Positions 1 to 56,711 of a stretch of DNA of 56,711 nucleotides are shown in pieces. The stretch covers positions 1-56,711 of the forward strand of contig JAGVXO010000009.1 in NCBI GenBank assembly GCA_018303755.1, written 5' to 3'. Numbering within the stretch: the stretch's first letter is position 1; the number at the start of each line of letters is the position of its first letter. The notes under the pieces were generated by a model that saw nothing but the letters and a program-made list of their open reading frames with translations, was not told the DNA's origin and searched no databases. This stretch comes from Candidatus Pacearchaeota archaeon (GTDB lineage: Archaea; Nanobdellota; Nanobdellia; Pacearchaeales; GW2011-AR1). A program made the translations under genes and the position numbers.

Positions 1-207
1 GTTTCCCGCATCATCACTTATAATAATCGGTGTTGGTATTGTAAAATCAACAATTTCATTTCCAGTGTTTGTAATAACAAAAGATTTTGACAAATTTCCA
101 TTTGTGAATGTTACTGTTCCAGGGCTGACTGTAAAACTTGTTGCAGCACTTGCAAATCCTGATAGAATTATCATCAATGCAATCATTGAGATTAATTTTG
201 TTTTCAT
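1..207 (-). CDS. Secreted/surface protein, N-terminal part (runs off the window edge)
   Basis: Manually translated open frame MKTKLISMIALMIILSGFASAATSFTVSPGTVTF...; signal-peptide-like start followed by a T/S/V-rich beta-type sequence. Confidence 0.65.
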   Translation of the reverse strand, partial: MKTKLISMIALMIILSGFASAATSFTVSPGTVTFTNGNLSKSFVITNTGNEIVDFTIPTPIIISDDAGN

Positions 208-362
208 TTTGTTGTAATTTAGGAGTTACACCCCTTTATAAACTTTTCGTTTATTTTTGTTTTGCATCATCTTTTATTATTTTATTGAAGTCATATGTTC
301 AATTTTATTCGACAATAAAGTTTATAATCTTGCGCATATTAATAAAATCGTCTATAAACCAA

Positions 363-746
363 ATGAAATCGCGCGAAAATCTTTATAGTGCATGGGCTAT
401 TCTAATAGGTGTTATTCTCGCGATTATTATTGGAATTTTTCAGATTGCGCTTGTTTCATACTATTCGTGGATATATTTTGTCCTTGCTTTTCTTGGAATA
501 ATCGTCGGGCTTGCAAGTGTCAATGATGACTACCGCGATGCAATAATTTTCCTTATGGCTACTGTTTCTGTTGTAATAGTAAGTTCAATCGGGCAGGAAA
601 GATTATTATTCATAGGCGATGTAGGGAGATTTATGGTTACGATTCTCAATGCACTTCTCACAATGTTCATTCCTGCAACAATAATCGTTGCTGCAACAAT
701 AATCGTTGCGCTGAAAACAGTTTTCTCTGTGACGAGCGTGAAATAA
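363..746 (+). CDS. Small multi-pass membrane protein
   Basis: ORF from MKSRENLY with about 4 hydrophobic segments; carries an in-frame 18-bp tandem duplication at 673-708. Confidence 0.7.
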   Translation: MKSRENLYSAWAILIGVILAIIIGIFQIALVSYYSWIYFVLAFLGIIVGLASVNDDYRDAIIFLMATVSVVIVSSIGQERLLFIGDVGRFMVTILNALLTMFIPATIIVAATIIVALKTVFSVTSVK

Positions 747-796
747 CTTGAAAAAACTGTTTTTAAATTATTAGAATAAGAGAGAATATACACTTC

Positions 797-1348
797 TTAT
801 TTTCTATATTCTCTGTTTGGTCCTGCAAATTTTGCACAGCATTCTTCTAATTTTGTTGGAGTTAATTCTGAAACTGCTTTATAACCTATTTTATCAGAAT
901 ATGGGTTAGAATCTATTGAGCCATAATATAAACTTAATTTAATTGATTGCAGAGTAATAGTATCTGATATTTCATTTGCCCAAGCATCAAAAATACTATG
1001 TCCAGGCTCCCAATACTTAAAAGATTCTATAGAAGGATATTGCAAAAATGCACTAAACCTTTTAGAGTATTCTTGTTGTCCTAAAATTCTAATTGCCTCT
1101 GAATAATTTTCAACAGTTAATCTGTCCGAGGGTGTTATAGGACTTAATTTTCCAACTTCCCATGCACCTTCAAACATAGGCTCTTCTTCATTACCAAGTT
1201 CTATACTTCTTTTTGCTCCCACAACTACCGGAAACTTCCATTCTTCATCAAAAAGATTTCTTAAATATGCTTCAAATTCTTTAATATCTTTAAAGTGTTT
1301 TGAATGTTCTCTTCTTAAATCAAATAATTCTTGTTCTCCTACAACCAT
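797..1348 (-). CDS. Hypothetical protein
   Basis: 183-aa ORF with no recognised motif. Confidence 0.6.
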   Translation of the reverse strand: MVVGEQELFDLRREHSKHFKDIKEFEAYLRNLFDEEWKFPVVVGAKRSIELGNEEEPMFEGAWEVGKLSPITPSDRLTVENYSEAIRILGQQEYSKRFSAFLQYPSIESFKYWEPGHSIFDAWANEISDTITLQSIKLSLYYGSIDSNPYSDKIGYKAVSELTPTKLEECCAKFAGPNREYRK

Positions 1349-1387
1349 AATTAATAATTAGATTAAGAGTTTATTAGGTTTATTGTG

Positions 1388-1665
1388 ATGAAAAGATATT
1401 AAATATTTTAATTATTAAAGATTAAAAGAATAAACCTTCAATGAAAAGATATTAAATAATGGAAAAGAATGGTTGGTTGTTAGCAAAATAAACTCGCTCG
1501 CCATTCGGGCTCGCCTTATTTTGGTTCGCTCTGCTCACTTATCTAATTCTGCAAATCTCTAATTCATTTATACTTTGGTTCTTCAGATGATTTTAATTAA
1601 AAGAATAAAACTTCAATTAAAAGATGTTAAATAAGGAAAAGTTATGGGGTGTTAGAAAAATAGTT
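1388..1665 (-). repeat. Modular intergenic repeat family, two partial units
   Basis: Contains ctcgctcgcc..gggctcgcc, cacttatctaattctgcaaat and aaataaggaaaagttatggggtgttagaaaaa, also seen at 30650-30942; boundaries approximate. Confidence 0.75.
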
Positions 1666-1700
1666 CCTTATATTAAATTAAAATTAACTTATGAAGAAGA

Positions 1701-2093
1701 TTAATACATCTCGGTTCTTCTTGACTCATCCATTGCAGGCACTGGATTTTCTGGTATTGTTATCTCTGCAAATGAAGGTGTTGCAATTATAATATTTTCT
1801 CCAAAGCCAGTTATATTGCCCTCAAGCGCCTCTGTAGTTTTCTTTATTTTTGAAACAGCTCTTTTAAGCTCGATTATGTCTTTTTTTCTCAATGCCTGTA
1901 TATCTATAATAGCTATAGTATATCCCTCTCTTAGCGCATTAAGTATCTCATTTACATCTTCAAATTTTCTTAGAACAAAAGGCCTTACGCCGACTTTCAT
2001 CCTTTTTTCTTCTTGTCCAACATCAACTTCAAAATAGTCGCTTCCTTCAGAAGAATTTCCTCCCACCAATTTTTTTAATTTATCGAACACCAT
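1701..2093 (-). CDS. sepF: Cell division protein SepF
   Basis: Archaeal SepF pattern: ILNALREGYTIAIIDI, ELKRAVSKIK, GNITGFGENIIIATP. Confidence 0.85.
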   Translation of the reverse strand: MVFDKLKKLVGGNSSEGSDYFEVDVGQEEKRMKVGVRPFVLRKFEDVNEILNALREGYTIAIIDIQALRKKDIIELKRAVSKIKKTTEALEGNITGFGENIIIATPSFAEITIPENPVPAMDESRRTEMY

Positions 2094-2132
2094 ATTAAAT
2101 TTAAATTCGGCTGGTTTATAAAGATTTCTATA

Positions 2133-2462
2133 TTACTTTATTTTTTCCATTATTTCGCCCCTAATTCTTTCAATTTCCTCCCTTATTTCAAGCTCGTGCT
2201 TTTCAACTGTCTTTAATTTTATCCCAACGAGTTTAAGCCTTTCTTCAAGCTCTTTTTTAAGCGTTTCCTTGTCTGATTTTATCATTATCTGCCCTAAAAC
2301 GCGAAAAACCTCTCCCTTTGCCTTACCCAGCTCTTCAAGTGCGGTTTTTGATTCGCTTTCATCAATCTGAAGCGCCTGCTTTTGCATTGCAATTCCCTGA
2401 AAATTCTGTTCAAGAATCTGCAATTCCTGCATTTTCTCATTGGTTTCTTTGTCTATTTGCAT
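2133..2462 (-). CDS. pfdB: Prefoldin beta subunit
   Basis: Coiled coil with the VFRVLGQIMIK beta-hairpin; usual neighbour of rpo12 and rpl37ae. Confidence 0.9.
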   Translation of the reverse strand: MQIDKETNEKMQELQILEQNFQGIAMQKQALQIDESESKTALEELGKAKGEVFRVLGQIMIKSDKETLKKELEERLKLVGIKLKTVEKHELEIREEIERIRGEIMEKIK

Positions 2463-2467
2463 TTTGC

Positions 2468-2605
2468 TCAGTCAGTTTTTATTTTTGCTACAGCGCTTCT
2501 TGGCTTGTAGAATATTTTTGAATTGCAGAAAGGGCATGTAAATCTCTTGTCAAGTTTTTTCGATGAGATTTTTTTCCCACATTTGAAACATTTGTATTCT
2601 GCCAT
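2468..2605 (-). CDS. rpo12: RNA polymerase subunit P (Rpo12)
   Basis: Not in the ORF track; manual translation MAEYKCFKCGKKISSKKLDKRFTCPFCNSKIFYKPR... gives a zinc ribbon; lies between rpl37ae and pfdB. Confidence 0.9.
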   Translation of the reverse strand: MAEYKCFKCGKKISSKKLDKRFTCPFCNSKIFYKPRSAVAKIKTD

Positions 2606-2649
2606 ATTTTTATAAAATTGTTATTTATATTTAAAGGTTTGCTATTTAA

Positions 2650-2865
2650 TTATTCAAGATAGTAAGCTCCGCCTGCAAATGTTTTCCCGCATTTTTTGCA
2701 CTGCCATATTCCTGCATATTTTCTTTTTGCAGTAAGATTACTGCAGAAAGGGCATTTTTGTTTTTTTCTCTGCTTTGATTCAACAGCGACGAATTTTGCT
2801 CTTACATTAGTGCCATAGCCTGCTCCGAACTTTCCACTTGCTTTTACTTTTTTTGTTCGCACCAT
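2650..2865 (-). CDS. rpl37ae: 50S ribosomal protein L37ae
   Basis: GKFGAGYG, CPFC...GIWQCKKCGKTFAGGAY. Confidence 0.95.
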   Translation of the reverse strand: MVRTKKVKASGKFGAGYGTNVRAKFVAVESKQRKKQKCPFCSNLTAKRKYAGIWQCKKCGKTFAGGAYYLE

Positions 2866-3109
2866 TTGGTTTGTTGCTTTAAATTTTGTTTAATTCTGCT
2901 ATTGTATCAAAAAGATAGTTTTAAAATGTTTTGATATGGGGTTGCGCCCGAGCAATTGCACGAGCTAAAGGGGTTTATACAACGAGTGCAATCGCGAGTA
3001 GCAGGCGCGCTTGATAATTTAATTAATATCAAAAAAGAAAAAGGCAAATTGAAAAAATGTGAAATAAGGCAAAGCTATGGGATATTTAAAGAAGTGAATT
3101 AGTGCACTA

Positions 3110-3270
3110 TGTGCTTGTTTTATTCTGCAAAATTGTTAACCCTTGATACATTAGCTATTCTGCTTTTTAATTGATACTCTTTAAGATATGCTAAAGATTA
3201 AAATAAAAATAATAAAATTCCAATAAAAAAATATTGAATAAGGGAAAAGAATGGCGTGTTAGAAAAATTA
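3110..3270 (-). repeat. Modular intergenic repeat family copy
   Basis: cttgttttattctgcaaaattgttaa...aataagggaaaagaatggcgtgttagaaaaa. Confidence 0.7.
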
Positions 3271-3287
3271 AAAAGTATTTTCAACAT

Positions 3288-4004
3288 TTATTTCTTCTTC
3301 GCTATTTCTTTCTTCCCAGCTTCCTTTTTAGGCACTTCTTTCTTTGCTTCTTTCCCAGCTTCTTTTTTCGGCTCTTCTTTCTTTGCTTCTTCTGCTCCTG
3401 CTTCGGTTTTCTGTGTTTCTTTAGCTTCTTCCTGCGCTTTAATTGCCTGCGCAGCTGCCTGCTGTTTTAACTGAAGTGATTTGAAATAATCATCCAGTTC
3501 TTTCTTTTTCTCATCAGAAACTTCTGTTTTTTCTGAGATTATCTCTTTATCATATTTTCCTGCATCAATTTCTTTCTCCACTTCTGCAGGCGATTTGCTT
3601 TCAACAAGCACTCCTAAACTGACACAGCTTCCTACAATTGTTTTTACAGCACTTTTAAGAGTTTTTTCAAGCATTTCAGGCTTTTTTATTTTTGCAATTG
3701 AGATAATTCTTTCAATTGCAATATTCCCAGCGCAATTATTTTTATGGTCTCCGCTTCCTTTTTCTGCTCCAATTTCTTTTTTTATAAGTTCTGGTACAGG
3801 AGGAGATTTTACAGTAATTTTAAAATTTTTTGTTGAAGTATTAATATCAAGCTCAACAGGGACTTTTATTCCTTTGAATCCTTCTGTTGCTTTATTCACC
3901 TCAGAAATTACTTTTCCTATGTTTATTCCAAGCGGGCCGAGCTTTTGTGCAAGTGTCGGTCCAGGCACCATGCTTCCACCTTCAACAAGAAGTCCGACTA
4001 TCAT
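3288..4004 (-). CDS. rpl11: 50S ribosomal protein L11 with K/E/A-rich C-terminal extension
   Basis: PGPTLAQKLGPLGINIG, IVGSCVSLGV. Confidence 0.95.
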   Translation of the reverse strand: MIVGLLVEGGSMVPGPTLAQKLGPLGINIGKVISEVNKATEGFKGIKVPVELDINTSTKNFKITVKSPPVPELIKKEIGAEKGSGDHKNNCAGNIAIERIISIAKIKKPEMLEKTLKSAVKTIVGSCVSLGVLVESKSPAEVEKEIDAGKYDKEIISEKTEVSDEKKKELDDYFKSLQLKQQAAAQAIKAQEEAKETQKTEAGAEEAKKEEPKKEAGKEAKKEVPKKEAGKKEIAKKK

Positions 4005-4462
4005 TCCTCCACCTCTGTTTTATCAGTGCTTCTTCTTATCACCTTAACATTTTCAAGCTTGATTGTAACAGGTATTTGAACCACTGCTCCAAGCAAACTT
4101 ACAACAACTTCACCTTTCTGCATATCAACCCTTATCACTCTTGCCTTTTCTTTTTTAAAGGGATCTGATAATATTTCTACAATATCCTCTTTTTCTATAT
4201 TCATGACAGTTATATTCGGCTCAACCATATTTTTTACTTCATCATATTCTATTGTCTTGCCTATAATTCCTTTGACATATGGAAGTCCGAAACATGCCTC
4301 TTCTGCACTCTCTCTGTTTTCTGATTCAAGAATAATATAGCCCCTTAATCCAAGCGGTTTTGCAACAGAATAAACATTTAACTCTTTTTTAGGCATATGC
4401 TCTGCTATCATATCCATTACTTTTTCTTCTTTGTTTGTTGTTACTTTTATTACAAAAATCAT
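4001..4462 (-). CDS. spt5: Transcription elongation factor Spt5 (NusG family)
   Basis: NGN domain (VKVTTNKE, LRGYIILE) plus KOW (DIVEILSDPFKKEKARV); start moved to MIFVIKV. Confidence 0.92.
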   Translation of the reverse strand: MIFVIKVTTNKEEKVMDMIAEHMPKKELNVYSVAKPLGLRGYIILESENRESAEEACFGLPYVKGIIGKTIEYDEVKNMVEPNITVMNIEKEDIVEILSDPFKKEKARVIRVDMQKGEVVVSLLGAVVQIPVTIKLENVKVIRRSTDKTEVEE

Positions 4463-4502
4463 TTTTCCAAAGCACAAGGATTGTTTATTAATCTTTCTGT
4501 TA

Positions 4503-4676
4503 TTATCCCAGCGCAAGCTTCATCAAAATTGCTATTGCAAATCCTATCAGCCCGATTATCATTATTCCTATTGCAGATACTTTTGCAACCATCATAAACT
4601 CTTCTTTTGAAGGTTTTCTAAGCACATGCCATACTCTTACACACTTTTTGACAAAGTTTCTGATTCCAAGGTCCAT
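4503..4676 (-). CDS. secE: Protein translocase SecE / Sec61-gamma
   Basis: Not in the ORF track; MDLGIRNFVKKCVRVWHVLRKPSKEEFMMVAKVSAIGIMIIGLIGF...; lies upstream of spt5. Confidence 0.92.
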   Translation of the reverse strand: MDLGIRNFVKKCVRVWHVLRKPSKEEFMMVAKVSAIGIMIIGLIGFAIAILMKLALG

Positions 4677-4839
4677 GGGTTTAAAAGAATTAAAGTGTAT
4701 TTAAAGTTTGTTCTCAATACATTGCAGGGCATCAGGGAGGCTATTAAGATATTATAATCTAAATTTTTGAAAATTGACTTAACCAATTTAATATTAATAA
4801 TCAATGTTTTATTTTTGTCTAATAATCACTTATCGGATA

Positions 4840-4920
4840 TAGATTCCAATGTATAAATCGGATTAAGGATTTGCAGAATAAAAAAAGGCGAGCGAGGCGA
4901 ATCCGAGCGAGCCAATATCT
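4840..4920 (+). repeat. Modular intergenic repeat family, partial copy upstream of iscS
   Basis: ccaatgtataaatcggattaaggatttgcagaataaaaaaaggcgagcgaggcgaatccgagcgagccaat. Confidence 0.75.
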
Positions 4921-4984
4921 TCTTAATCCAATAATCTCAGGCATCAGCGAAATATTTATATAATCCCAGAATATATAATTCACT

Positions 4985-6172
4985 ATGGTTAAGAAATGGC
5001 TTTCAGAAGTGTTTAATCAAAAAATTATCTATTTAGATAATGGCGCAACCACAAGAGTTGATGAAGAAGTTGTAAAAGCAATGCTCCCTTATTTTTCAAA
5101 AGAATACGGTAATGCTTCTTCTACACATGCCCTTGGCAGAGAAGCAAAAAATGCGCTTGAGAACTCAAGAAAAATTATTGCAAATTCAATAAATGCCAGC
5201 AGAGAAGAAATATTCTTTACATCAGGTGGCACAGAATCAAATAATCTTGCAATAAAAGGAATTGCATTTGCAAATAAACAAAGAGGAAACCATATTATTA
5301 CAACAAAAATTGAGCATAAATGCGTCCTCAATGCCTGCAAATGGCTTGAAGAAAATGGATTTAAAATAACTTATCTAAATGTAGACAGCAAGGGATTTAT
5401 AGATTTAAAAGAGCTTGAGAAATCAATAACTGAAAAAACAATTCTTATTTCAGTTATTCATGGTAATAATGAAATAGGCACAATACAGGATTTGGAATCA
5501 ATTGGAAAAATATGTGCAAGGCACGAAGTTTATTTTCATACAGATGCCTGCCAAAGTCATACGAAAACAGAGCTTGATGCAAAGAAATTCAATCTTTCTC
5601 TTGTTACACTTAATTCTCATAAAATTCACGGCCCAAAAGGTGTTGGTGCATTATACATAAGAAAAGGAGTTAATATTCTTCCTTGGCAGCACGGAGGAGG
5701 GCAGGAATCAGGAATTCGTTCAGGAACAGAAAATGTTGCAGGAATTGTCGGATTTGCAAAAGCAGTTCAGCTTGCAAATGATAAAAAACATAGAAAGCAT
5801 ATGGAAAAACTAAGGGACAAGCTTATTGAAAACATTTTAAAAATTTCAGGAGTAAAATTAAATGGAGCATCAGGAAACAGGAGATTATGCAACAATGCGA
5901 ATTTTTCATTTAAAGGAGTTGAAGGAGAGGCAATAGGAGGCTATTTAGACCAAAAAGGAATTTGCAGTTCAACAGGAAGCGCATGTTCTGAAAGAAACCT
6001 TGCTCCAAGTTATGTTTTGACAGCAATAGGGCTTACTCATCAGGAAGCGAATGGCAGTTTAAGATTGACTTTAAGCAGATTCACAACAGATGAAGAAATT
6101 GAATATGCACTTAAAGTGCTTCCGGGGATAATTTCAAAATTACGCCTTATATCGCCATTCGGAGCTGTTTAA
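4985..6172 (+). CDS. iscS: Cysteine desulfurase IscS/NifS
   Basis: YLDNGATT, FTSGGTESNN, PLP lysine in SHKIHGPKG, catalytic STGSAC. Confidence 0.96.
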   Translation: MVKKWLSEVFNQKIIYLDNGATTRVDEEVVKAMLPYFSKEYGNASSTHALGREAKNALENSRKIIANSINASREEIFFTSGGTESNNLAIKGIAFANKQRGNHIITTKIEHKCVLNACKWLEENGFKITYLNVDSKGFIDLKELEKSITEKTILISVIHGNNEIGTIQDLESIGKICARHEVYFHTDACQSHTKTELDAKKFNLSLVTLNSHKIHGPKGVGALYIRKGVNILPWQHGGGQESGIRSGTENVAGIVGFAKAVQLANDKKHRKHMEKLRDKLIENILKISGVKLNGASGNRRLCNNANFSFKGVEGEAIGGYLDQKGICSSTGSACSERNLAPSYVLTAIGLTHQEANGSLRLTLSRFTTDEEIEYALKVLPGIISKLRLISPFGAV

Positions 6173-6202
6173 TTAAAAACCCTTAAATTATCTTCAATAA
6201 AA

Positions 6203-7654
6203 ATGTACAATAAAAAAACTTTTCAGATATTCAATAACCCTAAATTTTCAGGAGAAATAAAAAACGCAGATGCAGTTGGGCAGGTGGGAAATATGCGCTG
6301 TGGAGACGTTATGAAGATATTTTTGAAAGTTGATAAAAAAACAAAAAAGATTAAAGATATAAAATTTCAAACCTATGGGTGTTTACCCCCACAAGAAAAA
6401 GTGAATCTAAGGGGAAAATGGAAAGAAATATCTAATTTATCTGAATCAGAAAATGTTCTCAATGGCAATGGAAATGAAACCACAATAAAAAAGATATTCA
6501 AAAGAGATTATCATGGAGATTTATTAAAATTTATCCCTTTTGTTTCTCCGTATAATGCTTTTTATGTAACACCAGAACATCCTATTTTATGTATAAAAAG
6601 AAAACGTATTAAAAAAACAAAGAAAGCATACTCAAAAAGTGCTTGGCTTATGGTCAACCATGATGAATTAATGTCTACTAAACCTGATTATACAGAAGCA
6701 GGAAATTTAGAAACTGGAGATTATTTAGTATTTTCATATAATAAAAAAGTTATAAACAAAAAAGAATATACCAACTCGTTTTTAAGGCTAATAGGCTATT
6801 ACTTATCAGAGGGCTACGTAAGTGCTAAGGGTGGTGCAATTGGTTTTGCGTTTAATAAAAAAGAAAAAGAATATATTGAAGAGGTTAAAAAGTTAATTGA
6901 AGATGTTGTATTAAAAGAAGCTAAATCAAGAGTAAGAGCCAATGTTGAAGAAGTCTATGTTAATTCACGTGAGTTTGTCAGAAAAATATTAAAAGAGGCA
7001 GGGAAACTGGCTACAAAAAAAAGATTATCAAAGGAAATTATGTTACTCCCCCCAAAAAGACAATTAGAGATTATTGAAACTTATTTAAATGGAGATGGAG
7101 ATCTTTATTTTAGAAGAAAAGGCAACACGGCAACGTATCGCCTTGCTACTTCATCAGAAAGCTTAGCAATACAACTTCAAGAGATTTTAGCAAGAAATAA
7201 AATTTTTGCCTCAATTCGTAAACGAATACAAAAAGAGAGTAATATTGGTGGTAGAATTATTAGGGGAGGTCAAGAGTTGTTTATCGTCTCATACAAAAAA
7301 GATAGAAAGCATAAATTTGTACACCCAACAAGAAACTATTTTTTAGTTCCAATTAAAAAAATAGAAAAAGAAAAATATGGAGGAAAGGTTTATAATTTTG
7401 AGGTTTCATCTGAACCCAATTCTTATCTTGTTAGAGGATTCGTTGTGCATAATTGCATCGCCGCGATAACAGCATCTGAGATTATGTGCAAGCTCGCAAA
7501 AGGAAAAACTTTAGAGCAGGCAATGAAAATAAACCCAGAAGATATTGTTAAAAAGTTGGGTGAAGTGCCTGAAATTAAATTTCATTGTTCAATACTCGGC
7601 ACGCAGGCATTAAGAAAGGCGATTGAGAATTATAAAGAGAAAGTGAAAGATTAA
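6203..7654 (+). CDS. iscU: Fe-S scaffold IscU/NifU-N (125 aa after splicing) interrupted by an intein
   Basis: Exteins GNMRCGDVMKIFLKV...KFQTYG and CIAAITASE...KFHCSILG supply the three IscU cysteines; directly follows iscS. Confidence 0.92.
   Translation: MYNKKTFQIFNNPKFSGEIKNADAVGQVGNMRCGDVMKIFLKVDKKTKKIKDIKFQTYGCLPPQEKVNLRGKWKEISNLSESENVLNGNGNETTIKKIFKRDYHGDLLKFIPFVSPYNAFYVTPEHPILCIKRKRIKKTKKAYSKSAWLMVNHDELMSTKPDYTEAGNLETGDYLVFSYNKKVINKKEYTNSFLRLIGYYLSEGYVSAKGGAIGFAFNKKEKEYIEEVKKLIEDVVLKEAKSRVRANVEEVYVNSREFVRKILKEAGKLATKKRLSKEIMLLPPKRQLEIIETYLNGDGDLYFRRKGNTATYRLATSSESLAIQLQEILARNKIFASIRKRIQKESNIGGRIIRGGQELFIVSYKKDRKHKFVHPTRNYFLVPIKKIEKEKYGGKVYNFEVSSEPNSYLVRGFVVHNCIAAITASEIMCKLAKGKTLEQAMKINPEDIVKKLGEVPEIKFHCSILGTQALRKAIENYKEKVKD
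6380..7453 (+). mobile_element. Intein (358 aa) with LAGLIDADG homing endonuclease
   Basis: Block A CLPPQEKV, block B VTPEHPI, LAGLIDADG blocks LIGYYLSEG and IETYLNGDG, block F VYNFEV, block G VVHN followed by +1 Cys. Confidence 0.93.
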
Positions 7655-7659
7655 GTAAA

Positions 7660-7820
7660 TAATTGGCTCGCTCCGCTCGCTTATCTATTTTTTTAAATCC
7701 CTAATCCACTTGGCATTTTGATTTTTATGCTTTTAATTGGTATTAAGAATAAACTAAAAAGGGAAATAAAAAGTTATTGAATAAGGGAAAAGTTATTGAA
7801 TAAGGGAAAAGTTATTGAAA
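7660..7820 (-). repeat. Modular intergenic repeat copy with an internal 19-bp tandem (about 2.7 units)
   Basis: ttggctcgctccgctcgcttatctatt...aaatccctaatcc; unit aaaagttattgaataaggg repeated over 7769-7819. Confidence 0.7.
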
Positions 7821-7867
7821 GATATTAATAAAAAAGAAGAAAAAGAAAAGAATTATTGGGCTAAAAC

Positions 7868-8035
7868 TTAGTCCTGTATTCTTATTTGTTCTGCCATCCA
7901 TGCAAACATTAAAGCAATTCCGCCTAATGTTGCTGTTGTTCCTAGCCCTAAATTGTTATACCAAGAAACAAAGCAAAAAATGGCCCAAATTATTGCCCAA
8001 AAATAAGAATTGTAAATAAATGTCTTTTTTTTCAT
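7868..8035 (-). CDS. Small membrane protein (55 aa)
   Basis: Manual translation MKKKTFIYNSYFWAIIWAIFCFVSWYNNLGLGTTATLGGIALMFAWMAEQIRIQD; starts 3 bp after the stop of the upstream gene. Confidence 0.55.
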   Translation of the reverse strand: MKKKTFIYNSYFWAIIWAIFCFVSWYNNLGLGTTATLGGIALMFAWMAEQIRIQD

Positions 8036-8038
8036 TTT

Positions 8039-9972
8039 TTAACCTCCTGAATTTATTTTATTTTGATTTTCTTCTTCATTAAAATCCCAATTCATAACAA
8101 GAGAATAAACTTTATTCATATACTTTTTTTGTAAGTTATCTACAGTATTTCTATAAAGGGCCATATGGACTATAATACTATCTCCGAAAGGAGTTTCTTT
8201 TCCCTTCTTTATTCTTTCTTCTGCGATTCTTTTAAAGAATGCTTCACAGACAATCTCACATAAAAGCATCTTTCCAGTTTCAGTCTCCACATTCTCCAAA
8301 GATTCACCTAAATATCTTGCTACACCCGGAAATTGAATAAATATCTCAATCTTTCCAGTTTTCTGATTATGATATGCTCTTTGCATAGGGTTTGGGTCTG
8401 AATTTGGATTAAATCCAGTGATGCCACCTTTTTTTTGTGGCTGGGGGTTCTTTCCTATATGTCCCATTTCTTTAACACGAACATCACAAAAAACTAAACT
8501 TTTGCCAATTCTTGCTTCAATTATATCTTCATCACCTAAATTTAATCCCTCTACTTTGAATTTAGCCCAAAACATACTAGAATATTTGGGGTGTTTTTCT
8601 AAATAAATTTTTGGATCAATGATATAAATCTTATTTTTCTGAGAGGTTATAATTGCTTGTTCTCCTTCAGATTTAATAATATTCTCATTTGCATATAAAC
8701 ATAAAGTTCTTGGTTTTCTTGGTGGAAGATTTGGAGATTTTGGTCTAATAAAAGCATCTTCTTCAAAAATATCTTCGACATTTATATCTATATCTCCCTC
8801 TTCTAATTCTTCTTCATAAATCTGATTAAATAATTTAGATAACTCCTTGAGAAGTTTTTTACTATTCTCATTTACTTCTATATGCTTGTTTTTTGCTAAC
8901 TCCTTCTTTTTTTCCTCAATAAGAGGTTCTAATTCTCTTTCTATAGACTTCATTAGAATTTGAGCATATCTATGCCCCCATTCAATTCCTGAACGACTAG
9001 GATTTAAAATAGAAGTTTCTCCCGAACGCAAGATTTTATCAATTTCTTCCGAAATTAATTCTCCATAAAAATAATAAGAAGCGGGGTCATTCTCAAATTT
9101 AAAAAGCTGGTTATCTAAAATGGCACCTGGCGTTTTTATTAAAATTCCAGTAAGATTAAAAGGAGAATATTTTTTATATTGTGGTAAAGTTTCTTTAGTT
9201 TCATAAACTCTTAAAATGGCAGAATTATTAAAACCTGGAACTTTCAGGGGTTTGTTTAAAACTTCTTCCCCCTTTAATGATTCAAAAGATATTTCTTCTT
9301 GATGTTTACTTGACCTTTTCATATCACAAAATTGAAGAAGAACTTTTCTTTTTTTAGAAGATAAAATGTCCCTTAAACAGATATGATTTTTTAATTGAGT
9401 TCTTAAAGTTTCTAATTCTGGAATTTTTATTTCTTCGTTTGTAATAGATACCTTAACGAATGTCCCATCTTTCTTAATCCCATATTCTTCTCTTATTGTT
9501 TCATTAACTTTCTCATCTTCAACAATAAAATCTCTAAAAACCTTTTTTTTATCTTTGTCAAACCATATTTTTATTCTATTCAGTTTATTATCCTTAATTG
9601 TAATTATCTCGCCAATTCCCAAGGCAATAATAGTCTCTTTTAACCCCCTTCCAAAATATCCCCTAACATTTTTATTCTTTTTATATTCACTTGCATCTGC
9701 AAAAAAAGTTGTTGCGAGCTCTATTTTTTGTCTATCCATCCCTCCCGCTTCATCATAAACTTCTAAAGATGTCCATTCTCCGCCTTTTTTCTAGAAACAG
9801 AAACTTTGATATTACCAGAACAAACTTTTTTAGAATTTTCTAATATCTTGTAAGCATCATCGCAATTAGTAACTAATTCTACAACCGGCTCAATCCAACT
9901 TTTAACAGTTGAACGAGCAAGAATTGCAATAGCCCTACTCTTATCCATGGGCATTTCTTCAGCTTTGCTCAT
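8039..9972 (-). pseudogene. GHKL (HSP90/MutL/MORC-like) ATPase, split by a -1 frameshift near 9785-9790
   Basis: ORF 9763-9972 has the N-box ELVTNCDDAY; the -1 frame continues GGEWTSLEVYDEAGGM (DxxxG box) into ORF 8039-9739, which has GYFGRGLK. Confidence 0.75.
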
Positions 9973-10025
9973 CTTCTTCTAACTCCTTTATCTTTTTATC
10001 TATCATTTCAGTAAAATCTATTAAA

Positions 10026-10487
10026 TCATTTTGTCTTAAAATCTGTTTCCATAGTAGTTTTTAATAAACTCCTAATTTCAGATTCAGAAGGGCTAAACAA
10101 TCCTTTTTCTTTTTGATATTTTTTATATAATAAACTTTCTCTAACAAACTTAATCATTTTTGGGTCCATTCCAGGACCGATTTTCCTTTCCTGGATATCA
10201 TTATACCTTTTATCTTCTATCTTTGCAGAACCCATGGTTTTGCCGATTTGGGTTAAAGAAATTCCAACTTTAGCATCTCCATTTATCCATTGTCTTTGGT
10301 TTCTACATCTCCACATACAATTGTGAATTTTCCAAGTATCTGGCCATTCTTTATATTTTTCAAAACTAAATGTTTCTGGAAACATCTCAAAACAAGATTT
10401 AACTACATCTTCCCATTGTATTATCTTCTGACTATTATCCTCTAAAAACTTATAAATTGCTCTTAAAAAAAGTTGATCGATATTCAT
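10026..10487 (-). CDS. Hypothetical protein with a possible winged-helix N-terminus; 3' end probably frameshifted
   Basis: 153-aa ORF; an alternative frame (QNDLIDFTEMIDKKIKELEEDEQS*) runs on to overlap the start of the GHKL gene. Confidence 0.55.
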   Translation of the reverse strand: MNIDQLFLRAIYKFLEDNSQKIIQWEDVVKSCFEMFPETFSFEKYKEWPDTWKIHNCMWRCRNQRQWINGDAKVGISLTQIGKTMGSAKIEDKRYNDIQERKIGPGMDPKMIKFVRESLLYKKYQKEKGLFSPSESEIRSLLKTTMETDFKTK

Positions 10488-10729
10488 AAGCTAAACTCCT
10501 TTTTTGGTTTTGAATTGTTAAATTCAGATTTTACTTTTTTCCATTCATTATCAATAGTGGAGATAATTTTATTTATTTGTTCTTCATTATAAGAATAATT
10601 ACCTTTATTTGCACAATTTTTAAGAAGTCGCATTTTATTTAAAATTTCTTGAACTCTGCGACTTGCTACTTTCTTAAACCTTTCTTCTTTGGTTATTCTC
10701 TTGTCTGTCTTATTTGTTTTCCCAAACAT
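10484..10729 (-). CDS. Small helical hypothetical protein, first gene of the GHKL operon
   Basis: KEERFKKVASRRVQEILNKMRLLKNCANKGNYSY; 4-bp overlap with the next gene. Confidence 0.7.
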   Translation of the reverse strand: MFGKTNKTDKRITKEERFKKVASRRVQEILNKMRLLKNCANKGNYSYNEEQINKIISTIDNEWKKVKSEFNNSKPKKEFSL

Positions 10730-10776
10730 ATTAAAATACAGGCGATATATGTATTTATAAATGTTTCTATTCTATA

Positions 10777-10799
10777 CAATACATTTTAAAAATGTATTG
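10777..10799. promoter_or_regulatory. Perfect inverted repeat, candidate operator
   Basis: caatacatttt-a-aaaatgtattg (11-bp arms) just upstream of the TATA-like element of the minus-strand operon. Confidence 0.5.
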
Positions 10800-10924
10800 G
10801 TAGTATATAGTTATTTTATTCTTTAAATAGACAGAATTTTATCAGGATTACTAATATCTCCTTTATAAAACAAAAACATTTATATATTACTTCTTACTTT
10901 TCTTATTATTAAGAAGATTTACAA

Positions 10925-11176
10925 ATGGAAGAAATAAAAGATATAAGGACAGCAACAATAACAAGCAAAGGGCAGATTTGTATTCCAAATGTAGCAAGAA
11001 CTCTCGCTGGGTTTAAGGAAGGAGCAAAGGTAAGCATCGTTGTTTATACTAATAGGGTTGAATTAAGACCAATGAAAAAAATGAGTGATGCAATGATGTC
11101 CATGCTTGCAAGTGAGGAAGTTTTAGCTGAAGCATGGAATACAAAAGAGGAAGATGAAGCATGGAAAGATTTGTAA
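10925..11176 (+). CDS. AbrB/MazE-family antitoxin
   Basis: TITSKGQICIP..R..AGFKEG swapped-hairpin motif; acidic tail EEDEAWKDL. Confidence 0.85.
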   Translation: MEEIKDIRTATITSKGQICIPNVARTLAGFKEGAKVSIVVYTNRVELRPMKKMSDAMMSMLASEEVLAEAWNTKEEDEAWKDL

Positions 11177-11502
11177 AATTTGAAAAAGGAGAGGTTGTCA
11201 TTTTTCAATTTCCTTTTTCTGATTCAAATATTTTTAAGAAAAGACCAAGTTTGGTTGTTGCGAACTTAAAAGGTGATAATGTTATTCTGGCACAAATAAC
11301 TGGAAAACCAAGATCAGATCCTGATTTATTAGATTTGAAAATTAAAGATTTTCAATCCGGCGGAATTTCTAGGGATAGCTTTATCAGACCATCTATTTTA
11401 TTTACTATTCATAAATCTAAGATTAACTACGAAGCTGGAAAACTTAACCAAGAAAAAATAAATCAAGTCCAAAACAAACTCTGCGAAATTTTTACAAAAT
11501 AA
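11161..11502 (+). CDS. MazF/PemK-family toxin
   Basis: GEVVIFQFPFSD...KKRPSLVV...AQIT; overlaps the antitoxin gene. Confidence 0.88.
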   Translation: MERFVKFEKGEVVIFQFPFSDSNIFKKRPSLVVANLKGDNVILAQITGKPRSDPDLLDLKIKDFQSGGISRDSFIRPSILFTIHKSKINYEAGKLNQEKINQVQNKLCEIFTK

Positions 11503-12609
11503 TTAATTCCCCCTCACGAACCTTATCCCGAGCTCGCTTGACAGCTCGCCTTTCATCCTTTCTTCTTTTGACATATTTTCCACATATCCGGTTATCTGCG
11601 GGCTTTTTACTCCTGTGATTATTACCATTACTCTTATTGTTTTTTCCATATCAGGCGAGATTTGAGCGCCCCATATCATTCTCGCATTTTCTCCAAGATG
11701 TTTTCCTATTTCTTCAATTACCAGTTTTGATTCCTCCAAACTCAAGTCAGGCCCCCCGATTATATTTATCAGAGCACCCTGCGCATTATTAATTTCAACA
11801 TCTAAAAGCGGATTATTAAGCGCTCTTTCAACTGCTTCAACCGCTCTTTTTTCAGAATTTGACTCTCCAACTCCAATTAAAGAAACTCCTCCATTAACCA
11901 TTATTGTTTTTACATCTGCAAAATCAAGATTAACAAGTCCTGCTTTTGTAACAAGCTCTGCAGTTCCTTTTACAGCATTTGTTAGTATTTCGTCTGCAAC
12001 TTTGAAAGCTGTTTGCAAAGGCAAATCAGGAACTATTTCAAGAAGTTTATCATTTGGAATTACAATTAAAGTATCAACAATACTTTCCATTTTTTCAAGT
12101 CCTGCCATTGCATTTTCAATTCTTTTTGCGCCTTCTATTGTAAAAGGAACTGTTACAACTCCAATCACAAGAGCACCTTGCTTTTTTGCAATCTCTGCAA
12201 CAACAGGCGCAGCGCCTGTTCCTGTTCCTCCGCCTAATCCACAAGTAATAAAAACCATATCTGCTCCTTCAAGTTTTTTCTTTATCTCTGCCTCTGTTTC
12301 TTTTGCAGCTTCTTCTCCTATTCTCGGATTGCTCCCTGCTCCAAGCCCTCTTGTCAATTCTCTTCCAATAAGTATCTTTTTATCAGCATTGGCATAAAGT
12401 AAGTCTTGTGCATCAGTATTTATTGCAATTGTCTCTCCACCTTTTATTCCTATTTCGTGCATTCTGCTAAGCGTGTTATTGCCAGCTCCTCCAACACCTA
12501 CAACTTTTATTTTTGCATTTTGCTTCTGTATAAGCTCTTCAAGCTCTCTATCAATTGCAAGAAGCTCATCGTCCATTGTTGCACCCTCTCTTTTAAAAAT
12601 TTCAGCCAT
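11503..12609 (-). CDS. ftsZ: Cell division protein FtsZ
   Basis: [18 protein letters not shown] tubulin signature, LVNLDFADV; start moved to MAEIFKR. Confidence 0.97.
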
Positions 12610-12724
12610 GTTAAACTTAATTTCAGGCGATTTATAAGTTTTATTGCGTTGGACAGAGTGGTTAATTGAAGAAGAAATTAAACAAGTGTGAGCGAGATAA
12701 TCTGAATATTCTGCTGACATCTCA

Positions 12725-13075
12725 TTCTTTTTCCTTATTTTACGCCATTTCAATTCTCTTTTTCCTTATTTTACATTAAATATAAATTAAAACATATAAA
12801 TAAAGCATATAAAAATAGATGTATCAAGCGGATTAAGAATTTGCAAAATAGAACAGGCGCGAAGCGCACCATCTTAAGTAAGGCGAGCGAACAGAAGGTG
12901 AGCGAGCATAAATACTTATTTTAATTATTTTGCTAACCTCCCATAACTTTCCCTTATCTTATGTTTGATTATTGGTGCTTTTTCTATTTTATCTTGATAT
13001 AAATAAATAACAAAGAGCCAATGTACCAATGGTTAGCAGATTTGCAGAATAAACAGGCGAGCCGCAACGAGCAAA
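12725..13075 (+). repeat. Modular intergenic repeat family, two tandem units
   Basis: ttttccttattt...gattaagaatttgcaaaatagaacaggcgcgaagcg, then gctaacctcccataactttcccttat...ccaatgtacc..ttagcagatttgcagaataaacaggcgagc. Confidence 0.8.
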
Positions 13076-13114
13076 ATCAAATAACTTTATAAAGCACCAA
13101 TTCTGTTGGTTTTC

Positions 13115-13483
13115 ATGGCAAAACACATAACACAAGTGTCTGGTTCAAGAACATATTCATTAGGCATAGCAGGGCACAACAGCCGCAAAAATGAATTAAC
13201 AACTGCCTTAATACGCAATGGTTATAATATTAATAATGATAGTGAAGTTTTTGTTGGAGGCAAAAAATCAGAGAAACAATTTTATATCCCTTCTTATAAT
13301 CCCTTTACAGGAGATTGGACAAACTTTGATAGCAGAGTGCCAGTAGCAGAATTTTACAAAATACAAAGAGAAAGAGACACTATTGATGGTTTTTGGATAA
13401 ATCCTAATTTTTCAGAAAAGGGCAATAATCATTTAAACAGCAGACTTGAAGAATATCTTAAACTTCTCCAGCCAATCGAATAA
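13115..13483 (+). CDS. Hypothetical protein
   Basis: ORF from MAKHITQ, preceded by TATA-like tttataaa. Confidence 0.6.
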   Translation: MAKHITQVSGSRTYSLGIAGHNSRKNELTTALIRNGYNINNDSEVFVGGKKSEKQFYIPSYNPFTGDWTNFDSRVPVAEFYKIQRERDTIDGFWINPNFSEKGNNHLNSRLEEYLKLLQPIE

Positions 13484-13564
13484 TTATTTTTCTTTCTATT
13501 TTATTTAAATTCTTAATGCAAAGATTATAGGTGCTTTACTTTTAATTTACTTAGATGATTTTAT

Positions 13565-14248
13565 TCAAACATTGTTTATCATCTCTTTTTCGTCTTCTTT
13601 CTCTTCTTTTTCATCCTTTTTCTCTTCGCCTTTTTTTATCACAAACTCTGCTTTCAGAATATCTCTGAATTTTGAATTTATCATATCAATAAGGGGTTTG
13701 AAAAATTCCTCACACTCAATATTTATTTTGTTTTCTTCAATTTCCAGCTTAACCTCTTTTCCAAGAAAGTATTTTGCAACTGCCTCTGATTTTTCTTTTA
13801 AGTCATCAACTTTTCTTTTTATTTTAAATTTATAAGTTACGACTTTTCCTGCAAGAGGATTATTAAAATCACACAATACTCTTCCTCCTGAAACACTTAT
13901 AACCTTTACAAGGGTATTATCAAGCGCTAGCATCATTCCTGCACGAGGATGAATTTCTTTTTCAGTAAATGCATTCATAGGAATTAATCTTACCAGCTCT
14001 TTTCTTCTTTCTTTAAACGCATCTTTTGGCTCAACTTCTGCATTATAATCTTTTCCAATTTCCTTTTCTTCAAGTGCTTTGTCTAATCCAGGAATAACCA
14101 TTTCCTGCCCGACGCAGATTATGAACGGCTTTGCATCAATTTCAAGCCCTGATTTTTTTGCATCTTCTTTTATGTTTGTGTCAAAAATTTCTCCGCCTTT
14201 GACGCTTCCTGTAAATTCCAATTCAATAAAATCGTTTTTGCTTATCAT
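13565..14248 (-). CDS. FKBP-type peptidyl-prolyl isomerase (long archaeal SlyD-like)
   Basis: GEIFDTN, VIPGLDKAL, GGRVLCDFNNPLAGK. Confidence 0.92.
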   Translation of the reverse strand: MISKNDFIELEFTGSVKGGEIFDTNIKEDAKKSGLEIDAKPFIICVGQEMVIPGLDKALEEKEIGKDYNAEVEPKDAFKERRKELVRLIPMNAFTEKEIHPRAGMMLALDNTLVKVISVSGGRVLCDFNNPLAGKVVTYKFKIKRKVDDLKEKSEAVAKYFLGKEVKLEIEENKINIECEEFFKPLIDMINSKFRDILKAEFVIKKGEEKKDEKEEKEDEKEMINNV

Positions 14249-14481
14249 TTTTATAAAAGCATAAACTAGTTATTTAAACTTTCTTATTAATACATTTAAT
14301 CTTATAATCTATAATCTCTATTTATTTGCATAATGCCAAATTAAATAGCTAAACTTCAATGAAAAACAATAATCTCAATTAAACAACCAAGAAGATTATC
14401 AAAAGAATGGCAGAGTTAGAGAAAAAATCAAACAGACAAAACAAAGACAACCTTTATAAATCTATTTTCTTAATTCATATA

Positions 14482-14871
14482 ATGGCTTATAAATTAATTG
14501 ATGCCACAGAAATCAGGAACGGCACAGTTGTTATGATTGAAGGAGAGGCGTGCACTGTAAGAAGTTATGATGTTAGTAAGACGGGCAAGCACGGACATGC
14601 TAAAGTAAGAATGGAAGCAATTGGAATAACTGACGGAAAAAAAAGAGTTCTTGTAAAGCCAGGACACGAGAGATTTGAAGTTCCTATGATAATAAAAAAG
14701 AAAGCGCAAATTCTTTCGATTTCAGGCAAAAAGGCAAGTGTGATGGATATGGAGAGTTTTGAATCATTTGATATGCCTCTTCCAGAAGAGCTTGATGAAC
14801 CATTGAGTGAAGGAGACCAGGCAGAATATTGGGATATAGAGGGAAAAAAAATAATAAAGAGGAAAATGTAA
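14482..14871 (+). CDS. eif5a: Translation factor aIF5A
   Basis: Hypusine-site motif SKTGKHGHAK. Confidence 0.96.
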   Translation: MAYKLIDATEIRNGTVVMIEGEACTVRSYDVSKTGKHGHAKVRMEAIGITDGKKRVLVKPGHERFEVPMIIKKKAQILSISGKKASVMDMESFESFDMPLPEELDEPLSEGDQAEYWDIEGKKIIKRKM

Positions 14872-14872
14872 A

Positions 14873-15034
14873 ATGGCAAAAATTCCAGCAGCACAGGCGA
14901 GAATGTTCAAGAACACTTTTTTATGCAAAAGATGCGGAGCAAAGGTAAGAGTTCAAGCAAGAAAAATATTAGAGGGTAAGGTTCAATGCAGGAGATGCAA
15001 GAAAAAAGCATTTCGGGCAGCGAAAAAAGGATAA
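14873..15034 (+). CDS. rpl40e: 50S ribosomal protein L40e
   Basis: Not in the ORF track; MAKIPAAQARMFKNTFLCKRCGAKVR...QCRRCKKKAFRAAKKG. Confidence 0.85.
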   Translation: MAKIPAAQARMFKNTFLCKRCGAKVRVQARKILEGKVQCRRCKKKAFRAAKKG

Positions 15035-15053
15035 ATCAGAAAGATAAATTAAG

Positions 15054-16517
15054 GTGAAAATGTTATTCGGACAAGATTTTATGTTTTATGATATAGCATT
15101 ATTAATTCTATTCTCAATAGCATTGGCTGTTTTCTTGATAGTTAAAAGAAAAAGAGTGGATAGAGAAGGAATTATGTTTCTTTACAGGACAAAATGGGGG
15201 ATAAAACTTATGAATTATATTGGAGGAAAATTTGCAAAACCCCTTAATGTTATAAGCTATATTGCCATCTTCGCAGGATATATCCTTATGATTTCTATTG
15301 TCTATCTAATAGGAACAATAGTTTATGCTTATTTTAAATTTCCCCAGATAGTGAATGTTATAAAAGTTCCGCCAATAACCCCTATTTTTCCATATTTTAC
15401 AAAAGTGTTTAATATAGAGAGCTTATTTCCGCCTTTTTATTTTAGTTATTTTATAATTATCGTCGGGCTTACAATGTTTGTCCATGAATTTTCGCATGGA
15501 ATCTATATGGTTCTTCATAAAATAAAAATAAAATCAACTGGCTTTGCATTCTTCCTTATATTTCCCGGAGCTTTTGTTGAGCAGGATGAAAAGCAGATGA
15601 ATACAAAAAGCAAAAGAGCCCAGATGTCTGTTTTGTCAGCAGGAGTTTTTGCAAATCTTCTTCTCGCATTAATTTCTTATCTACTGCTGATATTTGTATT
15701 TACTTCTTTTTTTGTTCCATCAGGCGCAGTTTTTAATATGTATCCTGTTGTGGCAATCAATGTATCACAGATTGATTCTATTAATGGATACAATGTTTCC
15801 GGCATGTCTTCACAGGAATTGATTTCATTGATAGATGATAAAACGATTACAGATTCTAAAATAGGAAGATTAAATTTAACATCAGTTTCAATACAAAATA
15901 ATTTATTTTTCCTGCCTGCCGAAAATTTAAAGAACTCTTTTGTTTCGTCCGGGCTTGCAGAGGCGTTTATTGATTCTCCGTCGATAAAAGCCGGATTTCC
16001 AGAAGTTAATCCAATAAGTCCTGCAGCAATTACAAGCATAAACAATATTCCGGTTAAAAATTATGATTCTCTTTCAGAAGAGCTGGCAAAATATTCTGTC
16101 GGAGACAGAGTTTCTATTACAGTCAAAAAAAATGGGATTTCTGAAGATTTTAATATTGCATTTAAAAAAAATCCAGTTACAGGCGCGCCGTTCATAGGAA
16201 TTTCATTTTATGACAGCTCAAATGACCTTTTCGGATTTTACAAAGACAAAAATACTCTGTACGAGCCGATAAACAATTCAGATACTGCAGTTTTATTCAG
16301 GGATTTTTTCTGGTGGATGGCTTTAATCAATCTTTTCATTGCCTTGTTTAATATGCTTCCTGTTGCAATTCTTGACGGAGGAAGATTCTTCTATTTGACA
16401 ATTCTTGGAATTACAAAATCAGAGAACATCGCGAAGTTCATTTTTAAATGTTCAAATTATATAATCTTGGGAGCATTTTTAGTTCTTCTCGCAAGATGGT
16501 TTTTTCTTGTGGTCTGA
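15054..16517 (+). CDS. Site-2 protease (M50) with a PDZ-like insert
   Basis: HEFSH zinc motif, AGVFAN, NMLPVAILDGG. Confidence 0.92.
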   Translation: MKMLFGQDFMFYDIALLILFSIALAVFLIVKRKRVDREGIMFLYRTKWGIKLMNYIGGKFAKPLNVISYIAIFAGYILMISIVYLIGTIVYAYFKFPQIVNVIKVPPITPIFPYFTKVFNIESLFPPFYFSYFIIIVGLTMFVHEFSHGIYMVLHKIKIKSTGFAFFLIFPGAFVEQDEKQMNTKSKRAQMSVLSAGVFANLLLALISYLLLIFVFTSFFVPSGAVFNMYPVVAINVSQIDSINGYNVSGMSSQELISLIDDKTITDSKIGRLNLTSVSIQNNLFFLPAENLKNSFVSSGLAEAFIDSPSIKAGFPEVNPISPAAITSINNIPVKNYDSLSEELAKYSVGDRVSITVKKNGISEDFNIAFKKNPVTGAPFIGISFYDSSNDLFGFYKDKNTLYEPINNSDTAVLFRDFFWWMALINLFIALFNMLPVAILDGGRFFYLTILGITKSENIAKFIFKCSNYIILGAFLVLLARWFFLVV

Positions 16518-16536
16518 ACTCCAAAAGATTATTTTA

Positions 16537-16738
16537 TTTTTCTAACATCCCATTCTTTTTCCTTATTTTAAGTTTGTTAATGGGTGTTTTTATTTTATCT
16601 TTATTAAATTTATTCAATGTTTAATTAAATTATATAAATTCCAATGTATAACCCAATTAGCAGATTTGAAAAAAATAAAACTGAGCGAAGCGAAGCAAAT
16701 TCATCAGGCGAGCGAGGCGAAGCCGAGCGAGCCAATAT
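16537..16738 (+). repeat. Modular intergenic repeat family copy
   Basis: ctaacatcccattctttttccttattt...ccaatgtataa..ttagcagatttg...ggcgagcgaggcgaagccgagcgagccaat. Confidence 0.8.
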
Positions 16739-16754
16739 TAATTCAAGTAATCTT

Positions 16755-17105
16755 TTACAAATAAACAATTCCGTCTTTTGTAAGCGCGACAAATCTTATT
16801 CCTGCAGGCAGTGATAACAGCGCAGAAATAAGCGCCATGTGCTCTTTTCCTGTTCCAGAGGCAATTGAAAGTGCAACTTCTGTTCCGTTAATTTTCCCCT
16901 TAAGTTTCTCAAGAATTTCTTTTTTCAGTTCAACAAGTTTTTTATTAGTATCTATTTTAATAAACTCTGAGGGTTTTTCTGTTGAAAATCCGCTTGCAAA
17001 TTCATCTCCAAGAAGAATTATTTTGTCCCACTCTCCTTGCTTTACAAGTCCTGATATCTGCGCCCATGTTCCTTTTCCTGAGCTTAAAAGTCCTATAAAT
17101 TCCAT
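16755..17105 (-). CDS. Conserved hypothetical alpha/beta protein (possibly CARF-like)
   Basis: 116 aa; LLSSGKGTW and EVALSIASGTGKEHMAL. Confidence 0.6.
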   Translation of the reverse strand: MEFIGLLSSGKGTWAQISGLVKQGEWDKIILLGDEFASGFSTEKPSEFIKIDTNKKLVELKKEILEKLKGKINGTEVALSIASGTGKEHMALISALLSLPAGIRFVALTKDGIVYL

Positions 17106-17204
17106 AAATAAGTTATAACCATTACATTTATAAGTTTTTATATCTCAATTAATATATAATAAAAATTAAATAAAATAAAAAATATGGCGAGAAAATGGTG
17201 AGAA

Positions 17205-17660
17205 ATGGTTAAGGAATCTCCAATAAGTGAAATTATTCTCAGGAAGTATGAACGCCCGTATAACTTAGATAAAAGGCAGCTTATAAGGAAAATATGCCTT
17301 TCACTTGGGCTTTTGCAGCCAGGCGACGGAAGAGATGTTATAATTGATATCCTTATGGTACTTAATGAAGAGTCCAAAAACAAGGTGAAACTTGACTCTT
17401 CGCAGATAATTGAGAAAGTGGAAACTTTGAGAAAGCAGAATAATCTGGAATTAAAAGGGCTTGCAGAATCCAATATAAGGCGTCAGCTAAAGCGCCTGCG
17501 TGATATGATGATAGTGGAAAAGCAGAATAATCTATATTCCTTGTCAGAATTTGAATCACTTCATTCAATATTCAAGGATAAAATTGAAAAGTTCCTTATT
17601 GCGCCGAGCGTTGAGAGAATAAAGGATTATTTGGCAGAGCTTGAGAAGGCAGGGCAATAA
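17205..17660 (+). CDS. Winged-helix DNA-binding protein
   Basis: CLSLGLLQPGDGRD followed by AESNIRRQLKRLRDMMIVEK...Y (recognition helix and wing). Confidence 0.75.
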   Translation: MVKESPISEIILRKYERPYNLDKRQLIRKICLSLGLLQPGDGRDVIIDILMVLNEESKNKVKLDSSQIIEKVETLRKQNNLELKGLAESNIRRQLKRLRDMMIVEKQNNLYSLSEFESLHSIFKDKIEKFLIAPSVERIKDYLAELEKAGQ

Positions 17661-17691
17661 TTTTTATAAAGGCGAAATCCCGGGATAATTT

Positions 17692-17910
17692 ATGAAAAAT
17701 GAGTATGATGAAGAGAATTTTAAGAAATTTAGATATTCTGTCTTGGCAGGGATAATTGGAGGATGTATTGTGGCAATATCTATTTCAATAAAAACGACCA
17801 CTGGGACTTGGTATTCAGAAGTATTCTGGACAATTATCACATTCGCTATTTTATATGTTTTGTCTATGTGGTGGTGTAAAATCTGGATGTTTAGAAAGAG
17901 AAATAAATAA
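17692..17910 (+). CDS. Small membrane protein
   Basis: Two hydrophobic segments. Confidence 0.55.
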   Translation: MKNEYDEENFKKFRYSVLAGIIGGCIVAISISIKTTTGTWYSEVFWTIITFAILYVLSMWWCKIWMFRKRNK

Positions 17911-17953
17911 GTACAATCGGTAGATTTTTAAGTAATCTCTTCTTAAATAACCT

Positions 17954-18433
17954 ATGAAAAACACAAGAAATTTAATTTTAGGAATAGTTATTGGTATTGT
18001 GGTTATTCTTGTTCTAATATTCTCCTTAAACAATTTAAGTACCAAGAATAATGTAAAAGAAAGTCCAAATATAGAAATTGCATGCTCTTTTTCACAAAAT
18101 CCAGATACTGCTAATTCCCCTACAAACGCAATTAAATGTAAATTCAGAAATTATGGAGGAGATGGGGAAGAATGTTTCTTAATTGGAGAATATAAGGTAG
18201 TTAATGGTAGTAAAGAAGATTTTTTAGGAGAAAGTAATCTATGTTCTGGAAATCTATCAATAGGAGACTATTGGTCAGATTATAAGTATATTTACAATTC
18301 TAAATCTTGGGAAGATTATAATCTCCAAGAATGGGCTGGTTGGGCTTGTGGTGTCGGTGTGGAAATGGATTGTTTGTATCAAAATAATATAGAGAGGGTT
18401 ACATATAGAATTAAAACTTCTCAAATCAATTAA
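17954..18433 (+). CDS. Membrane-anchored Cys-containing exported protein
   Basis: N-terminal TM segment and six cysteines. Confidence 0.6.
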   Translation: MKNTRNLILGIVIGIVVILVLIFSLNNLSTKNNVKESPNIEIACSFSQNPDTANSPTNAIKCKFRNYGGDGEECFLIGEYKVVNGSKEDFLGESNLCSGNLSIGDYWSDYKYIYNSKSWEDYNLQEWAGWACGVGVEMDCLYQNNIERVTYRIKTSQIN

Positions 18434-18492
18434 ATTCATTATAATAATGTGTTACAAAAAATCTATGTTTGGTATAGAATAGGGGTTAGGAC

Positions 18493-18960
18493 TTATTCAG
18501 TTGTCTTCTCTTTAATACTCAAACCAAAATTATTAAACAATAAAGAAAGATTACGATAATTAAAGAATCTATCTCCAGAGTTTTCAAATAAGAGTGATTC
18601 CATAAAAAGGTCATATGCATCCTTAATTCTAAGATTAAAATACTCAACAAACATTATAGTATCAATAGCCTTCTGTTGAATTAGTAAAGCAACATACTCA
18701 TAAAAGTCAAATAGTATTTTATCTGATTGAATAATAACTTCAATCTTTTCTTCTCCTTTCTTAGCTTTGTTAAAAGATTTGTTATATTCCCTTATTCTAT
18801 CAGAAATGTATCTCTCTTCTTTGTATAACTCACAGAATAGATTATTTTGCTCAATTAATTGATTTGATTTTATAGCTTTATGAGATAGGAATATAGATAC
18901 ACCGGTTAGTAAAAATCCAAAGAATGCGATAAGAATATTAGAGATTATACCAAAATCCAT
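18493..18960 (-). CDS. Hypothetical protein with an N-terminal TM helix
   Basis: MDFGIISNILIAFFGFLLTG...FYEYVALLI. Confidence 0.6.
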   Translation of the reverse strand: MDFGIISNILIAFFGFLLTGVSIFLSHKAIKSNQLIEQNNLFCELYKEERYISDRIREYNKSFNKAKKGEEKIEVIIQSDKILFDFYEYVALLIQQKAIDTIMFVEYFNLRIKDAYDLFMESLLFENSGDRFFNYRNLSLLFNNFGLSIKEKTTE

Positions 18961-19105
18961 ACTTCTTCTTGGCAACTATCCTCTGAGAAGAGGGGCCCTT
19001 TTTAGAGTTACATATCTTTTTAGTAAAACCCTTAACCTTTGTTGTAAACAATCCATTTCGCCTAATATAAGGTTTTACATTTATTTTTATACATTTATTT
19101 GCCAT
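18938..19105 (-). CDS. Small basic hypothetical protein
   Basis: MANKCIKINVKPYIRRNGLFTTKVKGF...; overlaps the downstream gene. Confidence 0.35.
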   Translation of the reverse strand: MANKCIKINVKPYIRRNGLFTTKVKGFTKKICNSKKGPSSQRIVAKKKYGFWYNL

Positions 19106-19335
19106 ATTTACCCCTAAATTGATATCATTTTCTTCTTTATAATCTTTACCATGTTTAAAAATGGTTTTCATCTGAAGTTTGCTTGACAAAATCGAAAATC
19201 AACAGCTTTAAAAACCCCATTTCATACACAATAATATCGTACTACATCGCTTGAAGTGCATATTCTGCGCACAGGCGCATAGGTAGAAGATAATAGATAA
19301 GAGAAAAACCTCTTGTCAAGGGAGATAAATAGAAA

Positions 19336-19959
19336 ATGGAGCAATTTCCTGTTGAAAAAGCAGTAAGCGAACTGAAAAAATCAGAAGAAAGAAAGTTCAA
19401 CCAGACAATTGATTTAATTGTAAATCTTAAAAAGTTTGATGTTAAAAAAACTCCGCTTAATTTTATCATAACTCTGCCGAATAAAGTGAAAGAAAGAAAA
19501 GTATGCGGTTTCATAGAATCAAAAAGTTCCATTATAGATACTATTCCAAAAATTTCTTTTTCTAAATACAAAGATAAAAAACAGATGAAACCACTAATAA
19601 AAAAATATGATTTTTTTATTTCATCTGCGCAGAATATGCCTGCAGTAGCCACTTCATTTGGAAGAGTTTTAGGCCCTGCTGGAAAAATGCCGTCGCCTAA
19701 ATTAGGAATTGTGCTTTCAGATTCAGAAGAAGAAATTAAAAAATTAGTGGATAAAATTAAATATATTGCGCGAATACAGCCAAAAGAACCATCGATAAAA
19801 ATACCCATAGGCCAGATTGCAATGTCTGACATGGAAATCTCGGAAAATATTCATTCTGCAGTTGCCTCAATAATCAACGAGCTTCCGAATAAAAAGGAAA
19901 ATGTCCGTTCAATTATGATTAAACTTACAATGAGCCGTCCGATAAAACTTGAAATTTAA
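19336..19959 (+). CDS. rpl1: 50S ribosomal protein L1
   Basis: RKFNQTIDLIVNLK, GRVLGPAGKMPSP, IKLTM. Confidence 0.95.
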   Translation: MEQFPVEKAVSELKKSEERKFNQTIDLIVNLKKFDVKKTPLNFIITLPNKVKERKVCGFIESKSSIIDTIPKISFSKYKDKKQMKPLIKKYDFFISSAQNMPAVATSFGRVLGPAGKMPSPKLGIVLSDSEEEIKKLVDKIKYIARIQPKEPSIKIPIGQIAMSDMEISENIHSAVASIINELPNKKENVRSIMIKLTMSRPIKLEI

Positions 19960-19967
19960 AATTTAAA

Positions 19968-20822
19968 ATGGCATCTTTAAAAAAATCAAAAGTAGCGAAA
20001 GAGCAAAAAACCGAAAAAAGAAAAGTTCCTGAATCAAAAATCAAGGCAGTAAAAGAACTTGCAAAATTAATCGATTCAAACAGCACAATAATGTTTGCAT
20101 CAATAAAAGGGCTTCCTGCGAAAAATTTCCAGAAAATAAAAAAATCGCTTTCAGACAGGTCAGAGATAAAAGTTGTCAAAAAAAGAATGCTTTCAAAAGC
20201 AATTGAAGAATCAAAAAAAGAGAACATTTTATTATTAAAAGATTTTATTAAAGAAGATATTGCATTTATCTCTTCAAATATTGATGCGTTCGAGCTCTCT
20301 GCTACTTTGAGTGATTCAAAAAGCTCTGTAAAGGCAAAAGCAGGGCAGGAATCAAATATAGACATCGAAGTTGAAGCAGGCCCGACAGACCTTCCAGCAG
20401 GCCCAGCTGTAAGTGAACTTGGTGCACTCGGGCTTCAAGTACAAGTAAAAGATGGGAAAATAGAGATAAGAAACCCAAAAGTTATTGTGAAAAAGGGGCA
20501 GATTATCAGCGAGGGCGCTGCAAGTGTTATGGGAAAGCTCAACATTATGCCTTTTTATGTTGGCTTTATTCCTCTTGTTGCTTATGATTCAAATTCAAAA
20601 AGTATATTTACAGAGCTTACAATGGATAAATTGGCAACTATTGAGCTGATAAAGAGTATGTTTGCTAAATCAAGGACATTTGCAGTTTCTTTAAATTATC
20701 TTTCAAAAGAAACTCTTTCAATGCTTTTTGCAAAAGCAGCAAGCCATGAAAGAGCATTAAATTCATTTATAAAATTAGAAGAGACAAATTCGGCAGATTT
20801 AGGAGAAAAAAATGGACAATAA
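19968..20822 (+). CDS. rpl10: 50S ribosomal protein L10 (P0)
   Basis: AKAGQ...EAGPTDLPAGPAVSELGALG. Confidence 0.95.
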   Translation: MASLKKSKVAKEQKTEKRKVPESKIKAVKELAKLIDSNSTIMFASIKGLPAKNFQKIKKSLSDRSEIKVVKKRMLSKAIEESKKENILLLKDFIKEDIAFISSNIDAFELSATLSDSKSSVKAKAGQESNIDIEVEAGPTDLPAGPAVSELGALGLQVQVKDGKIEIRNPKVIVKKGQIISEGAASVMGKLNIMPFYVGFIPLVAYDSNSKSIFTELTMDKLATIELIKSMFAKSRTFAVSLNYLSKETLSMLFAKAASHERALNSFIKLEETNSADLGEKNGQ

Positions 20823-20846
20823 TTCACATTCAAGGAGGATTAAATA

Positions 20847-21137
20847 ATGGAATACATATATGCAGCGCTTCTGTTGCATAAGCTTGGCCAGAAAGTAGAT
20901 GAGCATAACCTTAAAAAGGTTATATCTGCAACAGGCGCACAGGTTGATGAAGGAAAAATCAAACTGCTTGTGGCAACTCTTAAAGACGTAGACATTGATA
21001 AAGAACTTGAGAGTGCAGTTGCATTTACTGCAACGCCAGCATCTGCTGTGCCTGCAAAAGCACCAGAAGCAAAAGAAGACAAGAAAGAAGAAAAAGCTTC
21101 AGAAGCAGCAGAAGGTTTGTCCTCGCTTTTCGGATAA
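20847..21137 (+). CDS. rpl12: 50S ribosomal protein L12 (P1)
   Basis: MEYIYAALLLH...AAEGLSSLFG. Confidence 0.96.
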   Translation: MEYIYAALLLHKLGQKVDEHNLKKVISATGAQVDEGKIKLLVATLKDVDIDKELESAVAFTATPASAVPAKAPEAKEDKKEEKASEAAEGLSSLFG

Positions 21138-21275
21138 TTTTTTAGTTTGTTTTAGAGGACAAACCAATTTATAGTTATAACACTATTAAATCTGTTATTC
21201 TTTCTAATATTTTAATCATAGAAAAGTTTAAATAGGATAATTATCTGTATAATTATATCAAGAAACCTTTAAACA

Positions 21276-21388
21276 TCAGAATTCCACTCGTCTGTGACAA
21301 GTGGTTTGAACCACTCGCGGAATTCTGAGTGTGCTCAAGAACCAAGGGAGGATTTACATGCTACCCCTCTTTGACTAGTGGTTCTTGA
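21276..21388 (+). ncRNA. Candidate structured RNA or palindromic element of unknown type
   Basis: Two 10-bp stems (21276-85 with 21319-28; 21335-44 with 21379-88); BRE/TATA-like gaaaagtttaaata at 21221-34. Confidence 0.45.
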
Positions 21389-21453
21389 CATTACGAATCA
21401 GGTTTCTGGATTTTAAAATACAATCAGACATTAAGCAGTTCAAGTATTTCAAA

Positions 21454-21672
21454 ATGGAACAAATATTTAAATCAGTAACAAGAAAATGGGGAAATTCTTT
21501 GGGAATAGTTATTCCTCTTAATGTTATTAAAGAAGAAAACCTAAAAGAAAACAGAGAAGTGACTTTAAAACTTGTTAAAAAATCTCCTTTTGAAGAATTG
21601 TTCGGGAGTGTTAAATTCAAAAGACCTGTCAAGGAAATAGTCAGGAAATTAAAGAAAGAGTGTGATATATAA
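21454..21672 (+). CDS. AbrB-family antitoxin
   Basis: RKWGNSLGIVIP. Confidence 0.85.
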   Translation: MEQIFKSVTRKWGNSLGIVIPLNVIKEENLKENREVTLKLVKKSPFEELFGSVKFKRPVKEIVRKLKKECDI

Positions 21673-21677
21673 TTAAA

Positions 21678-22043
21678 ATGGTTGATGAAACTTATTTTTT
21701 TGATAGCTATGCTGTTTTTGAGATGCTTGAAGGAAATCCAGGTTATGAGTTATATAGGAGAAGTTTAATGATTTTGACAAAATTAAATCTTTTTGAAATT
21801 CATTATGGAATTCTAAAAGAAAAAGGAAAAGAAAAAGCTGGAGAATTATTAGAAAATTTTTCAGAAAGTGCTGTTGATTTTAGTAATGAAGACATAATCA
21901 ATGCTTCAGAAATTAAAAAACAAAATCCTAAAAGGTCAATGACAGATTGTATTGGCTATGCTGTTTCTTTAAGATTGAATATAAAATTTTTAACAGGAGA
22001 TAAAGAATTTGAAGGTTTAGAAAATGTGGAGTTTGTAAAATAG
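21678..22043 (+). CDS. PIN-domain (VapC) toxin
   Basis: FFDSYAVFE, SMTDCIGYA, LTGDKEF. Confidence 0.88.
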   Translation: MVDETYFFDSYAVFEMLEGNPGYELYRRSLMILTKLNLFEIHYGILKEKGKEKAGELLENFSESAVDFSNEDIINASEIKKQNPKRSMTDCIGYAVSLRLNIKFLTGDKEFEGLENVEFVK

Positions 22044-22101
22044 GGGTAAAAACATTTAAAAGTGATACTTCTTATTTATTAGTTAATATCATAGAACATT
22101 T

Positions 22102-22183
22102 GCCGTCGTGGGACAATGGTACTCCGCCTGCCTTGAGAGCAGGTTGCCTCCGGGCTTTCCCGGTTCGATTCCGGGCGACGGCG
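22102..22183 (+). tRNA. tRNA-Ser (anticodon UGA)
   Basis: Acceptor GCCGTCG/CGACGGC with discriminator G; anticodon arm CCTGC-CTTGAGA-GCAGG; long variable arm; T arm CCCGG-TTCGATT-CCGGG; CCA not encoded. Confidence 0.93.
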
Positions 22184-22343
22184 TTATTTTTTATTCTTTG
22201 AAAAGGTTAATATCCTTGCATTATTTAACATTAAAAAATACTGCTGATTAAAATAGATTTTTAGGATTTTAAAAAAGAAATTTGGCGGTTCATGCAATAA
22301 TTAATACCTTCAAGGATTTATTATAAACTTATTAAAAAAGAAA

Positions 22344-23951
22344 TTATCTTCTGCCTTTCTTTGCTTTCATCAAATAAGCAATTAAACCAATAAGGATTAT
22401 AACTGCAATTATCCCAACTATTGTCCATAGGGTTGTGCTACTTGTTCCTTCAGCACCTGTTTCTGGTGTTCCTTCATCTTCAGTTGTTCCATTGCTTACT
22501 GCTCCAGTCTCTCCAGCACCAATACTTTCTGAAATCTTTTTAACTGTAACATCTGCCTTTCCATTTGCAATGCTATTAAGTTTTACTGATAAGTCATATG
22601 TTCCATCATTATTTATATCAACTTTTTTTGTTTCTCCAGTACTCAAGTCAAGAGTTATTGGGTCTGAAGATATTGTAATTGTGACTTTATTTGTTGTTAT
22701 TGCTGTTACAGCAACTGTATGCGCTTCAGATACTGTTGCTCCCGATGGCTTTATTGAAACACTTATCTTAGAATTTTCATTGAAATTTGCACTATATCCA
22801 CTCGAAACTTGAGTTTCAGTTACTGAAACTGTGCTTCCTGCTGCAATTGTAGGAGTTGTAGTTGTGCTTCCACCACTACCTCCACTACTTCCCCCTGTAC
22901 TACTTCCAACTCCTTCTACAGTATAAGTTCCTGTAATAGTTACTATATTTCCTGCAATGTCATAAGCCGTGCATACTGAGTTGTAAGTTCCTGTATTTGA
23001 AGTTGAAGGACTTGCAGTTATAGATGTTGAGTTTAGTCCTGCAACACTATCACTTGCACTGCATGTGCATGTAGCTGTATCATCTTGGTTAACTGGATTC
23101 GGGGTGCAACTTACACTTCCTGTTGGTCCTGTATTATCAAGTATAAAATTTAATACTGCCCCAGTATTATTAAGATTGCCTCCTGTATCATTCGCCCATA
23201 CAGTTATGTTATACCTCCCATCAGCCCATGCAGAGGTATTTATAGATATATTCCAGTATTCTCCTGCAGGATTTGAAGCATAAAGTATAGTCGAGTTATG
23301 CTGTGCTCCTGTTGAATTAGTTATATTAAAAAATACTGTTTCTATTTTTGAAAGTCCGCGAGCATCATGAATTGAAACATTTAGTAATAAGTATCCTGTA
23401 TTTGCATTTGAATAATTATATAAGGTAACAGGAGAAGTAATATTCGCAGAGTTAATTAAGGGTACTGTGCTGTCAATTTTGAATGTTTTATTATTTGCAG
23501 ATTCAACTGTTGCTGACCAATTAGTAATACTAACATTAATCATTGTCCAGTTATCTTGAAAAAGTGCAGTATTGCTTATATTAATATATCCCCAAGCAGC
23601 AAAGTTTGTTGTAGAATTAACAATAGTGAGATTCCCGGTATTATTAAGTCCTTGAACGAAACTCGTACCATTATAAGATAAATTTGCTACCTGAACAAAA
23701 TTTCCTCCTGTCCCGCTTGAATTTACATAGATAGTAATATTCAAATGATCAGCACCATCATTATTAAATACAACATCAGTTAGATTTACAAATGTGATAT
23801 TAATAAAAAGCAATTGCCTTGAAGTAGCATTAAATCCTGTTATCGGACTGACAATAGTAACTGCTGCAGCTGCAAAACTTGCAACAAATATAATAAATAA
23901 TGCTGCAAAAACAGCGCTGACAAAAACATAATTTTGTTTTATTTTAACCAT
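22344..23951 (-). CDS. Cell-surface (S-layer-like/Ig-like) glycoprotein
   Basis: Signal peptide, many N-x-S/T sequons, DGRYNITVWANDTGGN Ig-like motif, G/S/T linker, C-terminal TM and basic tail. Confidence 0.8.
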   Translation of the reverse strand: MVKIKQNYVFVSAVFAALFIIFVASFAAAAVTIVSPITGFNATSRQLLFINITFVNLTDVVFNNDGADHLNITIYVNSSGTGGNFVQVANLSYNGTSFVQGLNNTGNLTIVNSTTNFAAWGYINISNTALFQDNWTMINVSITNWSATVESANNKTFKIDSTVPLINSANITSPVTLYNYSNANTGYLLLNVSIHDARGLSKIETVFFNITNSTGAQHNSTILYASNPAGEYWNISINTSAWADGRYNITVWANDTGGNLNNTGAVLNFILDNTGPTGSVSCTPNPVNQDDTATCTCSASDSVAGLNSTSITASPSTSNTGTYNSVCTAYDIAGNIVTITGTYTVEGVGSSTGGSSGGSGGSTTTTPTIAAGSTVSVTETQVSSGYSANFNENSKISVSIKPSGATVSEAHTVAVTAITTNKVTITISSDPITLDLSTGETKKVDINNDGTYDLSVKLNSIANGKADVTVKKISESIGAGETGAVSNGTTEDEGTPETGAEGTSSTTLWTIVGIIAVIILIGLIAYLMKAKKGRR

Positions 23952-24102
23952 CCTCTTTTTATCATTGTTTTTAACAATGTTAAATAATACAAAACCATAG
24001 AGTATTTAAATATTTCGTTTTATTTACTATTGGTTATAAGTTAATTTTTATGTTTTATTCTTTTCAAAATTTATATTTCTCCGACGATTATTCTTCGCAG
24101 TG

Positions 24103-25806
24103 TTATTTTTCTATATGCGGATGCTCCTGCCCCTCTTTTAATCTTTCTTTTAAATCTTTTAATTGCTTTTGTTTTTCAATTGAATAATATTTTTTATTTC
24201 CATCTGCTTTTTCTATTAATTTTGCAGTATACTCTCCTCCTAGAAAATGCGGCAGTATTACATAATCTGCTCCTGTTTTATATAAAGAATAGACATCAGA
24301 AATCTGCCTTGCAGTGGTTATTATCACAGCATTTCTGTTTTTTGCGCGTATTTTCTCAATTAGCATCAGATTTATCTCAGCTTCTGGAATTGTTGAGACA
24401 ATCAACTTTGAATTCTTCACGCGAAGATTATCAATAAAATCTGCATTTGATACATCTCCGTAAATGCAGTTTATTCTGTTTGAGCTCAATCTTCTCACTC
24501 TTTCTGGATTAAAATCAATCACAACGTAATTTTTTCTCAGTTTAACAAAAGACTTCATTATTGAAAATCCTATCCTGTTTTCTCCGAGTAAAATATATTC
24601 GTAATCTTTGTTTTCATCTTTTTCCCGCTTTGTTTTTTTGCGCTCGAAAACTGACAGATATTTTGACAATAGAGAATAAATTTTTTCAGAATACATTATC
24701 ATATAGGTCGAGCCAGCAATTGTAATCAAGCCAACAAGTGTTACAAGAGAAAGAATCTCATTTGTAAGATGTCCGACTCTTACTCCAAGTGCAATCAGAA
24801 TAAGAGAGAATTCACTTATTTGCGCAACAGTAAGCCCTGCCATAAATCCCGTGTTTTTGCTGTACCCGAATATTCCCATTAAAATCATCACAATTAAAGG
24901 ATTTCCGACAAGTATGAAAACCGAGAAAACAACAGCAGGAATCCAAAGAGCGGCTAAATTCCCGACAATCATTTGCGCGCCCAATAAAATGAAGAATGAG
25001 ATTATAAAAAAGTCCCTTAATGGCCTTAGTTTTGAGCTGACTTCATAGCTGTAAGGGGATATTGAAAGCATAATGCCTGCAACCAGGGCTCCGACTTCAA
25101 TAGAGAATCCTGCATATAAAAATAAGGCAGATAGTCCTAACCCCCATGAAATCGCGAATAAATAAAGCAACTCCTGGGATTTTGCAAAAAACGAGCTTAA
25201 TCTTGGAAGAACTAAATAACTTATTGGAAGGAGAAAAACGACTATGATTCCTCCCTTTACAAATGTAGAGACAATAATTTCTGAGGCATTTACTCCATTA
25301 GAAAAAGAAGAGACAACGATTAGAATTATAATTGCAATCAAATCCTGCACAAGAAGAAACCCTATTGAAATCTTGCCGAATAATCTGTCAAGGGAATCCT
25401 TATCAGAAAGCAGTTTCATAATAATAATTGTTGATGAGAATGTGAGTGCAACAGCAATATAAGCAGAAGTTACTGGAGAAAAGCCAAGCCAGATTCCGAT
25501 AAAGTAGCCTATTACTGAGGTGAATACCACCTGTCCGATTCCAGTTATCAGAGAGATTTTTCCAACCTCTTTTATTACTTTTGGGCTTAAGTGAATGCCG
25601 ACGATAAAAAGCAGAAAGGCCACCCCAAATTCAGAGAATGTCTGAAGTGTTTCTGTATTTGGAATAAGATTAAGCATTAATGGTCCAACAATAATCCCGG
25701 AAATTATATATCCGATGATAAGCGGCTGCTTAAGCAGCCGCACTATAAAAGAAACTCCTAATACAATCAAGAGTATAATGCTTATCTGCAAAAATATGTT
25801 TTCCAT
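24103..25806 (-). CDS. Kef-type K+/H+ antiporter (CPA2) with C-terminal TrkA-N/RCK domain
   Basis: KQPLIIGYI, FSSTIII.K, LLVQD, QISEFS, IYGDVSN. Confidence 0.92.
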   Translation of the reverse strand: MENIFLQISIILLIVLGVSFIVRLLKQPLIIGYIISGIIVGPLMLNLIPNTETLQTFSEFGVAFLLFIVGIHLSPKVIKEVGKISLITGIGQVVFTSVIGYFIGIWLGFSPVTSAYIAVALTFSSTIIIMKLLSDKDSLDRLFGKISIGFLLVQDLIAIIILIVVSSFSNGVNASEIIVSTFVKGGIIVVFLLPISYLVLPRLSSFFAKSQELLYLFAISWGLGLSALFLYAGFSIEVGALVAGIMLSISPYSYEVSSKLRPLRDFFIISFFILLGAQMIVGNLAALWIPAVVFSVFILVGNPLIVMILMGIFGYSKNTGFMAGLTVAQISEFSLILIALGVRVGHLTNEILSLVTLVGLITIAGSTYMIMYSEKIYSLLSKYLSVFERKKTKREKDENKDYEYILLGENRIGFSIMKSFVKLRKNYVVIDFNPERVRRLSSNRINCIYGDVSNADFIDNLRVKNSKLIVSTIPEAEINLMLIEKIRAKNRNAVIITTARQISDVYSLYKTGADYVILPHFLGGEYTAKLIEKADGNKKYYSIEKQKQLKDLKERLKEGQEHPHIEK

Positions 25807-25987
25807 TTCCCCACCTGTTTATTTACCCCTTTTACAAATTATTTTATAATTAAATTGCCTTTGCTTTTTATATGTTGGGTTGTTTTTTAATCTTATAAAA
25901 ATATTAAAATATATTTTAAAAATATGATACTACTTTTAAAATACAGCATTTAGAAAGATTTAAATACCTCTTATTTATATAAATTTC

Positions 25988-26764
25988 ATGGAAGTTAAGC
26001 ATACTGAAATAGTTGAGAAGAGAGTTCAAGTTGAAGAATTAGTAGGAATAGCTTCTATTATAAAAGCAGATGAATTTATCCCGCAATATACTGAAGGGGT
26101 TGAGAGATTTCTAAGAGATAATCAAAATTTAGGAGAAGAATGGATTAGAAATGTTAAAGAAAAGTTATGTGGATTTCAGGGAAAAAATAAAGATGGAAAT
26201 CTTCTTGGTTCAAGCATAGATATTGGAGTAGCAATAGCAACATTTACAGATATTCCTTTGATTACAGGAAATCAGTTACTTGGGATTTACGAACAAGCAG
26301 GAAAAAAGAATCCTTTTGGAGAGGTTTATGTTGATTTTGGTGTTGCACTTATTGGAGTTCCACAAGTAAATTACGTTAAGGCAACTGAATTATTAGAGGA
26401 TTTTACAAGAAGAGGAATAAACCTTGAAAATGGAAGAGTTCCAGATTTTGCACAATTAAGGTTAATTATGGATAAATGTGTTGGATTATCTTATAAATTA
26501 ACAGAGAATGTTTCCTCAGATGATGTTGCTTTAGTCTCTGCATATCCTTTTGGTTCCTATGTTGGAAATAATGGTTTGTTCAGGGCTTGCCTTGACGGGG
26601 ACGGCAGCTGGTATGCCGATGATGTTGGCTTGGCTGATTCCGACGGCGATGGCAGGGTGGTTCGTTATGACGCCGAAGGCGTCACGCCACGCGTTGCTCC
26701 AAAAAGTAACACTCAAGATTTGATTGCGGGATTAGTAAAAGAATTTACTGATAAATTCGGATAG
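25988..26764 (+). CDS. DGR target (variable) protein, probable CLec-fold C-terminal region
   Basis: Encodes the VR (GLFRACLDGDGSWYADDVGLADSDGDGRVV) matching the TR about 390 bp downstream. Confidence 0.88.
   Translation: MEVKHTEIVEKRVQVEELVGIASIIKADEFIPQYTEGVERFLRDNQNLGEEWIRNVKEKLCGFQGKNKDGNLLGSSIDIGVAIATFTDIPLITGNQLLGIYEQAGKKNPFGEVYVDFGVALIGVPQVNYVKATELLEDFTRRGINLENGRVPDFAQLRLIMDKCVGLSYKLTENVSSDDVALVSAYPFGSYVGNNGLFRACLDGDGSWYADDVGLADSDGDGRVVRYDAEGVTPRVAPKSNTQDLIAGLVKEFTDKFG
26576..26660 (+). repeat. DGR variable repeat (VR)
   Basis: 85-bp ungapped match to 26964-27048 with 15 mismatches, 14 of them at TR adenines. Confidence 0.93.
26668..26684 (+). other. DGR target-recognition hairpin downstream of the VR
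   Basis: tgacgcc-gaa-ggcgtca: perfect 7-bp stem with a GAA loop, 7 bp after the VR. Confidence 0.8.
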
Positions 26765-26793
26765 TTTTTAAGCTAATATTTCTTTTAAATAGT

Positions 26794-27064
26794 CCTAACC
26801 ATTTAGGTTAGGCCACACGCCAATTTACTAAGGCATATTTGACTTTATTTTAAGCCATGAAATTCAAGAGTTCCTTGCGAGGAACTCTGGTGTTCAAGGA
26901 AACTTGATATGTTCAGGCGAAATTCCTGATATGAAGAAATTCATAAGGTAAATTGGCTACAAGTTGTTCAGGGCTTGCCTTAACAGGAACGGCAGCTGGA
27001 ATGCCAATGATGATAACTTGGCTAATTCCAACGACAACGGCAGAATGGCTTAATAATGGTTAGG
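26794..27064 (+). ncRNA. Predicted DGR template RNA (structured 5' domain plus TR)
   Basis: Nested long-range complementarity 26794-803 with 27055-64 and 26850-58 with 27045-53; four short hairpins precede the TR. Confidence 0.6.
26964..27048 (+). repeat. DGR template repeat (TR)
   Basis: Non-coding, AAC/AAT-rich copy of the VR: ttgttcagggcttgccttaacaggaacggcagctggaatgccaat...aacgacaacggcagaatgg. Confidence 0.93.
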
Positions 27065-27139
27065 TTTTATTTCAATTATAAAAATAATTAAATTCCAATA
27101 TTATCAAGTTAATATGCTATACATTATTTGAAATCTGAA

Positions 27140-27435
27140 TTTTTCTAACACATCCTTCTTTTCCCTTATTCAGCATTTTTTATGGGAGTTTTGTTTTAGT
27201 ATCATCAATTAAAAATTCAAAGAACCAAAGCATCAACGAGTTCGCAGATTTGCAAAATAAAAACAGGCGAGGCGAAGCCGAGCACAAATATTTTCTTTAA
27301 ACATCCCAAATTTTGCCTTATTTCCCATCTTTTAATTTGAAATTTAGTTTATTAAAGGTATCAATTAAAAAATAAAATTATCAGTATAAAAAGTGGTTGT
27401 CAGATTTGCAAAATAAACCAGCAAGCAGAGCTGAT
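27140..27435 (+). repeat. Modular intergenic repeat family, two tandem units
   Basis: ctaacacatccttcttttcccttatt...gcagatttgcaaaataaaaacaggcgaggcgaagccgagc, then a second unit ending cagatttgcaaaataaaccagcaagc. Confidence 0.78.
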
Positions 27436-27481
27436 AAGTAAATTTATGTTGATTATTCTTATATGCTAAGTCAATAGTATA

Positions 27482-28222
27482 TCAAATTCCCAAATCATCT
27501 GCGATTTTGTCTCCTGCAATAATTTCAGGAACAGTAACTATTTTTGCCCCTGCTTTTTTCAGTTTTGAAACCAACGACGGCTTTTCGCATCTTGAATGAA
27601 CTTCTATTTTCGGATTCATTTCTTTTGCAGTCAGGGTTATCATAACATTATCTTCTGTATTTGGAGAGGCAATTATCAGTTTTAAGGCTTTTTCAATTCT
27701 CGCTTTTTTCAGCATTTCTTCATTTAATCCACTGCCTTCAATTATCATATATTTTTTCTTTCTCAAAGAAGATGCAACAGCAGGATCAGATTCTATTATT
27801 AAGAAAGGGATTTTTTTGACAGAAATGACTTTTGCTATTTCTTCTCCTACTCTGCCTCCTCCGACAATGATAATATGGTTTTTCATCCTCTTTATTAAAA
27901 ATGAGTAGAATCTTGTTTTTAAATATTTTCTAAGATTTCCATCAAGAAGCATATCCGCAATGCTCCATAAAACCCACCAGATAATAAAAACTCCGACAAT
28001 TGCCAGGAAGATTTCAAGAAGCCTTTCATAAATAGTGCTTTCTTCATTGAATATGAATGCGAGTGTCTGGAGTGTTCTTAGAAAAGAATCTCCAAAAGAA
28101 ATTCCGGTTATTAGTTTAAATCCAAATATTCCTGCGATAAATAAAAGAATCATTATTAAAATGAATATTCTAATCCTTTTTGGAAATTCTTCCACTTCTT
28201 TAACTTCTGCACTTCTTGACAT
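27482..28222 (-). CDS. Potassium-channel-like protein, 2 TM plus TrkA-N (RCK)
   Basis: HIIIVGGGRVG RCK domain; the pore region lacks a canonical TVGYG. Confidence 0.8.
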   Translation of the reverse strand: MSRSAEVKEVEEFPKRIRIFILIMILLFIAGIFGFKLITGISFGDSFLRTLQTLAFIFNEESTIYERLLEIFLAIVGVFIIWWVLWSIADMLLDGNLRKYLKTRFYSFLIKRMKNHIIIVGGGRVGEEIAKVISVKKIPFLIIESDPAVASSLRKKKYMIIEGSGLNEEMLKKARIEKALKLIIASPNTEDNVMITLTAKEMNPKIEVHSRCEKPSLVSKLKKAGAKIVTVPEIIAGDKIADDLGI

Positions 28223-28274
28223 TTTATCTCCCTTTATATAAATCAGAATGTTTGAGTTTAAAAAACCGCGTTTT

Positions 28275-28745
28275 TCAAAATGATTCAATATTTTTTATTA
28301 ATCCCGAAAGAATTTTTGGGGAAATATAGTAACCATCTTCAACAAGGGCATAAATCATTTCCTTGGCTGTTTTTTTATCTATAATCTTCTTTTTTAACAA
28401 AAGGAGAATTACTCCCGTTGTTCTGATATAATCAATATCTAATGATTGTGCAATTTTTATTGCAAAACTATCATCAATGAGCAATTTATCTTTCTTTTCT
28501 TTTGCCAAATTAATTGCAGCATTTTCTCCAGCGCCTATTCCAAAATCAAGATTATTTTTTGGATTTTCTATTTTTATCAATCCCCAGATTATGTATTCAT
28601 TAAGAATAGAATATCCGGGTTTTCCTTCAATAAGCACTTCCTCTTTTACTGCTTCAGGAATAATTATCTGTTTAAACAATTTTATTAAAAGTTCGAGTTT
28701 GTTTAATTTAGCCAAGCAAATAAGGGGAGTTGAATTGCTTATCAT
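28275..28745 (-). CDS. PIN-domain protein (DUF3368 type)
   Basis: ISNSTPLI.L, GAGENAAI.LA, LLIDD. Confidence 0.85.
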   Translation of the reverse strand: MISNSTPLICLAKLNKLELLIKLFKQIIIPEAVKEEVLIEGKPGYSILNEYIIWGLIKIENPKNNLDFGIGAGENAAINLAKEKKDKLLIDDSFAIKIAQSLDIDYIRTTGVILLLLKKKIIDKKTAKEMIYALVEDGYYISPKILSGLIKNIESF

Positions 28746-29056
28746 TTTAGCAGGATTTTTAGATCATGTTCCAATTCTTTTTTATCATATCCTGTCCAAT
28801 TTATGTCATCTTCTTTTGCTATTACCAACATTTCCCATATTGAAACATTTAGTATTCGTGCTGCTTTGCCTATTGATATTTTATTGAGTGATAGCGCCTC
28901 TAATGTTGATTTGAATTTTTCTTCTTCAAGGGCTTTTGCTAATAGTCTTCTCATAACTGCTGAAGTATCAAGGTTCTCTCTTTTTGCCAGGGCTTTTATT
29001 CTTAATACAAACTCTTCAGGAAGTCTTGTTGTTATTGGCTTGTCCATTGTATACAA
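28742..29056 (-). CDS. UPF0175-type antitoxin (RHH plus HTH)
   Basis: ITTRLPEE...ISIGKAARILNVSIWE; 4-bp overlap with the PIN gene. Confidence 0.8.
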   Translation of the reverse strand: MYTMDKPITTRLPEEFVLRIKALAKRENLDTSAVMRRLLAKALEEEKFKSTLEALSLNKISIGKAARILNVSIWEMLVIAKEDDINWTGYDKKELEHDLKILLK

Positions 29057-29074
29057 TATATTACAACGTATTAT

Positions 29075-30571
29075 TTAAACTTTTTGGTTTGGGTTTCTCA
29101 CAACTCCAATTATCTCATTCTCTTTATAAAAAGAAACCGCGTCCTCAAGCCGTTTTTTTGACTGTGAGTATATGGTGATTATTTTTTCTCTGGTTTGAAT
29201 TTTATTTTCAGCATGCTTCCATAAATATACTCCTGCTTTTTTGTCATCAGGACTTCCGGCAATTCTTGCCAAAAGATTTATTTTTTTATTGTCAATGCTT
29301 TTTATAATTCCTGATTTTTTTGAATTTATGTTAATATAGAATTTTGCATAAGATAATTTGTCCATCAGACTTCCTTTCGCTCCTTGGGCTTTTACTATCT
29401 GCTCAAATTTTTTGAATGCTTTTCCAGAATCAAGAATTTCTTTTGCAAGAATTCCTCCCTTATTTTTTTCAGCTATATTGCATAATTCAAAAATTTTCCC
29501 TGCAAGAAATATCGATTTTTCCCTTAAATCATGCGGTCCGTCGCCTTTCAGCACAGAGATAACATCTCTCATTTCAAGAATAGGCCCTATTCCATTGCCT
29601 ATTGGCTGGTTTCCGTCTGTAAGAACGCATTTTAATTTTATCTTAAACATCTTTCCAAGCTTTTCAAATGTCTTCTTTAGTTTTTCTGCGCCTTTTTTAT
29701 TGACTTTTGCACTTGTTCCATAAGGAATATCTATGAGCACATGATTGCTTCTTACTGCGAGTTTTTTTGCAAGTATTGATGCTATTAAATTCGGCTCTGG
29801 GTCAATGTTTATCATTTTTTCAACTTTTATTATTTTATCGTCGGCAGGTGCAAATCCAAGTGCTCCGCCCCATACAAGGCAGGCATTTGTTTTGAGTATT
29901 ATTCTTTTAATTTCTTCTGCATCAAATTCTACTCTGCATATACTTTCCATTACATCTGCAGTTCCTGCAGCAGAAGTAATTGCCCTCGACGAACTTTTTG
30001 GAATTGTTATTCCTTCTGCAGCACATATAGATACTACGATTGGCGTTGTCCTGTTTCCTGCAATTCCACCTATGCAGTGCTTGTCAGCAATAATTTTTCT
30101 CTTTATATCAAGCTGTTTTCCTGTTTCAAGCATTGCCTCTGTCAGCCATTTTGTTTCATTAAGCGACATTCCAACTTTATAAACTGCAGAGATAAAAAAC
30201 GCAATTTCAGTTTCAGTGAGCGCATTTTTGACAATCTCACTTATTATTTTAGTTATTTCGCTTTTTGATAGTTCTTTCCCGCTTAATTTTTTTGTGATTA
30301 TCTGGGTTATTCTTGGATTTTTTGCGAGTTCAACATCAATTATCTGTCCGTCAGCAAAATTCAGTGCTTCTTTTACTTCTGTTGTAAGCACTGCATCACC
30401 CTCTTTTGCAATTTTGCGTGAAGTATTCACAAGCGCAATTATTATTTTTGATTTGTGTTTTATCACAACACGATTATTCACCTCTGCGCCTATTTTTTTT
30501 GCATCTTTCTCATTAAGTATTACAATAGGCCTGCCTGCAGACCACTTTCTGTAAATTGCCTTTAGTTTCAT
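29075..30571 (-). CDS. deoA: AMP phosphorylase (thymidine phosphorylase family)
   Basis: DKHCIGGIAGN, PKSSSRAITSAAGTAD, QPIGNGIGP; archaeal N-terminal extra domain. Confidence 0.92.
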   Translation of the reverse strand: MKLKAIYRKWSAGRPIVILNEKDAKKIGAEVNNRVVIKHKSKIIIALVNTSRKIAKEGDAVLTTEVKEALNFADGQIIDVELAKNPRITQIITKKLSGKELSKSEITKIISEIVKNALTETEIAFFISAVYKVGMSLNETKWLTEAMLETGKQLDIKRKIIADKHCIGGIAGNRTTPIVVSICAAEGITIPKSSSRAITSAAGTADVMESICRVEFDAEEIKRIILKTNACLVWGGALGFAPADDKIIKVEKMINIDPEPNLIASILAKKLAVRSNHVLIDIPYGTSAKVNKKGAEKLKKTFEKLGKMFKIKLKCVLTDGNQPIGNGIGPILEMRDVISVLKGDGPHDLREKSIFLAGKIFELCNIAEKNKGGILAKEILDSGKAFKKFEQIVKAQGAKGSLMDKLSYAKFYININSKKSGIIKSIDNKKINLLARIAGSPDDKKAGVYLWKHAENKIQTREKIITIYSQSKKRLEDAVSFYKENEIIGVVRNPNQKV

Positions 30572-30649
30572 TTTCACCCCTATATATTAAATGTTGATTT
30601 AATCTCTTATAATTAAAATAAATTGCCTGTGCTTTTTATATGTTCTCAT

Positions 30650-30942
30650 TTTTCTCAAATCCTGCGCCATTTGCATATGGGTTATTCAAATAATTTAACT
30701 AATGTTAAAGAAAATAAAAACACCGAGAAACAAATCTAAAATAAGAAAAAATTATGGGATGTTAGAAAAATAGATATTGGCTCGCCTGCGGGCTCGCCAT
30801 AAGTGCAATTAGTGGTTCGCTACGCTCACTTATCTAATTCTGCAAACACTTAATCCGTTTGCATATTGGTTCTTTGGATTTTTTAAAATAATAAAGCCCC
30901 AATGAAAAAACATTAAATAAAGGAAAGGAATGGGGGTTAGAG
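30650..30942 (-). repeat. Modular intergenic repeat family, two tandem units
   Basis: 30777-30815 matches the reverse complement of 55115-55153 at 37 of 39 positions; attatgggatgttagaaaaa; cacttatctaattctgcaaa. Confidence 0.82.
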
Positions 30943-30945
30943 ATA

Positions 30946-31980
30946 TTACGCCTTCTGCCCTGCTTTTGAAGAATTATATTCAAGGTATAATTCAAAAAGA
31001 ACCATCAGATATGCAATTACAAGGGGCCCTATGATTATTCCAATAAGTCCGAATCCGAGCATCCCGCCTATAAGCCCTATAAGTGTCAGTGAAGTTGGAA
31101 TCTGCGACTGCTTTGAAATAATCAATGGATAAAGAAGATGTTCAGTAAGATTTACAAATATTCCGCAATATATTAACAAAAACATTGCTATGCCTATTTT
31201 TCCAGTTATAAACATTCCTACAACTAATGGAATCCATACAACCCATGGGCCTATTATTGGAATAATGCTCGCAATTGCAGAAATAAACATCAATAATACA
31301 GCATTAGGGACTTTTGCAATGTATAATCCTATTCCCATTAAAATGCCAATTATTATTCCTATCATAATTCTTCCAAAAATAATTGAGTATGTAACTTTCT
31401 TTGATTTTTCTATAAACTTGGATGTTGTGCTTGGTTTGAACGGAAGCGAATTTTTTAAAAGAGCAGTTATTGCCTCTCCATCTCTCAGCCCGTAAAAGAA
31501 TATAATAAAAATTGTTAAAATCTCAAGCATAAGCGACGGAAAATTAACTGCCATTCCGACAATACCATCAAGTGTGGATTTTGTTAAAGAAGATATCACT
31601 GTACTATAAAGGGCAACCAAATTTGCTTTTGACTGCGGAGAGGTTGCTAAAAATGGGGCGAATTCATCAATTGCCTTAACAATGTCAAATGACTGCACAG
31701 AAGAATACACACCAAAAACTTGATCAACAAGCTTTGGTATCATCCACCATATGGAAAGAATTAATATTCCAATTATCAGGGCGCAGATTATTGAAGCAGA
31801 AAGAGTTTTGTTTTTAATATATTTTATCAAGATTTTATTTAGAGGATTAAAAGTATAAGCAAGAATAAGTCCGAGAATTATAGACATAAATATCGGCTTG
31901 ATTATAAAATATGTAAATACAATAAGCACGGCTATAAAGCCGAATGCAATTATCTGTTTTATCACTGATTCATCAATCAT
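30946..31980 (-). CDS. AI-2E family (UPF0118) permease
   Basis: LAYTFNPL, FFYGLRDG, IPIIGP, GLIGIIIGPL. Confidence 0.88.
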   Translation of the reverse strand: MIDESVIKQIIAFGFIAVLIVFTYFIIKPIFMSIILGLILAYTFNPLNKILIKYIKNKTLSASIICALIIGILILSIWWMIPKLVDQVFGVYSSVQSFDIVKAIDEFAPFLATSPQSKANLVALYSTVISSLTKSTLDGIVGMAVNFPSLMLEILTIFIIFFYGLRDGEAITALLKNSLPFKPSTTSKFIEKSKKVTYSIIFGRIMIGIIIGILMGIGLYIAKVPNAVLLMFISAIASIIPIIGPWVVWIPLVVGMFITGKIGIAMFLLIYCGIFVNLTEHLLYPLIISKQSQIPTSLTLIGLIGGMLGFGLIGIIIGPLVIAYLMVLFELYLEYNSSKAGQKA

Positions 31981-32130
31981 GTTTTAATTACTCTATGCCA
32001 GTATATAAATTTTTGGAAAGGTTCAAAAAATTTGAGATATTAGCCAAATAATTCTTATCATCTTTTTTCCGCAAAATTCAAAAAACCCGCCAACCAAAAC
32101 GTTTATAAGTTTTTTTAAAGTCTAACTAAA

Positions 32131-32835
32131 ATGGATTCATTCATAAAAAAACTTTTTTCAGGCAGAACCGACGAATATGTTCATTATCAGTTCCAGAAAT
32201 TCAGCAGAGGCGAGTTTAAAAATCGGGCGCTTGTGTCTGCTTCACGTTCTTCGTCTGGGTTTACAATTTCAACATCTTCCGAGTATGCGAATGAGCTTGT
32301 TGCAATGATTGCAGAAAAAATTCCTGAAGGCGTTAAAGTAAATGTTACTGGCGTCGTGGTTTCAACACAGGATTTGACTGGAGAGCTGAACTTTAAATCA
32401 AAAAAGCAGTTTATGGGTGTTAAGCAGTATGGTGTAGATGAGCAATTTTCAAAGCATGAAATTCTCGAGTTATGCAGAAAATTTAAAAAATGTTTTTTGG
32501 CACTCTCGTTTTCAGCAGGAAGCACCTCTTTAAAGATAAAAACAAAATCTCCAAAATCTGCCAAGCCAAGTTCTAAGGAAGATGCAGAGCCAAAAGCAGA
32601 TTTCTGCAGGATTAAAACTTCTGACAGCTCAATTGCAGAGGCAATTTTGTTTGATGTATCTAATTTTAAGAGAGTTAATGTCAAGCACGACTTTATCATA
32701 ACTGAAATAATTCTTCCTTCAGGAGAAACAGAGCCTGCAAAAATAAGGGAGAATGCAATAAGAAAAGGCAGGATTGTAAGAAGCATGAATATAGACGGCA
32801 TCAAGGACAAAAAAGAGATTTTATTTGAAGCATAA
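32131..32835 (+). CDS. Conserved hypothetical protein upstream of rpl3
   Basis: 234-aa ORF, VHYQFQKFSRGEF; has its own TATA-like element. Confidence 0.7.
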   Translation: MDSFIKKLFSGRTDEYVHYQFQKFSRGEFKNRALVSASRSSSGFTISTSSEYANELVAMIAEKIPEGVKVNVTGVVVSTQDLTGELNFKSKKQFMGVKQYGVDEQFSKHEILELCRKFKKCFLALSFSAGSTSLKIKTKSPKSAKPSSKEDAEPKADFCRIKTSDSSIAEAILFDVSNFKRVNVKHDFIITEIILPSGETEPAKIRENAIRKGRIVRSMNIDGIKDKKEILFEA

Positions 32836-32901
32836 ATTTATAAACGTCGTTTTCTGAATTAAAATAGAGAACATGGGGATTAAAACCTTTATACTAAAAC
32901 C

Positions 32902-33858
32902 ATGGGAAAAATATCACGTCCTCGAAGAGGAAGCCTGCAATTTTGGCCTAGGAAAAGAGCAAAAAAAATTCTTCCTAGTGCGAACTGGCAGGCTATACTG
33001 AAAAATAATTCTGACAAGAAACTTTTAGGATTTATTGGATACAAGGTTGGGATGTTGAGCGCTTATGTGAAGGATTTGACAAATGATTCTATGACAAAAA
33101 ACAAGCGAATTTCTGTTCCAGTTACGATTCTTGAATGCCCTCCGATAAAAATACTTTCTGCAAGATTTTATAGATATGGGGAAGTTGTTTCAGATGTTCT
33201 CGCGCATAATCTTGACAAGGAACTTATAAGCAAAATAAAACTTCCATTAAAACATAACAAAAAAATTGAGGATATTAAAGATTATGATGATGTTAAGGTG
33301 ATTGTTTATTCTATTGTTAAAAAAACAGGCATAAAAAAAGTGCCAGATATTGCTGAAATTGCTTTAGGCGGAAATATTGAATCAAAAATTGCATTTGTTA
33401 AGGAAAATCTTGGAAAAGAAATGCTTGTAGGCGAGGCATTTCAAAATATGCAATTAATTGACATACACGGAGTTACAAAAGGGCACGGGCTTGAAGGTGC
33501 TGTTAATAGATTTGGATTAAGTCTTAAACAGCATAAATCAGAAAAAGGAAGAAGGCGTCCTGGAAGCTTAGGCCCTTGGCATCCTGCGAGAGTCACATTC
33601 AGAGCCCCGATGGCAGGGCAGAAAGGGCTTTTTTCAAGATTGGTTTATAATAGCAAAATAATTTCTATTTCAAATATTAATTCAAAAAATATAAATCCAT
33701 CTGGGGGTTTTACAAATTTTGGGGTTGTAAAATCAGATTATATTGTTCTTTATGGAAGTGTTCCTGGCCCTCAGAAAAGACAGCTTCTTATTACTCAGCC
33801 GTTGAGAGCAACGAGAAAACAATCTAAAAAAAACTACGAGCTTATTGAATTAAGATGA
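32902..33858 (+). CDS. rpl3: 50S ribosomal protein L3
   Basis: PRRGSLQFWPRKRA, GYKVGM, GSLGPWHP. Confidence 0.97.
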   Translation: MGKISRPRRGSLQFWPRKRAKKILPSANWQAILKNNSDKKLLGFIGYKVGMLSAYVKDLTNDSMTKNKRISVPVTILECPPIKILSARFYRYGEVVSDVLAHNLDKELISKIKLPLKHNKKIEDIKDYDDVKVIVYSIVKKTGIKKVPDIAEIALGGNIESKIAFVKENLGKEMLVGEAFQNMQLIDIHGVTKGHGLEGAVNRFGLSLKQHKSEKGRRRPGSLGPWHPARVTFRAPMAGQKGLFSRLVYNSKIISISNINSKNINPSGGFTNFGVVKSDYIVLYGSVPGPQKRQLLITQPLRATRKQSKKNYELIELR

Positions 33859-34640
33859 AAACAAAATTAATTTCTATAAGCGGGGAAAAATCAAAAGATA
33901 TTGAACTTCCAAAAATATTTCTTTCAAAAGTCAGAATGGATATTCTGAAAAAAGCATTTGAATCAGAGCAGGCATTCAGCCCTTATGGCCCGAATAAAGA
34001 GGCAGGAAAAAGACATTCTGCATCTGGAACAATAAGGCATCTTAGGCATGTATGGAAATCTGGGTATGGGCGAGGAACCTCACGAACTCCAAGAAAAGCA
34101 ATGTGGCGCAGGGGCTCACAGTTTTATTGGATTGGAGCAGAAGTCCCAAATACCAGAGGCGGAAGAAGGGCGCATCCTCCAAAACCAGAAGGAACTGTTA
34201 AAATAAGAAAGATAAATAAAAAAGAATTTAAAATTGCATTTGATTCTGCAATTGCTTCAACTGCTTCGCCAAATTATATAACAGAAAGATATGCAAGAAT
34301 TTCTGATTTAGGTTCATTTAATTTTCCGCTTGTAATTGATTCAAAAATCGCTTCTATGAATACAAAAGAATTATCAGCAGTGCTTGAAAAATCACTCGGA
34401 GGATTATTTTCCACTGCATTAAAAGGAAAGAAATTAAGGGCAGGAAAAGGAAAAATGAGAAACAGAAAATATAAAAAATCAGCAGGAATACTTATAATTT
34501 CTTCAAGCAAAGAAAATATTAGAACGACCTCATTTAACTCCAAAAAATTAAATGAATTAATGGTGAGTGATTTGTATCCTGCAGGGCGCCTCGCAGTTTA
34601 TACAGAAGGCGCAATAAAAGAGCTGGAGGAAAGAAAATGA
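33855..34640 (+). CDS. rpl4: 50S ribosomal protein L4
   Basis: GYGRGTSRTPR, TRGGRRAHPPK, RAGKGKMRNR. Confidence 0.96.
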   Translation: MKTKLISISGEKSKDIELPKIFLSKVRMDILKKAFESEQAFSPYGPNKEAGKRHSASGTIRHLRHVWKSGYGRGTSRTPRKAMWRRGSQFYWIGAEVPNTRGGRRAHPPKPEGTVKIRKINKKEFKIAFDSAIASTASPNYITERYARISDLGSFNFPLVIDSKIASMNTKELSAVLEKSLGGLFSTALKGKKLRAGKGKMRNRKYKKSAGILIISSSKENIRTTSFNSKKLNELMVSDLYPAGRLAVYTEGAIKELEERK

Positions 34641-34879
34641 TAAAAAAACCAATAACAACAGAAAAGGCAATACGGCTGATAGAAACAGAGAATATAATTG
34701 TATTTGAAGTCAGCTTAAAAGACAGCAAAGAAACAATTAAAAAAGAAGTTGAAAAAACTTTCAATGTAAAAGTAAATGGAATAAATACTTTAACACGGGA
34801 AAATAAAAAGATTGCATTCGTTAAACTTGACAGGAAACATCCTGCAATTGACATTGCAACAAAGCTGGGGATGATTTAA
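34637..34879 (+). CDS. rpl23: 50S ribosomal protein L23
   Basis: PITTEKAI...KKIAFVKL. Confidence 0.96.
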   Translation: MIKKPITTEKAIRLIETENIIVFEVSLKDSKETIKKEVEKTFNVKVNGINTLTRENKKIAFVKLDRKHPAIDIATKLGMI

Positions 34880-34880
34880 T

Positions 34881-35594
34881 ATGGGAAAAAGAATAGTTTC
34901 ACAGGCGCGTGGGCACGGAAGCATGACTTACAGAGTCAGAAGAAAAGCATTTATTTATAGAATAGGATATCCCAATTATTCAGGAGAGGCAACTATATTA
35001 AAGCTTATTAATTCTGCTGGACATAGCGCACCTATTTCAAAAATAAAAGCAGGAAACATTATTTTTTACAATCTTGCCTCAGAAAAGGTGTATCAGGGGC
35101 AGAAAATAAATATAGGTGCAGGTATTGAACATGGAGATATAGCTAAGTTAAAAGATATTCCTGCTAAAACAAATATTTTTAATATAGAGTCGCGCCCTGG
35201 AGATGGGGGAAAGTTTATCCGCACTGCAGGAGGTTATGCAACTATTATAAAAAAAGAGCAGGGAAATGCAACTCTTTTGCTTCCTTCAAAGCAGGAAAAG
35301 GTATTTAATGATGATTGCAGAGCAACAATTGGAGTAATTGCAGGAAGCGGAAGAAATATAAAACCAGTTGTAAAAGCAGGAAAGCAATTTTATATTAAAA
35401 GGGCAAAAGGAAAATTATGGCCAAGAACCTCTGCAGTAAAGATGAATGTAATTGATCATCCGTTTGGTTCTGGAAGAGGAAAAAATCTTACTCACGGAAA
35501 TCTTGGAAAAATACCAAAGAGAAATGCTCCTCCTGGAGCAAAGGTGGGTTCAGTAAGAGCAAGAAAAACAGGAAGGAAAAAGTCAAAGAGATAA
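34881..35594 (+). CDS. rpl2: 50S ribosomal protein L2
   Basis: PGDGGKFIRTAG, MNVIDHPFGSG. Confidence 0.97.
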   Translation: MGKRIVSQARGHGSMTYRVRRKAFIYRIGYPNYSGEATILKLINSAGHSAPISKIKAGNIIFYNLASEKVYQGQKINIGAGIEHGDIAKLKDIPAKTNIFNIESRPGDGGKFIRTAGGYATIIKKEQGNATLLLPSKQEKVFNDDCRATIGVIAGSGRNIKPVVKAGKQFYIKRAKGKLWPRTSAVKMNVIDHPFGSGRGKNLTHGNLGKIPKRNAPPGAKVGSVRARKTGRKKSKR

Positions 35595-35595
35595 A

Positions 35596-36006
35596 ATGGC
35601 AGAAGAAATATCGATGGAAAGAAAAAAGGAATTTATTTTCAGGGGAAAGACTCTTGAAGAGCTTGGCAAACTGGATATTCGGGAATTTGCAAAACTTGTT
35701 CCATCAAGAGAAAGAAGAACGATGTTAAGAAATACAGATGTGATAGAAAAATTTCTTTCAAGATGCAATAAAAAGAATGACCGAAAAAAAGTGATTAAAA
35801 CACATAATAGAAATATTATAATTGTTCCTGCAATGATTGGAATGATTGTTCTTATCCACAACGGGAAAACATTTGAAAAATTAGTAATTGCACCGGAAAT
35901 GCTCGGGCACCGTATTGGGGAATTTTCAATGACAAGAAAAACGGTAAAGCACGGAGCAGCAGGAATTGGAGCTACAAGGTCAAGTGCTTCAAGGAGCGTG
36001 AAGTAA
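35596..36006 (+). CDS. rps19: 30S ribosomal protein S19
   Basis: EMLGHRIGEF, GIGATRSS. Confidence 0.97.
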   Translation: MAEEISMERKKEFIFRGKTLEELGKLDIREFAKLVPSRERRTMLRNTDVIEKFLSRCNKKNDRKKVIKTHNRNIIIVPAMIGMIVLIHNGKTFEKLVIAPEMLGHRIGEFSMTRKTVKHGAAGIGATRSSASRSVK

Positions 36007-36007
36007 A

Positions 36008-36589
36008 ATGGCAGATGAACAATTAAATCAAGTAAGAATACAAAAACAGAATATTCCAAAAGAAAACAAAAAAATAGCTGACGCTCCTGTCAGGCACGAA
36101 CTTAAAGAAGAAAAGAAGAGCGAAGAAAAAAAAGCAGTAGATAAAAAAAAGGAAGTTAAAATTCCAAAGCCGGCAGTTAAAAAATTTGAGGCTGTTGTTA
36201 ATGCGCGAAGCGTTCATGTTTCATTAAAGCACGCAGTTGCAATTGGAGAATTTATAAAAGGAAAAAAAATATCAGAAGCAATTGCAAATCTTGAAAGAGT
36301 TTCAATAAAAAAACAGGCAGTTCCATTCAGAGGCGAAATTGCGCATAGAAAAGGAAAAGGCATGATGTCGGGTAAATATCCTGTAAATGCATCAAAAGAA
36401 TTCATAACACTGCTTAAATCTCTTTCAGCAAACAGCTTGCATAATGGGATGGATTTGGATTCAACAATAATTAGCTCGGTTGTTCCTAACAAAGCGCCCG
36501 AACAAGTGCACAGATTTGGAAGCACGAAATTCAAGAGAAATCATATTTCAATCACAGCAAAAGAAGTTGCACAGGGAGTGAAGAAATAA
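36008..36589 (+). CDS. rpl22: 50S ribosomal protein L22 with a charged N-terminal extension
   Basis: VSLKHAV, AVPF, GKYPVNA. Confidence 0.93.
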   Translation: MADEQLNQVRIQKQNIPKENKKIADAPVRHELKEEKKSEEKKAVDKKKEVKIPKPAVKKFEAVVNARSVHVSLKHAVAIGEFIKGKKISEAIANLERVSIKKQAVPFRGEIAHRKGKGMMSGKYPVNASKEFITLLKSLSANSLHNGMDLDSTIISSVVPNKAPEQVHRFGSTKFKRNHISITAKEVAQGVKK

Positions 36590-36590
36590 G

Positions 36591-37223
36591 ATGGAAGAGC
36601 GAAAATTTGTAAAATTGAAAAAAGATGAGTTTGAGATAAAAGAATTTGTAAAAGCTCATCTTGGAAAAGGCAGAATAAGCCGTCTTGATATCGAGTATAC
36701 ACCTGTCGGAGAAAAAGTGGTTATATCTACAAGCAAGCCAGGGCTGATAATTGGAAGAGGCGGTGAAAGAATAACAATGCTGACAGAAACATTAAGGAAG
36801 AAATTTAAATTTGAAAATCCGCATATAGAAATAAAAGAAATAACCTCTCCTTATCTTGATGCGCAGACAGTTGCAGAAGAGATTGCAATGAATATTGAAA
36901 AGTCAGGTCCTTTGAGATTCAAGCTTATTGCATATAAAATGCTTCAGCAGATAATGAATGCAGGGGCAAAAGGAGTTGAATTAAAGATAAGCGGAAGACT
37001 GCCAAGTGAAAGAGCAAGAACTTGGAGATTTACAAAAGGATATTTAAAAAAAGTTGGAGATAGTGCAAAAGTTGTAGATAAAGCACAGGTAGTTGCTGAA
37101 ACAAAAGTCGGAAGTGTTGGAATAAGTGTCAGTATTCTGCATCCAGATGCAAAAATTCACGACCAGATAGATTATGCTAAATTAGGCATGAAGGAGGCAA
37201 ATGTTCAGAATGGTAAAGTTTAA
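36591..37223 (+). CDS. rps3: 30S ribosomal protein S3
   Basis: KPGLIIGRGG KH domain, GAKGVELKISGRL. Confidence 0.96.
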   Translation: MEERKFVKLKKDEFEIKEFVKAHLGKGRISRLDIEYTPVGEKVVISTSKPGLIIGRGGERITMLTETLRKKFKFENPHIEIKEITSPYLDAQTVAEEIAMNIEKSGPLRFKLIAYKMLQQIMNAGAKGVELKISGRLPSERARTWRFTKGYLKKVGDSAKVVDKAQVVAETKVGSVGISVSILHPDAKIHDQIDYAKLGMKEANVQNGKV

Positions 37224-37383
37224 AGAGCTTTCAAAATTACAAAAGAAGGATATTGACAAGAAATTAGACGAGCTTCGGCTCGACCTTGTTAAAGCAAGAG
37301 TGACTGCAAGCAAGGGAGGAAAAGTAAAGATTAAAGAAATCAAGCAGACAATTGCTCGTTTGTTAATGCTCAGAAAATCATAA
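37210..37383 (+). CDS. rpl29: 50S ribosomal protein L29
   Basis: KLDELRLDL...IKEIKQTIARLL; position after rps3. Confidence 0.92.
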   Translation: MVKFKELSKLQKKDIDKKLDELRLDLVKARVTASKGGKVKIKEIKQTIARLLMLRKS

Positions 37384-37384
37384 T

Positions 37385-37687
37385 ATGGATATATGTCCAA
37401 AATGCGGCCTGCCAAAACAGGCATGCGTGTGCGAAGAAATCGCAAAAAGCGAACAGAGAATACAAGTGACTACAATAAAGAAAAAGTTCGGAAAACTGGT
37501 AACTCTGGTGTCTGGAATAGAAAAAGGAATAGACATCAAGAAGGTAGCAAAAGACTTAAAATCTGAACTTGGCTGCGGTGGAACAATAAGAGAAGGCACA
37601 ATAGAGCTTCAGGGAGATCACAGGAGGAAGATAAAACCTCTTCTTGTTAAGCTTGGTTTCAATGAAGATTCAATTGCGAGCGAATAA
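37385..37687 (+). CDS. sui1: Translation initiation factor aIF1/SUI1
   Basis: CPKCGLP, GCGGT, IELQGDH. Confidence 0.95.
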   Translation: MDICPKCGLPKQACVCEEIAKSEQRIQVTTIKKKFGKLVTLVSGIEKGIDIKKVAKDLKSELGCGGTIREGTIELQGDHRRKIKPLLVKLGFNEDSIASE

Positions 37688-37719
37688 AAGCGATAAAACG
37701 CACAATAAATGGAAGAAAA

Positions 37720-38088
37720 ATGAAGAAAAACAAAGAAGTAAAAATTGGAAAAGAAGAAAAACAGAATTCTTTAGCTTTGGCTCCTGAGATTTCTTTTAGA
37801 GGAAGAAAATTTGAAGGATATATAATAAGAAAATTTGACAATAGAATCACAATTGAATTTGAAAGAGTCAAATTCGTAAAAAAATACGAGAGATATGCAA
37901 AATTCAAGACAAAAATTCATGCAAGGCTTCTTCCACAATTTAAGGATGCAGTTAAGTTAGGCGATTATGTGCAGATTGCAGAATGCCGTCCGTTAAGCAA
38001 GATTATGCACCATATTTTTGTAAAAAAGATAAGAGACGCAGATGTTAAACAAAAAATCCCAGAAGTAAAGGAGGAAAATGCAAAATGA
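37720..38088 (+). CDS. rps17: 30S ribosomal protein S17
   Basis: KKYERY, GDYVQIAECRPLSK. Confidence 0.96.
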   Translation: MKKNKEVKIGKEEKQNSLALAPEISFRGRKFEGYIIRKFDNRITIEFERVKFVKKYERYAKFKTKIHARLLPQFKDAVKLGDYVQIAECRPLSKIMHHIFVKKIRDADVKQKIPEVKEENAK

Positions 38089-38486
38089 AACCAATTAGTG
38101 CAAAAGCAACAAGAGGGCTTAATATTGGAAGCCTGGTTGAAGCAGCTGACAACAGCGGAGCAAGAATAGTAAGAATAGTCTCTGTTAAACATGGAAAATC
38201 AACAAAAAAAAGACAGCAGTATGCAAAAATAGCTGACTGGGTAAAAGTCAGCGTCAGAAAAGGCAAGCCAGAAATGAAAGGCGAGGTTTTTGATGCAGTT
38301 GTTGTCCGCTTGAAAAAATCATGGAGAAGAAAAACAGGAGAAAGAATTGCATTCAGTGACAATGCAGTTGCTCTTTTAAAAGATGAAAAAGGAAATCCAA
38401 AAGGAACACAAATAAAGGGGGCTGTTGCAAGAGAGGTATTGGAAAGATGGTCAAGCGTGGCTAAATTAGCGAGGATAATTGTTTAA
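38085..38486 (+). CDS. rpl14: 50S ribosomal protein L14
   Basis: ADNSGAR, FSDNAVAL, PKGTQIKGAVARE. Confidence 0.97.
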   Translation: MKPISAKATRGLNIGSLVEAADNSGARIVRIVSVKHGKSTKKRQQYAKIADWVKVSVRKGKPEMKGEVFDAVVVRLKKSWRRKTGERIAFSDNAVALLKDEKGNPKGTQIKGAVAREVLERWSSVAKLARIIV

Positions 38487-38487
38487 A

Positions 38488-38958
38488 ATGAAAAAGAAAT
38501 TTTCAAATTCATGGGTTGGAAGCAGTCAGATAAGAAAGCAGAGGAAGTTCAGAGCAAATGCTCCACTGCATATAAAAAGCAAAATGATAAGCGCACACTT
38601 ATCAAAAGAATTGAGAAAAAAATACGGGAAAAGAAGTTTTTCATTGAGAAAAGGCGATGAAGTAAAAATAATGAAAGGTGCTTTTAAGAAAAAAACAGGA
38701 AAAATATCAATGGTTAATACAAAAAAAATGAAAGTTGCAATTGAGGAAATTCAGAGAAAAAAGAAAGACGGAACAAAAATAAATATTTTGTTTGATGCTT
38801 CAAATCTTCAGATACAGAGCTTGAATCTTGATGATAAAAAGAGAAATAATGCATTATCAAGAAAAGGAGCAGGAAAAGAGAAAAAAAGTGGAAGTTATGA
38901 AAAAAAGGAAAAATCAAATTTAAACAAAACTAAATCAGTATTAGTGGAGGAAAAATAA
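38488..38958 (+). CDS. rpl24: 50S ribosomal protein L24
   Basis: RKQRKFRANAPLH, RKGDEVKIMKG. Confidence 0.96.
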   Translation: MKKKFSNSWVGSSQIRKQRKFRANAPLHIKSKMISAHLSKELRKKYGKRSFSLRKGDEVKIMKGAFKKKTGKISMVNTKKMKVAIEEIQRKKKDGTKINILFDASNLQIQSLNLDDKKRNNALSRKGAGKEKKSGSYEKKEKSNLNKTKSVLVEEK

Positions 38959-38959
38959 A

Positions 38960-39601
38960 ATGCATACAACAAGAAGTTCAACAAGCAAAACCTGGCCAAT
39001 AGCGCGAAAAGGCACAAAATATGTTATAGTGCCCTCACACAATAAAAAGACAGGCATTCCTTTGCTTATTGTCCTGCGCGATGTTTTAAACGCTGTAAAA
39101 ACAAGAAAAGAGCTGAAAAAGGCGATTTATGAAAAAAAGATAATTGTCAATGGCAAAATTGTCAGAGATGACAAATGCACACTGGTGTTATTTGATGTCA
39201 TTTCAATACCTTCTGAGAAAAAGCATTACAGGATTTTTATTTCAGAAAATAAAAAAATCAGCGTAGAAGAGATTAGTGAAAAAGAATCAGCATTTAAAAC
39301 AGCCAAAGCAATTGGAAAAATATTATTAAAAAAAGCAGTTGTTCAGATAAACCTCAGCGATGGAAGAAATCTTATTTCAAATGAAAAAATAAGTACAGGA
39401 GATTCAGTTCTTATCCGGCTTTCTGATAATAAAATTGAAAAAATCCTTTCTGAAAAAAACGGCTCAGAAATACTCGTTATAAAAGGAAAATATATGGGAA
39501 AAAAAGGAATAATAAAGGAAATTAACAGCACAGAAGTAATTGTAAATTCAGAGGGGAAAGATATTAAAATCAAGTCAGAGGAGTTAATCGTTGTAAAATG
39601 A
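38960..39601 (+). CDS. rps4e: 30S ribosomal protein S4e
   Basis: WPIARK, IPLLIVLRD, QINLSDGRN. Confidence 0.93.
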   Translation: MHTTRSSTSKTWPIARKGTKYVIVPSHNKKTGIPLLIVLRDVLNAVKTRKELKKAIYEKKIIVNGKIVRDDKCTLVLFDVISIPSEKKHYRIFISENKKISVEEISEKESAFKTAKAIGKILLKKAVVQINLSDGRNLISNEKISTGDSVLIRLSDNKIEKILSEKNGSEILVIKGKYMGKKGIIKEINSTEVIVNSEGKDIKIKSEELIVVK

Positions 39602-40134
39602 AAAAAAATATAGAAACTAAAAAAATTGAAATTAAAGAAAATCCAATGAGAGAAGTATATATAGAAAAAATTGTTCTTTCGTGCAGTGGAGTCAGTGTAG
39701 AACTTGAGAAAGGAGAAAAATTGCTTAAGAAAATATCAAAGAAAACTCCGCTAAAAAAAGTTACAAGAAAAAGAATACCTGGATTTGGAATACGCCCAGG
39801 ATTAGAAGTAGGATGCATGGTTACTTTAAGAGGAGAAGAGGCGGCAAGCTTGTTAAAACGATTGTTTGCAGCAGTTGATAACAGGATAAGAAAAAAGCAA
39901 ATAGCAGTTAATCATTTTTCATTTGGAATAAAGGAGTACATTGAAATTCCTGGAGAAGAATATGACCGGGAAATAGGCACAATGGGATTTAATGTTACTG
40001 TTGTTTTTTCAAGAAAAGGCAAAAGAGTCGGCAGAAAAAAAATCAAGCATGGAAGAATCCCTGAAAAACAGGCTGTTTCAAGAGAAGAAATTCTTCATTT
40101 CCTTAAATTAAATTTTAATACAGAGGCACTATGA
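39598..40134 (+). CDS. rpl5: 50S ribosomal protein L5
   Basis: [31 protein letters not shown]. Confidence 0.97.
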
Positions 40135-40361
40135 CTGCAAGTGATTGGAGAAAAATATATAACATGCTGAAGTCAAAGCCAGTGATAGCCAAAAGATTCC
40201 TCAAACATTGCAAGCCAAAGGAAAGAACAACCGGAGTTGCGAGATTTAAATGCGAGAGATGCGGGCGGATTGGCGCAAGAGTTGGGCAGTACGGGCTTAA
40301 TTTCTGCAGGCAGTGCTTCAGGGAGATAGCAGAGGAGATAGGATTTAAAAAATACAATTAA
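40131..40361 (+). CDS. rps14: 30S ribosomal protein S14 (zinc type)
   Basis: CERCG...[17 protein letters not shown]. Confidence 0.96.
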
Positions 40362-40365
40362 GAAA

Positions 40366-40533
40366 ATGGGAAATATAATAGGATATAAGGAACAGCAAGG
40401 AATTATAACTGATGCACCTACTCAAAGAGATTTAATTTTAATCCAAGAGAATCTTGATAGGGCAATGGAAATGCAAAGAAGATATTGGGAAGAGAAGAGC
40501 AGAGAGACGGGATTATATGGAGGGGATTATTAA
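40366..40533 (+). CDS. Orphan 55-aa ORF between rps14 and rps8
   Basis: Not in the ORF track; MGNIIGYKEQQGIITDAPTQRDLILIQENLDRAMEMQRRYWEEKSRETGLYGGDY; fills the gap with 4-bp and 1-bp spacers. Confidence 0.6.
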   Translation: MGNIIGYKEQQGIITDAPTQRDLILIQENLDRAMEMQRRYWEEKSRETGLYGGDY

Positions 40534-40534
40534 A

Positions 40535-40909
40535 ATGTCACAAGATTTAATTTCAGATACGCTGAACCAGATACTGAATGCCAAGAGAATAGGCAAAGAG
40601 CAGGTAGTTGTAAAAAGAGCATCAAAACTGCTTCTTAATGTGCTTGAAATTGCGCAGAAATACGAGTATATAAAAGATTTCAAAAAAACCGGGAAATCTA
40701 TTGAGATAATAATAGGCAATATAAACAACTGCGGAGCTGTAAAGCCAAGGTTTAATGTTACAAGAAAAACTCTCGAGAAATATATGAAAAGATATCTTCC
40801 GGCAAGGGATTTCGGAATACTTCTTATATCTACAAATCAGGGAGTTATGACTCATCAGGATTCGATTGAAAAAAAGACAGGAGGATGCCTTATAGCATAT
40901 TTTTACTAG
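40535..40909 (+). CDS. rps8: 30S ribosomal protein S8
   Basis: MSQDLISDTLNQILNA, CGAVKPRF, STNQGVMTH, GGCLIAY; start moved to 40535. Confidence 0.96.
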   Translation: MSQDLISDTLNQILNAKRIGKEQVVVKRASKLLLNVLEIAQKYEYIKDFKKTGKSIEIIIGNINNCGAVKPRFNVTRKTLEKYMKRYLPARDFGILLISTNQGVMTHQDSIEKKTGGCLIAYFY

Positions 40910-40912
40910 AAG

Positions 40913-41461
40913 ATGAAAAAAGAAATAAAAGAAAAACTTGAATTTCCAGAGGGAATTGATTTCGAAATAATAGGAAATATAATTCATGTAAAAGGAAGTG
41001 GAAAAGAATCAAAAATGAAGTTTAATATTGAAAACGTTTCAATAAAAAAACACGAAAATAATATTCTCATTGAGTCAAAAAAAGCGACAAAAAAAGAGCT
41101 TAAAATGATTAACACATTTATTGCACATGTTAAAAATATGATAAAAGGAATTAAAGAGGAATTTATTTACAAGCTCGAAATATGCTATGTTCATTTTCCA
41201 ATGACTTTGGAAGTTGACAAGGCAAAAGGGCTTGTTATAATAAAAAATTTTCTCGGAGAGAAAAAGCCGAGAACTTCAAAAATTTTGAAAGGTGCAGAGA
41301 TTGTTATTGAGAAAAATAAAATAATTGTCAGCTCTAACAGCAAAGAAATTGCAGGGCAGACTGCTGCAAATCTTGAAAAAGCAACATGGGTTAGAAACCG
41401 GGACAGGAGAAAATTTCAGGATGGGATATTTATGACAGAAAAATGCGGGAGGCACATATAA
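40913..41461 (+). CDS. rpl6: 50S ribosomal protein L6
   Basis: YVHFPM, NFLGEK, RDRRKFQDGI. Confidence 0.96.
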   Translation: MKKEIKEKLEFPEGIDFEIIGNIIHVKGSGKESKMKFNIENVSIKKHENNILIESKKATKKELKMINTFIAHVKNMIKGIKEEFIYKLEICYVHFPMTLEVDKAKGLVIIKNFLGEKKPRTSKILKGAEIVIEKNKIIVSSNSKEIAGQTAANLEKATWVRNRDRRKFQDGIFMTEKCGRHI

Positions 41462-41865
41462 TGGCAAAGAAAAAAGCCCCTAAATTTTTAAGAAGAAATA
41501 CAACCAAATACCTTCGACTTGGAAAGAGAAGAAAAAAATTGCAGAAATGGACAAGCCCGAGAGGGCGCGACAATAAAATGCGCATTATGCGAAAAGGATA
41601 TCCTGCTATTGTAAGAGTTGGATATAAAAATGAAATTACTTCAAGAGGGCTTATTGAAGGAAAAATTCCAGTAGTTGTAAGAAATGTTTCAGAATTGCTG
41701 CAGATTTCAGATAATAATATTGCAGTAATAGGCAGAGTCGGAGCAAAAAAAAGAAAAGAAATTGCAAAGGCAATTAAAGAAAAAAACATTCCTGTTGCAA
41801 ATCTTAATGTGAATAAAATACTTGCAGAAAAAGAGAATAAATTTGAAGGAGAAAACGCAAAATGA
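41461..41865 (+). CDS. rpl32e: 50S ribosomal protein L32e
   Basis: PKFLR, WTSPRGRDNKMR, VRVGY. Confidence 0.94.
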   Translation: MAKKKAPKFLRRNTTKYLRLGKRRKKLQKWTSPRGRDNKMRIMRKGYPAIVRVGYKNEITSRGLIEGKIPVVVRNVSELLQISDNNIAVIGRVGAKKRKEIAKAIKEKNIPVANLNVNKILAEKENKFEGENAK

Positions 41866-42257
41866 ATTTGAAACCAAAGAAAAAACTTGCTGTGAAAGTT
41901 CTTGGAGTTGGTGCTGAGAGAATAAAATTCAATTCAGAAAGAATCAATGAAATAAAAGAAGCAATTACAAGGCAGGATATAAAGGAGCTTGTTAAGAGCG
42001 GGGCAATAGAGATAATTTCTGCAAAAGGAAGAAAAAAAATAGTCAAAAGAACAACAAGAAGAAGGGCTGGAAAAGTAAAGAAAAAGATTAAAAACAGAAA
42101 ACAGAATTATGTAAAACTAACGCGAAAATTAAGAAGATATATTAAGGAGCTTAAATCTCATGGAGGAATTGAAGAAAAGAAATACCTCGCATTGAGGAAT
42201 TCAATAAAAAACAGTGAGTTTAGGAGCAAACAGCATCTTAAGGAGTTATTAAAATGA
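41862..42257 (+). CDS. rpl19e: 50S ribosomal protein L19e
   Basis: KKLAVKVLGVG..RI, EAITRQDI. Confidence 0.94.
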   Translation: MNLKPKKKLAVKVLGVGAERIKFNSERINEIKEAITRQDIKELVKSGAIEIISAKGRKKIVKRTTRRRAGKVKKKIKNRKQNYVKLTRKLRRYIKELKSHGGIEEKKYLALRNSIKNSEFRSKQHLKELLK

Positions 42258-42760
42258 AAACCCCAAGAAAAAGAAGAATTCAGTCAAAAACAGATTATAG
42301 AAAAAGAATGGCATTTTTAAAATCAGGTAAGCCAAGAATTGTAGTCAGGCGGACGAATAAATACCTGATTATTCAGTATGTTAAGAGTGTAGAGTCAAAA
42401 GATTCCGTTATCCTTGGAATTACCTCAAAAGAACTTCTCAAATATGGCTGGCCTAAAACTTCTTTAGGTTCGCTGAAATCAATAACTGCGGCATATCTTG
42501 CAGGATATCTTGCAGGAAGAAAAATAGTTAAAAAAGAAAAAAAACATTCAGCCATAGCAGACATAGGGATTCATAGGAATGTTCATGGAAGCAGGATATA
42601 TTCAGCAATAAAAGGAATTGTCGATGCAGGAGTGAATCTATCCTATGATAATAGTGTGGCGCCGTCTGAAGACAGAATTAAAGGCAGGCATTTGAGTTCA
42701 GAGGCAAAAAATGTTTTTGAAAAAGTTAAAGAGGCAATTGATAAACAGGAGCAGAAATGA
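42254..42760 (+). CDS. rpl18: 50S ribosomal protein L18
   Basis: KTDYRKR..LKSGKPRIVVRRTN, AAYLAG. Confidence 0.96.
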   Translation: MKTPRKRRIQSKTDYRKRMAFLKSGKPRIVVRRTNKYLIIQYVKSVESKDSVILGITSKELLKYGWPKTSLGSLKSITAAYLAGYLAGRKIVKKEKKHSAIADIGIHRNVHGSRIYSAIKGIVDAGVNLSYDNSVAPSEDRIKGRHLSSEAKNVFEKVKEAIDKQEQK

Positions 42761-43569
42761 GCGAAAAAAAATCAATCGAGAAAAAAGCAGAAAAAATTCT
42801 GGAAATTGTACCAGAAGAGATACTTGAAGCGCCCGTAGAAGAAATTTTAAAAGAAGCAGTTGCAACACCTGAAGAAAAAAGGGAAATATTTGGAGAACGC
42901 GGCAGACGCAGAAGAAAATCAGAGCAGGAGCTTGCAGAAGAAAGAGTTTCAAGCTGGGCGCCTAAAACCAAACTTGGAAAGCTTGTTAAATCTGGAAAAA
43001 TAACAGACATTGATGAAATTCTCGATAGAAAAATGAGAATCCTAGAGCCGGAAATTACAGAATCACTTTTAAGGCTTGAGAGTGAGCTTCTTTTTACAGG
43101 GCAGTCAAAAGGAAAATTCGGAGGAGGAAAAAGAAGAGCGTGGAGGCAGACACAGAAAAAAACAAAAGAAGGCAATGTTGTGACTTTTTCTGCATTTGTA
43201 GTTGTAGGAGATAAAAATGGGCATGTCGGGCTTGGATTTGGAAAAGCAAAAGAAACTCTTCCTGCAAGGGAAAAAGCAATAAGGCGCGCGAAAACAAATA
43301 TAATAAAATTTAGAAGAGGTTCTGGAAGTTTTGAGGGCTCTTCATCTGAACTCCACAGCATTCCGTTCAGAGTTACAGGCAAATGTGCAGGTTCAAAAAT
43401 TATTCTTATTCCTGCTCCACAGGGAACAGGGCTTGTAATAGGGGATGAAGGAAAAAAAGTTCTTCGCCTTGCTGGAATAAAAGATATTTACAGCCAGTCA
43501 TTTGGACAGACAAGAACAACAATAAACTTCATAAAGGCAATAATGAATGCATTGGAGAAGTTGAAATGA
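42757..43569 (+). CDS. rps5: 30S ribosomal protein S5
   Basis: WAPKTKLGKLV, VVVGDKNGHVGLG, PAPQGTGL. Confidence 0.96.
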   Translation: MSEKKSIEKKAEKILEIVPEEILEAPVEEILKEAVATPEEKREIFGERGRRRRKSEQELAEERVSSWAPKTKLGKLVKSGKITDIDEILDRKMRILEPEITESLLRLESELLFTGQSKGKFGGGKRRAWRQTQKKTKEGNVVTFSAFVVVGDKNGHVGLGFGKAKETLPAREKAIRRAKTNIIKFRRGSGSFEGSSSELHSIPFRVTGKCAGSKIILIPAPQGTGLVIGDEGKKVLRLAGIKDIYSQSFGQTRTTINFIKAIMNALEKLK

Positions 43570-43982
43570 TAGCAGTAATAAGAATTCATGGGATGGTTGA
43601 TATGAACGAACGTTTAGAGAATACTCTTTCAAGAATGCGATTAAGAAGAAAATATGCCTGCACTCTTATTCCTGAAAATAAAGTCACTCTCGGAATGCTT
43701 AAAAAAGTGAGAAGCTTTGTTGCATATGGAGATATAAATGATGAAACACTTGTTGAACTTATTGCCAAAAGAGGAAAGTTGTTGGATAAAACAAAAAAAA
43801 TCGATGCAAAAAAAATTGCAGAATTAATCCAGAAAAATGAAAATTTTGAAGATACAGGAATAAAGCCGTTTTTCCGTCTTCATCCGCCGAGAAAAGGGAT
43901 AAACTCAAAACAGCATTTTCCAAAAGGCGTTTTGGGAAATCATAGAGAAAAAATAAATGATTTGCTCAGGAGGATGTTGTAA
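43566..43982 (+). CDS. rpl30: 50S ribosomal protein L30
   Basis: MIAVIRIHG, GMLKKV, FFRLHPPRKG. Confidence 0.96.
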   Translation: MIAVIRIHGMVDMNERLENTLSRMRLRRKYACTLIPENKVTLGMLKKVRSFVAYGDINDETLVELIAKRGKLLDKTKKIDAKKIAELIQKNENFEDTGIKPFFRLHPPRKGINSKQHFPKGVLGNHREKINDLLRRML

Positions 43983-43983
43983 A

Positions 43984-44403
43984 ATGCGCCTTCACAAAAA
44001 AAGAAAAAAAGTTTCGAGAATGCACGGAAGCCATACTCATGGAAGGGGTGGAATGAAAAAAGCAAGGGGCTCTGGGCATAGAGGAGGAAAAGGAATGGCT
44101 GGAACAGGAAAAAGAGCAGACCAGAAAAAAACACTTATCCTTAATATGCCTGAAAAGTATTTTGGAAAAGATTCTCTTAAGCCAAAGCCTAAAAACTATG
44201 GAGTTATTAATATTAAAGACATTGAAAAGCGCGCAAATGGAAAAAGCGAAGTTGATTTAAGCAATTTTAAACTTCTTGGTTCAGGAGAAATAACCTTTCC
44301 TGTAACTCTGAAAGTTTATTCTGCTTCAAAGTCAGCTGTTAAGAAAATTGAAAAAGCAGGCGGAAAGGTGATAGTGAAATATGGACATAAAGAATCTTCT
44401 TAA
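43984..44403 (+). CDS. rpl15: 50S ribosomal protein L15
   Basis: RMHGSHTHGRG, RGSGHRGGKGMAG, KIEKAGG. Confidence 0.96.
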   Translation: MRLHKKRKKVSRMHGSHTHGRGGMKKARGSGHRGGKGMAGTGKRADQKKTLILNMPEKYFGKDSLKPKPKNYGVINIKDIEKRANGKSEVDLSNFKLLGSGEITFPVTLKVYSASKSAVKKIEKAGGKVIVKYGHKESS

Positions 44404-45742
44404 GCATCTTCCTGAGATTGAACCTCCTCCAGAGAAGAAAGTTGGATTTGGAATTAAGTTAAAATGGACAATAATTATACTCGTGGCTTTTTTTATTCTC
44501 GCGAATATTTCTCTTTATGGACTTTCAAATAATGCTTTGGCAAGATTTGAAAATCTTGCAGTTATTCTCGGAACAGATTTTGGAAGCATAATTTCATTGG
44601 GTATCGGGCCAATTGTTATGGCATCAATTATTCTTCAGCTTCTTGTAGGAAGTCAGCTTCTTGAAATTGATACAAAAACAAGCGAAGGAAAAAAATACTT
44701 TCAGGGGTTGCAGAAGGTGCTGGTTTTTTTCTTTATTCTTTTTGAAGCTTCAATTTATGTTCTTATGAAAGGGCTGGAAGCAGTTCCTGGATATGAATGG
44801 CTGGTAATTCTTCAGCTTTGCCTAGGTGGGCTTGCAATAGTTTTTATGGATGAGCTTTCAACAAAATGGGGATTTGGTTCAGGAGTTTCTCTTTTTATCG
44901 CAGCAGGAATAAGCTGGAGATTATTTACAACACTATTCCAATTTATTGATACTCAAGGAAGTTTTGCAGCAACAGGAAAAGTTCTTGTTTTAATCAATTC
45001 ATTAATTTCAGGAAATCCAACAGGAGCATATCTTGCAGGCGCTGCAATTGTTGTGACAATATTAATTTTTCTTGCTGTTGTTTGGGCTCAGTCGCTGAAA
45101 ATAGAAATTCCTCTTTCATTTGACAGATTAAGAGGATATGGAATAAAATGGCCTTTGGCATTTTTTTATACTTCAGTTATGCCGGTTATTTTAGTTTCTG
45201 CACTTCTTGCAAATCTTCAACTTGGCGCAAGTCTTCTTGAAACCTGGCTCGGACATCCAACATTCCTTGGCGGATTTTCAAACGGCTCTCCTGTTTCTGG
45301 TTTTGCATTCTGGGTTGCAGGGGTTGATATTCTACAAAGCACTTTGACAGGAAGCTTTACAAAGGTTATGCTTTTGCAGGCATTGTTCCATACATTGTTT
45401 TATGTTTCTTTCAGTGTATTATTTGCAATCTTTTGGGTTAAAACAAGCGGGATGGATGCGCAAAGCCAGGCAAAGAATATTATGAATTCTGGGCTTACAA
45501 TTCCTGGCTTTAGAAAAGACGAGAGAATTTTAGAATCTGTCTTGGAAAGATATATTTTTCCATTGACCGTTATGGGAGGTGCAGCAATTGGAATTCTTGC
45601 ATCTGTTTCAAATGCAGTAGGAACTCTTGTTTCAGGAACAGCAATACTTCTGGTAATTATGATTATGTATCAAATGTATCAGAACATCGCGCAGCAGCAT
45701 TCAGTTGATATGTTCCCTGCGCTTAAGAAGATAATAAAGTGA
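44381..45742 (+). CDS. secY: Protein translocase SecY
   Basis: LGIGPIVMASII, KWGFGSGVSLFIAAG, IPGFR.D, SGTAILL. Confidence 0.97.
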   Translation: MDIKNLLKHLPEIEPPPEKKVGFGIKLKWTIIILVAFFILANISLYGLSNNALARFENLAVILGTDFGSIISLGIGPIVMASIILQLLVGSQLLEIDTKTSEGKKYFQGLQKVLVFFFILFEASIYVLMKGLEAVPGYEWLVILQLCLGGLAIVFMDELSTKWGFGSGVSLFIAAGISWRLFTTLFQFIDTQGSFAATGKVLVLINSLISGNPTGAYLAGAAIVVTILIFLAVVWAQSLKIEIPLSFDRLRGYGIKWPLAFFYTSVMPVILVSALLANLQLGASLLETWLGHPTFLGGFSNGSPVSGFAFWVAGVDILQSTLTGSFTKVMLLQALFHTLFYVSFSVLFAIFWVKTSGMDAQSQAKNIMNSGLTIPGFRKDERILESVLERYIFPLTVMGGAAIGILASVSNAVGTLVSGTAILLVIMIMYQMYQNIAQQHSVDMFPALKKIIK

Positions 45743-45768
45743 TTTTACCTTTAGGGTAAATAGATAAA

Positions 45769-46530
45769 ATGAAAATAGAAACAAGAAATAAAGTTAAGGA
45801 ATTAATTAAAAGAGTCATTTTATTAAAAATAGAGAATTATAACGCTGAAACAGAATATAGACCATTTTTTCAAGCAATTTTCACAAAAGAACAAGTTTTA
45901 ACACACACAATTATTCATTCATTTTATACCACGTTTGGAATTTCAATATATGAACAATTAGCAAAAGTCCTTGCAGAAGGTGCGGGATATGAAGCGTATA
46001 CTCAATATGATTTGTTAGGTGAAATTGATAATAGAACAGAAGCAATAATTTCGAAGATAGATATGGAATTAAGAAGCAATAAAAGAAGGCCAGATATGGA
46101 ATTGGAATTTGAAGAGATAAAAAATTCTATTCAAAAAGGAAAACTCCTACAAGACCCAGATAAAAGGGTAGATATTTTCATAAAGAAAAAAGATGGAACC
46201 GAGGCATATTTTGATATTACCTCACCTAAACCTAATATAAAAGAGTTTGTTGCACTCAAAAAGAAGCTTTTAATATGGATTGGACTAAGATTAAGTGCAG
46301 ATAAGAATACGAGAGTTATAGTTGCTTTAGGATTACCTTATAATCCTTATTATCCAAAACCTTACAAAAGATGGACTACGAGAAACATGTATGATTCCTG
46401 CCAATTAATGGTTGGTGAAGATTTTTGGAATTTTGTAGCAGGAGAAGAGATTTATGATGAATTTATAGAAATCTTTAAAGAAATTGGGGAAGAATTACGA
46501 GAGGAAATAAAAGAAATTGCAAAAAAATAA
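45769..46530 (+). CDS. Type II restriction endonuclease (resembles the TdeIII/MjaII type)
   Basis: HSFYTTFG.SIYEQ, PD-(D/E)xK-like VDIFI...YFDITSPKPN, PYNPY, GEDFWNFV; convergent with a methyltransferase. Confidence 0.75.
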   Translation: MKIETRNKVKELIKRVILLKIENYNAETEYRPFFQAIFTKEQVLTHTIIHSFYTTFGISIYEQLAKVLAEGAGYEAYTQYDLLGEIDNRTEAIISKIDMELRSNKRRPDMELEFEEIKNSIQKGKLLQDPDKRVDIFIKKKDGTEAYFDITSPKPNIKEFVALKKKLLIWIGLRLSADKNTRVIVALGLPYNPYYPKPYKRWTTRNMYDSCQLMVGEDFWNFVAGEEIYDEFIEIFKEIGEELREEIKEIAKK

Positions 46531-46531
46531 A

Positions 46532-48127
46532 TTATTTTTTCTTCATATGAAAAATAACCTCTGCATATGGTTGCCTATCCCTTTCTGTTCTATTTAACAC
46601 TGGTCTTTTAAATTGCTCAACTATCTTTAATCCGCTTTTTTCTGCGATGATTGGATAAAGATTATATTTATCATTTGCAACAATAAAGAAATCCCCATTA
46701 TCTTTAATAAATCTACTTATGTTTATGAAAACCTTGCTTATCCCTTCAACATATTCCTCTTTTGCCTTTTGCCCCTGTCCCTTGAATAGAGGACCTATTT
46801 CTTTATCATCTTTTCTTGGGATGTTAAAAAGATCATAGGCATACGCATGTTGCTCATGATAATCTATTTGACCAACATAAGGCGGAGAGGTGAAAACCCC
46901 ATCTATTTTCTTTTTAGTCAATAACTTATAAAACTCAAAGTTTTTCTTTTTAACCTCTTCGAATATATTTACCTTTCTTGAATCTCCATGGATTACATTA
47001 CTAAATACATTCTTTTTTAATCTTGAAAACTCATCAATTCTACTTATTGTGTCATAGGTGTATCGTATTAAATGTTTAACAATGGAATTTATTGGGATAC
47101 ATAATTTCTTATGCTTTCTACAATAATAAGGGCCAATTTGCGGTTTTGTTAAGGTTGCCAAATCAGAATGGGTCGTAGTTCGGCACGAACGAGCAGTCCT
47201 GCTTATAATAACTCTTAAAATATTCTTTAAATCCTCATTTTCAATTTCTTTTAAAAGTTTAATATAATAAAATAATTCTTGTCTTACTCTTTTTGAAAAC
47301 CATTTATTCAAAAAGTTATTCATCTCTTTTTCATTTATTAATCCAGATTTGTCTTTTGTTCCGTTCTTTTCAAAAAATTCTTCATTTTCTTTTAGAAATT
47401 GTTTAAGCTTTTCTTCTCCATATTGTTCTTCATTATTAATCACCCCTTTCCAAACCTTTTTCTTAAATTCCGGATTAGGAAAATATTTTTTGTTGAATTC
47501 ATTCAATTTTTCTTTTAATTCCTCATCAAATGAATCGTCAAATACTTCTTGACTAAATTCTCTTGTCTTAAAACAGATATCTCTAGCTTTTTTATCTAAA
47601 ATGGATAAATTATATTTTCCAACTTTACCTTTAGAAATCAAACAATTAAAATCAGAAATATCTATTCCAATTGAATGCAAGCCCAATTCTGAAGATTGAA
47701 CAAGCGTTGTTCCACTACCCATGAATGGGTCTAATATAATCTCTCCAGATTTGAAAAAAACTTCTTTTTTGAATGTATTAAGGTGGGAATCTAAAAAGTA
47801 TTCTACTAATTGAGGAATAAACTTTCCCTTATAGGGATGTAATCTGTGTACATGTTTTGTTGTATCAGATTCCTTTAAATGAGAAAAAGACAGACCCCAG
47901 TTAAGGTCATTACCTAATCTTTTTTTCCAGGCCTCTTCTTTTTTTGTGTTTTTTTCGTAATATACTTTTAGTTCATCTAAGTTAATTGCTACATTATTTT
48001 TATAAAAGGATTTAGGGACCCTTGCGTATTGAATAAGGTATTGAATATTAGAGATAGTTATTGGCCTGCCTAAGAATTTTGTTGCCCACTCTGATGCCTC
48101 TTTTATTGATAAAAGTTCTTGACTCAT
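46532..48127 (-). CDS. Amino-DNA methyltransferase (probably N4-cytosine) with N-terminal HTH
   Basis: HPYKGKFIPQL, motif I DPFMGSGTT ahead of motif IV TSPPY. Confidence 0.9.
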   Translation of the reverse strand: MSQELLSIKEASEWATKFLGRPITISNIQYLIQYARVPKSFYKNNVAINLDELKVYYEKNTKKEEAWKKRLGNDLNWGLSFSHLKESDTTKHVHRLHPYKGKFIPQLVEYFLDSHLNTFKKEVFFKSGEIILDPFMGSGTTLVQSSELGLHSIGIDISDFNCLISKGKVGKYNLSILDKKARDICFKTREFSQEVFDDSFDEELKEKLNEFNKKYFPNPEFKKKVWKGVINNEEQYGEEKLKQFLKENEEFFEKNGTKDKSGLINEKEMNNFLNKWFSKRVRQELFYYIKLLKEIENEDLKNILRVIISRTARSCRTTTHSDLATLTKPQIGPYYCRKHKKLCIPINSIVKHLIRYTYDTISRIDEFSRLKKNVFSNVIHGDSRKVNIFEEVKKKNFEFYKLLTKKKIDGVFTSPPYVGQIDYHEQHAYAYDLFNIPRKDDKEIGPLFKGQGQKAKEEYVEGISKVFINISRFIKDNGDFFIVANDKYNLYPIIAEKSGLKIVEQFKRPVLNRTERDRQPYAEVIFHMKKK

Positions 48128-48264
48128 TTTTCCTCTTTTTTTATTTTCTCTTCCATAAAAACTTCTATACTCCGCGATAATGCAACAGCATTCTTTTTAC
48201 AAAAGTTTCTATATTCTTCATAAGTGTTTTTATCAAGACTTAATGTAACATTCTTTTGAACCAT
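48124..48264 (-). CDS. Small RHH/CopG-like protein, candidate regulator of the R-M system
   Basis: Not in the ORF track; MVQKNVTLSLDKNTYEEYRNFCKKNAVALSRSIEVFM...; its stop overlaps the MTase ATG. Confidence 0.65.
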   Translation of the reverse strand: MVQKNVTLSLDKNTYEEYRNFCKKNAVALSRSIEVFMEEKIKKEEK

Positions 48265-48407
48265 ATTACCCCCTTATTTGAATTCAAATGTAAATAAATG
48301 AATAATCTATATAAATCTTTTGGCCCATTATTAAGTGGCAAACCAAAACTCTCATAACCCTATTAACTCTAAGTTAATAACTATTAACAAATTGTAAATA
48401 GAAAAGC

Positions 48408-48510
48408 AAAAAAAGACGTAAGTGGAGAGTGAATTCCCCAAACCATTTACACGCATACACGCTGGATACTTTGCATACACAAAGGTTTTACTGGTTCAGT
48501 CCACTTACTG
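48408..48510 (-). ncRNA. Candidate ~100-nt small structured RNA
   Basis: 9-bp terminal stem (48418-26 with 48500-08); minus-strand BRE/TATA gaaaattatataa at 48531-43; T7 run just after the stem. Confidence 0.5.
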
Positions 48511-48574
48511 AAATCTAATGGCCCGAGGGTTTATATAATTTTCGGGTTTGATGTTTGATAGCTATGTGTAAAAA

Positions 48575-48724
48575 CTAGTGCTTGACTTTTAGTTTTTTAA
48601 GCAAAGTATCGGCTGTGCCGATATAGTAAATAACTCTTTGCTTAACTTTTCCTTTAACTAAATAGCTTTCAACGATATAATAATAGTTTTTTCCTCTGAA
48701 TTGTTTCTTCCTGATAAATACCAT
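48575..48724 (-). CDS. 49-aa basic ORF inside the IS, resembling the N-terminus of IS1634-type transposases
   Basis: MVFIRKKQFRGKNYYYIVESYLVKGKVKQRVIYYIG... Confidence 0.6.
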   Translation of the reverse strand: MVFIRKKQFRGKNYYYIVESYLVKGKVKQRVIYYIGTADTLLKKLKVKH

Positions 48725-48833
48725 ATGATTATATACCCTTGAAGGTTATAAATATTTGTTAGGCATTATAGTATATAAATGTTGTTAATCTATCTTTAGT
48801 AAAGTATATTATCTTATTAGGCATTATACTGAG

Positions 48834-49763
48834 ATGGTTAAGAAAAAGAGGTGGCCAAGAGATGAAGTTTTATATAATAAAGTTCAAGAGTCAGAATTCT
48901 TGAATTTCTTTGAATTTGTGAGATATCTCACAAATTATATTTGTAAAGGAAGAAAAATGAAAAGTATGATTCAATGTTTATTAATCTGGAGAAAATTTCC
49001 AAATTTATCTGTAAGAAGAGCAAGAGGATTTCTCCTCTTGCTTAGAAGATTTGATATAATTTCTATTGATATTCCCTGTTTTAAAACATTATCAAATTAC
49101 AATGAAAACAATTCATTGCAGATAATTTTAGACAAATTAATAGAAAAAAGCTCTAAACCCTTATCCATTATTGAGCATGATTTTGCAACTGATTCAACTG
49201 GAATAAGGACTCAGTTATTTTCAACTTGGTTTAGTTTAAGATGCAAAAAAAGAATTAGAAGAAGAGATCACCTAACAGTGCATACTACTATTGGAGTTAA
49301 AAGCGGGATTGTAACTGCACTTAATATTGGGATAAACCAAGGAAAAGATAACAAAATTTTCAGAGAGCATGTTGATAAAACCTCTGAAAATTTTAAGGTT
49401 AATGAATGGTCTGGAGATGGAATGTACTGGTGCAAAAAGAATTGTAAAAAAGTTTCAGAAAAAGGCGGTAAGCCATATTTCAAATGCAAATCTTCTTGGA
49501 ATGGAAAGCAAGATGGCTTCCCATCTTGGAAAGAAATGAATAAAGATTTTGTAGAAAATAAAGAAGATTATGACAAACATTATCATAAGAGAAGTAATGT
49601 TGAATCAACAAATCACAGCAAGAAAGCATTGCATGGGAATTCGGTTTATTCTCGCCTGCCATCAGATAGGATAAACGAAGAAACTTTAAGATGGATTAAC
49701 TATAATATTAATGTTCTAAATCGGGCTAAATATGAATGGGATATTAATCCCTTAAGGGATTAA
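48834..49763 (+). CDS. DDE transposase (IS4/IS5-like)
   Basis: FATDSTG, WSGDGMY, YHKRSNVES (YREK-like) catalytic motifs. Confidence 0.88.
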   Translation: MVKKKRWPRDEVLYNKVQESEFLNFFEFVRYLTNYICKGRKMKSMIQCLLIWRKFPNLSVRRARGFLLLLRRFDIISIDIPCFKTLSNYNENNSLQIILDKLIEKSSKPLSIIEHDFATDSTGIRTQLFSTWFSLRCKKRIRRRDHLTVHTTIGVKSGIVTALNIGINQGKDNKIFREHVDKTSENFKVNEWSGDGMYWCKKNCKKVSEKGGKPYFKCKSSWNGKQDGFPSWKEMNKDFVENKEDYDKHYHKRSNVESTNHSKKALHGNSVYSRLPSDRINEETLRWINYNINVLNRAKYEWDINPLRD

Positions 49764-49775
49764 TTTACACATAGC

Positions 49776-49910
49776 CGCTCACTTAGATAATTTTTTAAAC
49801 CCTATACCATTTGTACATTGGCTATTTAAATAATTTAATCCATTTAAAAATAATAAAACACCAATGCGCTAACTTAAGGTAAGGAAAAGTTATTGAATGC
49901 TAGCAAAAAT
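49776..49910 (-). repeat. Modular intergenic repeat copy, truncated at the right end of the IS
   Basis: cgctcacttagataatt...tttgtacattgg...aataaaacaccaatg...taaggaaaagttattgaatgctagcaaaaa. Confidence 0.7.
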
Positions 49911-49947
49911 TAGCAAATCTTTAATAATCCACACTCCCTAAAGCATT

Positions 49948-50218
49948 ATGAAAAAATCTCATCATAATTATTACATTAATTTATAATCTCAATTATCTCA
50001 ATAAATTTTATCAGCAGACAAGACCAGCTACAGAATCTGAAAAGCAGATTATAACTGAAATTCTCAACAAAAGCATGAACATTAATGGATATGAAATAAA
50101 AATTGGAAATGTTTATGAGTCAAAACATGCCTCATTGGTCCAAGTTGAAATTATAAAAGACAATTCAAAAAAACATTATCTAATTGATATTGAAAAAAGA
50201 AGGATAATAAAAAAATAA
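49948..50218 (+). pseudogene. Small frameshifted ORF
   Basis: The ATG at 49948 is out of frame, at an A6 run, with a long open frame (NLIIIITLIY...YLIDIEKRRIIKK*) that ends 1 bp before the next gene. Confidence 0.4.
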
Positions 50219-50219
50219 T

Positions 50220-50963
50220 ATGGGTGCAAAAAAGAAATTTTATATATTCCTGTCATTTGTTCTTATTTCTTTATTAACGGCTGTACTCTCAGGATATTTT
50301 GGAATAAATCTCTCGCTTGTTGAAAATTTCATATCGATAAATCATTACCTTGCAATATTTCTTTACACCATCTTATTCACCCTGCTCACAACATTTGCTT
50401 TTTCATCAAATGCCCTAATTGGAATGTCTGCCTTGTTCTTTTCATCATATGAAGCAATTTTTTATTCAATGATTGGAATAATGGCAAGCTCAATAATTGA
50501 TTTTTATATCTCGCGCAAGCTTGGAAGAAATTATGTAAGAAACTATCTGGAAAAGCACGGCGGAGCATTGGAAAAATTTGATGAAATACTTGAAAAAGAC
50601 ACTTTTAAAACACTTCTTATTCTAAGTATCATTTTTTTTGTTCCAAGGATAATTCCCAATCTGCTTGGAGGAATTGTAAAAATAAATTTGAAAAAATATG
50701 CCCTTGCAACATTTTTAGGAAATCTTCCGACAGTTATCTGCATAGTCTATCTTATTAATGGAATATCCTACTCAAATTATCTGCAGATTTATGCTTCGGT
50801 TGCAGGATTGGTTTTAGTAAGCCTGGTTGCAATATATTTTTATAAAGGTGAAATGAACCATATTCTAAGATTAAGCTTTCCAAGCCTGGTTGCAATATAT
50901 TTTTATAAAGGTGAAATGAACCATATTCTAAGATTAAGCTTTCCGTGGATGTTTAGAAGATAA
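50220..50963 (+). CDS. TVP38/VTT (DedA superfamily) membrane protein
   Basis: FYISRKLGR, YALATFLGNLP; exact 63-bp tandem duplication at 50819-50944. Confidence 0.85.
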   Translation: MGAKKKFYIFLSFVLISLLTAVLSGYFGINLSLVENFISINHYLAIFLYTILFTLLTTFAFSSNALIGMSALFFSSYEAIFYSMIGIMASSIIDFYISRKLGRNYVRNYLEKHGGALEKFDEILEKDTFKTLLILSIIFFVPRIIPNLLGGIVKINLKKYALATFLGNLPTVICIVYLINGISYSNYLQIYASVAGLVLVSLVAIYFYKGEMNHILRLSFPSLVAIYFYKGEMNHILRLSFPWMFRR

Positions 50964-50972
50964 TAGTTAAAA

Positions 50973-51560
50973 CTATTTTTTTAAAAGTTTGATAATAACA
51001 ATCAAAAGAACAGCAGTTAAAAAGACAATCAAAGCAATATAAAGAGGCAAGTTAGCAGTTGGAGAATTTTTATCAAAATCATTTTCCTGAATTAAATCAT
51101 TCCAAATAAGATTAACTAATGCTCCACTACTGCATGTTGGTACTGGACATGGATTACCTGCTCCATCTTCTGCATTTTCTCTACCAGTAACATATCCGGT
51201 CCATCTATCCTCATGGGCAACAGCCTTATAATGAAGAGTACATCCTATCTGTTCATTTTGTTTTTTAACCTCTTCTAAAAATATTTCATATTCCTCTTGT
51301 GTTTGTTCCATTACAAAATATCCATTTATCACAAAATTTTTTATAACTGGAATATCTTCATCACTAAATCCACAAGCATCCTTATTTTGATTTAATAAAA
51401 GAATAATCGCGCTCTCATTCTGATAAGTATCATAATCTAAATTTAAATTGCACCCATTTTTAGTTTCTATTTTAGGGAAAGAAATGCATGCAAATACCAA
51501 ACTGCTGGACAAAATTAAAAAAATAAATGCTGCTGATGCTAAAAATGTTCTCTGTTTCAT
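50973..51560 (-). CDS. Exported protein with a C-terminal membrane anchor
   Basis: Signal peptide, several Cys, C-terminal TM followed by KK. Confidence 0.65.
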   Translation of the reverse strand: MKQRTFLASAAFIFLILSSSLVFACISFPKIETKNGCNLNLDYDTYQNESAIILLLNQNKDACGFSDEDIPVIKNFVINGYFVMEQTQEEYEIFLEEVKKQNEQIGCTLHYKAVAHEDRWTGYVTGRENAEDGAGNPCPVPTCSSGALVNLIWNDLIQENDFDKNSPTANLPLYIALIVFLTAVLLIVIIKLLKK

Positions 51561-51626
51561 AGAATTAATTAATAAATATGCTTAATAAATCTATTGAAGA
51601 CTTCAAAGATAATTGAAACTATTCGG

Positions 51627-52251
51627 CTATTCTTCCTGCTCAAAATCTTCGCTTTTTACTGGCTCTTTCTTGTCGCCAACATTTTCTTTCATTACCTTTA
51701 AATCGCTTGTTGTAACCTGATTCAAATTTGCATTTTCTATATTAAAAAAATTCTCCTGTTTTGGCTGTTGCTTAAATAACTGCACTCCAAGAAACTGCTC
51801 GAGTTTTTTAATCAACCGTTCATAATTTACAGGAAGATTTATTTACAGGAAGATTTGCCTTTTCTGCCATTGCAATCACAATTTCTGGCTCTGCAATTGA
51901 TTCTCCAAGCTGTTTCTGGGATATTTTTCTGAATCTGCGTGCCTGCTGGATATTCCAGTGGAAATTATCAACTAAATCTTTGTACTCTCCTGGCTTGATG
52001 TTTTCTGCAACAATTTTTTTCAATTCATTATTTACTTTATCTGGCTTGTGTATTCTTCGCATTTCATTCATTAATCTTTCATTAACTCCAAGAAACCTGT
52101 TTGCTCTTGATATCTGCTCATTAGTTGGATGATTAATCCTCGGAAAAGAATTCTTTTCAGCGCATTTAAGGCATACAATAGAAATATTTGCTCCAGTAAC
52201 TACTTCAATTAAATCATTTTCATCACCGCATAAAAAACATTCCTGTGCCAT
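51627..52251 (-). pseudogene. MBF1-like zinc-ribbon plus HTH protein, split by a 16-bp duplication (possibly an assembly error)
   Basis: CFLCG...VCLKC, IQQARRFRKISQKQLGE; removing one copy at 51825-51856 restores ANLPVNYERLIKKLEQFLGV. Confidence 0.75.
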
Positions 52252-52294
52252 AAATAACCTAAAAAGGGGGGGTTTTTATTGTTTTTGATACTAT

Positions 52295-52960
52295 TTATTC
52301 TAAGTATTTTTCAAGCTCGTCGGCTGACTGAAGGTTATAAATTACATTATCTCTGTTTATGATCACAGAAGGAAAAATAGTCACATTATAAATCTTTATA
52401 ATCTGCTCAAGTGAGCCAACATCATTATTTGCTGCAATAGGAATTAAAATCACCTCTGAACCTTTCTTCTGTTTTAGTTCAAAAAGCACCTTGCCCCAAA
52501 CATTTTGTTTTGCTCTTATGGTTAAATCTTCTGGATCAAGAAGATAAAAATAAACGACTGTGTTAAAATTATTGCATTTCTGATTTGCCTGCAGAGTTTT
52601 TATCCAAAGAATAGTCCTCATTGTGTCATACTTTCTATGAATTGCTTTAATTGAACTGCTTAATTTTGTTGAATCTTCAAATTGATCCAGTTGCTTAGCT
52701 TCTAAATAAATTTTGTCTGCAAAAGAACCAAGAACATTTCTTGTTTGCTCACACGAAATATTTTCACTATTTATAAATTCAGTAAAAGCAATTGTATCAA
52801 AAAGCGCTGCCTCTGAATTATAAAATAAAGCATTTGAATTATCTGAACGAATCTGCTCAAAATAAATGCCTAAAACAATTCCTATACCAAATACAAGGAT
52901 AGTTACAAAAAGCGCCTCCCAAAAAACATGATATTTGCTCTTTAGCATTTTTATCTCCAA
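52295..52960 (-). CDS. Membrane-anchored conserved hypothetical protein (possible thioredoxin-like C-terminus)
   Basis: N-terminal TM; VVYFY...YNVTIFPSVIIN. Confidence 0.65.
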   Translation of the reverse strand: MEIKMLKSKYHVFWEALFVTILVFGIGIVLGIYFEQIRSDNSNALFYNSEAALFDTIAFTEFINSENISCEQTRNVLGSFADKIYLEAKQLDQFEDSTKLSSSIKAIHRKYDTMRTILWIKTLQANQKCNNFNTVVYFYLLDPEDLTIRAKQNVWGKVLFELKQKKGSEVILIPIAANNDVGSLEQIIKIYNVTIFPSVIINRDNVIYNLQSADELEKYLE

Positions 52961-54180
52961 GTATATCCCCCGACTACAAATTTATAAAATGCAAATGCAA
53001 GCACAATTGGATAAACAGTCATATAGATTAATGAATAAAAAGCAAGGCTAAAAAACCTTTCGTTGCCTCCTGTTTTTTTGTTTATAAAATGCAAAGAGAA
53101 TAAAATAAAAAGAATGCCGAGAATAAAAGCCGTTATTCCAAAAAAATGAAGTATTGAAGGATGAAGGTTTATATCTTGCATAGAGAGAAGAACAGCATTA
53201 GAAGTAATTGAGTATTCTGTAGATAAATAAGATACAATAAATCCTCGAATAAACCTGTATGAAAAAAGCCCTAAACCAAGAAAACCAAGAATAAGAGAAA
53301 GTGAAAAAAAGGGAAGTATGAAAAAACCAAGCATGCCTTTTTTCGTAATAGAAGCCTTATATTTCAGCATTGTCTGCATTCCTCCAACACCCCATCTTGT
53401 TCTCTGCTTGAACCATTTTTTAATTGTGTCTGGTGAAACAGTTGAAGCATAGGAATCAAAAGACATTCTTATTTTATAGCCATTATAAACTAATTTCCAG
53501 GTTAATTCAATATCCTCAGTCATATTTTTCGTATCAAATCCTCCGACAGAAATAAGCACCTTTTTATCATAAATCGCAAGCGGGCCTGGAGTAACATAAA
53601 TCGAGTCTACAAATCCAAGAAGTTTTCTTGTAAAGGCAATTACTTTATACTCAATTGCCTGCATTCTCTGAATAAAATTCTTAGGCTCTCTTACAATAAT
53701 GCTTGTTGTAACTGCTCCAACACCCTCTTCATTAAAAAATCCAATCATCTTCGAAATTGCATCACTTCTTGGATAAGAATCAGCATCAACAACAGCAGCA
53801 TAATCAGATTTAATCAGTTTTAATGCCTGATTAATTGAATCAGCTTTTCCAGAATTTAGCTTGTTAAACAATTGAACCTTTTTGTATTTTTTTTCAAGTT
53901 CGGCAGAGATTTTTTCAGTATCATCTTTAGAACCATCATTTACAATAATCACCTTCTCTAAATAAGGATAATCAGATGCGAGCACTGCTTCAACAGTCCC
54001 TTTAACACTATCCTGCTCATTATATGCTGGAATTACAACGCTCAAGCTGTAATTTTTAAGCGGTTTTGGGCATTCAAACACCTCTTTTCTGTTCTGCACA
54101 AAAATAAGAACAAACAAAAATAAAAAATAAAATGCCGCAAACATATATGCCAAATAAATTGCTGTAAGTAATTCCACCAT
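52951..54180 (-). CDS. GT2 processive glycosyltransferase
   Basis: IPAYNE, VNDGSKD, VVDADS, TED, QRTRW (QxxRW). Confidence 0.93.
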   Translation of the reverse strand: MVELLTAIYLAYMFAAFYFLFLFVLIFVQNRKEVFECPKPLKNYSLSVVIPAYNEQDSVKGTVEAVLASDYPYLEKVIIVNDGSKDDTEKISAELEKKYKKVQLFNKLNSGKADSINQALKLIKSDYAAVVDADSYPRSDAISKMIGFFNEEGVGAVTTSIIVREPKNFIQRMQAIEYKVIAFTRKLLGFVDSIYVTPGPLAIYDKKVLISVGGFDTKNMTEDIELTWKLVYNGYKIRMSFDSYASTVSPDTIKKWFKQRTRWGVGGMQTMLKYKASITKKGMLGFFILPFFSLSLILGFLGLGLFSYRFIRGFIVSYLSTEYSITSNAVLLSMQDINLHPSILHFFGITAFILGILFILFSLHFINKKTGGNERFFSLAFYSLIYMTVYPIVLAFAFYKFVVGGYTWR

Positions 54181-54212
54181 TAAATATCAAATAACAGGGC
54201 GTTTTTTAACCT

Positions 54213-54896
54213 TTATGCTCTAATAATAGCATTGTCCGTAGGAGTAGTATTTTCATTATCTTTATTTAATTCACTATCAGGCAGATTACTCTCCTTTTCA
54301 CTATCTGCTTTTTTCAAACTTCTCTCCTTTACATTAAAATAATCATAAAATTCGTCGCTTAATGCTAACTCTCTTGTTCTTCCGAGTTTTTTGGATTTTA
54401 CAAGTCCTAATTCTACAAACCTTTTAACGTGGTCATAAGCTTTGTTTCCTCGTACAGAAATTATTTTTGCCTGTGTGATTGGATGCTTATAGGCAATAAT
54501 TGCAAGAGTTTCCTGTTCTGCTTTTGTGAATTCATTGCTTCCTCCTGCAAGTTTATTTGCCATATCATGATAAGATGATTTGACATCCATTTTCCATAAA
54601 TCTCCTTTATTAATAACCTCTATTGCATAACTATCATTATACCTCTCTGCAAGTTCAGAAAGTGTCCTGTTAAGGAGTATTGGATTTAAATCAGTCAGAG
54701 CAACAAGCTCCTGCACAGAAAGAAATTTTCCTGCAACAAAAAGCGCTGCCTCAACCTTTTTCAAATTTTCAGCATCTCTTGCCTCATCTGCCTCTTCATA
54801 GCTCTTTTTCTCTCTAACTTCTTTTACTTCTTTTTTTATTTCATCTTCAGAATTTTCTTGTTCTTTCATTATTTCGCTCTCCTCAGTTTGTTTCAT
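54213..54896 (-). CDS. scpB: SMC-Scp complex subunit ScpB
   Basis: VEAALFVAG, ETLAIIAYKHPITQ...RG, FYDYF. Confidence 0.92.
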   Translation of the reverse strand: MKQTEESEIMKEQENSEDEIKKEVKEVREKKSYEEADEARDAENLKKVEAALFVAGKFLSVQELVALTDLNPILLNRTLSELAERYNDSYAIEVINKGDLWKMDVKSSYHDMANKLAGGSNEFTKAEQETLAIIAYKHPITQAKIISVRGNKAYDHVKRFVELGLVKSKKLGRTRELALSDEFYDYFNVKERSLKKADSEKESNLPDSELNKDNENTTPTDNAIIRA

Positions 54897-54959
54897 TAAT
54901 AGATAAAACAAGCAGGGTTTAAAAAGAGTTTTATGGTTGAAATACACCCTAAAATTAAT

Positions 54960-55153
54960 TCTTCTAACATCCCATAACTTTCTCTTATTTAATGTTTGTT
55001 CATTGGTGTTTTTTATTTAAAGTCCAATTTGCGAAATATTCTAATTGAAATAGGTAAAATTTTATGTACAAACAGATAAGGATTTGCAGAATAAACAAGC
55101 GAGGCGAAGCCGAGCCACTAATTGTACTTGTGGCGAGCCCGCAGGCGAGCCAA
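54960..55153 (+). repeat. Modular intergenic repeat family, full-length copy
   Basis: ctaacatcccataactttctcttattt / cattggtgttttttatt / gataaggatttgcagaataaacaagcgaggcgaagccgagcc...ggcgagcccgcaggcgagccaa. Confidence 0.82.
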
Positions 55154-55213
55154 ACTCAAACCAAAAATAATCAGCAAAACATTTATAAACATATAACCAC
55201 TATATAATTCACT

Positions 55214-55429
55214 ATGGAAACTACAATACAAATAAGCAAGGAGTTGCTTAATAAACTTGCTGAAATGAAAATGCATGAAAAAGAAAGTTATGAAAGTATA
55301 ATATGGGACTTAATAGAAGACAGGCTTGAATTTTCAGGAGAAACAAAAAGAAATATTGCAAATTCTGAAATTGAAATAATGGCAGGAAAAACAATTTCTC
55401 TTGATACAATCAAGAAAAAAATGAGGTAA
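55214..55429 (+). CDS. RHH-type antitoxin
   Basis: METTIQISKE...ESYESII; upstream of a RelE gene. Confidence 0.8.
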   Translation: METTIQISKELLNKLAEMKMHEKESYESIIWDLIEDRLEFSGETKRNIANSEIEIMAGKTISLDTIKKKMR

Positions 55430-55430
55430 A

Positions 55431-55679
55431 ATGTATTCTGTTGAATTTTCAGAAACAGCGAACAGGCAGTTCGATAAACTGGAAAAAGGCATTCAATTAA
55501 GAGTTGTAAATGTTCTAGAAAGAATAAAAATCAGGCCTTATCATTTTATAAAAAGAAAAGAAGGAACAAATTATTTTATAGCAAGGATAGGCGAGCATAG
55601 GGCAATCCTTAGCATAGATGATGCAAGAAAAATAATTTTTGTTCTTGAAGTCGGACATAGAAAAAAGGTTTATGATTAA
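55431..55679 (+). CDS. RelE/ParE-family toxin
   Basis: MYSVEFSETA...RIGEHRAI...VGHRKKVY. Confidence 0.88.
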   Translation: MYSVEFSETANRQFDKLEKGIQLRVVNVLERIKIRPYHFIKRKEGTNYFIARIGEHRAILSIDDARKIIFVLEVGHRKKVYD

Positions 55680-55750
55680 ATTTTTTATCTTATCAAAGAA
55701 TCCTTTAGATTATAGGAAACTTTATAAACTATAGCTTCCTATGGTTAGCT

Positions 55751-56020
55751 ATGGTTACTACAATACAAATAGAAGAAAAATTAAAAGATAAATTAGACAA
55801 ACTTAAAGTTCATCATAGAGAATCTTATAATGATTTAATAGTTCGGCTTATCAATTCTTTTTCTCCCAATAATTTTGATAAAGAAAGCTTGATAGAAACA
55901 ATTGAAATTTTATCAGATCCAGATACAATGCGGGCTATTGCAGAATCTCTCGAAGAGTATGAAAAGGGAAGAGGCATAGAATTTTTCAAATTAAAAAAAG
56001 AGCTCAAATTAAATGTATAA
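55751..56020 (+). CDS. RHH-type antitoxin
   Basis: MVTTIQI...ESYNDLI...ETIEILSDP. Confidence 0.8.
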   Translation: MVTTIQIEEKLKDKLDKLKVHHRESYNDLIVRLINSFSPNNFDKESLIETIEILSDPDTMRAIAESLEEYEKGRGIEFFKLKKELKLNV

Positions 56021-56264
56021 AATAATTCTTGAAAAACAACCAGAGAACTTTTTAAGAAAGCTTGATAAAATAGAACAGGAAAGAATAGCAAAGAAATTAA
56101 ATTTTCTTGAGGATAATCCTTATTTGGGCAAACCTTTAATCGGGAAATTATCGGGATTATGGAGTTTGCGAATTGGAGATTATAGGGCAATATATCGATT
56201 GAATAATGAGGAACTTATAATTTTAATTTTAAAGATAGGGCATAGAAAGAATATTTATGATTAA
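56013..56264 (+). CDS. RelE/ParE-family toxin
   Basis: GKPL.GKLSGLWSLRIGDYRAIY...IGHRKNIY. Confidence 0.9.
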   Translation: MYKIILEKQPENFLRKLDKIEQERIAKKLNFLEDNPYLGKPLIGKLSGLWSLRIGDYRAIYRLNNEELIILILKIGHRKNIYD

Positions 56265-56281
56265 TCTTCCGTATATGTTTA

Positions 56282-56430
56282 TTTTTCTATCACTCCATAC
56301 CTTTTCCCCTTTTACATTTTAAAATAAATTAAATCACCAAAATGGATGGATTAAGGATTTACAAAAAATTAAACAAGTGAGCGAAGCGAACCAATTCATA
56401 TAAAAAACAAAAAGCGGGCTTCGCCCGCTT
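56282..56430 (+). repeat. Modular intergenic repeat copy ending in a perfect hairpin
   Basis: ggattaaggatttacaaaaaattaaacaagtgagcgaagcgaaccaa; aagcgggc-ttc-gcccgctt at 56412-56430. Confidence 0.72.
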
Positions 56431-56450
56431 AAATAAAAATATTTTTGAAG

Positions 56451-56711
56451 TTATCTGAAGGTTCTTATTCCTAAGTCTTCAGCAACTGTTGGCTTAAGTG
56501 TTGTTGATTCAAACTGAGGCCTCCCCAAAATATACGGAGATTTGACTCCAGTCATTATTGTAATAACTCTTATTCTTCCTGCAAATTCTTTGTTAACTCT
56601 TGCTCCAATAATAACCTGTGCTTCTGGGTTGAGGTTTTCGGTTATTAATCTTCCTATATTGTCAAATTCCTCAAGTTTCATATCAGGCCCGCATGTAATG
56701 TGAATCAAAGA
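56451..56711 (-). CDS. ftsZ: Second FtsZ paralogue, C-terminal part (runs off the window edge)
   Basis: IHITCGPDMKLEE...AQVIIGARV...IRVITIMTGVKSP; parallels the C-terminus of 11503-12609. Confidence 0.88.
   Translation of the reverse strand, partial: SLIHITCGPDMKLEEFDNIGRLITENLNPEAQVIIGARVNKEFAGRIRVITIMTGVKSPYILGRPQFESTTLKPTVAEDLGIRTFR

Follow-up and report, generated by a model that had tools for sequence, protein, structure and literature searches.

Although DPANN genomes are regarded as stripped down, a single non-coding repeat of 150–170 bases, present in about 230 copies, makes up approximately 23% of the non-coding DNA in the genome of a groundwater Candidatus Pacearchaeota archaeon (G000), its total of 29.5 kb corresponding to 3.8% of the 769 kb assembly. 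The repeat belongs to the BIME/BOX/MITE class, of which it is a variant apparently restricted to one genus. It probably represents a selfish mobile element. The explanation that we favor, with about even confidence, is that this intergenic repeat, composed of inverted 36-bp arms and hairpin modules, is a non-autonomous element mobilized in trans by a nicking enzyme.

A unit runs from arm A through an AT spacer to arm C, followed by one to four GC hairpins (D). A profile HMM identified 228 such units in the G000 genome at E<0.01 and none in reversed and locally shuffled genomes, demonstrating that the family is real and exceeds what AT-rich background would give. Within the window, by which we mean the whole stretch of 56,711 nucleotides that was analyzed, 16 units were found at 11 loci (E 1e-7 to 1e-28), and the recurrence of ordered modules was reproduced at every one of the 11 loci named in the preliminary description. 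The units are as follows:

1401–1490, minus strand: half unit (arm A and spacer), second in a head-to-tail doublet (nhmmer model positions 2–87, E 8.8e-8)
1493–1662, minus strand: full unit (A, spacer, C, D) carrying an additional D hairpin near 1493–1520 (E 2.1e-28 for 1523–1662; extra hairpin read from the sequence)
2940–3093, minus strand: half unit (arm A, 3013–3093), then a long-loop hairpin module (E 2.1e-8; sequence)
3102–3269, minus strand: full unit (E 5.5e-21)
4803–4916, plus strand: unit without arm A (spacer, C, D), upstream of iscS (model positions 50–149, E 1.8e-12)
7665–7820, minus strand: unit with a 19-bp slippage repeat in the A arm (E 3.8e-16; family D11)
12707–12910, plus strand: full unit with a second hairpin, first of a doublet adjoining the ftsZ start (E 2.7e-23; sequence)
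12926–13072, plus strand: full unit, second of the ftsZ-start doublet (E 1.7e-27)
16535–16736, plus strand: full unit with a second hairpin, convergent genes on either side (E 4.8e-23; sequence)
27139–27278, plus strand: full unit opening a doublet that lies downstream of the DGR template repeat (E 4.4e-23)
27292–27431, plus strand: full unit closing this same doublet (E 1.9e-17)
30648–30771, minus strand: second member of a doublet, in which D has decayed; at the orthologous junction, G001 has a 76-bp gap with no copy (E 4.8e-21)
30777–30943, minus strand: full unit with two D hairpins, arm A beginning 2 bases past the upstream stop codon (E 9.8e-24; sequence)
49776–49908, minus strand: unit in which a DDE insertion sequence (about 48563–49776) cuts the D hairpin short with its right end (E 8.4e-20; insertion sequence ends)
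54957–55153, plus strand: full unit that carries two D hairpins and precedes toxin-antitoxin-like genes (E 3.7e-26)
56280–56430, plus strand: unit in which the spacer is shortened, with one additional hairpin (E 5.9e-12; sequence)

The DDE insertion sequence at 48563–49776 gave a weak PF01609 match. The window contains five tandem doublets and not four as first reported, the half copy at 3013–3093 having been overlooked. As described earlier, segments 30777–30815 and 55115–55153 are identical at 37 of 39 positions in inverted orientation, and the ribosomal superoperon (32000–48500) is free of any copy; the intergenic placement also holds genome-wide, with only 4 of the 228 copies overlapping a called gene by more than 30 bp.

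The conserved core of the repeat is the 36-bp A arm. Likenesses of this arm to ORB, hix and difH sites were unconvincing and were dropped. C is a diverged inverted copy of A that is locked in position: a matrix built from the first 20 bases of A gave a score of 0.26 when applied to the C end in reverse complement, as compared to −11.1 on shuffles. The statement that the copies have no terminal inverted repeats is therefore wrong; the D hairpins lie outside these A/C inverted ends. Copies share a mean identity of 65%, the closest pair being 91% identical and the median nearest neighbor 76%, hence no recent transposition is visible. All 55 multi-unit loci in G000 are arranged head to tail, and tandem neighbors show the same identity as pairs drawn at random (65% in each case, n=22). 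Independent assortment was observed in nine of ten block pairs, for part of which a star-like history could account. A long RNA or DNA hairpin spanning the whole unit was ruled out by folding tests. A replichore bias was also rejected, as orientation tracks neither the local gene direction (86/169) nor a weak skew proxy (77/169). A scan for sigma-70 promoters and terminators, with models that do not cover archaeal signals, was at chance level. No Rfam family falls on any copy, the only Rfam matches in the window being RT-16 and a tRNA.

The D hairpins measure approximately 13–18 nt and have A-rich flanks, and no GTAG foot was seen at them (both by eye, from the alignment and hairpin list). With DNA parameters they fold better on the top strand (98 versus 43 of 173); RNA parameters gave no strand preference. 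Nearly all (122/124) lie within 200 bp of a unit, and all of them point one way in G000, while AT-rich hairpins take their place in the G001 copies that were viewed. Of 401 genomes of the order, 23 contain the D hairpin pattern (control, 1), and no A–C unit was present at 20 pattern loci from six of these 23 genomes.

The distribution of the repeat within the genus was examined by scoring the best candidates, up to 150 per genome, at E≤0.001. The A arm is present in 9 of 21 genomes, with copy numbers of at least 144 in G001, at least 129 in G007, at least 123 in G000 and 29 in G014; five genomes have 1–6 copies and twelve have 0, two of the latter being 93% complete. The four high-copy genomes do not form one clade (SecY+L15+L30 tree, p-AU 0.0004), and among the near relatives of G014, G009 (93% complete) has 0 copies and G011 has 1. 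Large expansions are seen in three separate lineages. At 113 conserved gene junctions, the repeat was found only in G000 at 7, only in G001 at 13 and in both at 4, a pattern that by itself does not separate gain from loss; several of the empty sites are overlapping or almost abutting genes. Occupation in one species and vacancy in another, even between overlapping genes, therefore fits insertion of a cargo-free element and not cassette boundaries. These empty and filled orthologous sites, the lineage-specific bursts and an insertion sequence inside a hairpin support the earlier suggestion of a REP/BIME-like or non-autonomous mobile element. Even in the cases of REP and BOX, it is not settled how small repeats that leave no target duplication spread and remain mosaic; this question can be addressed by comparison in a genus that offers three separate expansions together with known empty sites.

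The species carry permuted arrangements of the arms: an inverted arm is found immediately upstream of A at 44/167 G001 arms and 13/134 G000 loci, and downstream at 22/167 and 39/134, respectively. No gain or loss of a whole unit was seen in 14 same-species contig comparisons, and no joint deleting a whole unit was present among the matches listed from four DNA runs, which were mixed with those of other organisms. A BLAST search with one copy against 30 relatives gave weak matches only, two of which looked spurious on inspection, and one motif scan of viral contigs gave no match. No report of repeats in Pacearchaeota, Woesearchaeota or DPANN was found in a search of mainly open-access literature.

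Under the explanation that we favor, the arm would be the recognition site of the nicking enzyme, and spread may occur by single-strand nicking and circle or rolling-circle re-insertion, by analogy with the model for BIMEs. Blocks would later be exchanged between copies by recombination or gene conversion, and selection would exclude copies from genes and promoters. We give some, albeit low, credence to the idea that a nicking/recombination enzyme of a kind not yet described in archaea acts on the arm, spreading and reshuffling hairpin-free arms, i.e., a domesticated DPANN system parallel to but unrelated to REP-RAYT, with its own RNA-guided parasite. As for the enzyme, no gene that could mobilize the repeat was found: the G000 genome (81.6% complete) gave no match to a Y1 transposase, a resolvase or GIY-YIG, and no PF00589 was found in its assembly. 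Y1 genes are present in three of the four high-copy genomes and also in 8 of the 12 zero-copy genomes. Arms adjoin one of the eight Y1 loci examined, and the genome that hosts this locus has at least 129 copies.

Two other origins appear improbable. The repeat could be a decayed classical MITE in which a DDE transposase formerly acted on A and C as terminal inverted repeats by cut and paste, D being a passenger or preferred neighbor. The inverted A and C ends agree with this, as do some head-to-head arm pairs 123–128 bp apart in G001 and DDE_Tnp_1 matches in G000 (weak) and G001, though not in G004, G005 and G006. However, no target duplication is seen: of 87 loci, 2 have flanking repeats of at least 7 bases, where the null gives 8.1, although old copies may have lost their duplications. 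Moreover, tail-to-tail arms without outer ends are commoner in G001, the three DDE loci scanned (in incomplete genomes) showed no arm match, and the ends of the insertion sequence in the window do not resemble the arm by eye. The repeat could also be punctuation maintained by the host, with gene conversion multiplying, and selection retaining, an arm that acts as a binding site or as a signal for transcription termination; we consider this unlikely. Arm A follows a co-oriented stop codon more often than by chance (96/161 in G000, p=0.018; 89/152 in G001, p=0.042), at a median distance of 25 bases; both unit ends are T-rich reading inward (51% and 43% T as compared to 36% in repeat-free 3' spacers); and a gap of at least 40 bases to neighboring gene starts is kept in 151 of 158 cases. 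This bias is modest, and selection against harmful insertions could yield it as well. Arms are 62% identical between G000 and G001 as compared to 46.5% at four-fold sites, but AT content and the way in which the G001 arms were initially identified inflate the former value. Further, the repeat was not found in 12 of 21 congeners, including the two that are 93% complete, and its positions are mostly unshared between species.

A role as site-specific recombination sites, Xer/dif-like or attC-like, which excise and shuffle gene cassettes, is very unlikely. A Xer/dif site consists of two 11-bp inverted arms around a 6–8 bp center, and an integron attC site is a long single-strand hairpin served by the integron integrase. 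The head-to-tail arrays would suit such sites, the shared orientation of loci one gene apart (19/25, p=0.015) leans toward them, and a metagenome contig carrying these repeats encodes a XerA-like gene. Yet strong XerA-like matches occur in G004 and G006, which are both free of the repeat, and none was found in G001. Arm A is not a Xer-type palindrome, its best palindrome pairing 4.2 of 11 bases versus 3.4 when shuffled; a Xer core and a shared single dif site were unsupported, with 4.2 to 5.5 of 11 paired and the inner four bases agreeing in 28% of the copies in G000 and in 0% of those in G001. No long fold was detected (folding z 0.04 and 0.99), and gene order is broken at 19/30 repeat junctions and at 18/35 repeat-free junctions matched for gap size (p=0.45); breakpoints are thus not enriched, and the cassette shuffling proposed earlier is not supported. 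The related claim that copies sit next to accessory genes survives as a weak trend: when homologues were sought in the fetched part of G001, 17 of 22 doubly flanked genes had none, as compared to 507 of 891 others (p=0.079). We regard it as highly doubtful that the repeat is a non-coding RNA, or an element retro-copied by the reverse transcriptase of the host DGR with D as the DGR target hairpin. G000 does encode a reverse transcriptase and a DGR whose VR precedes a D-like hairpin with a GAA loop, and DGR target hairpins with GRA loops have been described (PMC4372165). Against this, bases of the repeat are retained without adenine bias (A 0.765, T 0.78), while 14 of 15 TR-to-VR changes are at A; no consensus RNA structure was found beyond D, with folding z scores around zero and a consensus fold near zero, leaving the earlier suggestion of a repeated ncRNA without structural support; and D is replaced by AT-rich hairpins in the viewed G001 copies.

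The PATEs of haloarchaea are archaeal, non-autonomous and hairpin-bearing, are not known to cause target duplication, and are IS200/IS605 derivatives with a hairpin near each end. The present repeat shares the archaeal host, non-autonomy, hairpins and absence of duplication but carries hairpins at one end only. REP/BIME repeats with TnpA-REP, as described in PMC3333891, resemble it in their hundreds of intergenic copies, alternating orientation, variable tandem arrays and imperfect GC hairpins with strand-specific mismatch, and in being targets of insertion sequences. We found inverted pairs, tandem arrays and an extragenic location for more than 100 copies (228 copies, 55 arrays), as well as an IS1111 element in a D loop. 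Unlike REP/BIME, with its 20–40 nt palindromic unit and GTAG foot, the conserved unit here is a non-palindromic arm that does not itself form a hairpin. By eye, such a foot is not visible at D; its hairpins share a single direction, and other hairpins take their place in G001. A DPANN archaeon is the host, and no linked Y1 transposase was found. BOX, RUP and SPRITE of Streptococcus pneumoniae (PMC3049150) are likewise small modular repeats with one module in variable number, old proliferation, uneven spread in related species and possible co-option as terminators. BOX (boxA-boxB(n)-boxC, with terminal inverted repeats) and RUP, however, give target duplications and extensive folds. Our repeat is modular, but neither was seen in it, and its variable module sits outside the inverted arms. 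Prokaryotic MITEs, according to a review with 0 mentions of DPANN (PMC10969869), are also short, AT-rich and non-coding with inverted ends, and Coxiella QMITE2 is likewise an IS1111 target (PMC10969869). Here, terminal inverted repeats are present, but no target site duplication and no end-matching transposase were found, and the arm arrangements are permuted.

The IS1111 element lies as follows:

G000, contig C20, 23358–24675: IS1111 element, single copy, inserted in a D loop

Its recombinase is of the DEDD type (PF01548 and PF02371), and the element possesses 13-bp subterminal inverted repeats and a long, structured right end (fold z −3.5). For IS110/IS1111 elements that target REPs (PMC11208160; ISPpu9 preprint 10.1101/2025.01.17.633520), the same features are described, namely a recombinase of the DEDD type, subterminal inverted repeats of 13 bp, a right end that is structured and contains variable guide segments matching the site, and insertion in hairpin repeats. 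The element differs from these bacterial ones in being archaeal, in targeting another repeat family and in its single copy, and its guide function is deduced from sequence. It is predicted to be RNA-guided, the predicted guides matching the insertion site at 15 of 17 bases (aligned columns). A bridge RNA programmed against one variant of the D hairpin would mean that IS1111 parasitizes the repeat and does not move it. The element is a candidate for a natural bridge recombinase in archaea, and its target is predicted.

The preliminary description had reported four modules, A to D, recurring in a fixed order, and a repeat finder does show families at the places named; 16 aligned window segments have this module order in common. 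A profile HMM built on 13 window copies and refined with 120 genome copies detected 228 copies (140 full-length) at E<0.01 in the 769,330-base source assembly, as against 0 in the reversed and 0 in the locally shuffled genome. Its gene content points to a DPANN archaeon, of Pacearchaeota type, as the host. The copies are spread over 169 loci, of which 114 are single, 52 double, 2 triple and 1 quadruple; none (0/169) is of mixed orientation, and 4/228 copies overlap genes called by a simple gene caller. The window holds 16 units at 11 loci; the ribosomal superoperon carries none by the HMM, as had been claimed. Loci one gene apart match in orientation in 19/25 cases, an excess over chance. On contig C20 (33 kb) of the source assembly, all 11/11 loci share one orientation despite mixed gene direction, and the same uniformity was seen on contigs C35 (6/6) and C4 (5/5).

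In each unit, arm A, rich in pyrimidines, is followed by an AT-rich spacer that varies in length, then by the purine-rich arm C and finally by at least one GC hairpin, D; the three-base loops of the D hairpins are mostly GNA. Arm C proved to be a diverged inverted copy of arm A (matrix score 0.26 versus -11.1 when shuffled); hence imperfect terminal inverted repeats bound the core and leave D outside, contrary to the earlier statement that such repeats are lacking. Base-pair-like covariation is confined to the D hairpins; a long fold gave z values of 0.04 and 0.99 on the two strands of one copy, and the consensus fold was nearly empty. With DNA parameters the D hairpins fold better on the top strand (98 versus 43 of 173), and with RNA parameters no strand preference was found. 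A recurring module of ~55 bp (10-bp stem, long loop) was noticed between D hairpins at window 2940-3010 and several other loci. In two other genomes of the family (G327 and G130), the same D-type hairpin is joined to different, apparently unrelated intergenic repeats.

Among 139 full copies, identity averages 65% with a maximum of 91%, and tandem neighbours are equally dissimilar (average 65%, n=22). The identity of the A half shows no correlation with that of the C half (rho 0.017). When each of five blocks was divided into two subtypes, 9/10 block pairs proved to assort independently, the exception being two adjacent blocks. On these grounds we take the repeat for an old family with block exchange among its copies, although a star-like history could contribute to the pattern. 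Metagenome contigs of the same species, in 14 comparisons, showed no gain or loss of a whole unit; one of them lacks a 29-bp hairpin unit, perhaps through a difference in assembly. At two loci near repeats, C31:21006 and 29069, comparison with contigs L069 and L085 shows insertions (98 and 42 bp) that have a common start and follow an identical 25-bp flank, reflecting strain polymorphism or an assembly difference.

Of the readings offered earlier, the junction data support a REP/BIME-like or non-autonomous mobile element over recombination sites that shuffle gene cassettes. At 113 conserved-neighbour junctions between the source genome and its congener G001 (mean protein identity 58%), the repeat occurs in 7 in the source only, 13 in G001 only and 4 in both (sharing, p=0.06), and among the empty forms are overlapping genes and gaps only a few bases long. 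Repeat-bearing junctions show no excess of breaks in gene order (p=0.45); together these observations fit a cargo-free element entering junctions and count against cassette boundaries.

The full-unit model gave one weak match among 20 congeners. Arm A is common to relatives, with 172 matches in the 693 kb scanned of about 900 kb of G001 and 0 in the control. An arm model trained on G000 (the source), G001, G005, G010 and one G007 copy matched at least 144 times in G001, 129 in G007, 123 in G000 and 29 in G014 among the best 150 candidates per genome, 1-6 times in five other genus genomes, and not at all among the best 150 candidates in each of twelve of the 21; under stricter filters, 130 other family genomes gave 1 weak match. 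The four high-copy genomes, a group named before the tree was built, are not a clade in an unrooted tree built from three proteins for all 21 genomes (p-AU 0.0004), and the near relatives of G014 have 0 and 1 matches. Flanking modules vary among lineages: AT-rich hairpins stand where D would be in the G001 copies viewed, and in G001 an inverted arm lies directly upstream of A in 44/167 and downstream in 22/167, the reverse of the source genome (13/134 and 39/134). Arms of the two genomes are 62% identical, a value inflated by AT content and ascertainment, versus 46.5% at 17,153 four-fold sites; between-lineage transfer would explain the arm identity as well as selection would.

The repeat behaves like BIME and BOX, but the features that define these (GTAG-footed palindrome, target duplication, linked enzyme) were not found, and it is therefore classed outside both families, as a new variant among the small non-autonomous interspersed repeats. 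No paper was found that pairs DPANN names with repeat terms, and the accessible part of a recent preprint on non-coding mining does not mention DPANN.

Features of the window and of contig C20
C20:23358-24675 (L023:6858-8175): IS1111-type element, ~1.3 kb, in a D hairpin loop
Window 6203-7654: IscU/NifU-like gene split by a LAGLIDADG intein
Window 25988-27048: DGR with target gene; VR 26576-26660, TR 26964-27048
Window 45769-48127: genes for a TdeIII-like restriction endonuclease and a DNA methylase, immediately following secY
Window 48563-49776: DDE insertion sequence, ~12-bp terminal repeats; its right end adjoins a D hairpin that is truncated
Window 50819-50944: 63-bp stretch perfectly duplicated in tandem within the gene for a membrane protein, possibly an assembly artefact

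The single-copy C20 element encodes an IS110-family gene (PF01548, PF02371) and has 13-bp subterminal inverted repeats; its removal restores the D hairpin. Its right end gives two stem-loops (fold z -3.5), resembling the IS1111 bridge RNAs in the accessible part of PMC11208160. The two variable segments, predicted guides, match the element's own flanks at 15/17 bases, as against 2-6 for the flanks of the five comparable homologues. These five come from nine related loci, two truncated loci, one masked and one distant having been set aside. In three of the five homologues the best match is to their own flanks (15, 14, 10); in the other two it is not (6, 6). Allowing <=3 mismatches, the guide-defined target occurs at only 8 sites in the source genome, 6 of them in repeat loci, and at 4 in the fetched part of G001. 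As far as its predicted guides indicate, the element is a parasite of the repeat that targets one D variant; it is unlikely to be its mover. Homologues with different predicted guides were seen in other DPANN genomes.

No mover of the repeat was identified among the candidates searched. PF00589, PF01797, PF00239 and PF01541 had no match in the source assembly, Y1 transposases occur in 13/21 congeners irrespective of repeat copy number, and three DDE loci contained no match to the arm. The repeats bear no adenine signature of the DGR reverse transcriptase. A XerA-like tyrosine recombinase gene lies at L073:1127-1954, on a repeat-bearing metagenome contig without a long match in the source assembly; in the palindrome test, however, the arm did not behave as a Xer site. 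The repeat may spread by a single-strand route, as suggested by the lack of target duplication at 87 loci, strand-specific hairpins, head-to-tail stacking, variable ends and analogy with the BIME model in the accessible part of PMC3333891.

Arm A tends to come after stop codons, both ends are T-rich reading inward, and genes downstream retain their own spacers; this fits a putative side effect in transcription termination or insulation.

In the DGR, 14/15 differences between TR and VR fall at A, a GAA-loop hairpin lies 3' of VR, and an Rfam RT-16 match covers window 26794-26965; an RT gene is found on contig C31 (L017:3-968). The right end of the DDE insertion sequence recurs, identical, at C4:9320-9411 with no D hairpin adjoining. 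Contigs from three runs skip window 6378-7476, as intein-free alleles would.

Follow-up and report, generated by a model that had tools for sequence, protein, structure and literature searches.

A predicted class 1 intein with a LAGLIDADG homing endonuclease in the IscU scaffold of a Pacearchaeota archaeon

The interrupted iscU gene

The window, which is the whole 56,711 nt stretch of contig JAGVXO010000009.1 that was analysed, includes a single ORF (6203..7654, plus strand) that translates to a 483 aa precursor. In this precursor, the two parts of the Fe-S scaffold protein IscU, the exteins, are separated by an intein. The initial annotation had divided the protein into 59, 358 and 66 aa, and translation of the ORF and alignment of the junctions gave exactly these lengths. 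The features of the host gene and its neighbour are listed below. Counts out of 118 refer to the aligned relatives of the precursor, which are 33-70 % identical to it overall.

4985..6172, plus strand: iscS/nifS-type cysteine desulfurase, 395 aa, the partner of the scaffold (Pfam Aminotran_5, E 5e-85)
6203..7654, plus strand: IscU precursor ORF (N-extein, intein and C-extein), 483 aa plus stop
6203..6379, plus strand: N-extein, aa 1-59, ending KFQTYG (NifU_N profile positions 1-61)
6299..6307, plus strand: Cys33-Gly-Asp35, containing the first of the cluster-ligand cysteines and the conserved IscU Asp (C33 in 118/118; C33, G34 and D35 invariant)
6380..7453, plus strand: intein, aa 60-417, 358 aa, CLPP...VVHN, in which a LAGLIDADG endonuclease domain interrupts the Hint splicing domain (from alignment, Pfam/NCBIfam and the structural model)
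7454..7651, plus strand: C-extein, aa 418-483, 66 aa, starting CIAAITAS; its first codon, 7454-7456, encodes Cys+1, the second cluster ligand (from alignment to solved IscU)
7583..7591, plus strand: His461-Cys462-Ser, the third cluster-ligand Cys and the preceding His (H and C in 118/118)

The Pfam NifU_N domain was found in two stretches of the precursor (E 2.4e-35), and a profile search of the genome placed NifU_N positions 1-61 at 6203-6382 and positions 59-125 at 7448-7648. The precursor also matched the NifU/IscU models of NCBIfam, again split. Removal of the in-frame insertion restores a complete host protein, and orthologues without an intein exist. Among solved structures, the exteins are best matched by Archaeoglobus fulgidus IscU (PDB 4eb5/4eb7, IscS-IscU complex; E 1e-25). 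The joined exteins align with it end to end, and Cys33 has the same number in both, but the solved protein, unlike the precursor, contains no intein. Cys+1 (Cys418) falls on Cys58 of the A. fulgidus chain (4eb5_C) and on residue 63 of Escherichia coli IscU (2l4x_A), the second cluster ligand; these alignments bear out the earlier assignment of Cys+1 to the second Fe-S-ligating Cys. The marks of an IscU/NifU_N scaffold are therefore all present, as C-G-D, G-C (Gly59↓Cys418, where the arrow denotes the junction) and H-C are invariant and a cysteine desulfurase gene is adjacent.

The iscS gene lies 30 nt upstream of iscU, an adjacency expected for an IscS-IscU system of the A. fulgidus type and found at 10 of the 14 intein-bearing loci checked. 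Its product scored 499.6 bits with FeS_nifS and 425.5 bits with IscS, both under the NCBIfam equivalog cut-offs. IscS and the IscU exteins are 77 % and 71 % identical, respectively, to those of an intein-less genome of the same genus (G010); identities to intein-bearing loci of other phyla are 45-59 % for IscS and 35-54 % for the exteins. Both iscS and the extein-coding parts of iscU thus belong to the lineage itself, and it is the intein that was inserted. Its GC content is 30.0 %, and that of the genome 32.5 %. The genome, a draft of 36 contigs that is 81.6 % complete, contains one NifU_N gene, and a profile search of the same 81.6 %-complete sequence did not find SUFBD_core.

The junctions are identical in all 118 relatives and, judged from the alignment, this sharing is far beyond chance. 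The precursor has Cys33, Cys60, Cys418 and Cys462. In an AlphaFold model of it (pLDDT 91.4, pTM 0.83), the extein halves are not natively assembled; taken singly they superpose on 4eb5_C with an rmsd of 2.0-4.6 Å, and taken together with an rmsd of 15.3 Å over 110 columns.

Splicing and endonuclease residues

The conserved blocks of the intein were located as follows.

6380..6409, plus strand: block A, CLPPQEKVNL, in which Cys1 is aa 60 (Cys in 117 of the 118 relatives, Ser in 1)
6569..6583, plus strand: block B, TPEHP, with TPEH at aa 123-126 (Thr123 and His126; T and H in 118/118)
6782..6817, plus strand: LAGLIDADG motif 1 (LRLIGYYLSEGY), aa 194-205, predicted catalytic Glu203 followed by Gly (E or D in 117/118; LAGLIDADG_3 at 6782-6997)
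7070..7102, plus strand: LAGLIDADG motif 2 (IIETYLNGDGD), aa 290-300, predicted catalytic Asp298 followed by Gly (D in 117/118; LAGLIDADG_3 at 7064-7243)
7385..7453, plus strand: blocks F and G, KVYNFEVSSEPNSYLVRGFVVHN, ending His416-Asn417 (H and N in 118/118; intein_Cterm at 7385-7456)

These residues point to a class 1 intein, with an N-terminal nucleophile, TxxH in block B, and His-Asn followed by a Cys+1 that is present in 118/118 relatives. The NCBIfam model intein_Cterm matched aa 395-418 with 23.1 bits (cut-off 15.6), and Pfam Intein_splicing scored 31.5 bits, under its cut-off of 35.8. The one feature that departs from the usual pattern is in block F. According to an excerpt of PMC10663303, class 1 inteins usually have an Asp in this block; it is common rather than defining, and here the position is occupied by Asn398, as it is in 117/118 relatives. 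The same Asn is found in the inteins of SufB and of the beta subunit of 2-oxoacid:ferredoxin oxidoreductase (OFOR-beta), and because the whole clan has it, the missing Asp is evidently tolerated.

The best Foldseek matches of the model were inteins, which is consistent with a Hint fold. They were TliVMA (7qsu, E 7e-19), PI-SceI, PI-PkoII and PI-PfuI, with E values from 7e-19 to 6e-12 and query-normalised TM scores of 0.45-0.51, and PI-PkoII was also matched by sequence (E 4e-6). All four share the architecture of Hint plus double-motif LAGLIDADG with the IscU intein. However, they are only 10-15 % identical to it, and they reside in V-ATPase and DNA polymerase, not in an Fe-S protein.

The endonuclease domain has the make-up of a monomeric double-motif LAGLIDADG homing endonuclease, in that both motifs end in an acid and Gly and the modelled fold agrees. 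Pfam LAGLIDADG_3 was found in two stretches (E 1.9e-10), and the model also matched I-Tsp061I, I-SceI and I-DmoI (Foldseek E 1e-6 to 1e-4, about 190 columns). Lys273 is present in 118/118 relatives, and the splicing residues together with both endonuclease acids are kept in 116-118 of the 118. Splicing and DNA cleavage by the IscU intein are both predicted from residues and fold, and on these grounds, with the Pfam, NCBIfam, Foldseek and alignment results in agreement, the original reading of a homing-endonuclease intein in IscU with Cys1 and Cys+1 holds. A bacterial intein-like (BIL) domain was considered and ruled out by the His-Asn, the Cys+1 and the endonuclease.

Relatives and distribution

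In the intein tree, the inteins of IscU, SufB and OFOR-beta group by host into three clades (SH-aLRT 96, 97 and 100), which are joined against the outgroups with a support of 99. Junctions in this clan are always Gly↓Cys. From identities and tree, the closest relatives outside IscU are the SufB intein, at a site of the Mycobacterium tuberculosis type, and the OFOR-beta intein. SufB had been raised at the outset as an analogy, and the relationship is closer than was claimed, as SufB inteins form the clade nearest to the IscU intein.

The SufB inteins are 31-41 % identical to the IscU intein over the full 358 aa, and are like it in length class (359 aa in M. tuberculosis), Cys1, Cys+1, the His-Asn end and the internal LAGLIDADG domain. 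The block B His is at intein position 66-68 in the SufB clade (67 in M. tuberculosis), as in the IscU intein. However, the hosts differ in protein and fold, SufB being a beta-helix, and the clades are separate. The Cys+1 of the SufB clade corresponds to E. coli SufB Cys254. For the M. tuberculosis SufB (Pps1) intein, the published N-extein is 252 aa with His at -5; both match the SufB loci found here, and on this basis, rather than by alignment of the M. tuberculosis sequence itself, the site is taken to be the same.

The OFOR-beta intein is 39-43 % identical to the IscU intein and has the same length of 358 aa (CLPP...GFVVHN, junction SGIG↓CGSK), but its host is a TPP enzyme rather than a scaffold. 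It was found on contigs labelled Aenigmatarchaeota and on other archaeal contigs. Its Cys+1 aligns with Cys46 of the Sulfolobus tokodaii OFOR b-subunit, presumably a [4Fe-4S] ligand, although only Cys12-Cys15 are named in the literature passage found. In Table S2 of a 2016 survey (PMC4760082), one of the columns for intein host proteins is headed PorB.

NifU and IscU are absent from the main text and Table S2 of that survey. A literature search combining inteins with IscU, NifU, SufU, DPANN, Patescibacteria, Fe-S scaffold and metagenomes also found no description of an IscU intein, in agreement with the initial annotation, which knew of no characterised example. By this search, IscU is a host protein for which no intein has been reported.

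A search for IscU/NifU_N proteins with an intein at the same site, as had been suggested from the sequence, found the allele in at least 257 protein clusters in public data (8000 candidates scored). Carriers are widespread among uncultured archaea and bacteria, and include DPANN-type archaea, Thermoplasmatales, Hadarchaeota, Patescibacteria, Omnitrophota and others. Among 20 genomes of the same genus, 16 have a NifU_N gene and none of the 16 is interrupted. In a sample of 400 genomes from the phylum, 337 have NifU_N and one other (G276) has the intein, this count having been obtained with the whole precursor as query and at most three candidates scored per genome. The IscU intein is thus sporadic.

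IscU with this intein accounted for 38 of the best 80 of 336 genome loci. Among these 38, the 34 complete loci are labelled archaeal in 12 cases and bacterial in 22, though the taxonomic labels of metagenome-assembled genomes may be wrong for short contigs. The intein tree requires at least three changes of domain between archaeal and bacterial. The identities of extein and intein rise and fall together (r = 0.58), and the intein is much more similar than the extein in only 1 of 6903 pairs; hence, the sampled sequences do not directly point to any recent jump of the intein alone. Co-conversion of the very short exteins, or transfer of the whole gene, could explain this. None of the matches listed (120 and 150 relatives) is a mini-intein lacking the endonuclease at the second-ligand site. 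A second IscU intein site exists in other genomes only, at the first ligand Cys.

Proposed pathway and alternatives

We consider it very probable that the insertion is a splicing-competent, selfish class 1 intein with a LAGLIDADG homing endonuclease, placed in the organism's own iscU between Gly59 and the second-ligand Cys. By the standard class 1 mechanism, Cys60 would make the N-S acyl shift, aided by Thr123 and His126, and the thioester would then move on to Cys418. Cyclisation of Asn417 with the help of His416 would release the intein, and an S-N shift would leave a Gly-Cys peptide bond in a 125 aa IscU with Cys33, Cys(+1) and Cys462 as its ligand set. Only this spliced product would have scaffold function and, since no other scaffold was found in the 82 %-complete genome, splicing is probably essential to this organism.

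The free intein would act as a site-specific endonuclease, cutting intein-less iscU at the sequence coding for ...K-T-(F/Y)-G↓C-x-A-A-I..., and the cut allele would be repaired by copying the intein in (homing). Intein-less alleles of the same genus differ around the insertion site at 7-12 of 30 nt, and all six IscU-type alleles inspected retain K-T-[YL]-G-C-x-A-A-I at the junction. The intein was gained in this lineage, is a member of the clan that also occupies the SufB and OFOR-beta Gly↓Cys sites, and would persist because the insertion site cannot mutate without destruction of the host protein.

An alternative, which we regard as unlikely, is that the host has come to use the intein as a post-translational switch for Fe-S assembly, with splicing held back until conditions suit cluster building. 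The signal could be a disulfide from Cys1 to Cys+1 or to Cys33, Zn or Fe bound by the four clustered cysteines, or an IscS persulfide on Cys+1. Cys1 and Cys+1 meet at the junction, and in folded IscU Cys33, Cys462, His461 and Asp35 share the site. A Cys1/Cys+1 junction with two further ligand cysteines next to it could plausibly be chemically sensitive. The nearest relatives also occupy sulfur- or cluster-handling cysteines, SufB C254 and OFOR-beta Cys46, the intein is conserved to the same degree as the extein, and any delay in splicing would hit the whole Fe-S supply if IscU is, as it appears, the sole scaffold. There are precedents. The SufB intein of M. tuberculosis reportedly senses oxidative and nitrosative stress, judging by the title of a 2015 paper by Topilina et al. 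The intein in Pyrococcus abyssi MoaA, an Fe-S-dependent enzyme, provides a model for redox control, as its splicing can be blocked when a Cys of the N-extein forms a disulfide with Cys1, and zinc inhibits several inteins (both from an excerpt of PMC10663303). The candidate partner cysteines in IscU differ in being cluster ligands.

Against a switch, the intein is absent from 16/16 same-genus and 336/337 phylum-sample genomes that have the scaffold, which means that there is no lineage dependent on it. In 116-117/118 relatives the endonuclease is intact, as expected of a mobile rather than a domesticated element. Moreover, Cys+1 inteins land on conserved cysteines, which are often metal ligands, and the Fe-S theme may be a by-product of this. 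Gating by redox state, metal or persulfide is without support from the sequence data. Because the distribution is sporadic and the endonuclease intact, a selfish element fits better than a switch.

A broader version of gating, in which the whole clan is specialised for sulfur- or cluster-carrying cysteines (the IscU ligand Cys, SufB Cys254 and OFOR-beta Cys46) and splicing depends on the chemical state of the site, is speculative and decidedly unlikely. If it were true, the thioester relay would stall when Cys+1 or Cys1 carried an IscS persulfide, or when Cys33, Cys1, Cys+1 and Cys462 bound a metal or cluster. The intein would then act, in organisms whose sole scaffold is interrupted, as a built-in feedback tying the supply of scaffold to sulfur, iron or redox state.

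It is very improbable that the intein is dead, i.e. a decaying, non-splicing insertion in an organism where IscU function has been lost or is supplied otherwise. Block F lacks the usual Asp, but the Asn is common to the SufB clade, which occupies the M. tuberculosis SufB site, and the intein there splices in vitro (PMC8891592). In the model, the two extein halves together do not fit the native IscU fold, but a split extein fold is expected in a precursor prior to splicing. The genome is incomplete; however, the frame is open across 483 codons, and all catalytic residues and the three ligand cysteines are kept across relatives as little as 33 % identical.

An assembly or binning artefact, with a foreign intein fused to IscU fragments on a chimeric contig, is scarcely credible even for a draft of this kind, given that the junctions are exact and in frame, the GC content of the intein is in line with that of the genome, the architecture recurs in the clusters counted above, including on contigs of 271 kb, 322 kb and 598 kb, and a 99 % identical protein (P0002) is present on three other contigs from two sources.

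IscU joins the known intein hosts with two insertion sites, each with a cluster-ligand Cys as the +1 nucleophile, and its intein is tied by descent to the SufB intein studied in mycobacteria. Where genome-reduced archaea and bacteria apparently lack another scaffold, the maturation of all their Fe-S proteins would hinge on correct splicing, a notable dependence on a selfish element. With a 125 aa extein, a known partner in IscS and solved structures, the system is a small, tractable test case and could be used to ask if host active-site chemistry feeds back on protein splicing. NCBIfam returned no intein-aware IscU model for the precursor. We note that public records name these proteins of about 480 aa simply 'iron-sulfur cluster assembly scaffold protein'.

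The interrupted iscU gene and its setting

The IscU precursor is encoded by a single long open reading frame (ORF), which translation by script divides into exteins of 59 and 66 aa and an intein of 358 aa, figures identical to those of the initial annotation.

Features of the IscU precursor
6203..7654, + strand: IscU precursor ORF, 483 aa
aa 1-59, + strand: N-extein, 177 nt, ending KFQTYG
6380-7453, + strand: intein, 358 aa, starting Cys-Leu-Pro-Pro at aa 60
6380-6409, + strand: block A motif
6569-6583, + strand: block B motif, TPEHP
6782-6817 and 7070-7102, + strand: two LAGLIDADG motifs
7385-7453, + strand: blocks F/G motifs
aa 414-418, + strand: intein end and +1 junction, Val-Val-His-Asn|Cys
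66 aa, + strand: C-extein, 198 nt, beginning CIAAITAS

In Pfam searches of the 483 aa ORF, NifU_N matched as two stretches (E 2.4e-35), LAGLIDADG_3 matched twice, and Intein_splicing scored 31.5 bits, which is below its cut-off of 35.8 bits. In NCBIfam, intein_Cterm exceeded its cut-off at aa 395-418 and the NifU/IscU models were split. A profile search of the genome placed NifU_N profile positions 1-61 at 6203-6382 and positions 59-125 at 7448-7648.

The best PDB sequence match of the precursor was A. fulgidus IscU (4eb5_C, E 1e-25). Cys33 has the same residue number in that protein, and the +1 residue, Cys418, corresponds to A. fulgidus Cys58 and to E. coli IscU residue 63 (2l4x_A). As the A. 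fulgidus and E. coli residues aligned to Cys33 and Cys418 are established cluster ligands, the intein sits directly before the second ligand Cys, in agreement with the earlier statement that the +1 Cys is the second Fe-S ligand. All 118 aligned proteins of the same architecture have the complete ligand set, Cys33-Gly-Asp35, Cys418 and His461-Cys462.

A NifS/IscS-type cysteine desulfurase gene (4985-6172) lies 30 nt upstream of iscU, and archaeal Spt5-NGN and L11 genes (Pfam) are found further upstream on the opposite strand. The L11 protein (3288-4004, - strand, 238 aa) has its pair of L11 domains within the first 134 aa, followed by a Lys/Glu/Ala-rich C-terminal tail of ~100 aa. Just downstream of iscU, a 566 aa ORF (8039-9739, - strand) has no Pfam family at E <=0.01. 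The assembly (769 kb, 36 contigs) is 81.6 % complete. Its size, the Spt5-NGN and L11 genes and the closest neighbours in the tree suggest a DPANN-like archaeon. In it, the profile search found one NifU_N gene, the interrupted iscU, and zero matches to SUFBD_core, and as far as this ~82 % complete genome shows, the interrupted gene is the sole Fe-S scaffold gene.

The genome is intein-rich, with intein C-terminal blocks in five ORFs including IscU. Five further inteins were seen, in GyrB (a mini-intein; C29:1457-3820, -), aEF-2 (C30:2765-6409, +), RadA (two; C9:58119-62126, +) and a DEAD/Hef-like helicase (C9:16911-20075, -). IscU is the only metabolic protein among these hosts.

Conserved residues and predicted structure

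The alignment used to assess conservation contains 118 proteins, namely 114 of the 120 listed matches, three IscU representatives from the search with the intein alone, and the query; P0002 (99 % identical) and five two-intein proteins of 624-650 aa were left out. The block B Thr and His, the His-Asn end, Cys+1 and Lys273 are each present in 118/118, and the first intein residue is Cys in 117 and Ser in one. The acids ending the LAGLIDADG motifs, Glu203 and Asp298, are each conserved in 117/118, as is Asn398 in block F. The usual block F residue of class 1 inteins is Asp, according to PMC10663303; the Asn is common to the inteins of IscU, SufB and the 2-oxoacid:ferredoxin oxidoreductase beta subunit (OFOR-beta). 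Relative to the query, the exteins have a median identity of 0.48, the Hint domain 0.52 and the endonuclease 0.49, and the intein, including its endonuclease, evolves about as slowly as an essential scaffold.

The structure predicted from this alignment with AlphaFold2 had a mean pLDDT of 91.4 and a pTM of 0.83. Its top Foldseek matches in the PDB were the intein-homing endonucleases TliVMA (7qsu, E 7e-19), PI-SceI, PI-PkoII and PI-PfuI; the middle domain matched free-standing LAGLIDADG enzymes and the exteins matched IscU chains. The modelled extein halves did not superpose on 4eb5_C as a single unit (rmsd 15.3 Å over 110 columns), and shorter stretches of 60-70 columns fitted other IscU chains at 2.0-4.6 Å. 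A precursor with unassembled extein halves would fit a scaffold-incompetent state before splicing.

Distribution, insertion sites and related inteins

The IscU intein allele is common in public data and sporadic within any single lineage. The initial annotation had raised the possibility that the site was already catalogued: the same architecture is present in at least 257 protein clusters (E <1e-5; word-indexed search, 8000 candidates scored), and no published description was found. NifU_N and LAGLIDADG_3 occur in all 120 among the matches listed (46-99 % identity), where a pattern scan found TxG|C in 98/120 and HN|C in 111/120; in the aligned rows, His-Asn|Cys was found in 118/118.

A pattern scan of GTDB representative genomes recovered 336 relatives of the intein clan, and among the best 80 of these 336 loci, 38 were IscU with the intein before the second ligand Cys. 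Archaeal record titles among the 38 were Iainarchaeota, Nanoarchaeota, Woese-, Aenigmat- and Micrarchaeota, Thermoplasmatales, Methanobacteriota and Hadarchaeota. Bacterial titles were Omnitrophota, 'Planctomycetia', Aerophobetes, Nealsonbacteria, Gribaldobacteria, other Patescibacteria, Saccharibacteria, Caldiserica, Armatimonadota and Clostridia. The 34 complete loci include 12 labelled Archaea, 21 labelled Bacteria and one (Nealsonbacteria) bacterial by title.

NifU_N was found in 16 of 20 other genomes of the genus and was uninterrupted in 16/16. Of 400 genomes sampled across the phylum, 337 had NifU_N, a tally that takes in five genomes flagged as unpublished, and only G276 had the IscU intein (43 % identity over residues 19-480), a tally that presumably does likewise; no other result depends on these five. 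G311 carries a related intein in another host protein. Scaffold type varies between species of the genus. In the six inspected genomes of the higher-scoring group (G002, G004, G005, G006, G008 and G010), an IscU-type gene adjoins an IscS homologue 56-77 % identical to that next to the interrupted iscU. Among the other ten same-genus genomes with NifU_N, the four inspected (G001, G003, G007 and G009; loci L106-L109) encode a SufU-like G-x-G-C-A-I-S protein sharing 24-29 % identity with the IscU exteins, with a nearby IscS match of <=21-27 %.

A second insertion site lies before the first ligand Cys. In G037 and G030 (same order) and G195 (same class, phylum sample), the IscU ORFs are 512-535 aa long and the NifU_N match breaks at profile position 31-34. 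In G037 (L017; C6:176500-181000, ORF 1600-3204), the junctions VGNPV|CLLP...CLHN|CGD define a full-size LAGLIDADG intein with the first ligand Cys at +1; profile matches place the others at C25 ~7780-9300 of G030 (L018) and on C24 of G195. Of the five 624-650 aa proteins, the four whose sequences were inspected (P0080, P0098, P0113 and P0118) have a mini-intein of ~160 aa at the first site and a LAGLIDADG intein at the second. Judged from these junctions, the first and second ligand Cys can each apparently act as the +1 nucleophile.

When the 358 aa intein alone was searched against 1.84 billion representatives, 4132 matches were obtained at E <=1e-3 and 46 at E <=1e-30. After IscU, the best full-length hosts among the matches listed were SufB (31-41 % identity) and OFOR-beta (40 %). 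Pfam identified SufB in 11 and OFOR-beta in five of 24 locus ORFs, and remaining hosts were assigned by C-extein motif (CTAP or CSAP, CGSK). All three sites are Gly|Cys, namely TFG|C(G/V/A)AAIATS (IscU), HY(I/V)EG|CTAPIYS (SufB) and SGIG|CGSKTPHF (OFOR-beta), and the inteins are 354-364 aa, starting CLPxxE and ending GF(A/V)VHN. In a quick IQ-TREE phylogeny covering 76 inteins, each host formed its own clade, with SH-aLRT support of 96 for IscU (35 rows), 97 for SufB (33 rows) and 100 for OFOR-beta (6 rows). The three clades were joined with support of 99 relative to two outgroup inteins, their branching order being unresolved.

In the S. tokodaii b-subunit, the residue matching the +1 Cys of OFOR-beta is Cys46, presumably a [4Fe-4S] ligand. 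In the passages of PMC5020499 available, only the Cys12-Cys15 motif is named. OFOR-beta inteins at SGIG|CGSK were seen in L050, L053, L055, L060, L081 and L084, all archaeal contigs and several titled Aenigmatarchaeota, and the ORFs of L060 and L084 contain an additional intein upstream of this one. L078 (Woesearchaeota-titled; ORF 1656-4121, 822 aa) has an intein 30 % identical to the IscU intein (PAH|CLLP…TVHN|CWTP) in a protein without a Pfam family beyond the intein domains.

The SufB intein of M. tuberculosis, as described in PMC8891592, is 359 aa, follows a 252 aa N-extein in which the His at -5 is conserved, and has Cys1, Cys+1 and a block B His67. The SufB matches found here have His at -5, the block B His at intein position 66 and, in P0125, a 252 aa N-extein. 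Judged by these published features, the SufB site is the M. tuberculosis site.

Origin and probable role

The IscS and IscU exteins share 77 % and 71 % identity, respectively, with those of the intein-less G010, 71 % and 64 % with G008, and 45-59 % and 35-54 % with intein-bearing loci of other phyla. As the closest relatives are intein-less operons of the same genus, the iscS-iscU operon is resident in the lineage, and a single intein gain would be the simplest history. The junction K-T-[YL]-G-C-x-A-A-I is kept in six same-genus IscU-type intein-less alleles, although 7-12 of the 30 nt surrounding the site are not the same as in the joined exteins, mainly in third codon positions. The GC content of the intein (30.0 %) is close to that of the genome (32.5 %).

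Archaea/Bacteria labels change at least three times on a 29-row IscU intein tree and at least six times on a poorly resolved 130-column extein tree, after removal of five rows that were truncated, contained Ns or held a second intein. Extein and intein pairwise identities are correlated (r = 0.58, 6903 pairs; means 0.58 and 0.53), and the intein was >0.2 more similar than the extein in only 1/6903 pairs; among the sampled sequences, this comparison gave no direct sign that the intein had recently moved on its own. The short exteins (177 and 198 nt) may travel along via homing co-conversion or whole-gene transfer. A short insert (KVGK…G.E.IKD) precedes K-T-F-G in intein-bearing exteins of DPANN-labelled archaea (L022, L023, L037, L045 and L051) and CPR-labelled bacteria (Patescibacteria; L027, L039, L043 and L049), and is missing from Omnitrophota-type exteins. 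Its presence in both hints at whole-gene exchange between them.

The element is very probably a splicing-competent class 1 intein-homing endonuclease in the native iscU, and a selfish one. Under the class 1 scheme, as set out in PMC10663303 and PMC8891592, an N-S shift at Cys60 would be followed by transfer of the thioester to Cys418 by trans-thioesterification, cyclization of Asn417 and an S-N shift, yielding a 125 aa IscU and a free endonuclease aimed at intein-less iscU. A selfish element is the best reading because the distribution is sporadic, the endonuclease is kept and the site is one that the host cannot change.

The initial annotation also suggested that splicing might be gated by redox state, metals or IscS persulfide and so regulate Fe-S assembly. 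This is chemically reasonable, as folding of the exteins would bring four Cys, one His and one Asp together at the junction, other inteins are known to be trapped by disulfides or inhibited by zinc (PMC10663303), and the related inteins are placed at sulfur- or cluster-handling cysteines. However, inteins requiring a conserved +1 Cys often land on metal ligands anyway, nearly all close relatives lack the intein, contrary to an adopted regulatory role, and the sequence data do not require gating. Such a switch is improbable.

Literature searches found no publication reporting IscU, NifU or SufU as an intein host, and none is included in the main text or Table S2 of a 2016 census (PMC4760082), consistent with the earlier statement that no characterized IscU intein was known. 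Although this type of element is thoroughly known, IscU as a host and its two insertion sites appear to be undescribed. Among the matches listed, public records name the intein-bearing IscU proteins as plain scaffold proteins.

Follow-up and report, generated by a model that had tools for sequence, protein, structure and literature searches.

A DGR cassette without its own reverse transcriptase in a Pacearchaeota-like archaeon, plausibly served in trans

Introduction

The canonical DGR, of the Bordetella phage BPP-1 type, consists of a target gene carrying the variable repeat (VR), an IMH with a hairpin, avd, the template repeat (TR), a spacer RNA and the reverse transcriptase (RT) gene brt. 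DGRs in the same kind of host as the one studied here were reportedly described by Paul in 2017 and are said to have small CLec targets. BPP-1 has the Rfam motif RT-10 between TR and RT; in the same survey, RT-10 is the only motif linked to a DGR and RT-16 is described only as being near RT genes (Weinberg 2017, PMC5737381).

Remote or non-adjacent targets are known from the DGRs of Treponema, Legionella and Trichodesmium, and these rely on a TR beside the RT, matches within another DGR having been excluded (Wu et al. 2018, PMC5758913). In Thiohalocapsa PB-PSB1, loci with key machinery missing or pseudogenised occur beside one complete locus per class. That report considers the use in trans of an RT and/or TR from elsewhere; its trans cases are VRs that match the TR of another locus, and own-TR loci are put down to structural variants in which the RT is intact (Dore et al. 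2024, PMC10907252). In a literature search of main texts, neither phase-variable DGR RTs nor DGR cassettes that are RT-less, orphan or carry multiple TRs were directly described, although priority is not assured.

The cassette analyzed here lies in a stretch of 56,711 nucleotides (57 kb), called the window. Like the BPP-1 type, it combines adenine-specific divergence with a CLec-type target whose 3' end carries the VR and with a hairpin after the VR, and its genome contains an RT of the DGR clade. Unlike that type, the locus has no RT, the genome as assembled has no Avd, and an RNA, RT-16, lies 5' of the TR, with a helix closing around RT-16 and TR. It resembles the remote-target DGRs in that one RT would serve a distant VR and components can act in trans; it differs in that the TR and RNA scaffold come with the cassette, the TR being a different one. 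With Thiohalocapsa PB-PSB1 it shares machinery-deficient loci alongside a complete locus and conceivable use of the RT in trans, whereas here there is comparative evidence, with own-TR RT-less cassettes across genera, one of which appears to have outlasted speciation.

Results

The host is a tiny Pacearchaeota-like DPANN archaeon from groundwater, and its genome comprises 769 kb in 36 contigs (81.6% complete; contamination of the bin, 0.25%). An initial annotation made from the letters of the window had described a target gene, VR, hairpin and TR between two K+ transport genes, with no RT or Avd nearby, and had proposed either a minimal satellite served in trans by a distant RT or a recent relic. 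Both flanking genes are outside the DGR on the reverse strand. Upstream is a Kef-type cation/H+ antiporter with Na_H_Exchanger and TrkA_N domains (24103-25806) and downstream is a membrane protein with a TrkA_N (RCK) domain (27482-28288), in agreement with the annotated setting.

All elements of the cassette are on the forward strand. The VR (26576-26660, 85 nt) is in frame in the target and 82% identical to the TR (26964-27048, 85 nt). The coordinates and counts given earlier for this pair were all reproduced: the ungapped alignment of 85 positions has 15 mismatches, TR adenines accounting for 14 (12 A>G and 2 A>T), and the 25 adenines of the TR are mostly (16/25) in AAC/AAT codons. The probability of 14 or more of 15 mismatches falling on adenines by chance is 4e-7 (binomial) or 1.5e-8 (hypergeometric), and the direction is one-sided, with 12 cases of TR-A/VR-G against none of TR-G/VR-A. 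The sole mismatch at another base is a C>T at 26650, a synonymous third-position change (GAC>GAT) on the VR side. The strong A>G bias of the window is typical of its clade, in which A>G makes up 66-70% of adenine changes (38 TR/VR pairs).

The hairpin 3' of the VR was confirmed at 26668-26684 (TGACGCC-GAA-GGCGTCA), where a 7-bp stem and GAA loop also encode the conserved peptide YDAEGV; folded as DNA it has an energy of -11.5 kcal/mol (z -2.8). As annotated, the VR ends 34 codons short of the stop of the target gene, which is an intact ORF of 258 aa (25988-26764). No Pfam or NCBIfam family was assigned to the target protein. Its AF2 model (pLDDT 89.3) is predicted to have a C-type-lectin-like fold, the fold that the annotation had put forward for checking: C-type lectin-like domains account for most of the top 50 VIA-align matches, with Z scores of only 5.6-7.4, and Foldseek found nothing in the PDB at E <= 1e-3. 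We found 50 homologues of the target, and among the 46 that were aligned the variable columns are the codons that contain an adenine in the TR. These relatives carry the names Candidatus Pacearchaeota archaeon or Nanoarchaeota archaeon, and searches of the metagenome-contig and genome-contig collections returned no relative of the target protein. The reading of the locus as a DGR was therefore correct in every structural point, namely the adenine-specific divergence, the hairpin, the position of the VR and, as a prediction, the CLec-like target.

The earlier list of parts, sound for the DGR elements that it named, had overlooked an RNA between VR and TR. An RT-16 motif (Rfam RF03019) occupies 26794-26965, directly 5' of the TR, and fits the whole covariance model (1-158) with a score of 67 bits (gathering score 50; E 2e-9). 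A second copy in the genome (C31:1122-1346, 92 bits) is ahead of the RT-linked TR described below. The 5' end of RT-16 (26794-26803, CCTAACCATT) pairs with a sequence just past the TR (27055-27064, AATGGTTAGG) in a long-range helix of 10 bp, perfect in the window, that encloses both RT-16 and TR. The helix on C31 also has 10 bp, with a compensatory A/G-T/C change between the two, and both MFE structures contain it (z -5.5 and -5.4). At least 7 Watson-Crick bp can be formed in 20/35 cassettes compared with 120/990 cross-class controls, and the arms covary across sequence classes. The first stem of RT-16 has an alternative long-range partner 3' of the TR. Compared with its published description as a motif near RT genes, RT-16 immediately preceded the TR in 38 of the 40 copies examined in our first sample of relatives, also where an RT is lacking; the exceptions are G011_C13 and the cut copy G010_C1a. 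The position of RT-16 ahead of the TR and the 10-bp helix closing around the TR are new here.

No RVT_1 match occurs in the 57-kb window or within 4 kb of the TR, as the annotation had noted. In the orthologous metagenome locus L073 and in G009:C27, an RT directly follows a TR 94% identical to that of the window (94/101 for the TR-like copy of G009:C27). The window remains homologous to these orthologues beyond the TR: identity to the G009 junction, up to and including the first four RT codons, is 82% over 27040-27088, and identity to L073 is 72% over 26028-27088. Homology ends at 27088-27090, so that only about 25 nt of the TR-RT junction are kept, the last stretch (27065-27088) being a scar of the deleted RT gene. 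Because the orthologues have an RT after the TR and homology stops at this point, the window RT was deleted, just 3' of the TR. The cassette descends from a full DGR with target, VR, hairpin, RT-16, TR and RT, and a primarily minimal origin, as first proposed, does not hold.

The sole RVT_1 match of the genome is on contig C31, so the distant DGR-class RT for which a genome-wide search had been suggested does exist. The DGR on C31 is complete, shares the RNA architecture of the window cassette and holds the only RT gene of the 81.6%-complete genome. It also answers the suggested search for further TR/VR pairs, having one TR and two VRs, each followed by a GAA-loop hairpin of the same type. The RT frame is open over 334 aa and incomplete only where the contig ends, the last few codons falling past that point; it has the motifs GMPLGNLTSQ and YVDD, and its best solved relative is 8ub7_A (E 9e-44; next, 6e-19). 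The lack of Avd reported for the neighborhood extends to the 81.6%-complete genome, in which PF05635 was not found. The C31 DGR has no ORF between TR and RT, and Avd is missing from that position in the whole clade, which therefore appears to work without it.

A contig that breaks at a DGR, C31 starting within the RT, in a bin of 36 contigs, could be taken to mean that the RT really adjoins the window TR or that the C31 DGR comes from another organism. Such an artefact of assembly or binning is very improbable. In independent assemblies the same RT-less sequence follows the TR, at 0 differences (X6 record 24, 26965-29000; X7 record 32, 26961-29000; X4 record 14, 26970-27865), the GC content of C31 (56.7 kb) is 0.324 against 0.327 for C17, and contamination is only the 0.25% given above. 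Further, as the TRs of C31 and the window share only 71% identity, C31 does not supply the part missing after the window TR. The same divergence bears on the idea that the C31 DGR serves this gene as a simple remote target, the nearby TR being just an old duplicate. Remote targets as such are well established (Wu et al. 2018, PMC5758913), yet the VR and the adjacent TR agree at 59 of 60 non-adenine sites, and this TR has its own RT-16 and closing helix; we consider this explanation extremely improbable.

The comparison with relatives that had been suggested was made in two samples. The first holds 44 RT-16 copies in 61 relatives, 40 of which were examined, and the second, wider family sample holds 151 genomes, one per genus. 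There was no RT within 3-4 kb in 13 of the 40 copies examined, and a TR with an adenine-biased VR was present in 13/13 of these; about 18 of 87 further RT-16 copies in the second sample lack a full RT. Cassettes that lack an RT but have a TR of their own are thus common. Two of them, G011_C2 and G020_C152, are orthologous, with synteny on both sides and an alignment unbroken across the end of the TR. At columns where their TRs differ in bases other than adenine, the VR follows the TR of its own genome in 14/18 and 17/18 columns, respectively, and these columns include a 15-nt deletion. That each VR tracks its own TR implies that homing continued after the RT was lost, in at least one lineage. 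This concerted TR-to-VR evolution after speciation argues for homing in trans. We considered G030_C4 and G034_C15b as a second orthologous RT-less pair and rejected them; they have no downstream genes in common and therefore cannot show loss by descent.

Another possibility is that the window cassette is a recent relic, in which diversification ended with the RT deletion; its intact look would reflect only a young deletion and a VR now kept by ordinary purifying selection. The deletion itself and the one non-adenine mismatch between TR and VR fit this reading, which we regard as possible though somewhat doubtful. In the first sample, non-adenine mismatches were more frequent in RT-less (40/771) than in RT-linked cassettes (21/1462), and pairs with none were rarer (1/13 vs 17/25); the one-sided Mann-Whitney test gives p 1.6e-4 for genomes that are related and hence not independent. 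This excess of drift did not replicate in the second sample, where the corresponding values are 15/591 vs 28/1084 sites and 6/10 vs 8/18 pairs. The closeness of VR and TR in the window (1 mismatch at 60 non-adenine sites) also equals that of the two RT-linked VRs on C31, which have 1 each. Orthologues of the cassette are decaying in G010:C2 and G009:C27, which again favors a relic; however, the true relic G010:C2 has a degenerate hairpin and a broken RT-16, while in the window all cis elements are intact, from the ORF and hairpin to an RT-16 above the gathering score and a perfect closing helix.

A relic would also be consistent with the invariance of the VR. No difference was seen in VR-covering contigs from 4 runs of 3 studies, although contigs hide minor variants. 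The exact target protein occurs on 20 contigs, and the VR is identical in two strain variants that carry 3-5 substitutions at residues 117-134. The RT-linked targets of C31 show the same invariance (31 and 27 contigs), and invariance of the window VR therefore does not discriminate. The many VR differences listed at a likeness cut-off of 80 belong to homologues from other organisms.

Discussion

Of the two readings proposed in the initial annotation, satellite and relic, both remain the leading ones, the satellite now with an RT at hand on C31 and stripped of its minimal origin. The anatomy of the cassette, the deletion, the distant RT, the recurrence of such cassettes and the concerted TR-VR evolution in one orthologous pair have direct support. 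That the C31 RT accepts the window RNA, and that homing still happens at the window VR, we infer. The lost RT, of the G009 type, and the C31 RT are only about 60% identical, and the fact that the latter is a paralogue and not the cognate enzyme speaks for the relic. On the other side stands the RT-less lineage that went on homing past speciation, and we lean toward a satellite that borrows its RT from elsewhere in the genome. In this mechanism, the RT-16/TR RNA would be transcribed from the template module beside the intact target and the VR-side hairpin. The single DGR RT, encoded on C31, would bind it in trans and copy it into adenine-mutagenized cDNA, mostly with A>G and A>T changes, and this cDNA would take the place of the VR.

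It could be speculated, more broadly, that the DGR of Pacearchaeota-like archaea is a split modular system in which helix-closed RT-16/TR satellites keep their own targets and one distant RT reads RT-16 in trans. A quarter to a third of the modules would be RT-less, some of them beyond one speciation, and in many genomes an intragenic poly-G or (GA)n tract would switch the RT on and off. We offer this model tentatively, at slightly less than an even chance.

If service in trans is true, the DGR unit in these archaea is an RNA module (RT-16, TR and closing helix) and not the RT gene, and surveys centered on the RT miss a sizeable share of diversified genes. RT-16 would then likely hold the recognition signal for the RT, which is relevant to the reprogramming of DGRs for directed evolution. 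In addition, the orphan Rfam motif RT-16 gains a function and a context, and concerted non-adenine change between orthologous RT-less cassettes offers a comparative test for homing in trans.

We also considered the sequence class of the closing helix as a guide to which RT serves which satellite. Helix classes are common to cassettes in G000, G010, G020 and G007_C30 and are not shared in G001, G034, G037 and G007_C21/C26. This sorting was dropped because the classes are not consistently shared and the helix covaries freely.

In a synteny comparison aimed at dating the RT loss, none of the relatives fetched had the K+ gene neighborhood of the window; the sole orthologue of the TrkA_N gene within the genus (G015:C116, 67% identity) has different neighbors. 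Where the RT would be, the window has two copies of an intergenic repeat (27190-27440, forward strand; copies at 27204-27261 and 27360-27417). The annotation had listed them as members of a repeat family, and both truly belong to one that is genome-wide: its 17-nt core has 66 matches in the genome at <=2 mismatches, most of which have a GAA-loop GC hairpin after them.

Repeats, target gene and RNA of the cassette

As the initial annotation had proposed, divergence between the two repeats of the cassette is adenine-specific. The VR (26576-26660) and the TR (26964-27048) align without gaps over 85 nt, and 14 of the 15 mismatches fall at TR adenines (12 A>G and 2 A>T), the remaining one being C>T at 26650 (P for at least 14 of 15 on adenines = 4e-7 by the binomial and 1.5e-8 by the hypergeometric distribution). 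Of the 25 adenines of the TR, 16 lie in AAC or AAT codons. The placement of the VR and the presence of a hairpin also held: the target ORF (25988-26764, 258 aa) is intact and carries the VR in frame, 34 codons ahead of the stop, and the hairpin TGACGCC-GAA-GGCGTCA occupies 26668-26684.

Between the VR and the TR, the whole model of the RT-16 RNA (Rfam RF03019) is matched at 26794-26965, with 67 bits compared to a gathering score of 50. In the relevant passages of Weinberg et al. (2017, PMC5737381), RT-1 to RT-19 are described merely as motifs near RT genes, and RT-10 alone is tied to a DGR. The 5' arm of the first RT-16 stem (CCTAACCATT, 26794-26803) is perfectly complementary to AATGGTTAGG at 27055-27064, 6 nt after the TR, and the MFE fold of 26790-27070 contains this long-range closing helix, which encloses the RT-16 core and the TR (z -5.5). 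On C31, another contig of the same genome, the closing helix (TCCTAGCCAT/ATGGCTAGGA, minus strand, C31 positions 1337-1346 with about 1023-1032; locus L074) shows a compensatory change relative to the window. Across cassettes, the 5' arm of stem 1 pairs with a segment 5-15 nt past the TR. The helix covaries over at least four sequence classes (CCTAGCCAT, GTCTTAG, GTCCTG and GCCCAGA), and at least 7 Watson-Crick bp are formed in 20 of 35 cassettes as compared to 12% of 990 cross-class controls. Since the Rfam model of RT-16 draws the same arm as a local hairpin, the arm has two alternative pairings.

Loss of the adjacent RT

Orthologues of the target occur in four states, counting the window. 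A metagenome contig (L073, 72% identity to window 26028-27088) has the target, VR, RT-16, TR and the start of an RT. In the related genome locus G009:C27 (L069) and two further fetched loci (L070 and L071), the target ORF passes straight into an unmutated TR-like copy, identical to the window TR at 94 of 101 positions and followed by an RT, and RT-16 is gone; this state looks like the product of direct-repeat recombination between VR and TR that removed RT-16. At G010:C2, the VR is kept along with a degenerate hairpin, RT-16 is reduced to its 5' half, and a deletion then extends to the last ~20 RT codons; this locus is a true relic. The window keeps everything through the closing helix. Its positions 27040-27088 match the G009 junction with 82% identity through the first four RT codons, where homology ends. 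Comparison with relatives in which an RT follows the TR (L073 and G009:C27) shows that the window's RT was deleted.

In its place stand two copies of a genome-wide intergenic repeat (27190-27440), in agreement with the repeat-family copies noted there initially. Misassembly had been named as a possible source of the missing RT; it is very unlikely because, in three independently assembled runs, the TR continues into the same RT-less sequence with zero differences.

The state without RT-16 represents a second route by which DGRs of this kind are lost, and L069, L070 and L071 also shift frame at target residue 57. The intergenic repeat family is ~100 nt long (core CAGATTTGCAAAATAAA), has 66 genome matches at ≤2 mismatches, including one at window position 13037, and gave no Rfam match. 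Most copies precede a GC-rich hairpin whose GAA loop is also that of the post-VR hairpins.

A complete DGR elsewhere in the genome

The genome bin (769,330 bp in 36 contigs; completeness 81.6%, contamination 0.25%) has a sole RVT_1 match, at C31:3-1004 on the minus strand. C31 is 56,653 bp long, with a GC content of 0.324 (0.327 for C17, positions 1-56711 of which are the window), and its start bears, on the minus strand, a complete DGR. This comprises two targets of 286 and 236 aa, both of which have a VR and a hairpin with a GAA loop, as well as an RT-16 RNA (92 bits), a TR with 71% identity to the window TR, and an RT whose open frame of 334 aa is cut solely by the contig end. The distant RT and further TR/VR pairs envisaged in the initial annotation are thus both present.

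The C31 RT contains the motifs GMPLGNLTSQ and YVDD; the I/LGxxxSQ motif is a mark of DGR RTs. Its closest solved relative is 8ub7_A (328 aa, E 9e-44), named 'Reverse transcriptase', which we take to be the Bordetella phage DGR RT, and group II and retron-type RTs are far behind (E 6e-19 and weaker). Avd (PF05635) was not found in this 81.6% complete bin, nor does the C31 DGR contain any ORF in the interval from TR to RT, so lacking Avd appears to be the rule in this clade.

RT-less cassettes in related genomes

Our first sample comprised 61 related genomes (RT-16 in 26, RVT_1 in 28), and 40 of its 44 RT-16 copies were examined. RT-16 is directly followed by a TR in 38 of these. The exceptions are G011_C13, which has a palindromic self-match alone and no TR/VR pair, and G010_C1a, where the alignable stretch begins ~30 nt later and the VR is cut by the contig start. 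An RT accompanies 27 copies (24 directly downstream, 3 placed otherwise), while 13 have none within 3-4 kb, one of which (G037_C2) retains a 31-aa RT stump. All 13 have an A-biased VR (160 of 200 mismatches at A). In a second sample of 151 genomes, one per genus of the family (RT-16 in 59, RVT_1 in 57), where RT and RT-16 coordinates were matched by eye, about 18 of 87 further copies are without a full RT. There is no RT at all in 14 of these and an N-terminal stump of 39-102 aa in the other 4; 5 copies at contig ends were left unassigned.

The stump cassettes L082 (G122:C3), L083 (G064:C9), L092 (G114:C22), L098 (G093:C5) and L039 (G037:C2) keep 31-102 aa of the RT N-terminus after an intact RT-16 and TR, yet their TRs and VRs differ at 0-2 non-A sites; these cassettes resemble intermediates in the loss of the RT. 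Three RT-16 copies, L093 (G114:C3), L097 (G171:C24) and L096 (G159:C55), have neither an RT nor a detectable VR in the fetched 4-8 kb and may be templates for remote targets, or decayed.

Non-A mismatches between VR and TR were used to gauge the time elapsed since homing last occurred. In the first sample, RT-less cassettes had 40/771 such mismatches (1 of 13 pairs at zero) compared to 21/1462 for RT-linked ones (17 of 25 pairs at zero; for five RT-linked loci the retrieved stretch yielded no VR), a difference with a one-sided Mann-Whitney p of 1.6e-4 among related genomes that are not independent. The second sample gave 15/591 for RT-less cassettes (6 of 10 pairs at zero), 5/373 for stumps and 28/1084 for RT-linked cassettes (8 of 18 pairs at zero), with no VR from four RT-less and five control loci. 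Since RT-less and RT-linked cassettes do not differ in the second sample, the apparent excess drift is not robust. At non-A sites, VR and TR are identical in many RT-less cassettes.

Service in trans is tested most strongly by G011_C2 and G020_C152, orthologous RT-less cassettes of two species. In each, a 635-aa secreted protein is followed by the target, RT-16, the TR and a 434/441-aa membrane protein; DNA identity is 63-70%, and the alignment is unbroken from the TR end into the downstream gene. Because gene order is common to both and the alignment is continuous, the RT-less state was inherited. Among alignment columns with no A in either TR, the two TRs differ in 18, and there the VR agrees with the TR of its own genome in 14 and 17 columns. 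In terms of events, four substitutions and a 15-nt deletion changed in concert, against two sites that did not; both lineages have derived states when G001_C23 serves as outgroup. Because adenine-only differences overlie these shared lineage-specific non-A changes, the pattern requires homing by an RT after the lineages separated, and hence in trans. Gene conversion of short DNA tracts, with nothing after it, would fail to restore the A-specific differences.

Probable service of the window cassette in trans

We lean towards the view that the window cassette is a satellite served in trans. That it is instead a recent relic is a real possibility, though one we hold with some doubt; an artefact or a simple remote target, taken together, is highly improbable. 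Where contigs span the VR (4 runs, 3 studies), they show no difference from the window, the exact target protein is present on 20 contigs, and the VR is unchanged in two target variants that carry 3-5 substitutions at residues 117-134, all of which would fit a relic; however, minor alleles are invisible in contigs, and the RT-linked C31 targets are equally invariant (31 and 27 contigs). The lost RT was only about 60% identical to the C31 RT, and recognition of the window RNA by the latter is putative. On the other hand, the window VR has 1 non-A mismatch in 60 sites, equal to each of the two RT-linked C31 VRs (this change is synonymous and lies on the VR side, with the G009 TR as comparison), and its cis elements are all intact, in contrast to those of the relic G010:C2.

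That DGR targets can be remote, and that DGR components can act in trans, is established (Wu 2018, PMC5758913), and Dore (2024, PMC10907252) discusses degenerate Thiohalocapsa loci without machinery and possible trans use of RT and/or TR. Unlike in these cases, the cassette of the window lies far from the RT with a TR and a conserved RNA scaffold of its own. The RT-less arrangement also recurs here, in roughly a quarter to a third of the family's cassettes, with comparative evidence for persistence with homing. A literature search found no description of RT-less cassettes with their own TR, though a prior report may exist.

Target protein, RT tracts and neighboring genes

The target matched no Pfam or NCBIfam family. 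A homologue search returned 50 proteins (E <= 0.001), of which the few named ones belong to Candidatus Pacearchaeota or Nanoarchaeota archaeon. When 46 homologues were aligned, the columns of high entropy (N203, R204, N205, S207, N209, N211-N214, N217 and N219-N221) were the codons with A in the TR, and non-A codons were almost invariant. Foldseek gave no match at E <= 1e-3 for the AlphaFold2 model (pLDDT 89.3). In a structure search independent of Foldseek, C-type lectin-like domains made up most of the top 50 rows (Z 5.6-7.4, rmsd ~3.1-3.7 A over 110-125 residues). With such intermediate Z values, the predicted CLec-like fold, suspected initially, has moderate support.

The clade mutation spectrum is mostly A>G (66-70%, with A>T 25-30% and A>C 4%), and the window VR is consequently G-rich. 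In 10 of 26 clade RT genes, a simple-sequence tract, poly-G (6-12) or (GA)7-13, occurs at a single position just ahead of the GMPLGNLTSQ motif; examples in relatives are L048 (G007:C7, near 4787-4808), L034 (G039:C1) and L011 (G040:C52). Eight tract-bearing genes are out of frame and two in frame, compared to 16 of 16 open among those free of the tract. The C31 RT has no tract. The pattern suggests that the DGR RT undergoes slipped-strand ON/OFF phase variation, of which our literature search found no description.

Adjoining the cassette, at 28275-29056 (minus strand), overlapping genes for a PIN-like protein (DUF3368/PIN, 156 aa) and an RHH/UPF0175 protein (104 aa) form a probable toxin-antitoxin pair; a PIN homologue also adjoins two cassettes of the related genome G007. 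At 22344-23951 (minus strand), a protein of 535 aa begins with a signal or anchor, contains many N-x-S/T sites and ends in a C-terminal transmembrane segment; it is probably a surface (S-layer-like) protein.

Follow-up and report, generated by a model that had tools for sequence, protein, structure and literature searches.

Conserved RNA motifs near RT genes, designated RT-1 to RT-19, were described by Weinberg et al. in 2017 (PMC5737381); in the sections cited here, a retron or DGR role was guessed for the set, and the main text assigns no function to RT-16. For the DGRs of Nanoarchaeota DUSEL4, the cited part of Paul et al. 2015 (PMC4372165) reports an IMH of the form TGGGGT, an IMH* of the form TGGAAT and hairpins in the targets. 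The spacer of the BPP-1 DGR, as laid out in the portion of Handa et al. (10.1101/2023.10.23.563531) that deals with its structure, comprises in order an Avd-binding hairpin, a primer strand ending at A56 (which pairs with U118), two linker bases, one strand of a stop duplex, a single-stranded ring and an RT-binding stem. According to the same portion, copying stops 4-8 nt from the stop duplex, and the accompanying survey is limited to DGRs with Avd. The chemistry of priming is disputed between a branch at a 2'-OH, in that work, and nicking followed by extension from a 3'-OH, in the cited part of Naorem 2017 (PMC5703328). In the passages of Wu et al. 2018 (PMC5758913) used here, parts of DGRs act at a distance and in trans. 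The cassette type (Paul 2015), the RT-16 motif (Rfam), and remote targets and trans action (Wu 2018) are already known; a literature search covering papers other than Paul et al. 2017 and the supplements of Weinberg and Handa returned none that ties RT-16 to DGRs or describes a primer module upstream of the template.

The stretch of DNA analysed here (the window) comprises 56,711 nucleotides of Candidatus Pacearchaeota archaeon (contig JAGVXO010000009.1 of assembly GCA_018303755.1, forward strand). It carries what is probably the template-RNA gene of an RT-less archaeal DGR, with a 5' domain that likely primes at the TR end and with an RT encoded on contig C31 of the same genome as the likely source of the enzyme (Table 1). 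The 5' domain corresponds to an already catalogued motif, RT-16 of Rfam: the first 172 nt of the RNA score above the cut-off, and the core helix and an inner stem agree with the model. The Rfam model differs in ending before the TR, in lacking both pairings that involve the 3' end, and in pairing the primer strand locally, as helix P1. An adjacent RT gene is usual for RT-16, whereas the window copy is without one.

Table 1. Features of the DGR cassette, with positions in the window
Feature	Position	Strand	Remarks
DGR target gene, 258 aa	25988..26764	+	VR near 3' end
VR	26576..26660	+	388 nt upstream of TR; 3' end of target gene
IMH-type GG(T) where TR has AA(T)	26656..26658	+	G at both positions in most homologous VRs
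7-bp DNA hairpin with GAA loop after VR (target-recognition element)	26668..26684	+	Sequence
Predicted archaeal TATA box of RNA gene	26765..26772	+	Position conserved among homologues
Predicted template RNA gene: RT-16 domain, TR and short 3' strand	26792..27064	+	Ends from TATA spacing and outer helix
Rfam RT-16 (RF03019) match, 172 nt	26794..26965	+	67 bits, gathering 50, E 2.5e-10
Outer closing helix, 5' strand	26794..26803	+	Pairs with 27055-27064
Predicted primer strand GTTAGGCCA	26807..26815	+	Pairs with TR 3' end, 27046-27054; covariation; A26815 is the predicted priming nucleotide
Core helix, 5' strand; predicted stop for reverse transcription	26819..26829	+	Pairs with 26947-26957; covariation
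Conserved, largely single-stranded segment containing ttaagccat; candidate RT contact	26844..26866	+	Unpaired in Rfam consensus
Conserved stem-loop (hairpin 1); candidate RT-binding stem	26867..26888	+	Short variant in RT-bearing cassettes too
Variable linker with hairpins 2-4	26894..26944	+	Insertion relative to Rfam model; length and content vary
Core helix, 3' strand, just upstream of TR	26947..26957	+	Covariation
TR	26964..27047	+	Directly after RT-16 match
Primer helix, template strand	27046..27054	+	U27046 pairs with A26815
Outer helix, 3' strand	27055..27064	+	Followed by T-rich run where relatives carry RT start codon

Over 85 nt, the TR and the VR differ at 15 positions, 14 of them TR adenines and the remaining one a C/T difference. 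Twelve of the 14 adenine changes are to G, and the outcomes at 1541 TR adenines across 65 VRs (A 706, G 552, T 255, C 28) display the same strong bias, originating from the RT or from selection. Hairpins with GNA loops follow the VR in 34 of the 65 VRs. By its TR/VR pair, its IMH/IMH* difference and the hairpin behind the VR, the locus is a DGR. Neither an RT gene nor an RT remnant was found within the window, and a search for other strains with a 25-nt TR pattern returned no metagenome stretches. The target ORF has no match among Pfam and PDB sequences, and its structural model (pLDDT 68) has none in Foldseek at E 0.001. A wide structure search placed C-type lectin chains at Z 3.7-4.4 over 91-105 residues, with unrelated rows reaching 5.1. 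Matches to profiles of DpHF filaments, a group of designed proteins, were regarded as chance. The target protein is 51-56% identical to the targets of the RT-bearing cassettes L129, L156 and L167/L069.

The layout shares with the DUSEL4 DGRs, as described in the cited part of PMC4372165, the GG(T)/AA(T) difference, the GRA-loop hairpin inside the target gene and the order of target and TR. The DUSEL4 order continues with the RT, which the window cassette lacks. In that part of the paper, small ORFs are put forward as Avd candidates and no RNA structure flanking the template is described. RT-16 precedes the TR in a named single-cell Nanoarchaeota record (L136).

Comparative evidence was drawn from 99 places matching RT-16 in 59 of 151 genomes of the family sample (35 of 151 in the phylum sample), of which 98 were analysed after one fragment was dropped. 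Seventy-eight of these loci were anchored at the A of an ACACG-like word (A26815), at the end of the core helix and at the U that ends the TR (U27046); the last anchor was chosen by reading frame and not by pairing, and the invariance of the pair A26815:U27046 is partly set by the anchors. Nineteen loci were not anchored, owing to a missing TR, a run of N, a weak core or a GC-richer TR, and L097 was also set aside as mis-anchored. For replication, 90 further loci were collected, from which 24 that were not anchored and 12 duplicates were removed, leaving 54. A VR was found in the flank of 60 of the 78 anchored loci. The RT lies directly downstream of RT-16 in 71 of the 98 loci (tblastn), with a median of 26 nt between U27046 and its start codon (n=63), which leaves no room for a 140-nt spacer. 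Counted by genome, with the reservation that kin are not independent, 50 have both RT-16 and the RT, nine RT-16 alone, seven the RT alone and 85 neither. At L079, L080 and L100, 5' parts of RT-16 occur without a TR behind them, as decayed or truncated cassettes.

The 306-nt region has an MFE of -87.7 (z -4.8) and folds better than 100 of 100 dinucleotide shuffles. The initial annotation had proposed a stand-alone template RNA of about 270 nt preceded by a TATA-like word, and both proposals gain support from the homologues. Their RNAs have a median length of 279 nt (225-367, n=71). The word TTTA[AT][AG] begins at exactly -28 relative to the outer helix in 31 of 78 loci, and falls within -31 to -24 in 41 of the 71 loci with a well-defined helix, against 2-9 in flanking 8-nt windows; the window copy lies at -27. 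This conserved position supports a separate RNA gene of about 270 nt. At three loci with a nearby RT (L004, L064, L067), as well as at L191, the RT is on the strand opposite to the RNA, an arrangement compatible with separate transcription of RNA gene and RT. The RNA quite likely has a transcript of its own; none of four RNA runs compared with the cassette covers it, which says little about expression either way. A scan for bacterial promoters and terminators, which is not suited to archaea, gave results at chance level.

All the sequence words on which the initial annotation relied lie where it had placed them, and the first of its two nested pairings, that of cctaaccatt (26794-803) with 27055-64, is borne out. 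The pair probability of this outer helix is 0.9-1.0, and a perfect long-range complement of 10 nt arose by chance in nine of 500 shuffles. Across the 78 homologues, cognate strands form duplexes with a mean of -14.65 kcal/mol, against -9.51 for non-cognate strands, a value as low in none of 5000 permutations; the same swap test gave no signal for a control region further downstream. On alignment A4, where MAFFT had misaligned it, the outer helix was left uncounted, and RNAalifold returned P1 and the core helix from this alignment, not the long-range helices.

The 5' domain does pair with the 3' boundary of the TR, as had been proposed, but through 26807-15 and not through ttaagccat. The pair probability of this primer helix is 0.8-0.99. 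Five of the six positions beyond the A:U pair are paired in 96-99% of the 78 loci, with compensatory types UA46/CG31, GC51/AU23 and UA46/AU20/CG8, and 17 of the 78 have a C-A mismatch at the third pair. The helix recurs in the 54 further loci, where the second pair is UA in 28 and CG in 26, with no exceptions, and where pairing drops from 0.89 in register to 0.21-0.55 when the strands are slid. In a MAFFT alignment of 29 loci, none of 500 shuffles equals its covariation score. On a tree built without the primer columns, independent contrasts favour four pairs approximately 5, 4, 5 and 3 times and oppose them 0-0.3 times, whereas single tree-aware tests on the primer pairs are each under-powered (p 0.06-0.25, none reaching 0.05). 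Single-sequence folds return the primer helix with p above 0.5 in only 56 of the 78 loci, and it is missing from the MFE structure of the C31 RNA.

The core helix, which the initial annotation did not contain, has p 0.87-1.0, and its covariation is as strong as that of the primer helix in the 78 loci and again in the 54. All four hairpins that had been pointed out between the pairings and the TR fold in the window RNA; only the first is conserved, however, the other three being situated in a linker whose length ranges from about 5 to 75 nt across the homologues. Taking outer, primer and core helices together, these long-range helices are very likely real. The structured RNA gene itself is real and its structure well supported, and from that structure we infer the mechanism.

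The limits of sequence exchange coincide with these helices. VR and TR are almost identical (near 100%) as far as U27046+1 and agree at about 30% past that point; on the opposite side, identity sets in 6-10 nt downstream of the core helix. The exchanged stretch is thus bounded on one side by the primer helix and on the other by the core helix. The two adenines preceding U27046, next to the predicted start, each read G in 62 of 65 VRs and persist as A in only two and none of these, against 46% at other TR adenines; this corresponds to the IMH/IMH* difference reported in the cited part of Paul et al. 2015. Loss of the AA before U27046 also fits a start 2-3 nt further on. The 5' domain probably acts as the primer, and A26815 is the somewhat favoured site of priming.

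The predicted archaeal RNA is composed of the BPP-1 modules in circularly permuted order. The BPP-1 arrangement of primer strand, 2-nt linker and stop strand was confirmed on AY029185, and the archaeal RNA repeats the order of primer strand, linker (here three bases), stop strand, single-stranded segment and stem. The BPP-1 pairing Sp52-56 with TR118-122 (GGUC-A/UGCCC) and its archaeal counterpart (GGCC-A/UGGCU) have the same register and both tolerate a mismatch at the third pair. In BPP-1 copying ends a few nt from the stop duplex; in the archaeal loci VR/TR identity likewise begins 6-10 nt from the core helix. The role of 26844-26866 as a candidate RT contact is taken by analogy from the Thumb Ring of BPP-1. 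In BPP-1, however, the module is situated in a 140-nt spacer downstream of the TR, whereas the archaeal module lies upstream. Only about 18 nt follow the TR in the archaeal RNA. The outer helix closes the archaeal RNA, unlike that of BPP-1, and the module is joined to its stop partner by the variable linker, so that the break falls at the position of the BPP-1 Avd hairpin. An HMM of the RT-16 module (nhmmer) had no match in the downstream spacers of BPP-1 and of Avd-bearing DGRs (best E 2.4), and common ancestry with the BPP-1 spacer is therefore argued from topology and short words only.

BPP-1 needs Avd, whereas the archaeal RT-16 DGRs are without a detected Avd. None (PF22296) was found in the genome of the window, which is 81.6% complete, although a divergent helper protein may exist. 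Among the 151 family genomes Avd occurs in six, in none beside RT-16, and in four it adjoins RTs without RT-16. Three Avd-bearing DGRs of the family (L101, L102, L103) follow the textbook order, avd-TR-spacer-RT. Their primer lies 57 nt past the end of the TR and forms 7-8 of 8 pairs; the linker is [A/G]CAU, as in the RT-16 RNAs, and a stop duplex is present. In an RT tree that included no retron RTs, 36 RTs of the RT-16 type are split (SH-aLRT 99) from those of the three Avd-bearing DGRs and BPP-1. On Rfam RT-14 the L103 spacer reaches 43 bits, short of the cut-off of 48, and by this similarity RT-14 may be the downstream spacer of the Avd-bearing type. At L104 (G010:C63, 1-330), in the order TR-avd-RT, stems lie 5' of a TR-like stretch together with a TTAGTA...GAAA word like that of the RT-16 inner stem; this may be a further type with an upstream module. 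Upstream of the RT at L109 (G092:C1) and L114 (G018:C16), a target ORF runs into a TR-type end and an outer 3' strand without RT-16, probably the product of VR x TR recombination that deleted the RNA gene.

Retron RNAs are built in the order closing stem, primer base, RT-binding stems and template, followed by the RT gene. The same order, with the priming base at the 5' side, is given in the cited part of a retron review (PMC8867640). The permuted archaeal order is that of the retron msr-msd, in that the ends pair and the primer base lies 5' of the template. The branch base of retrons is G, whereas the predicted archaeal base is an A at the helix end in all anchored loci (partly set by the anchors); the archaeal template is a TR whose cDNA rewrites a VR, and no effector gene was seen.

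In the mechanism that we favour, the RNA would be made from its own promoter and its ends would close through 26794-803 and 27055-64. The strand GUUAGGCCA would pair with the TR 3' end and set A26815 opposite U27046, like A56 opposite U118 in BPP-1. The RT would start on A26815, most likely at the 2'-OH, yielding a branched RNA-cDNA as in retrons, would copy approximately 85-90 nt of the TR with errors at adenines, and would be halted by the core helix (26819-29 with 26947-57). The cDNA would then take the place of the VR with the help of the GG(T) IMH and the GAA hairpin, and the enzyme would come from the complete DGR on C31. For nanoarchaeal DGRs at large, we tentatively propose as a possible, not yet probable, generalization that they use a circularly permuted, retron-shaped template RNA (RT-16 plus TR) with its own promoter, without Avd and with 2'-OH adenosine priming 5' of the template, and that the system is portable, one RT serving several RNA-plus-target cassettes, including that of the window, which persist across genera.

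The genome of the window contains two RT-16 copies and one RT, located behind the second RT-16 on C31. That cassette consists of two targets, RT-16, TR and an RT with YVDD, which is open for 335 aa and runs off the contig end. This RT belongs to the same clade as the RTs of RT-16 cassettes, and its relatives are mostly in records named Nanoarchaeota, Pacearchaeota or Woesearchaeota. The similar G+C of C17 and C31 and their common dispersed repeat family support one organism. The window RNA is 79% identical to the C31 RNA, which ranks third of 131 and is not the closest. The remote VRs in the cited part of Wu et al. 2018 (PMC5758913) depend on a single TR, whereas the window unit has its own TR and RNA gene and would need only the enzyme.

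Cassettes with a TR but without an RT number 15 when loci with an RT start or without a TR are excluded, two of them having less than 450 nt of downstream DNA and one a run of N in the TR. An RT is encoded elsewhere in the assembly for 11 of the 15 and is absent for the other four, all of these assemblies being incomplete. Seven RT-less cassettes, each from a different genus, form a clade with 100/100 support. Among nine comparable members, each VR agrees best with its own TR, on average at 0.96 of non-adenine positions against 0.72 for the TRs of others (the 9x9 mean leaves out L073, which has no upstream DNA, and L055, which is out of register). This agreement of every VR with its own TR is a sign of service in trans. 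Adenine differences between VR and TR, which gene conversion alone would erase, also persist in this clade, so that retrohoming has most likely outlasted the loss of the RT. As a weak check, RT-bearing clade members were sought by motif; the search caught seven of the approximately 12 members, none followed by an RT start. These sequence relations make it likely that RT-less cassettes of the RT-16 family are served in trans. The window cassette falls outside this clade, its closest relatives carry an RT and similar neighbours, and it is predicted to be a separate RT loss, which may be recent here since its orthologues carry the RT.

Tracts in the clade RTs and repeats in the window were also recorded. 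The loop before the GxPxG motif contains a poly-G/C or (GA)n tract in 34 of 137 clade RTs (e.g. L021, L028, L040, L041, L089). The tract is found in 20 of 21 frameshifted RT genes and in 14 in-frame ones, and in six of 800 control windows; it is absent from the C31 RT. These tracts look like phase variation, and assembly slippage could add to the shifts. Clade RTs also occur in records named Micrarchaeota (L197), Gammaproteobacteria (L188) and Methanosarcinales (L200), with RT-16 present at L197 and L188 and none above the cut-off at L200. Dispersed intergenic repeats of about 60-70 nt lie in both orientations at window positions 1414-1661, 3022-3268, 12705-12988, 16533-16597, 27136-27200, 30699-30947 and 54955-55019 and on most contigs, often beside short GCGAAGC-type palindromes (e.g. 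4886-4918, 16706-16738, 27261-27293); by sequence, the family is MITE- or REP-like. An exact 63-nt tandem duplication at 50819-50944, near the 3' end of ORF 50220-50963, is real or an assembly artefact.

Several other readings of the RNA were weighed. The second nested pairing of the initial annotation, in which ttaagccat (26850-58) partners the TR 3' boundary (27045-53) in a working or alternative state, is very improbable. The two segments are a perfect 9-bp complement in the window, a pairing of AAGUCAU with AUGAC fits on C31 too, and both 26850-58 and the TR end are conserved, so that 81% of cells can pair and the segments could pair without covarying. A 9-nt complement nevertheless arose by chance in 35 of 500 shuffles. 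The paired fraction in 55 loci equals that expected under independence, and 34 of the 55 have a C-A mismatch at the third pair. In the swap test, cognate strands give -1.93 against -2.05 for non-cognate ones, and a shuffling test gives 81.0% paired against 81.6% after shuffling. Covariation among homologues, proposed at the outset as the check, is present for the outer helix and absent here; the pairing has p 0.0, costs 6 kcal/mol when forced and, since the core helix encloses 26850-58, would be a pseudoknot. The alternative local pairing of cctaacc with ggttagg, also noted initially, is the P1 of Rfam. It shows covariation in a subfamily of 29 rows, the window among them, but its probability in the complete RNA at equilibrium is 0.0; it may be a folding intermediate. 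A two-state switch, in which P1 hides the primer strand until the TR is transcribed and the 3' end then displaces P1, would add to the main explanation and not supplant it, and seems improbable. P1 is possible (at least 6 bp) in 36 of 78 loci and is cognate-specific in the swap test, more weakly than the outer helix (-8.51 against -6.76); it is impossible in the other 42, however, and arises automatically when the two 3' strands are similar. Somewhat less doubtful, though still unlikely, is a 5' domain that holds and stops the RT while priming takes place at the invariant A26817 (with G27043 as the first copied base), at a nick or on target DNA. An A occupies position 26817 in 77 of the 78 loci and in all 54 further ones, the AA before U27046 is practically never found in the VR, as if uncopied, 27043 is mostly G across loci, like G117 of BPP-1, the IMH/IMH* differences of BPP-1 fall in the uncopied part, and nicking at the priming site is reported in the cited part of Naorem 2017 (PMC5703328). 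On the other hand, the Watson-Crick helix ends at A26815:U27046, with the register and third-pair mismatch of BPP-1 A56:U118, and the pair 26818:27043 lacks covariation. That RT-16 is a retron RNA making free msDNA, with the adjacent repeat incidental, is improbable in the extreme: the closing stem, 5' primer and RNA-then-RT order resemble msr-msd-RT, and many RT motifs were guessed to be retrons in the cited sections of Weinberg 2017 (PMC5737381), but in 60 of 78 loci the stretch that would serve as msd is a TR matched by a VR with adenine-specific differences, the branch base is predicted to be A and not G, and an IMH and VR hairpin are present. The TR/VR pairs identify the window system as a DGR, not a retron.

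The reading closest to template RNA of a trans-served DGR accepts the same RNA and takes the window copy for a recent relic, with the RT deleted, the cassette unserved and the structure not yet decayed. The orthologues L129, L156 and L167/L069 keep the RT and share neighbour genes with the window, the window TR is 90% identical to that of L129, one TR/VR mismatch in the window is at a non-adenine position, some RT-less relatives have decayed (0.88-0.93), and a few RT-16 matches (L079, L080, L100) have lost the TR. The promoter word, the three helices, the IMH and the hairpin are nevertheless all intact, the window holds no RT remnant, the genome encodes a same-clade RT that has an RT-16 of its own, and RT-less cassettes pair 7.7 of eight primer positions (n=12) against 7.4 in RT-adjacent ones (n=62). 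A relic is rather unlikely on this evidence, and continued activity of the window copy, judged from its sequence, is marginally favoured.

With the trans-served template RNA, an orphan Rfam motif that occurs in roughly one in four sampled phylum genomes (35 of 151) would acquire a function, and priming and stopping are predicted at the level of single nucleotides for a large Avd-free class of DGRs; the one DGR RNA whose mechanism has been studied has its modules the other way round. Because the primer lies 24 nt from the 5' end, the 2'-OH and nick models give very different products, a branched full-length RNA in the former and a 24-nt RNA joined to cDNA in the latter, and hence a cleaner test. 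If true, targeted mutagenesis tools could be built more simply on such a two-part system, in which an RT works in trans with a single self-contained RNA gene, and the archaeal RNAs would form a structural link between DGR and retron RNAs.
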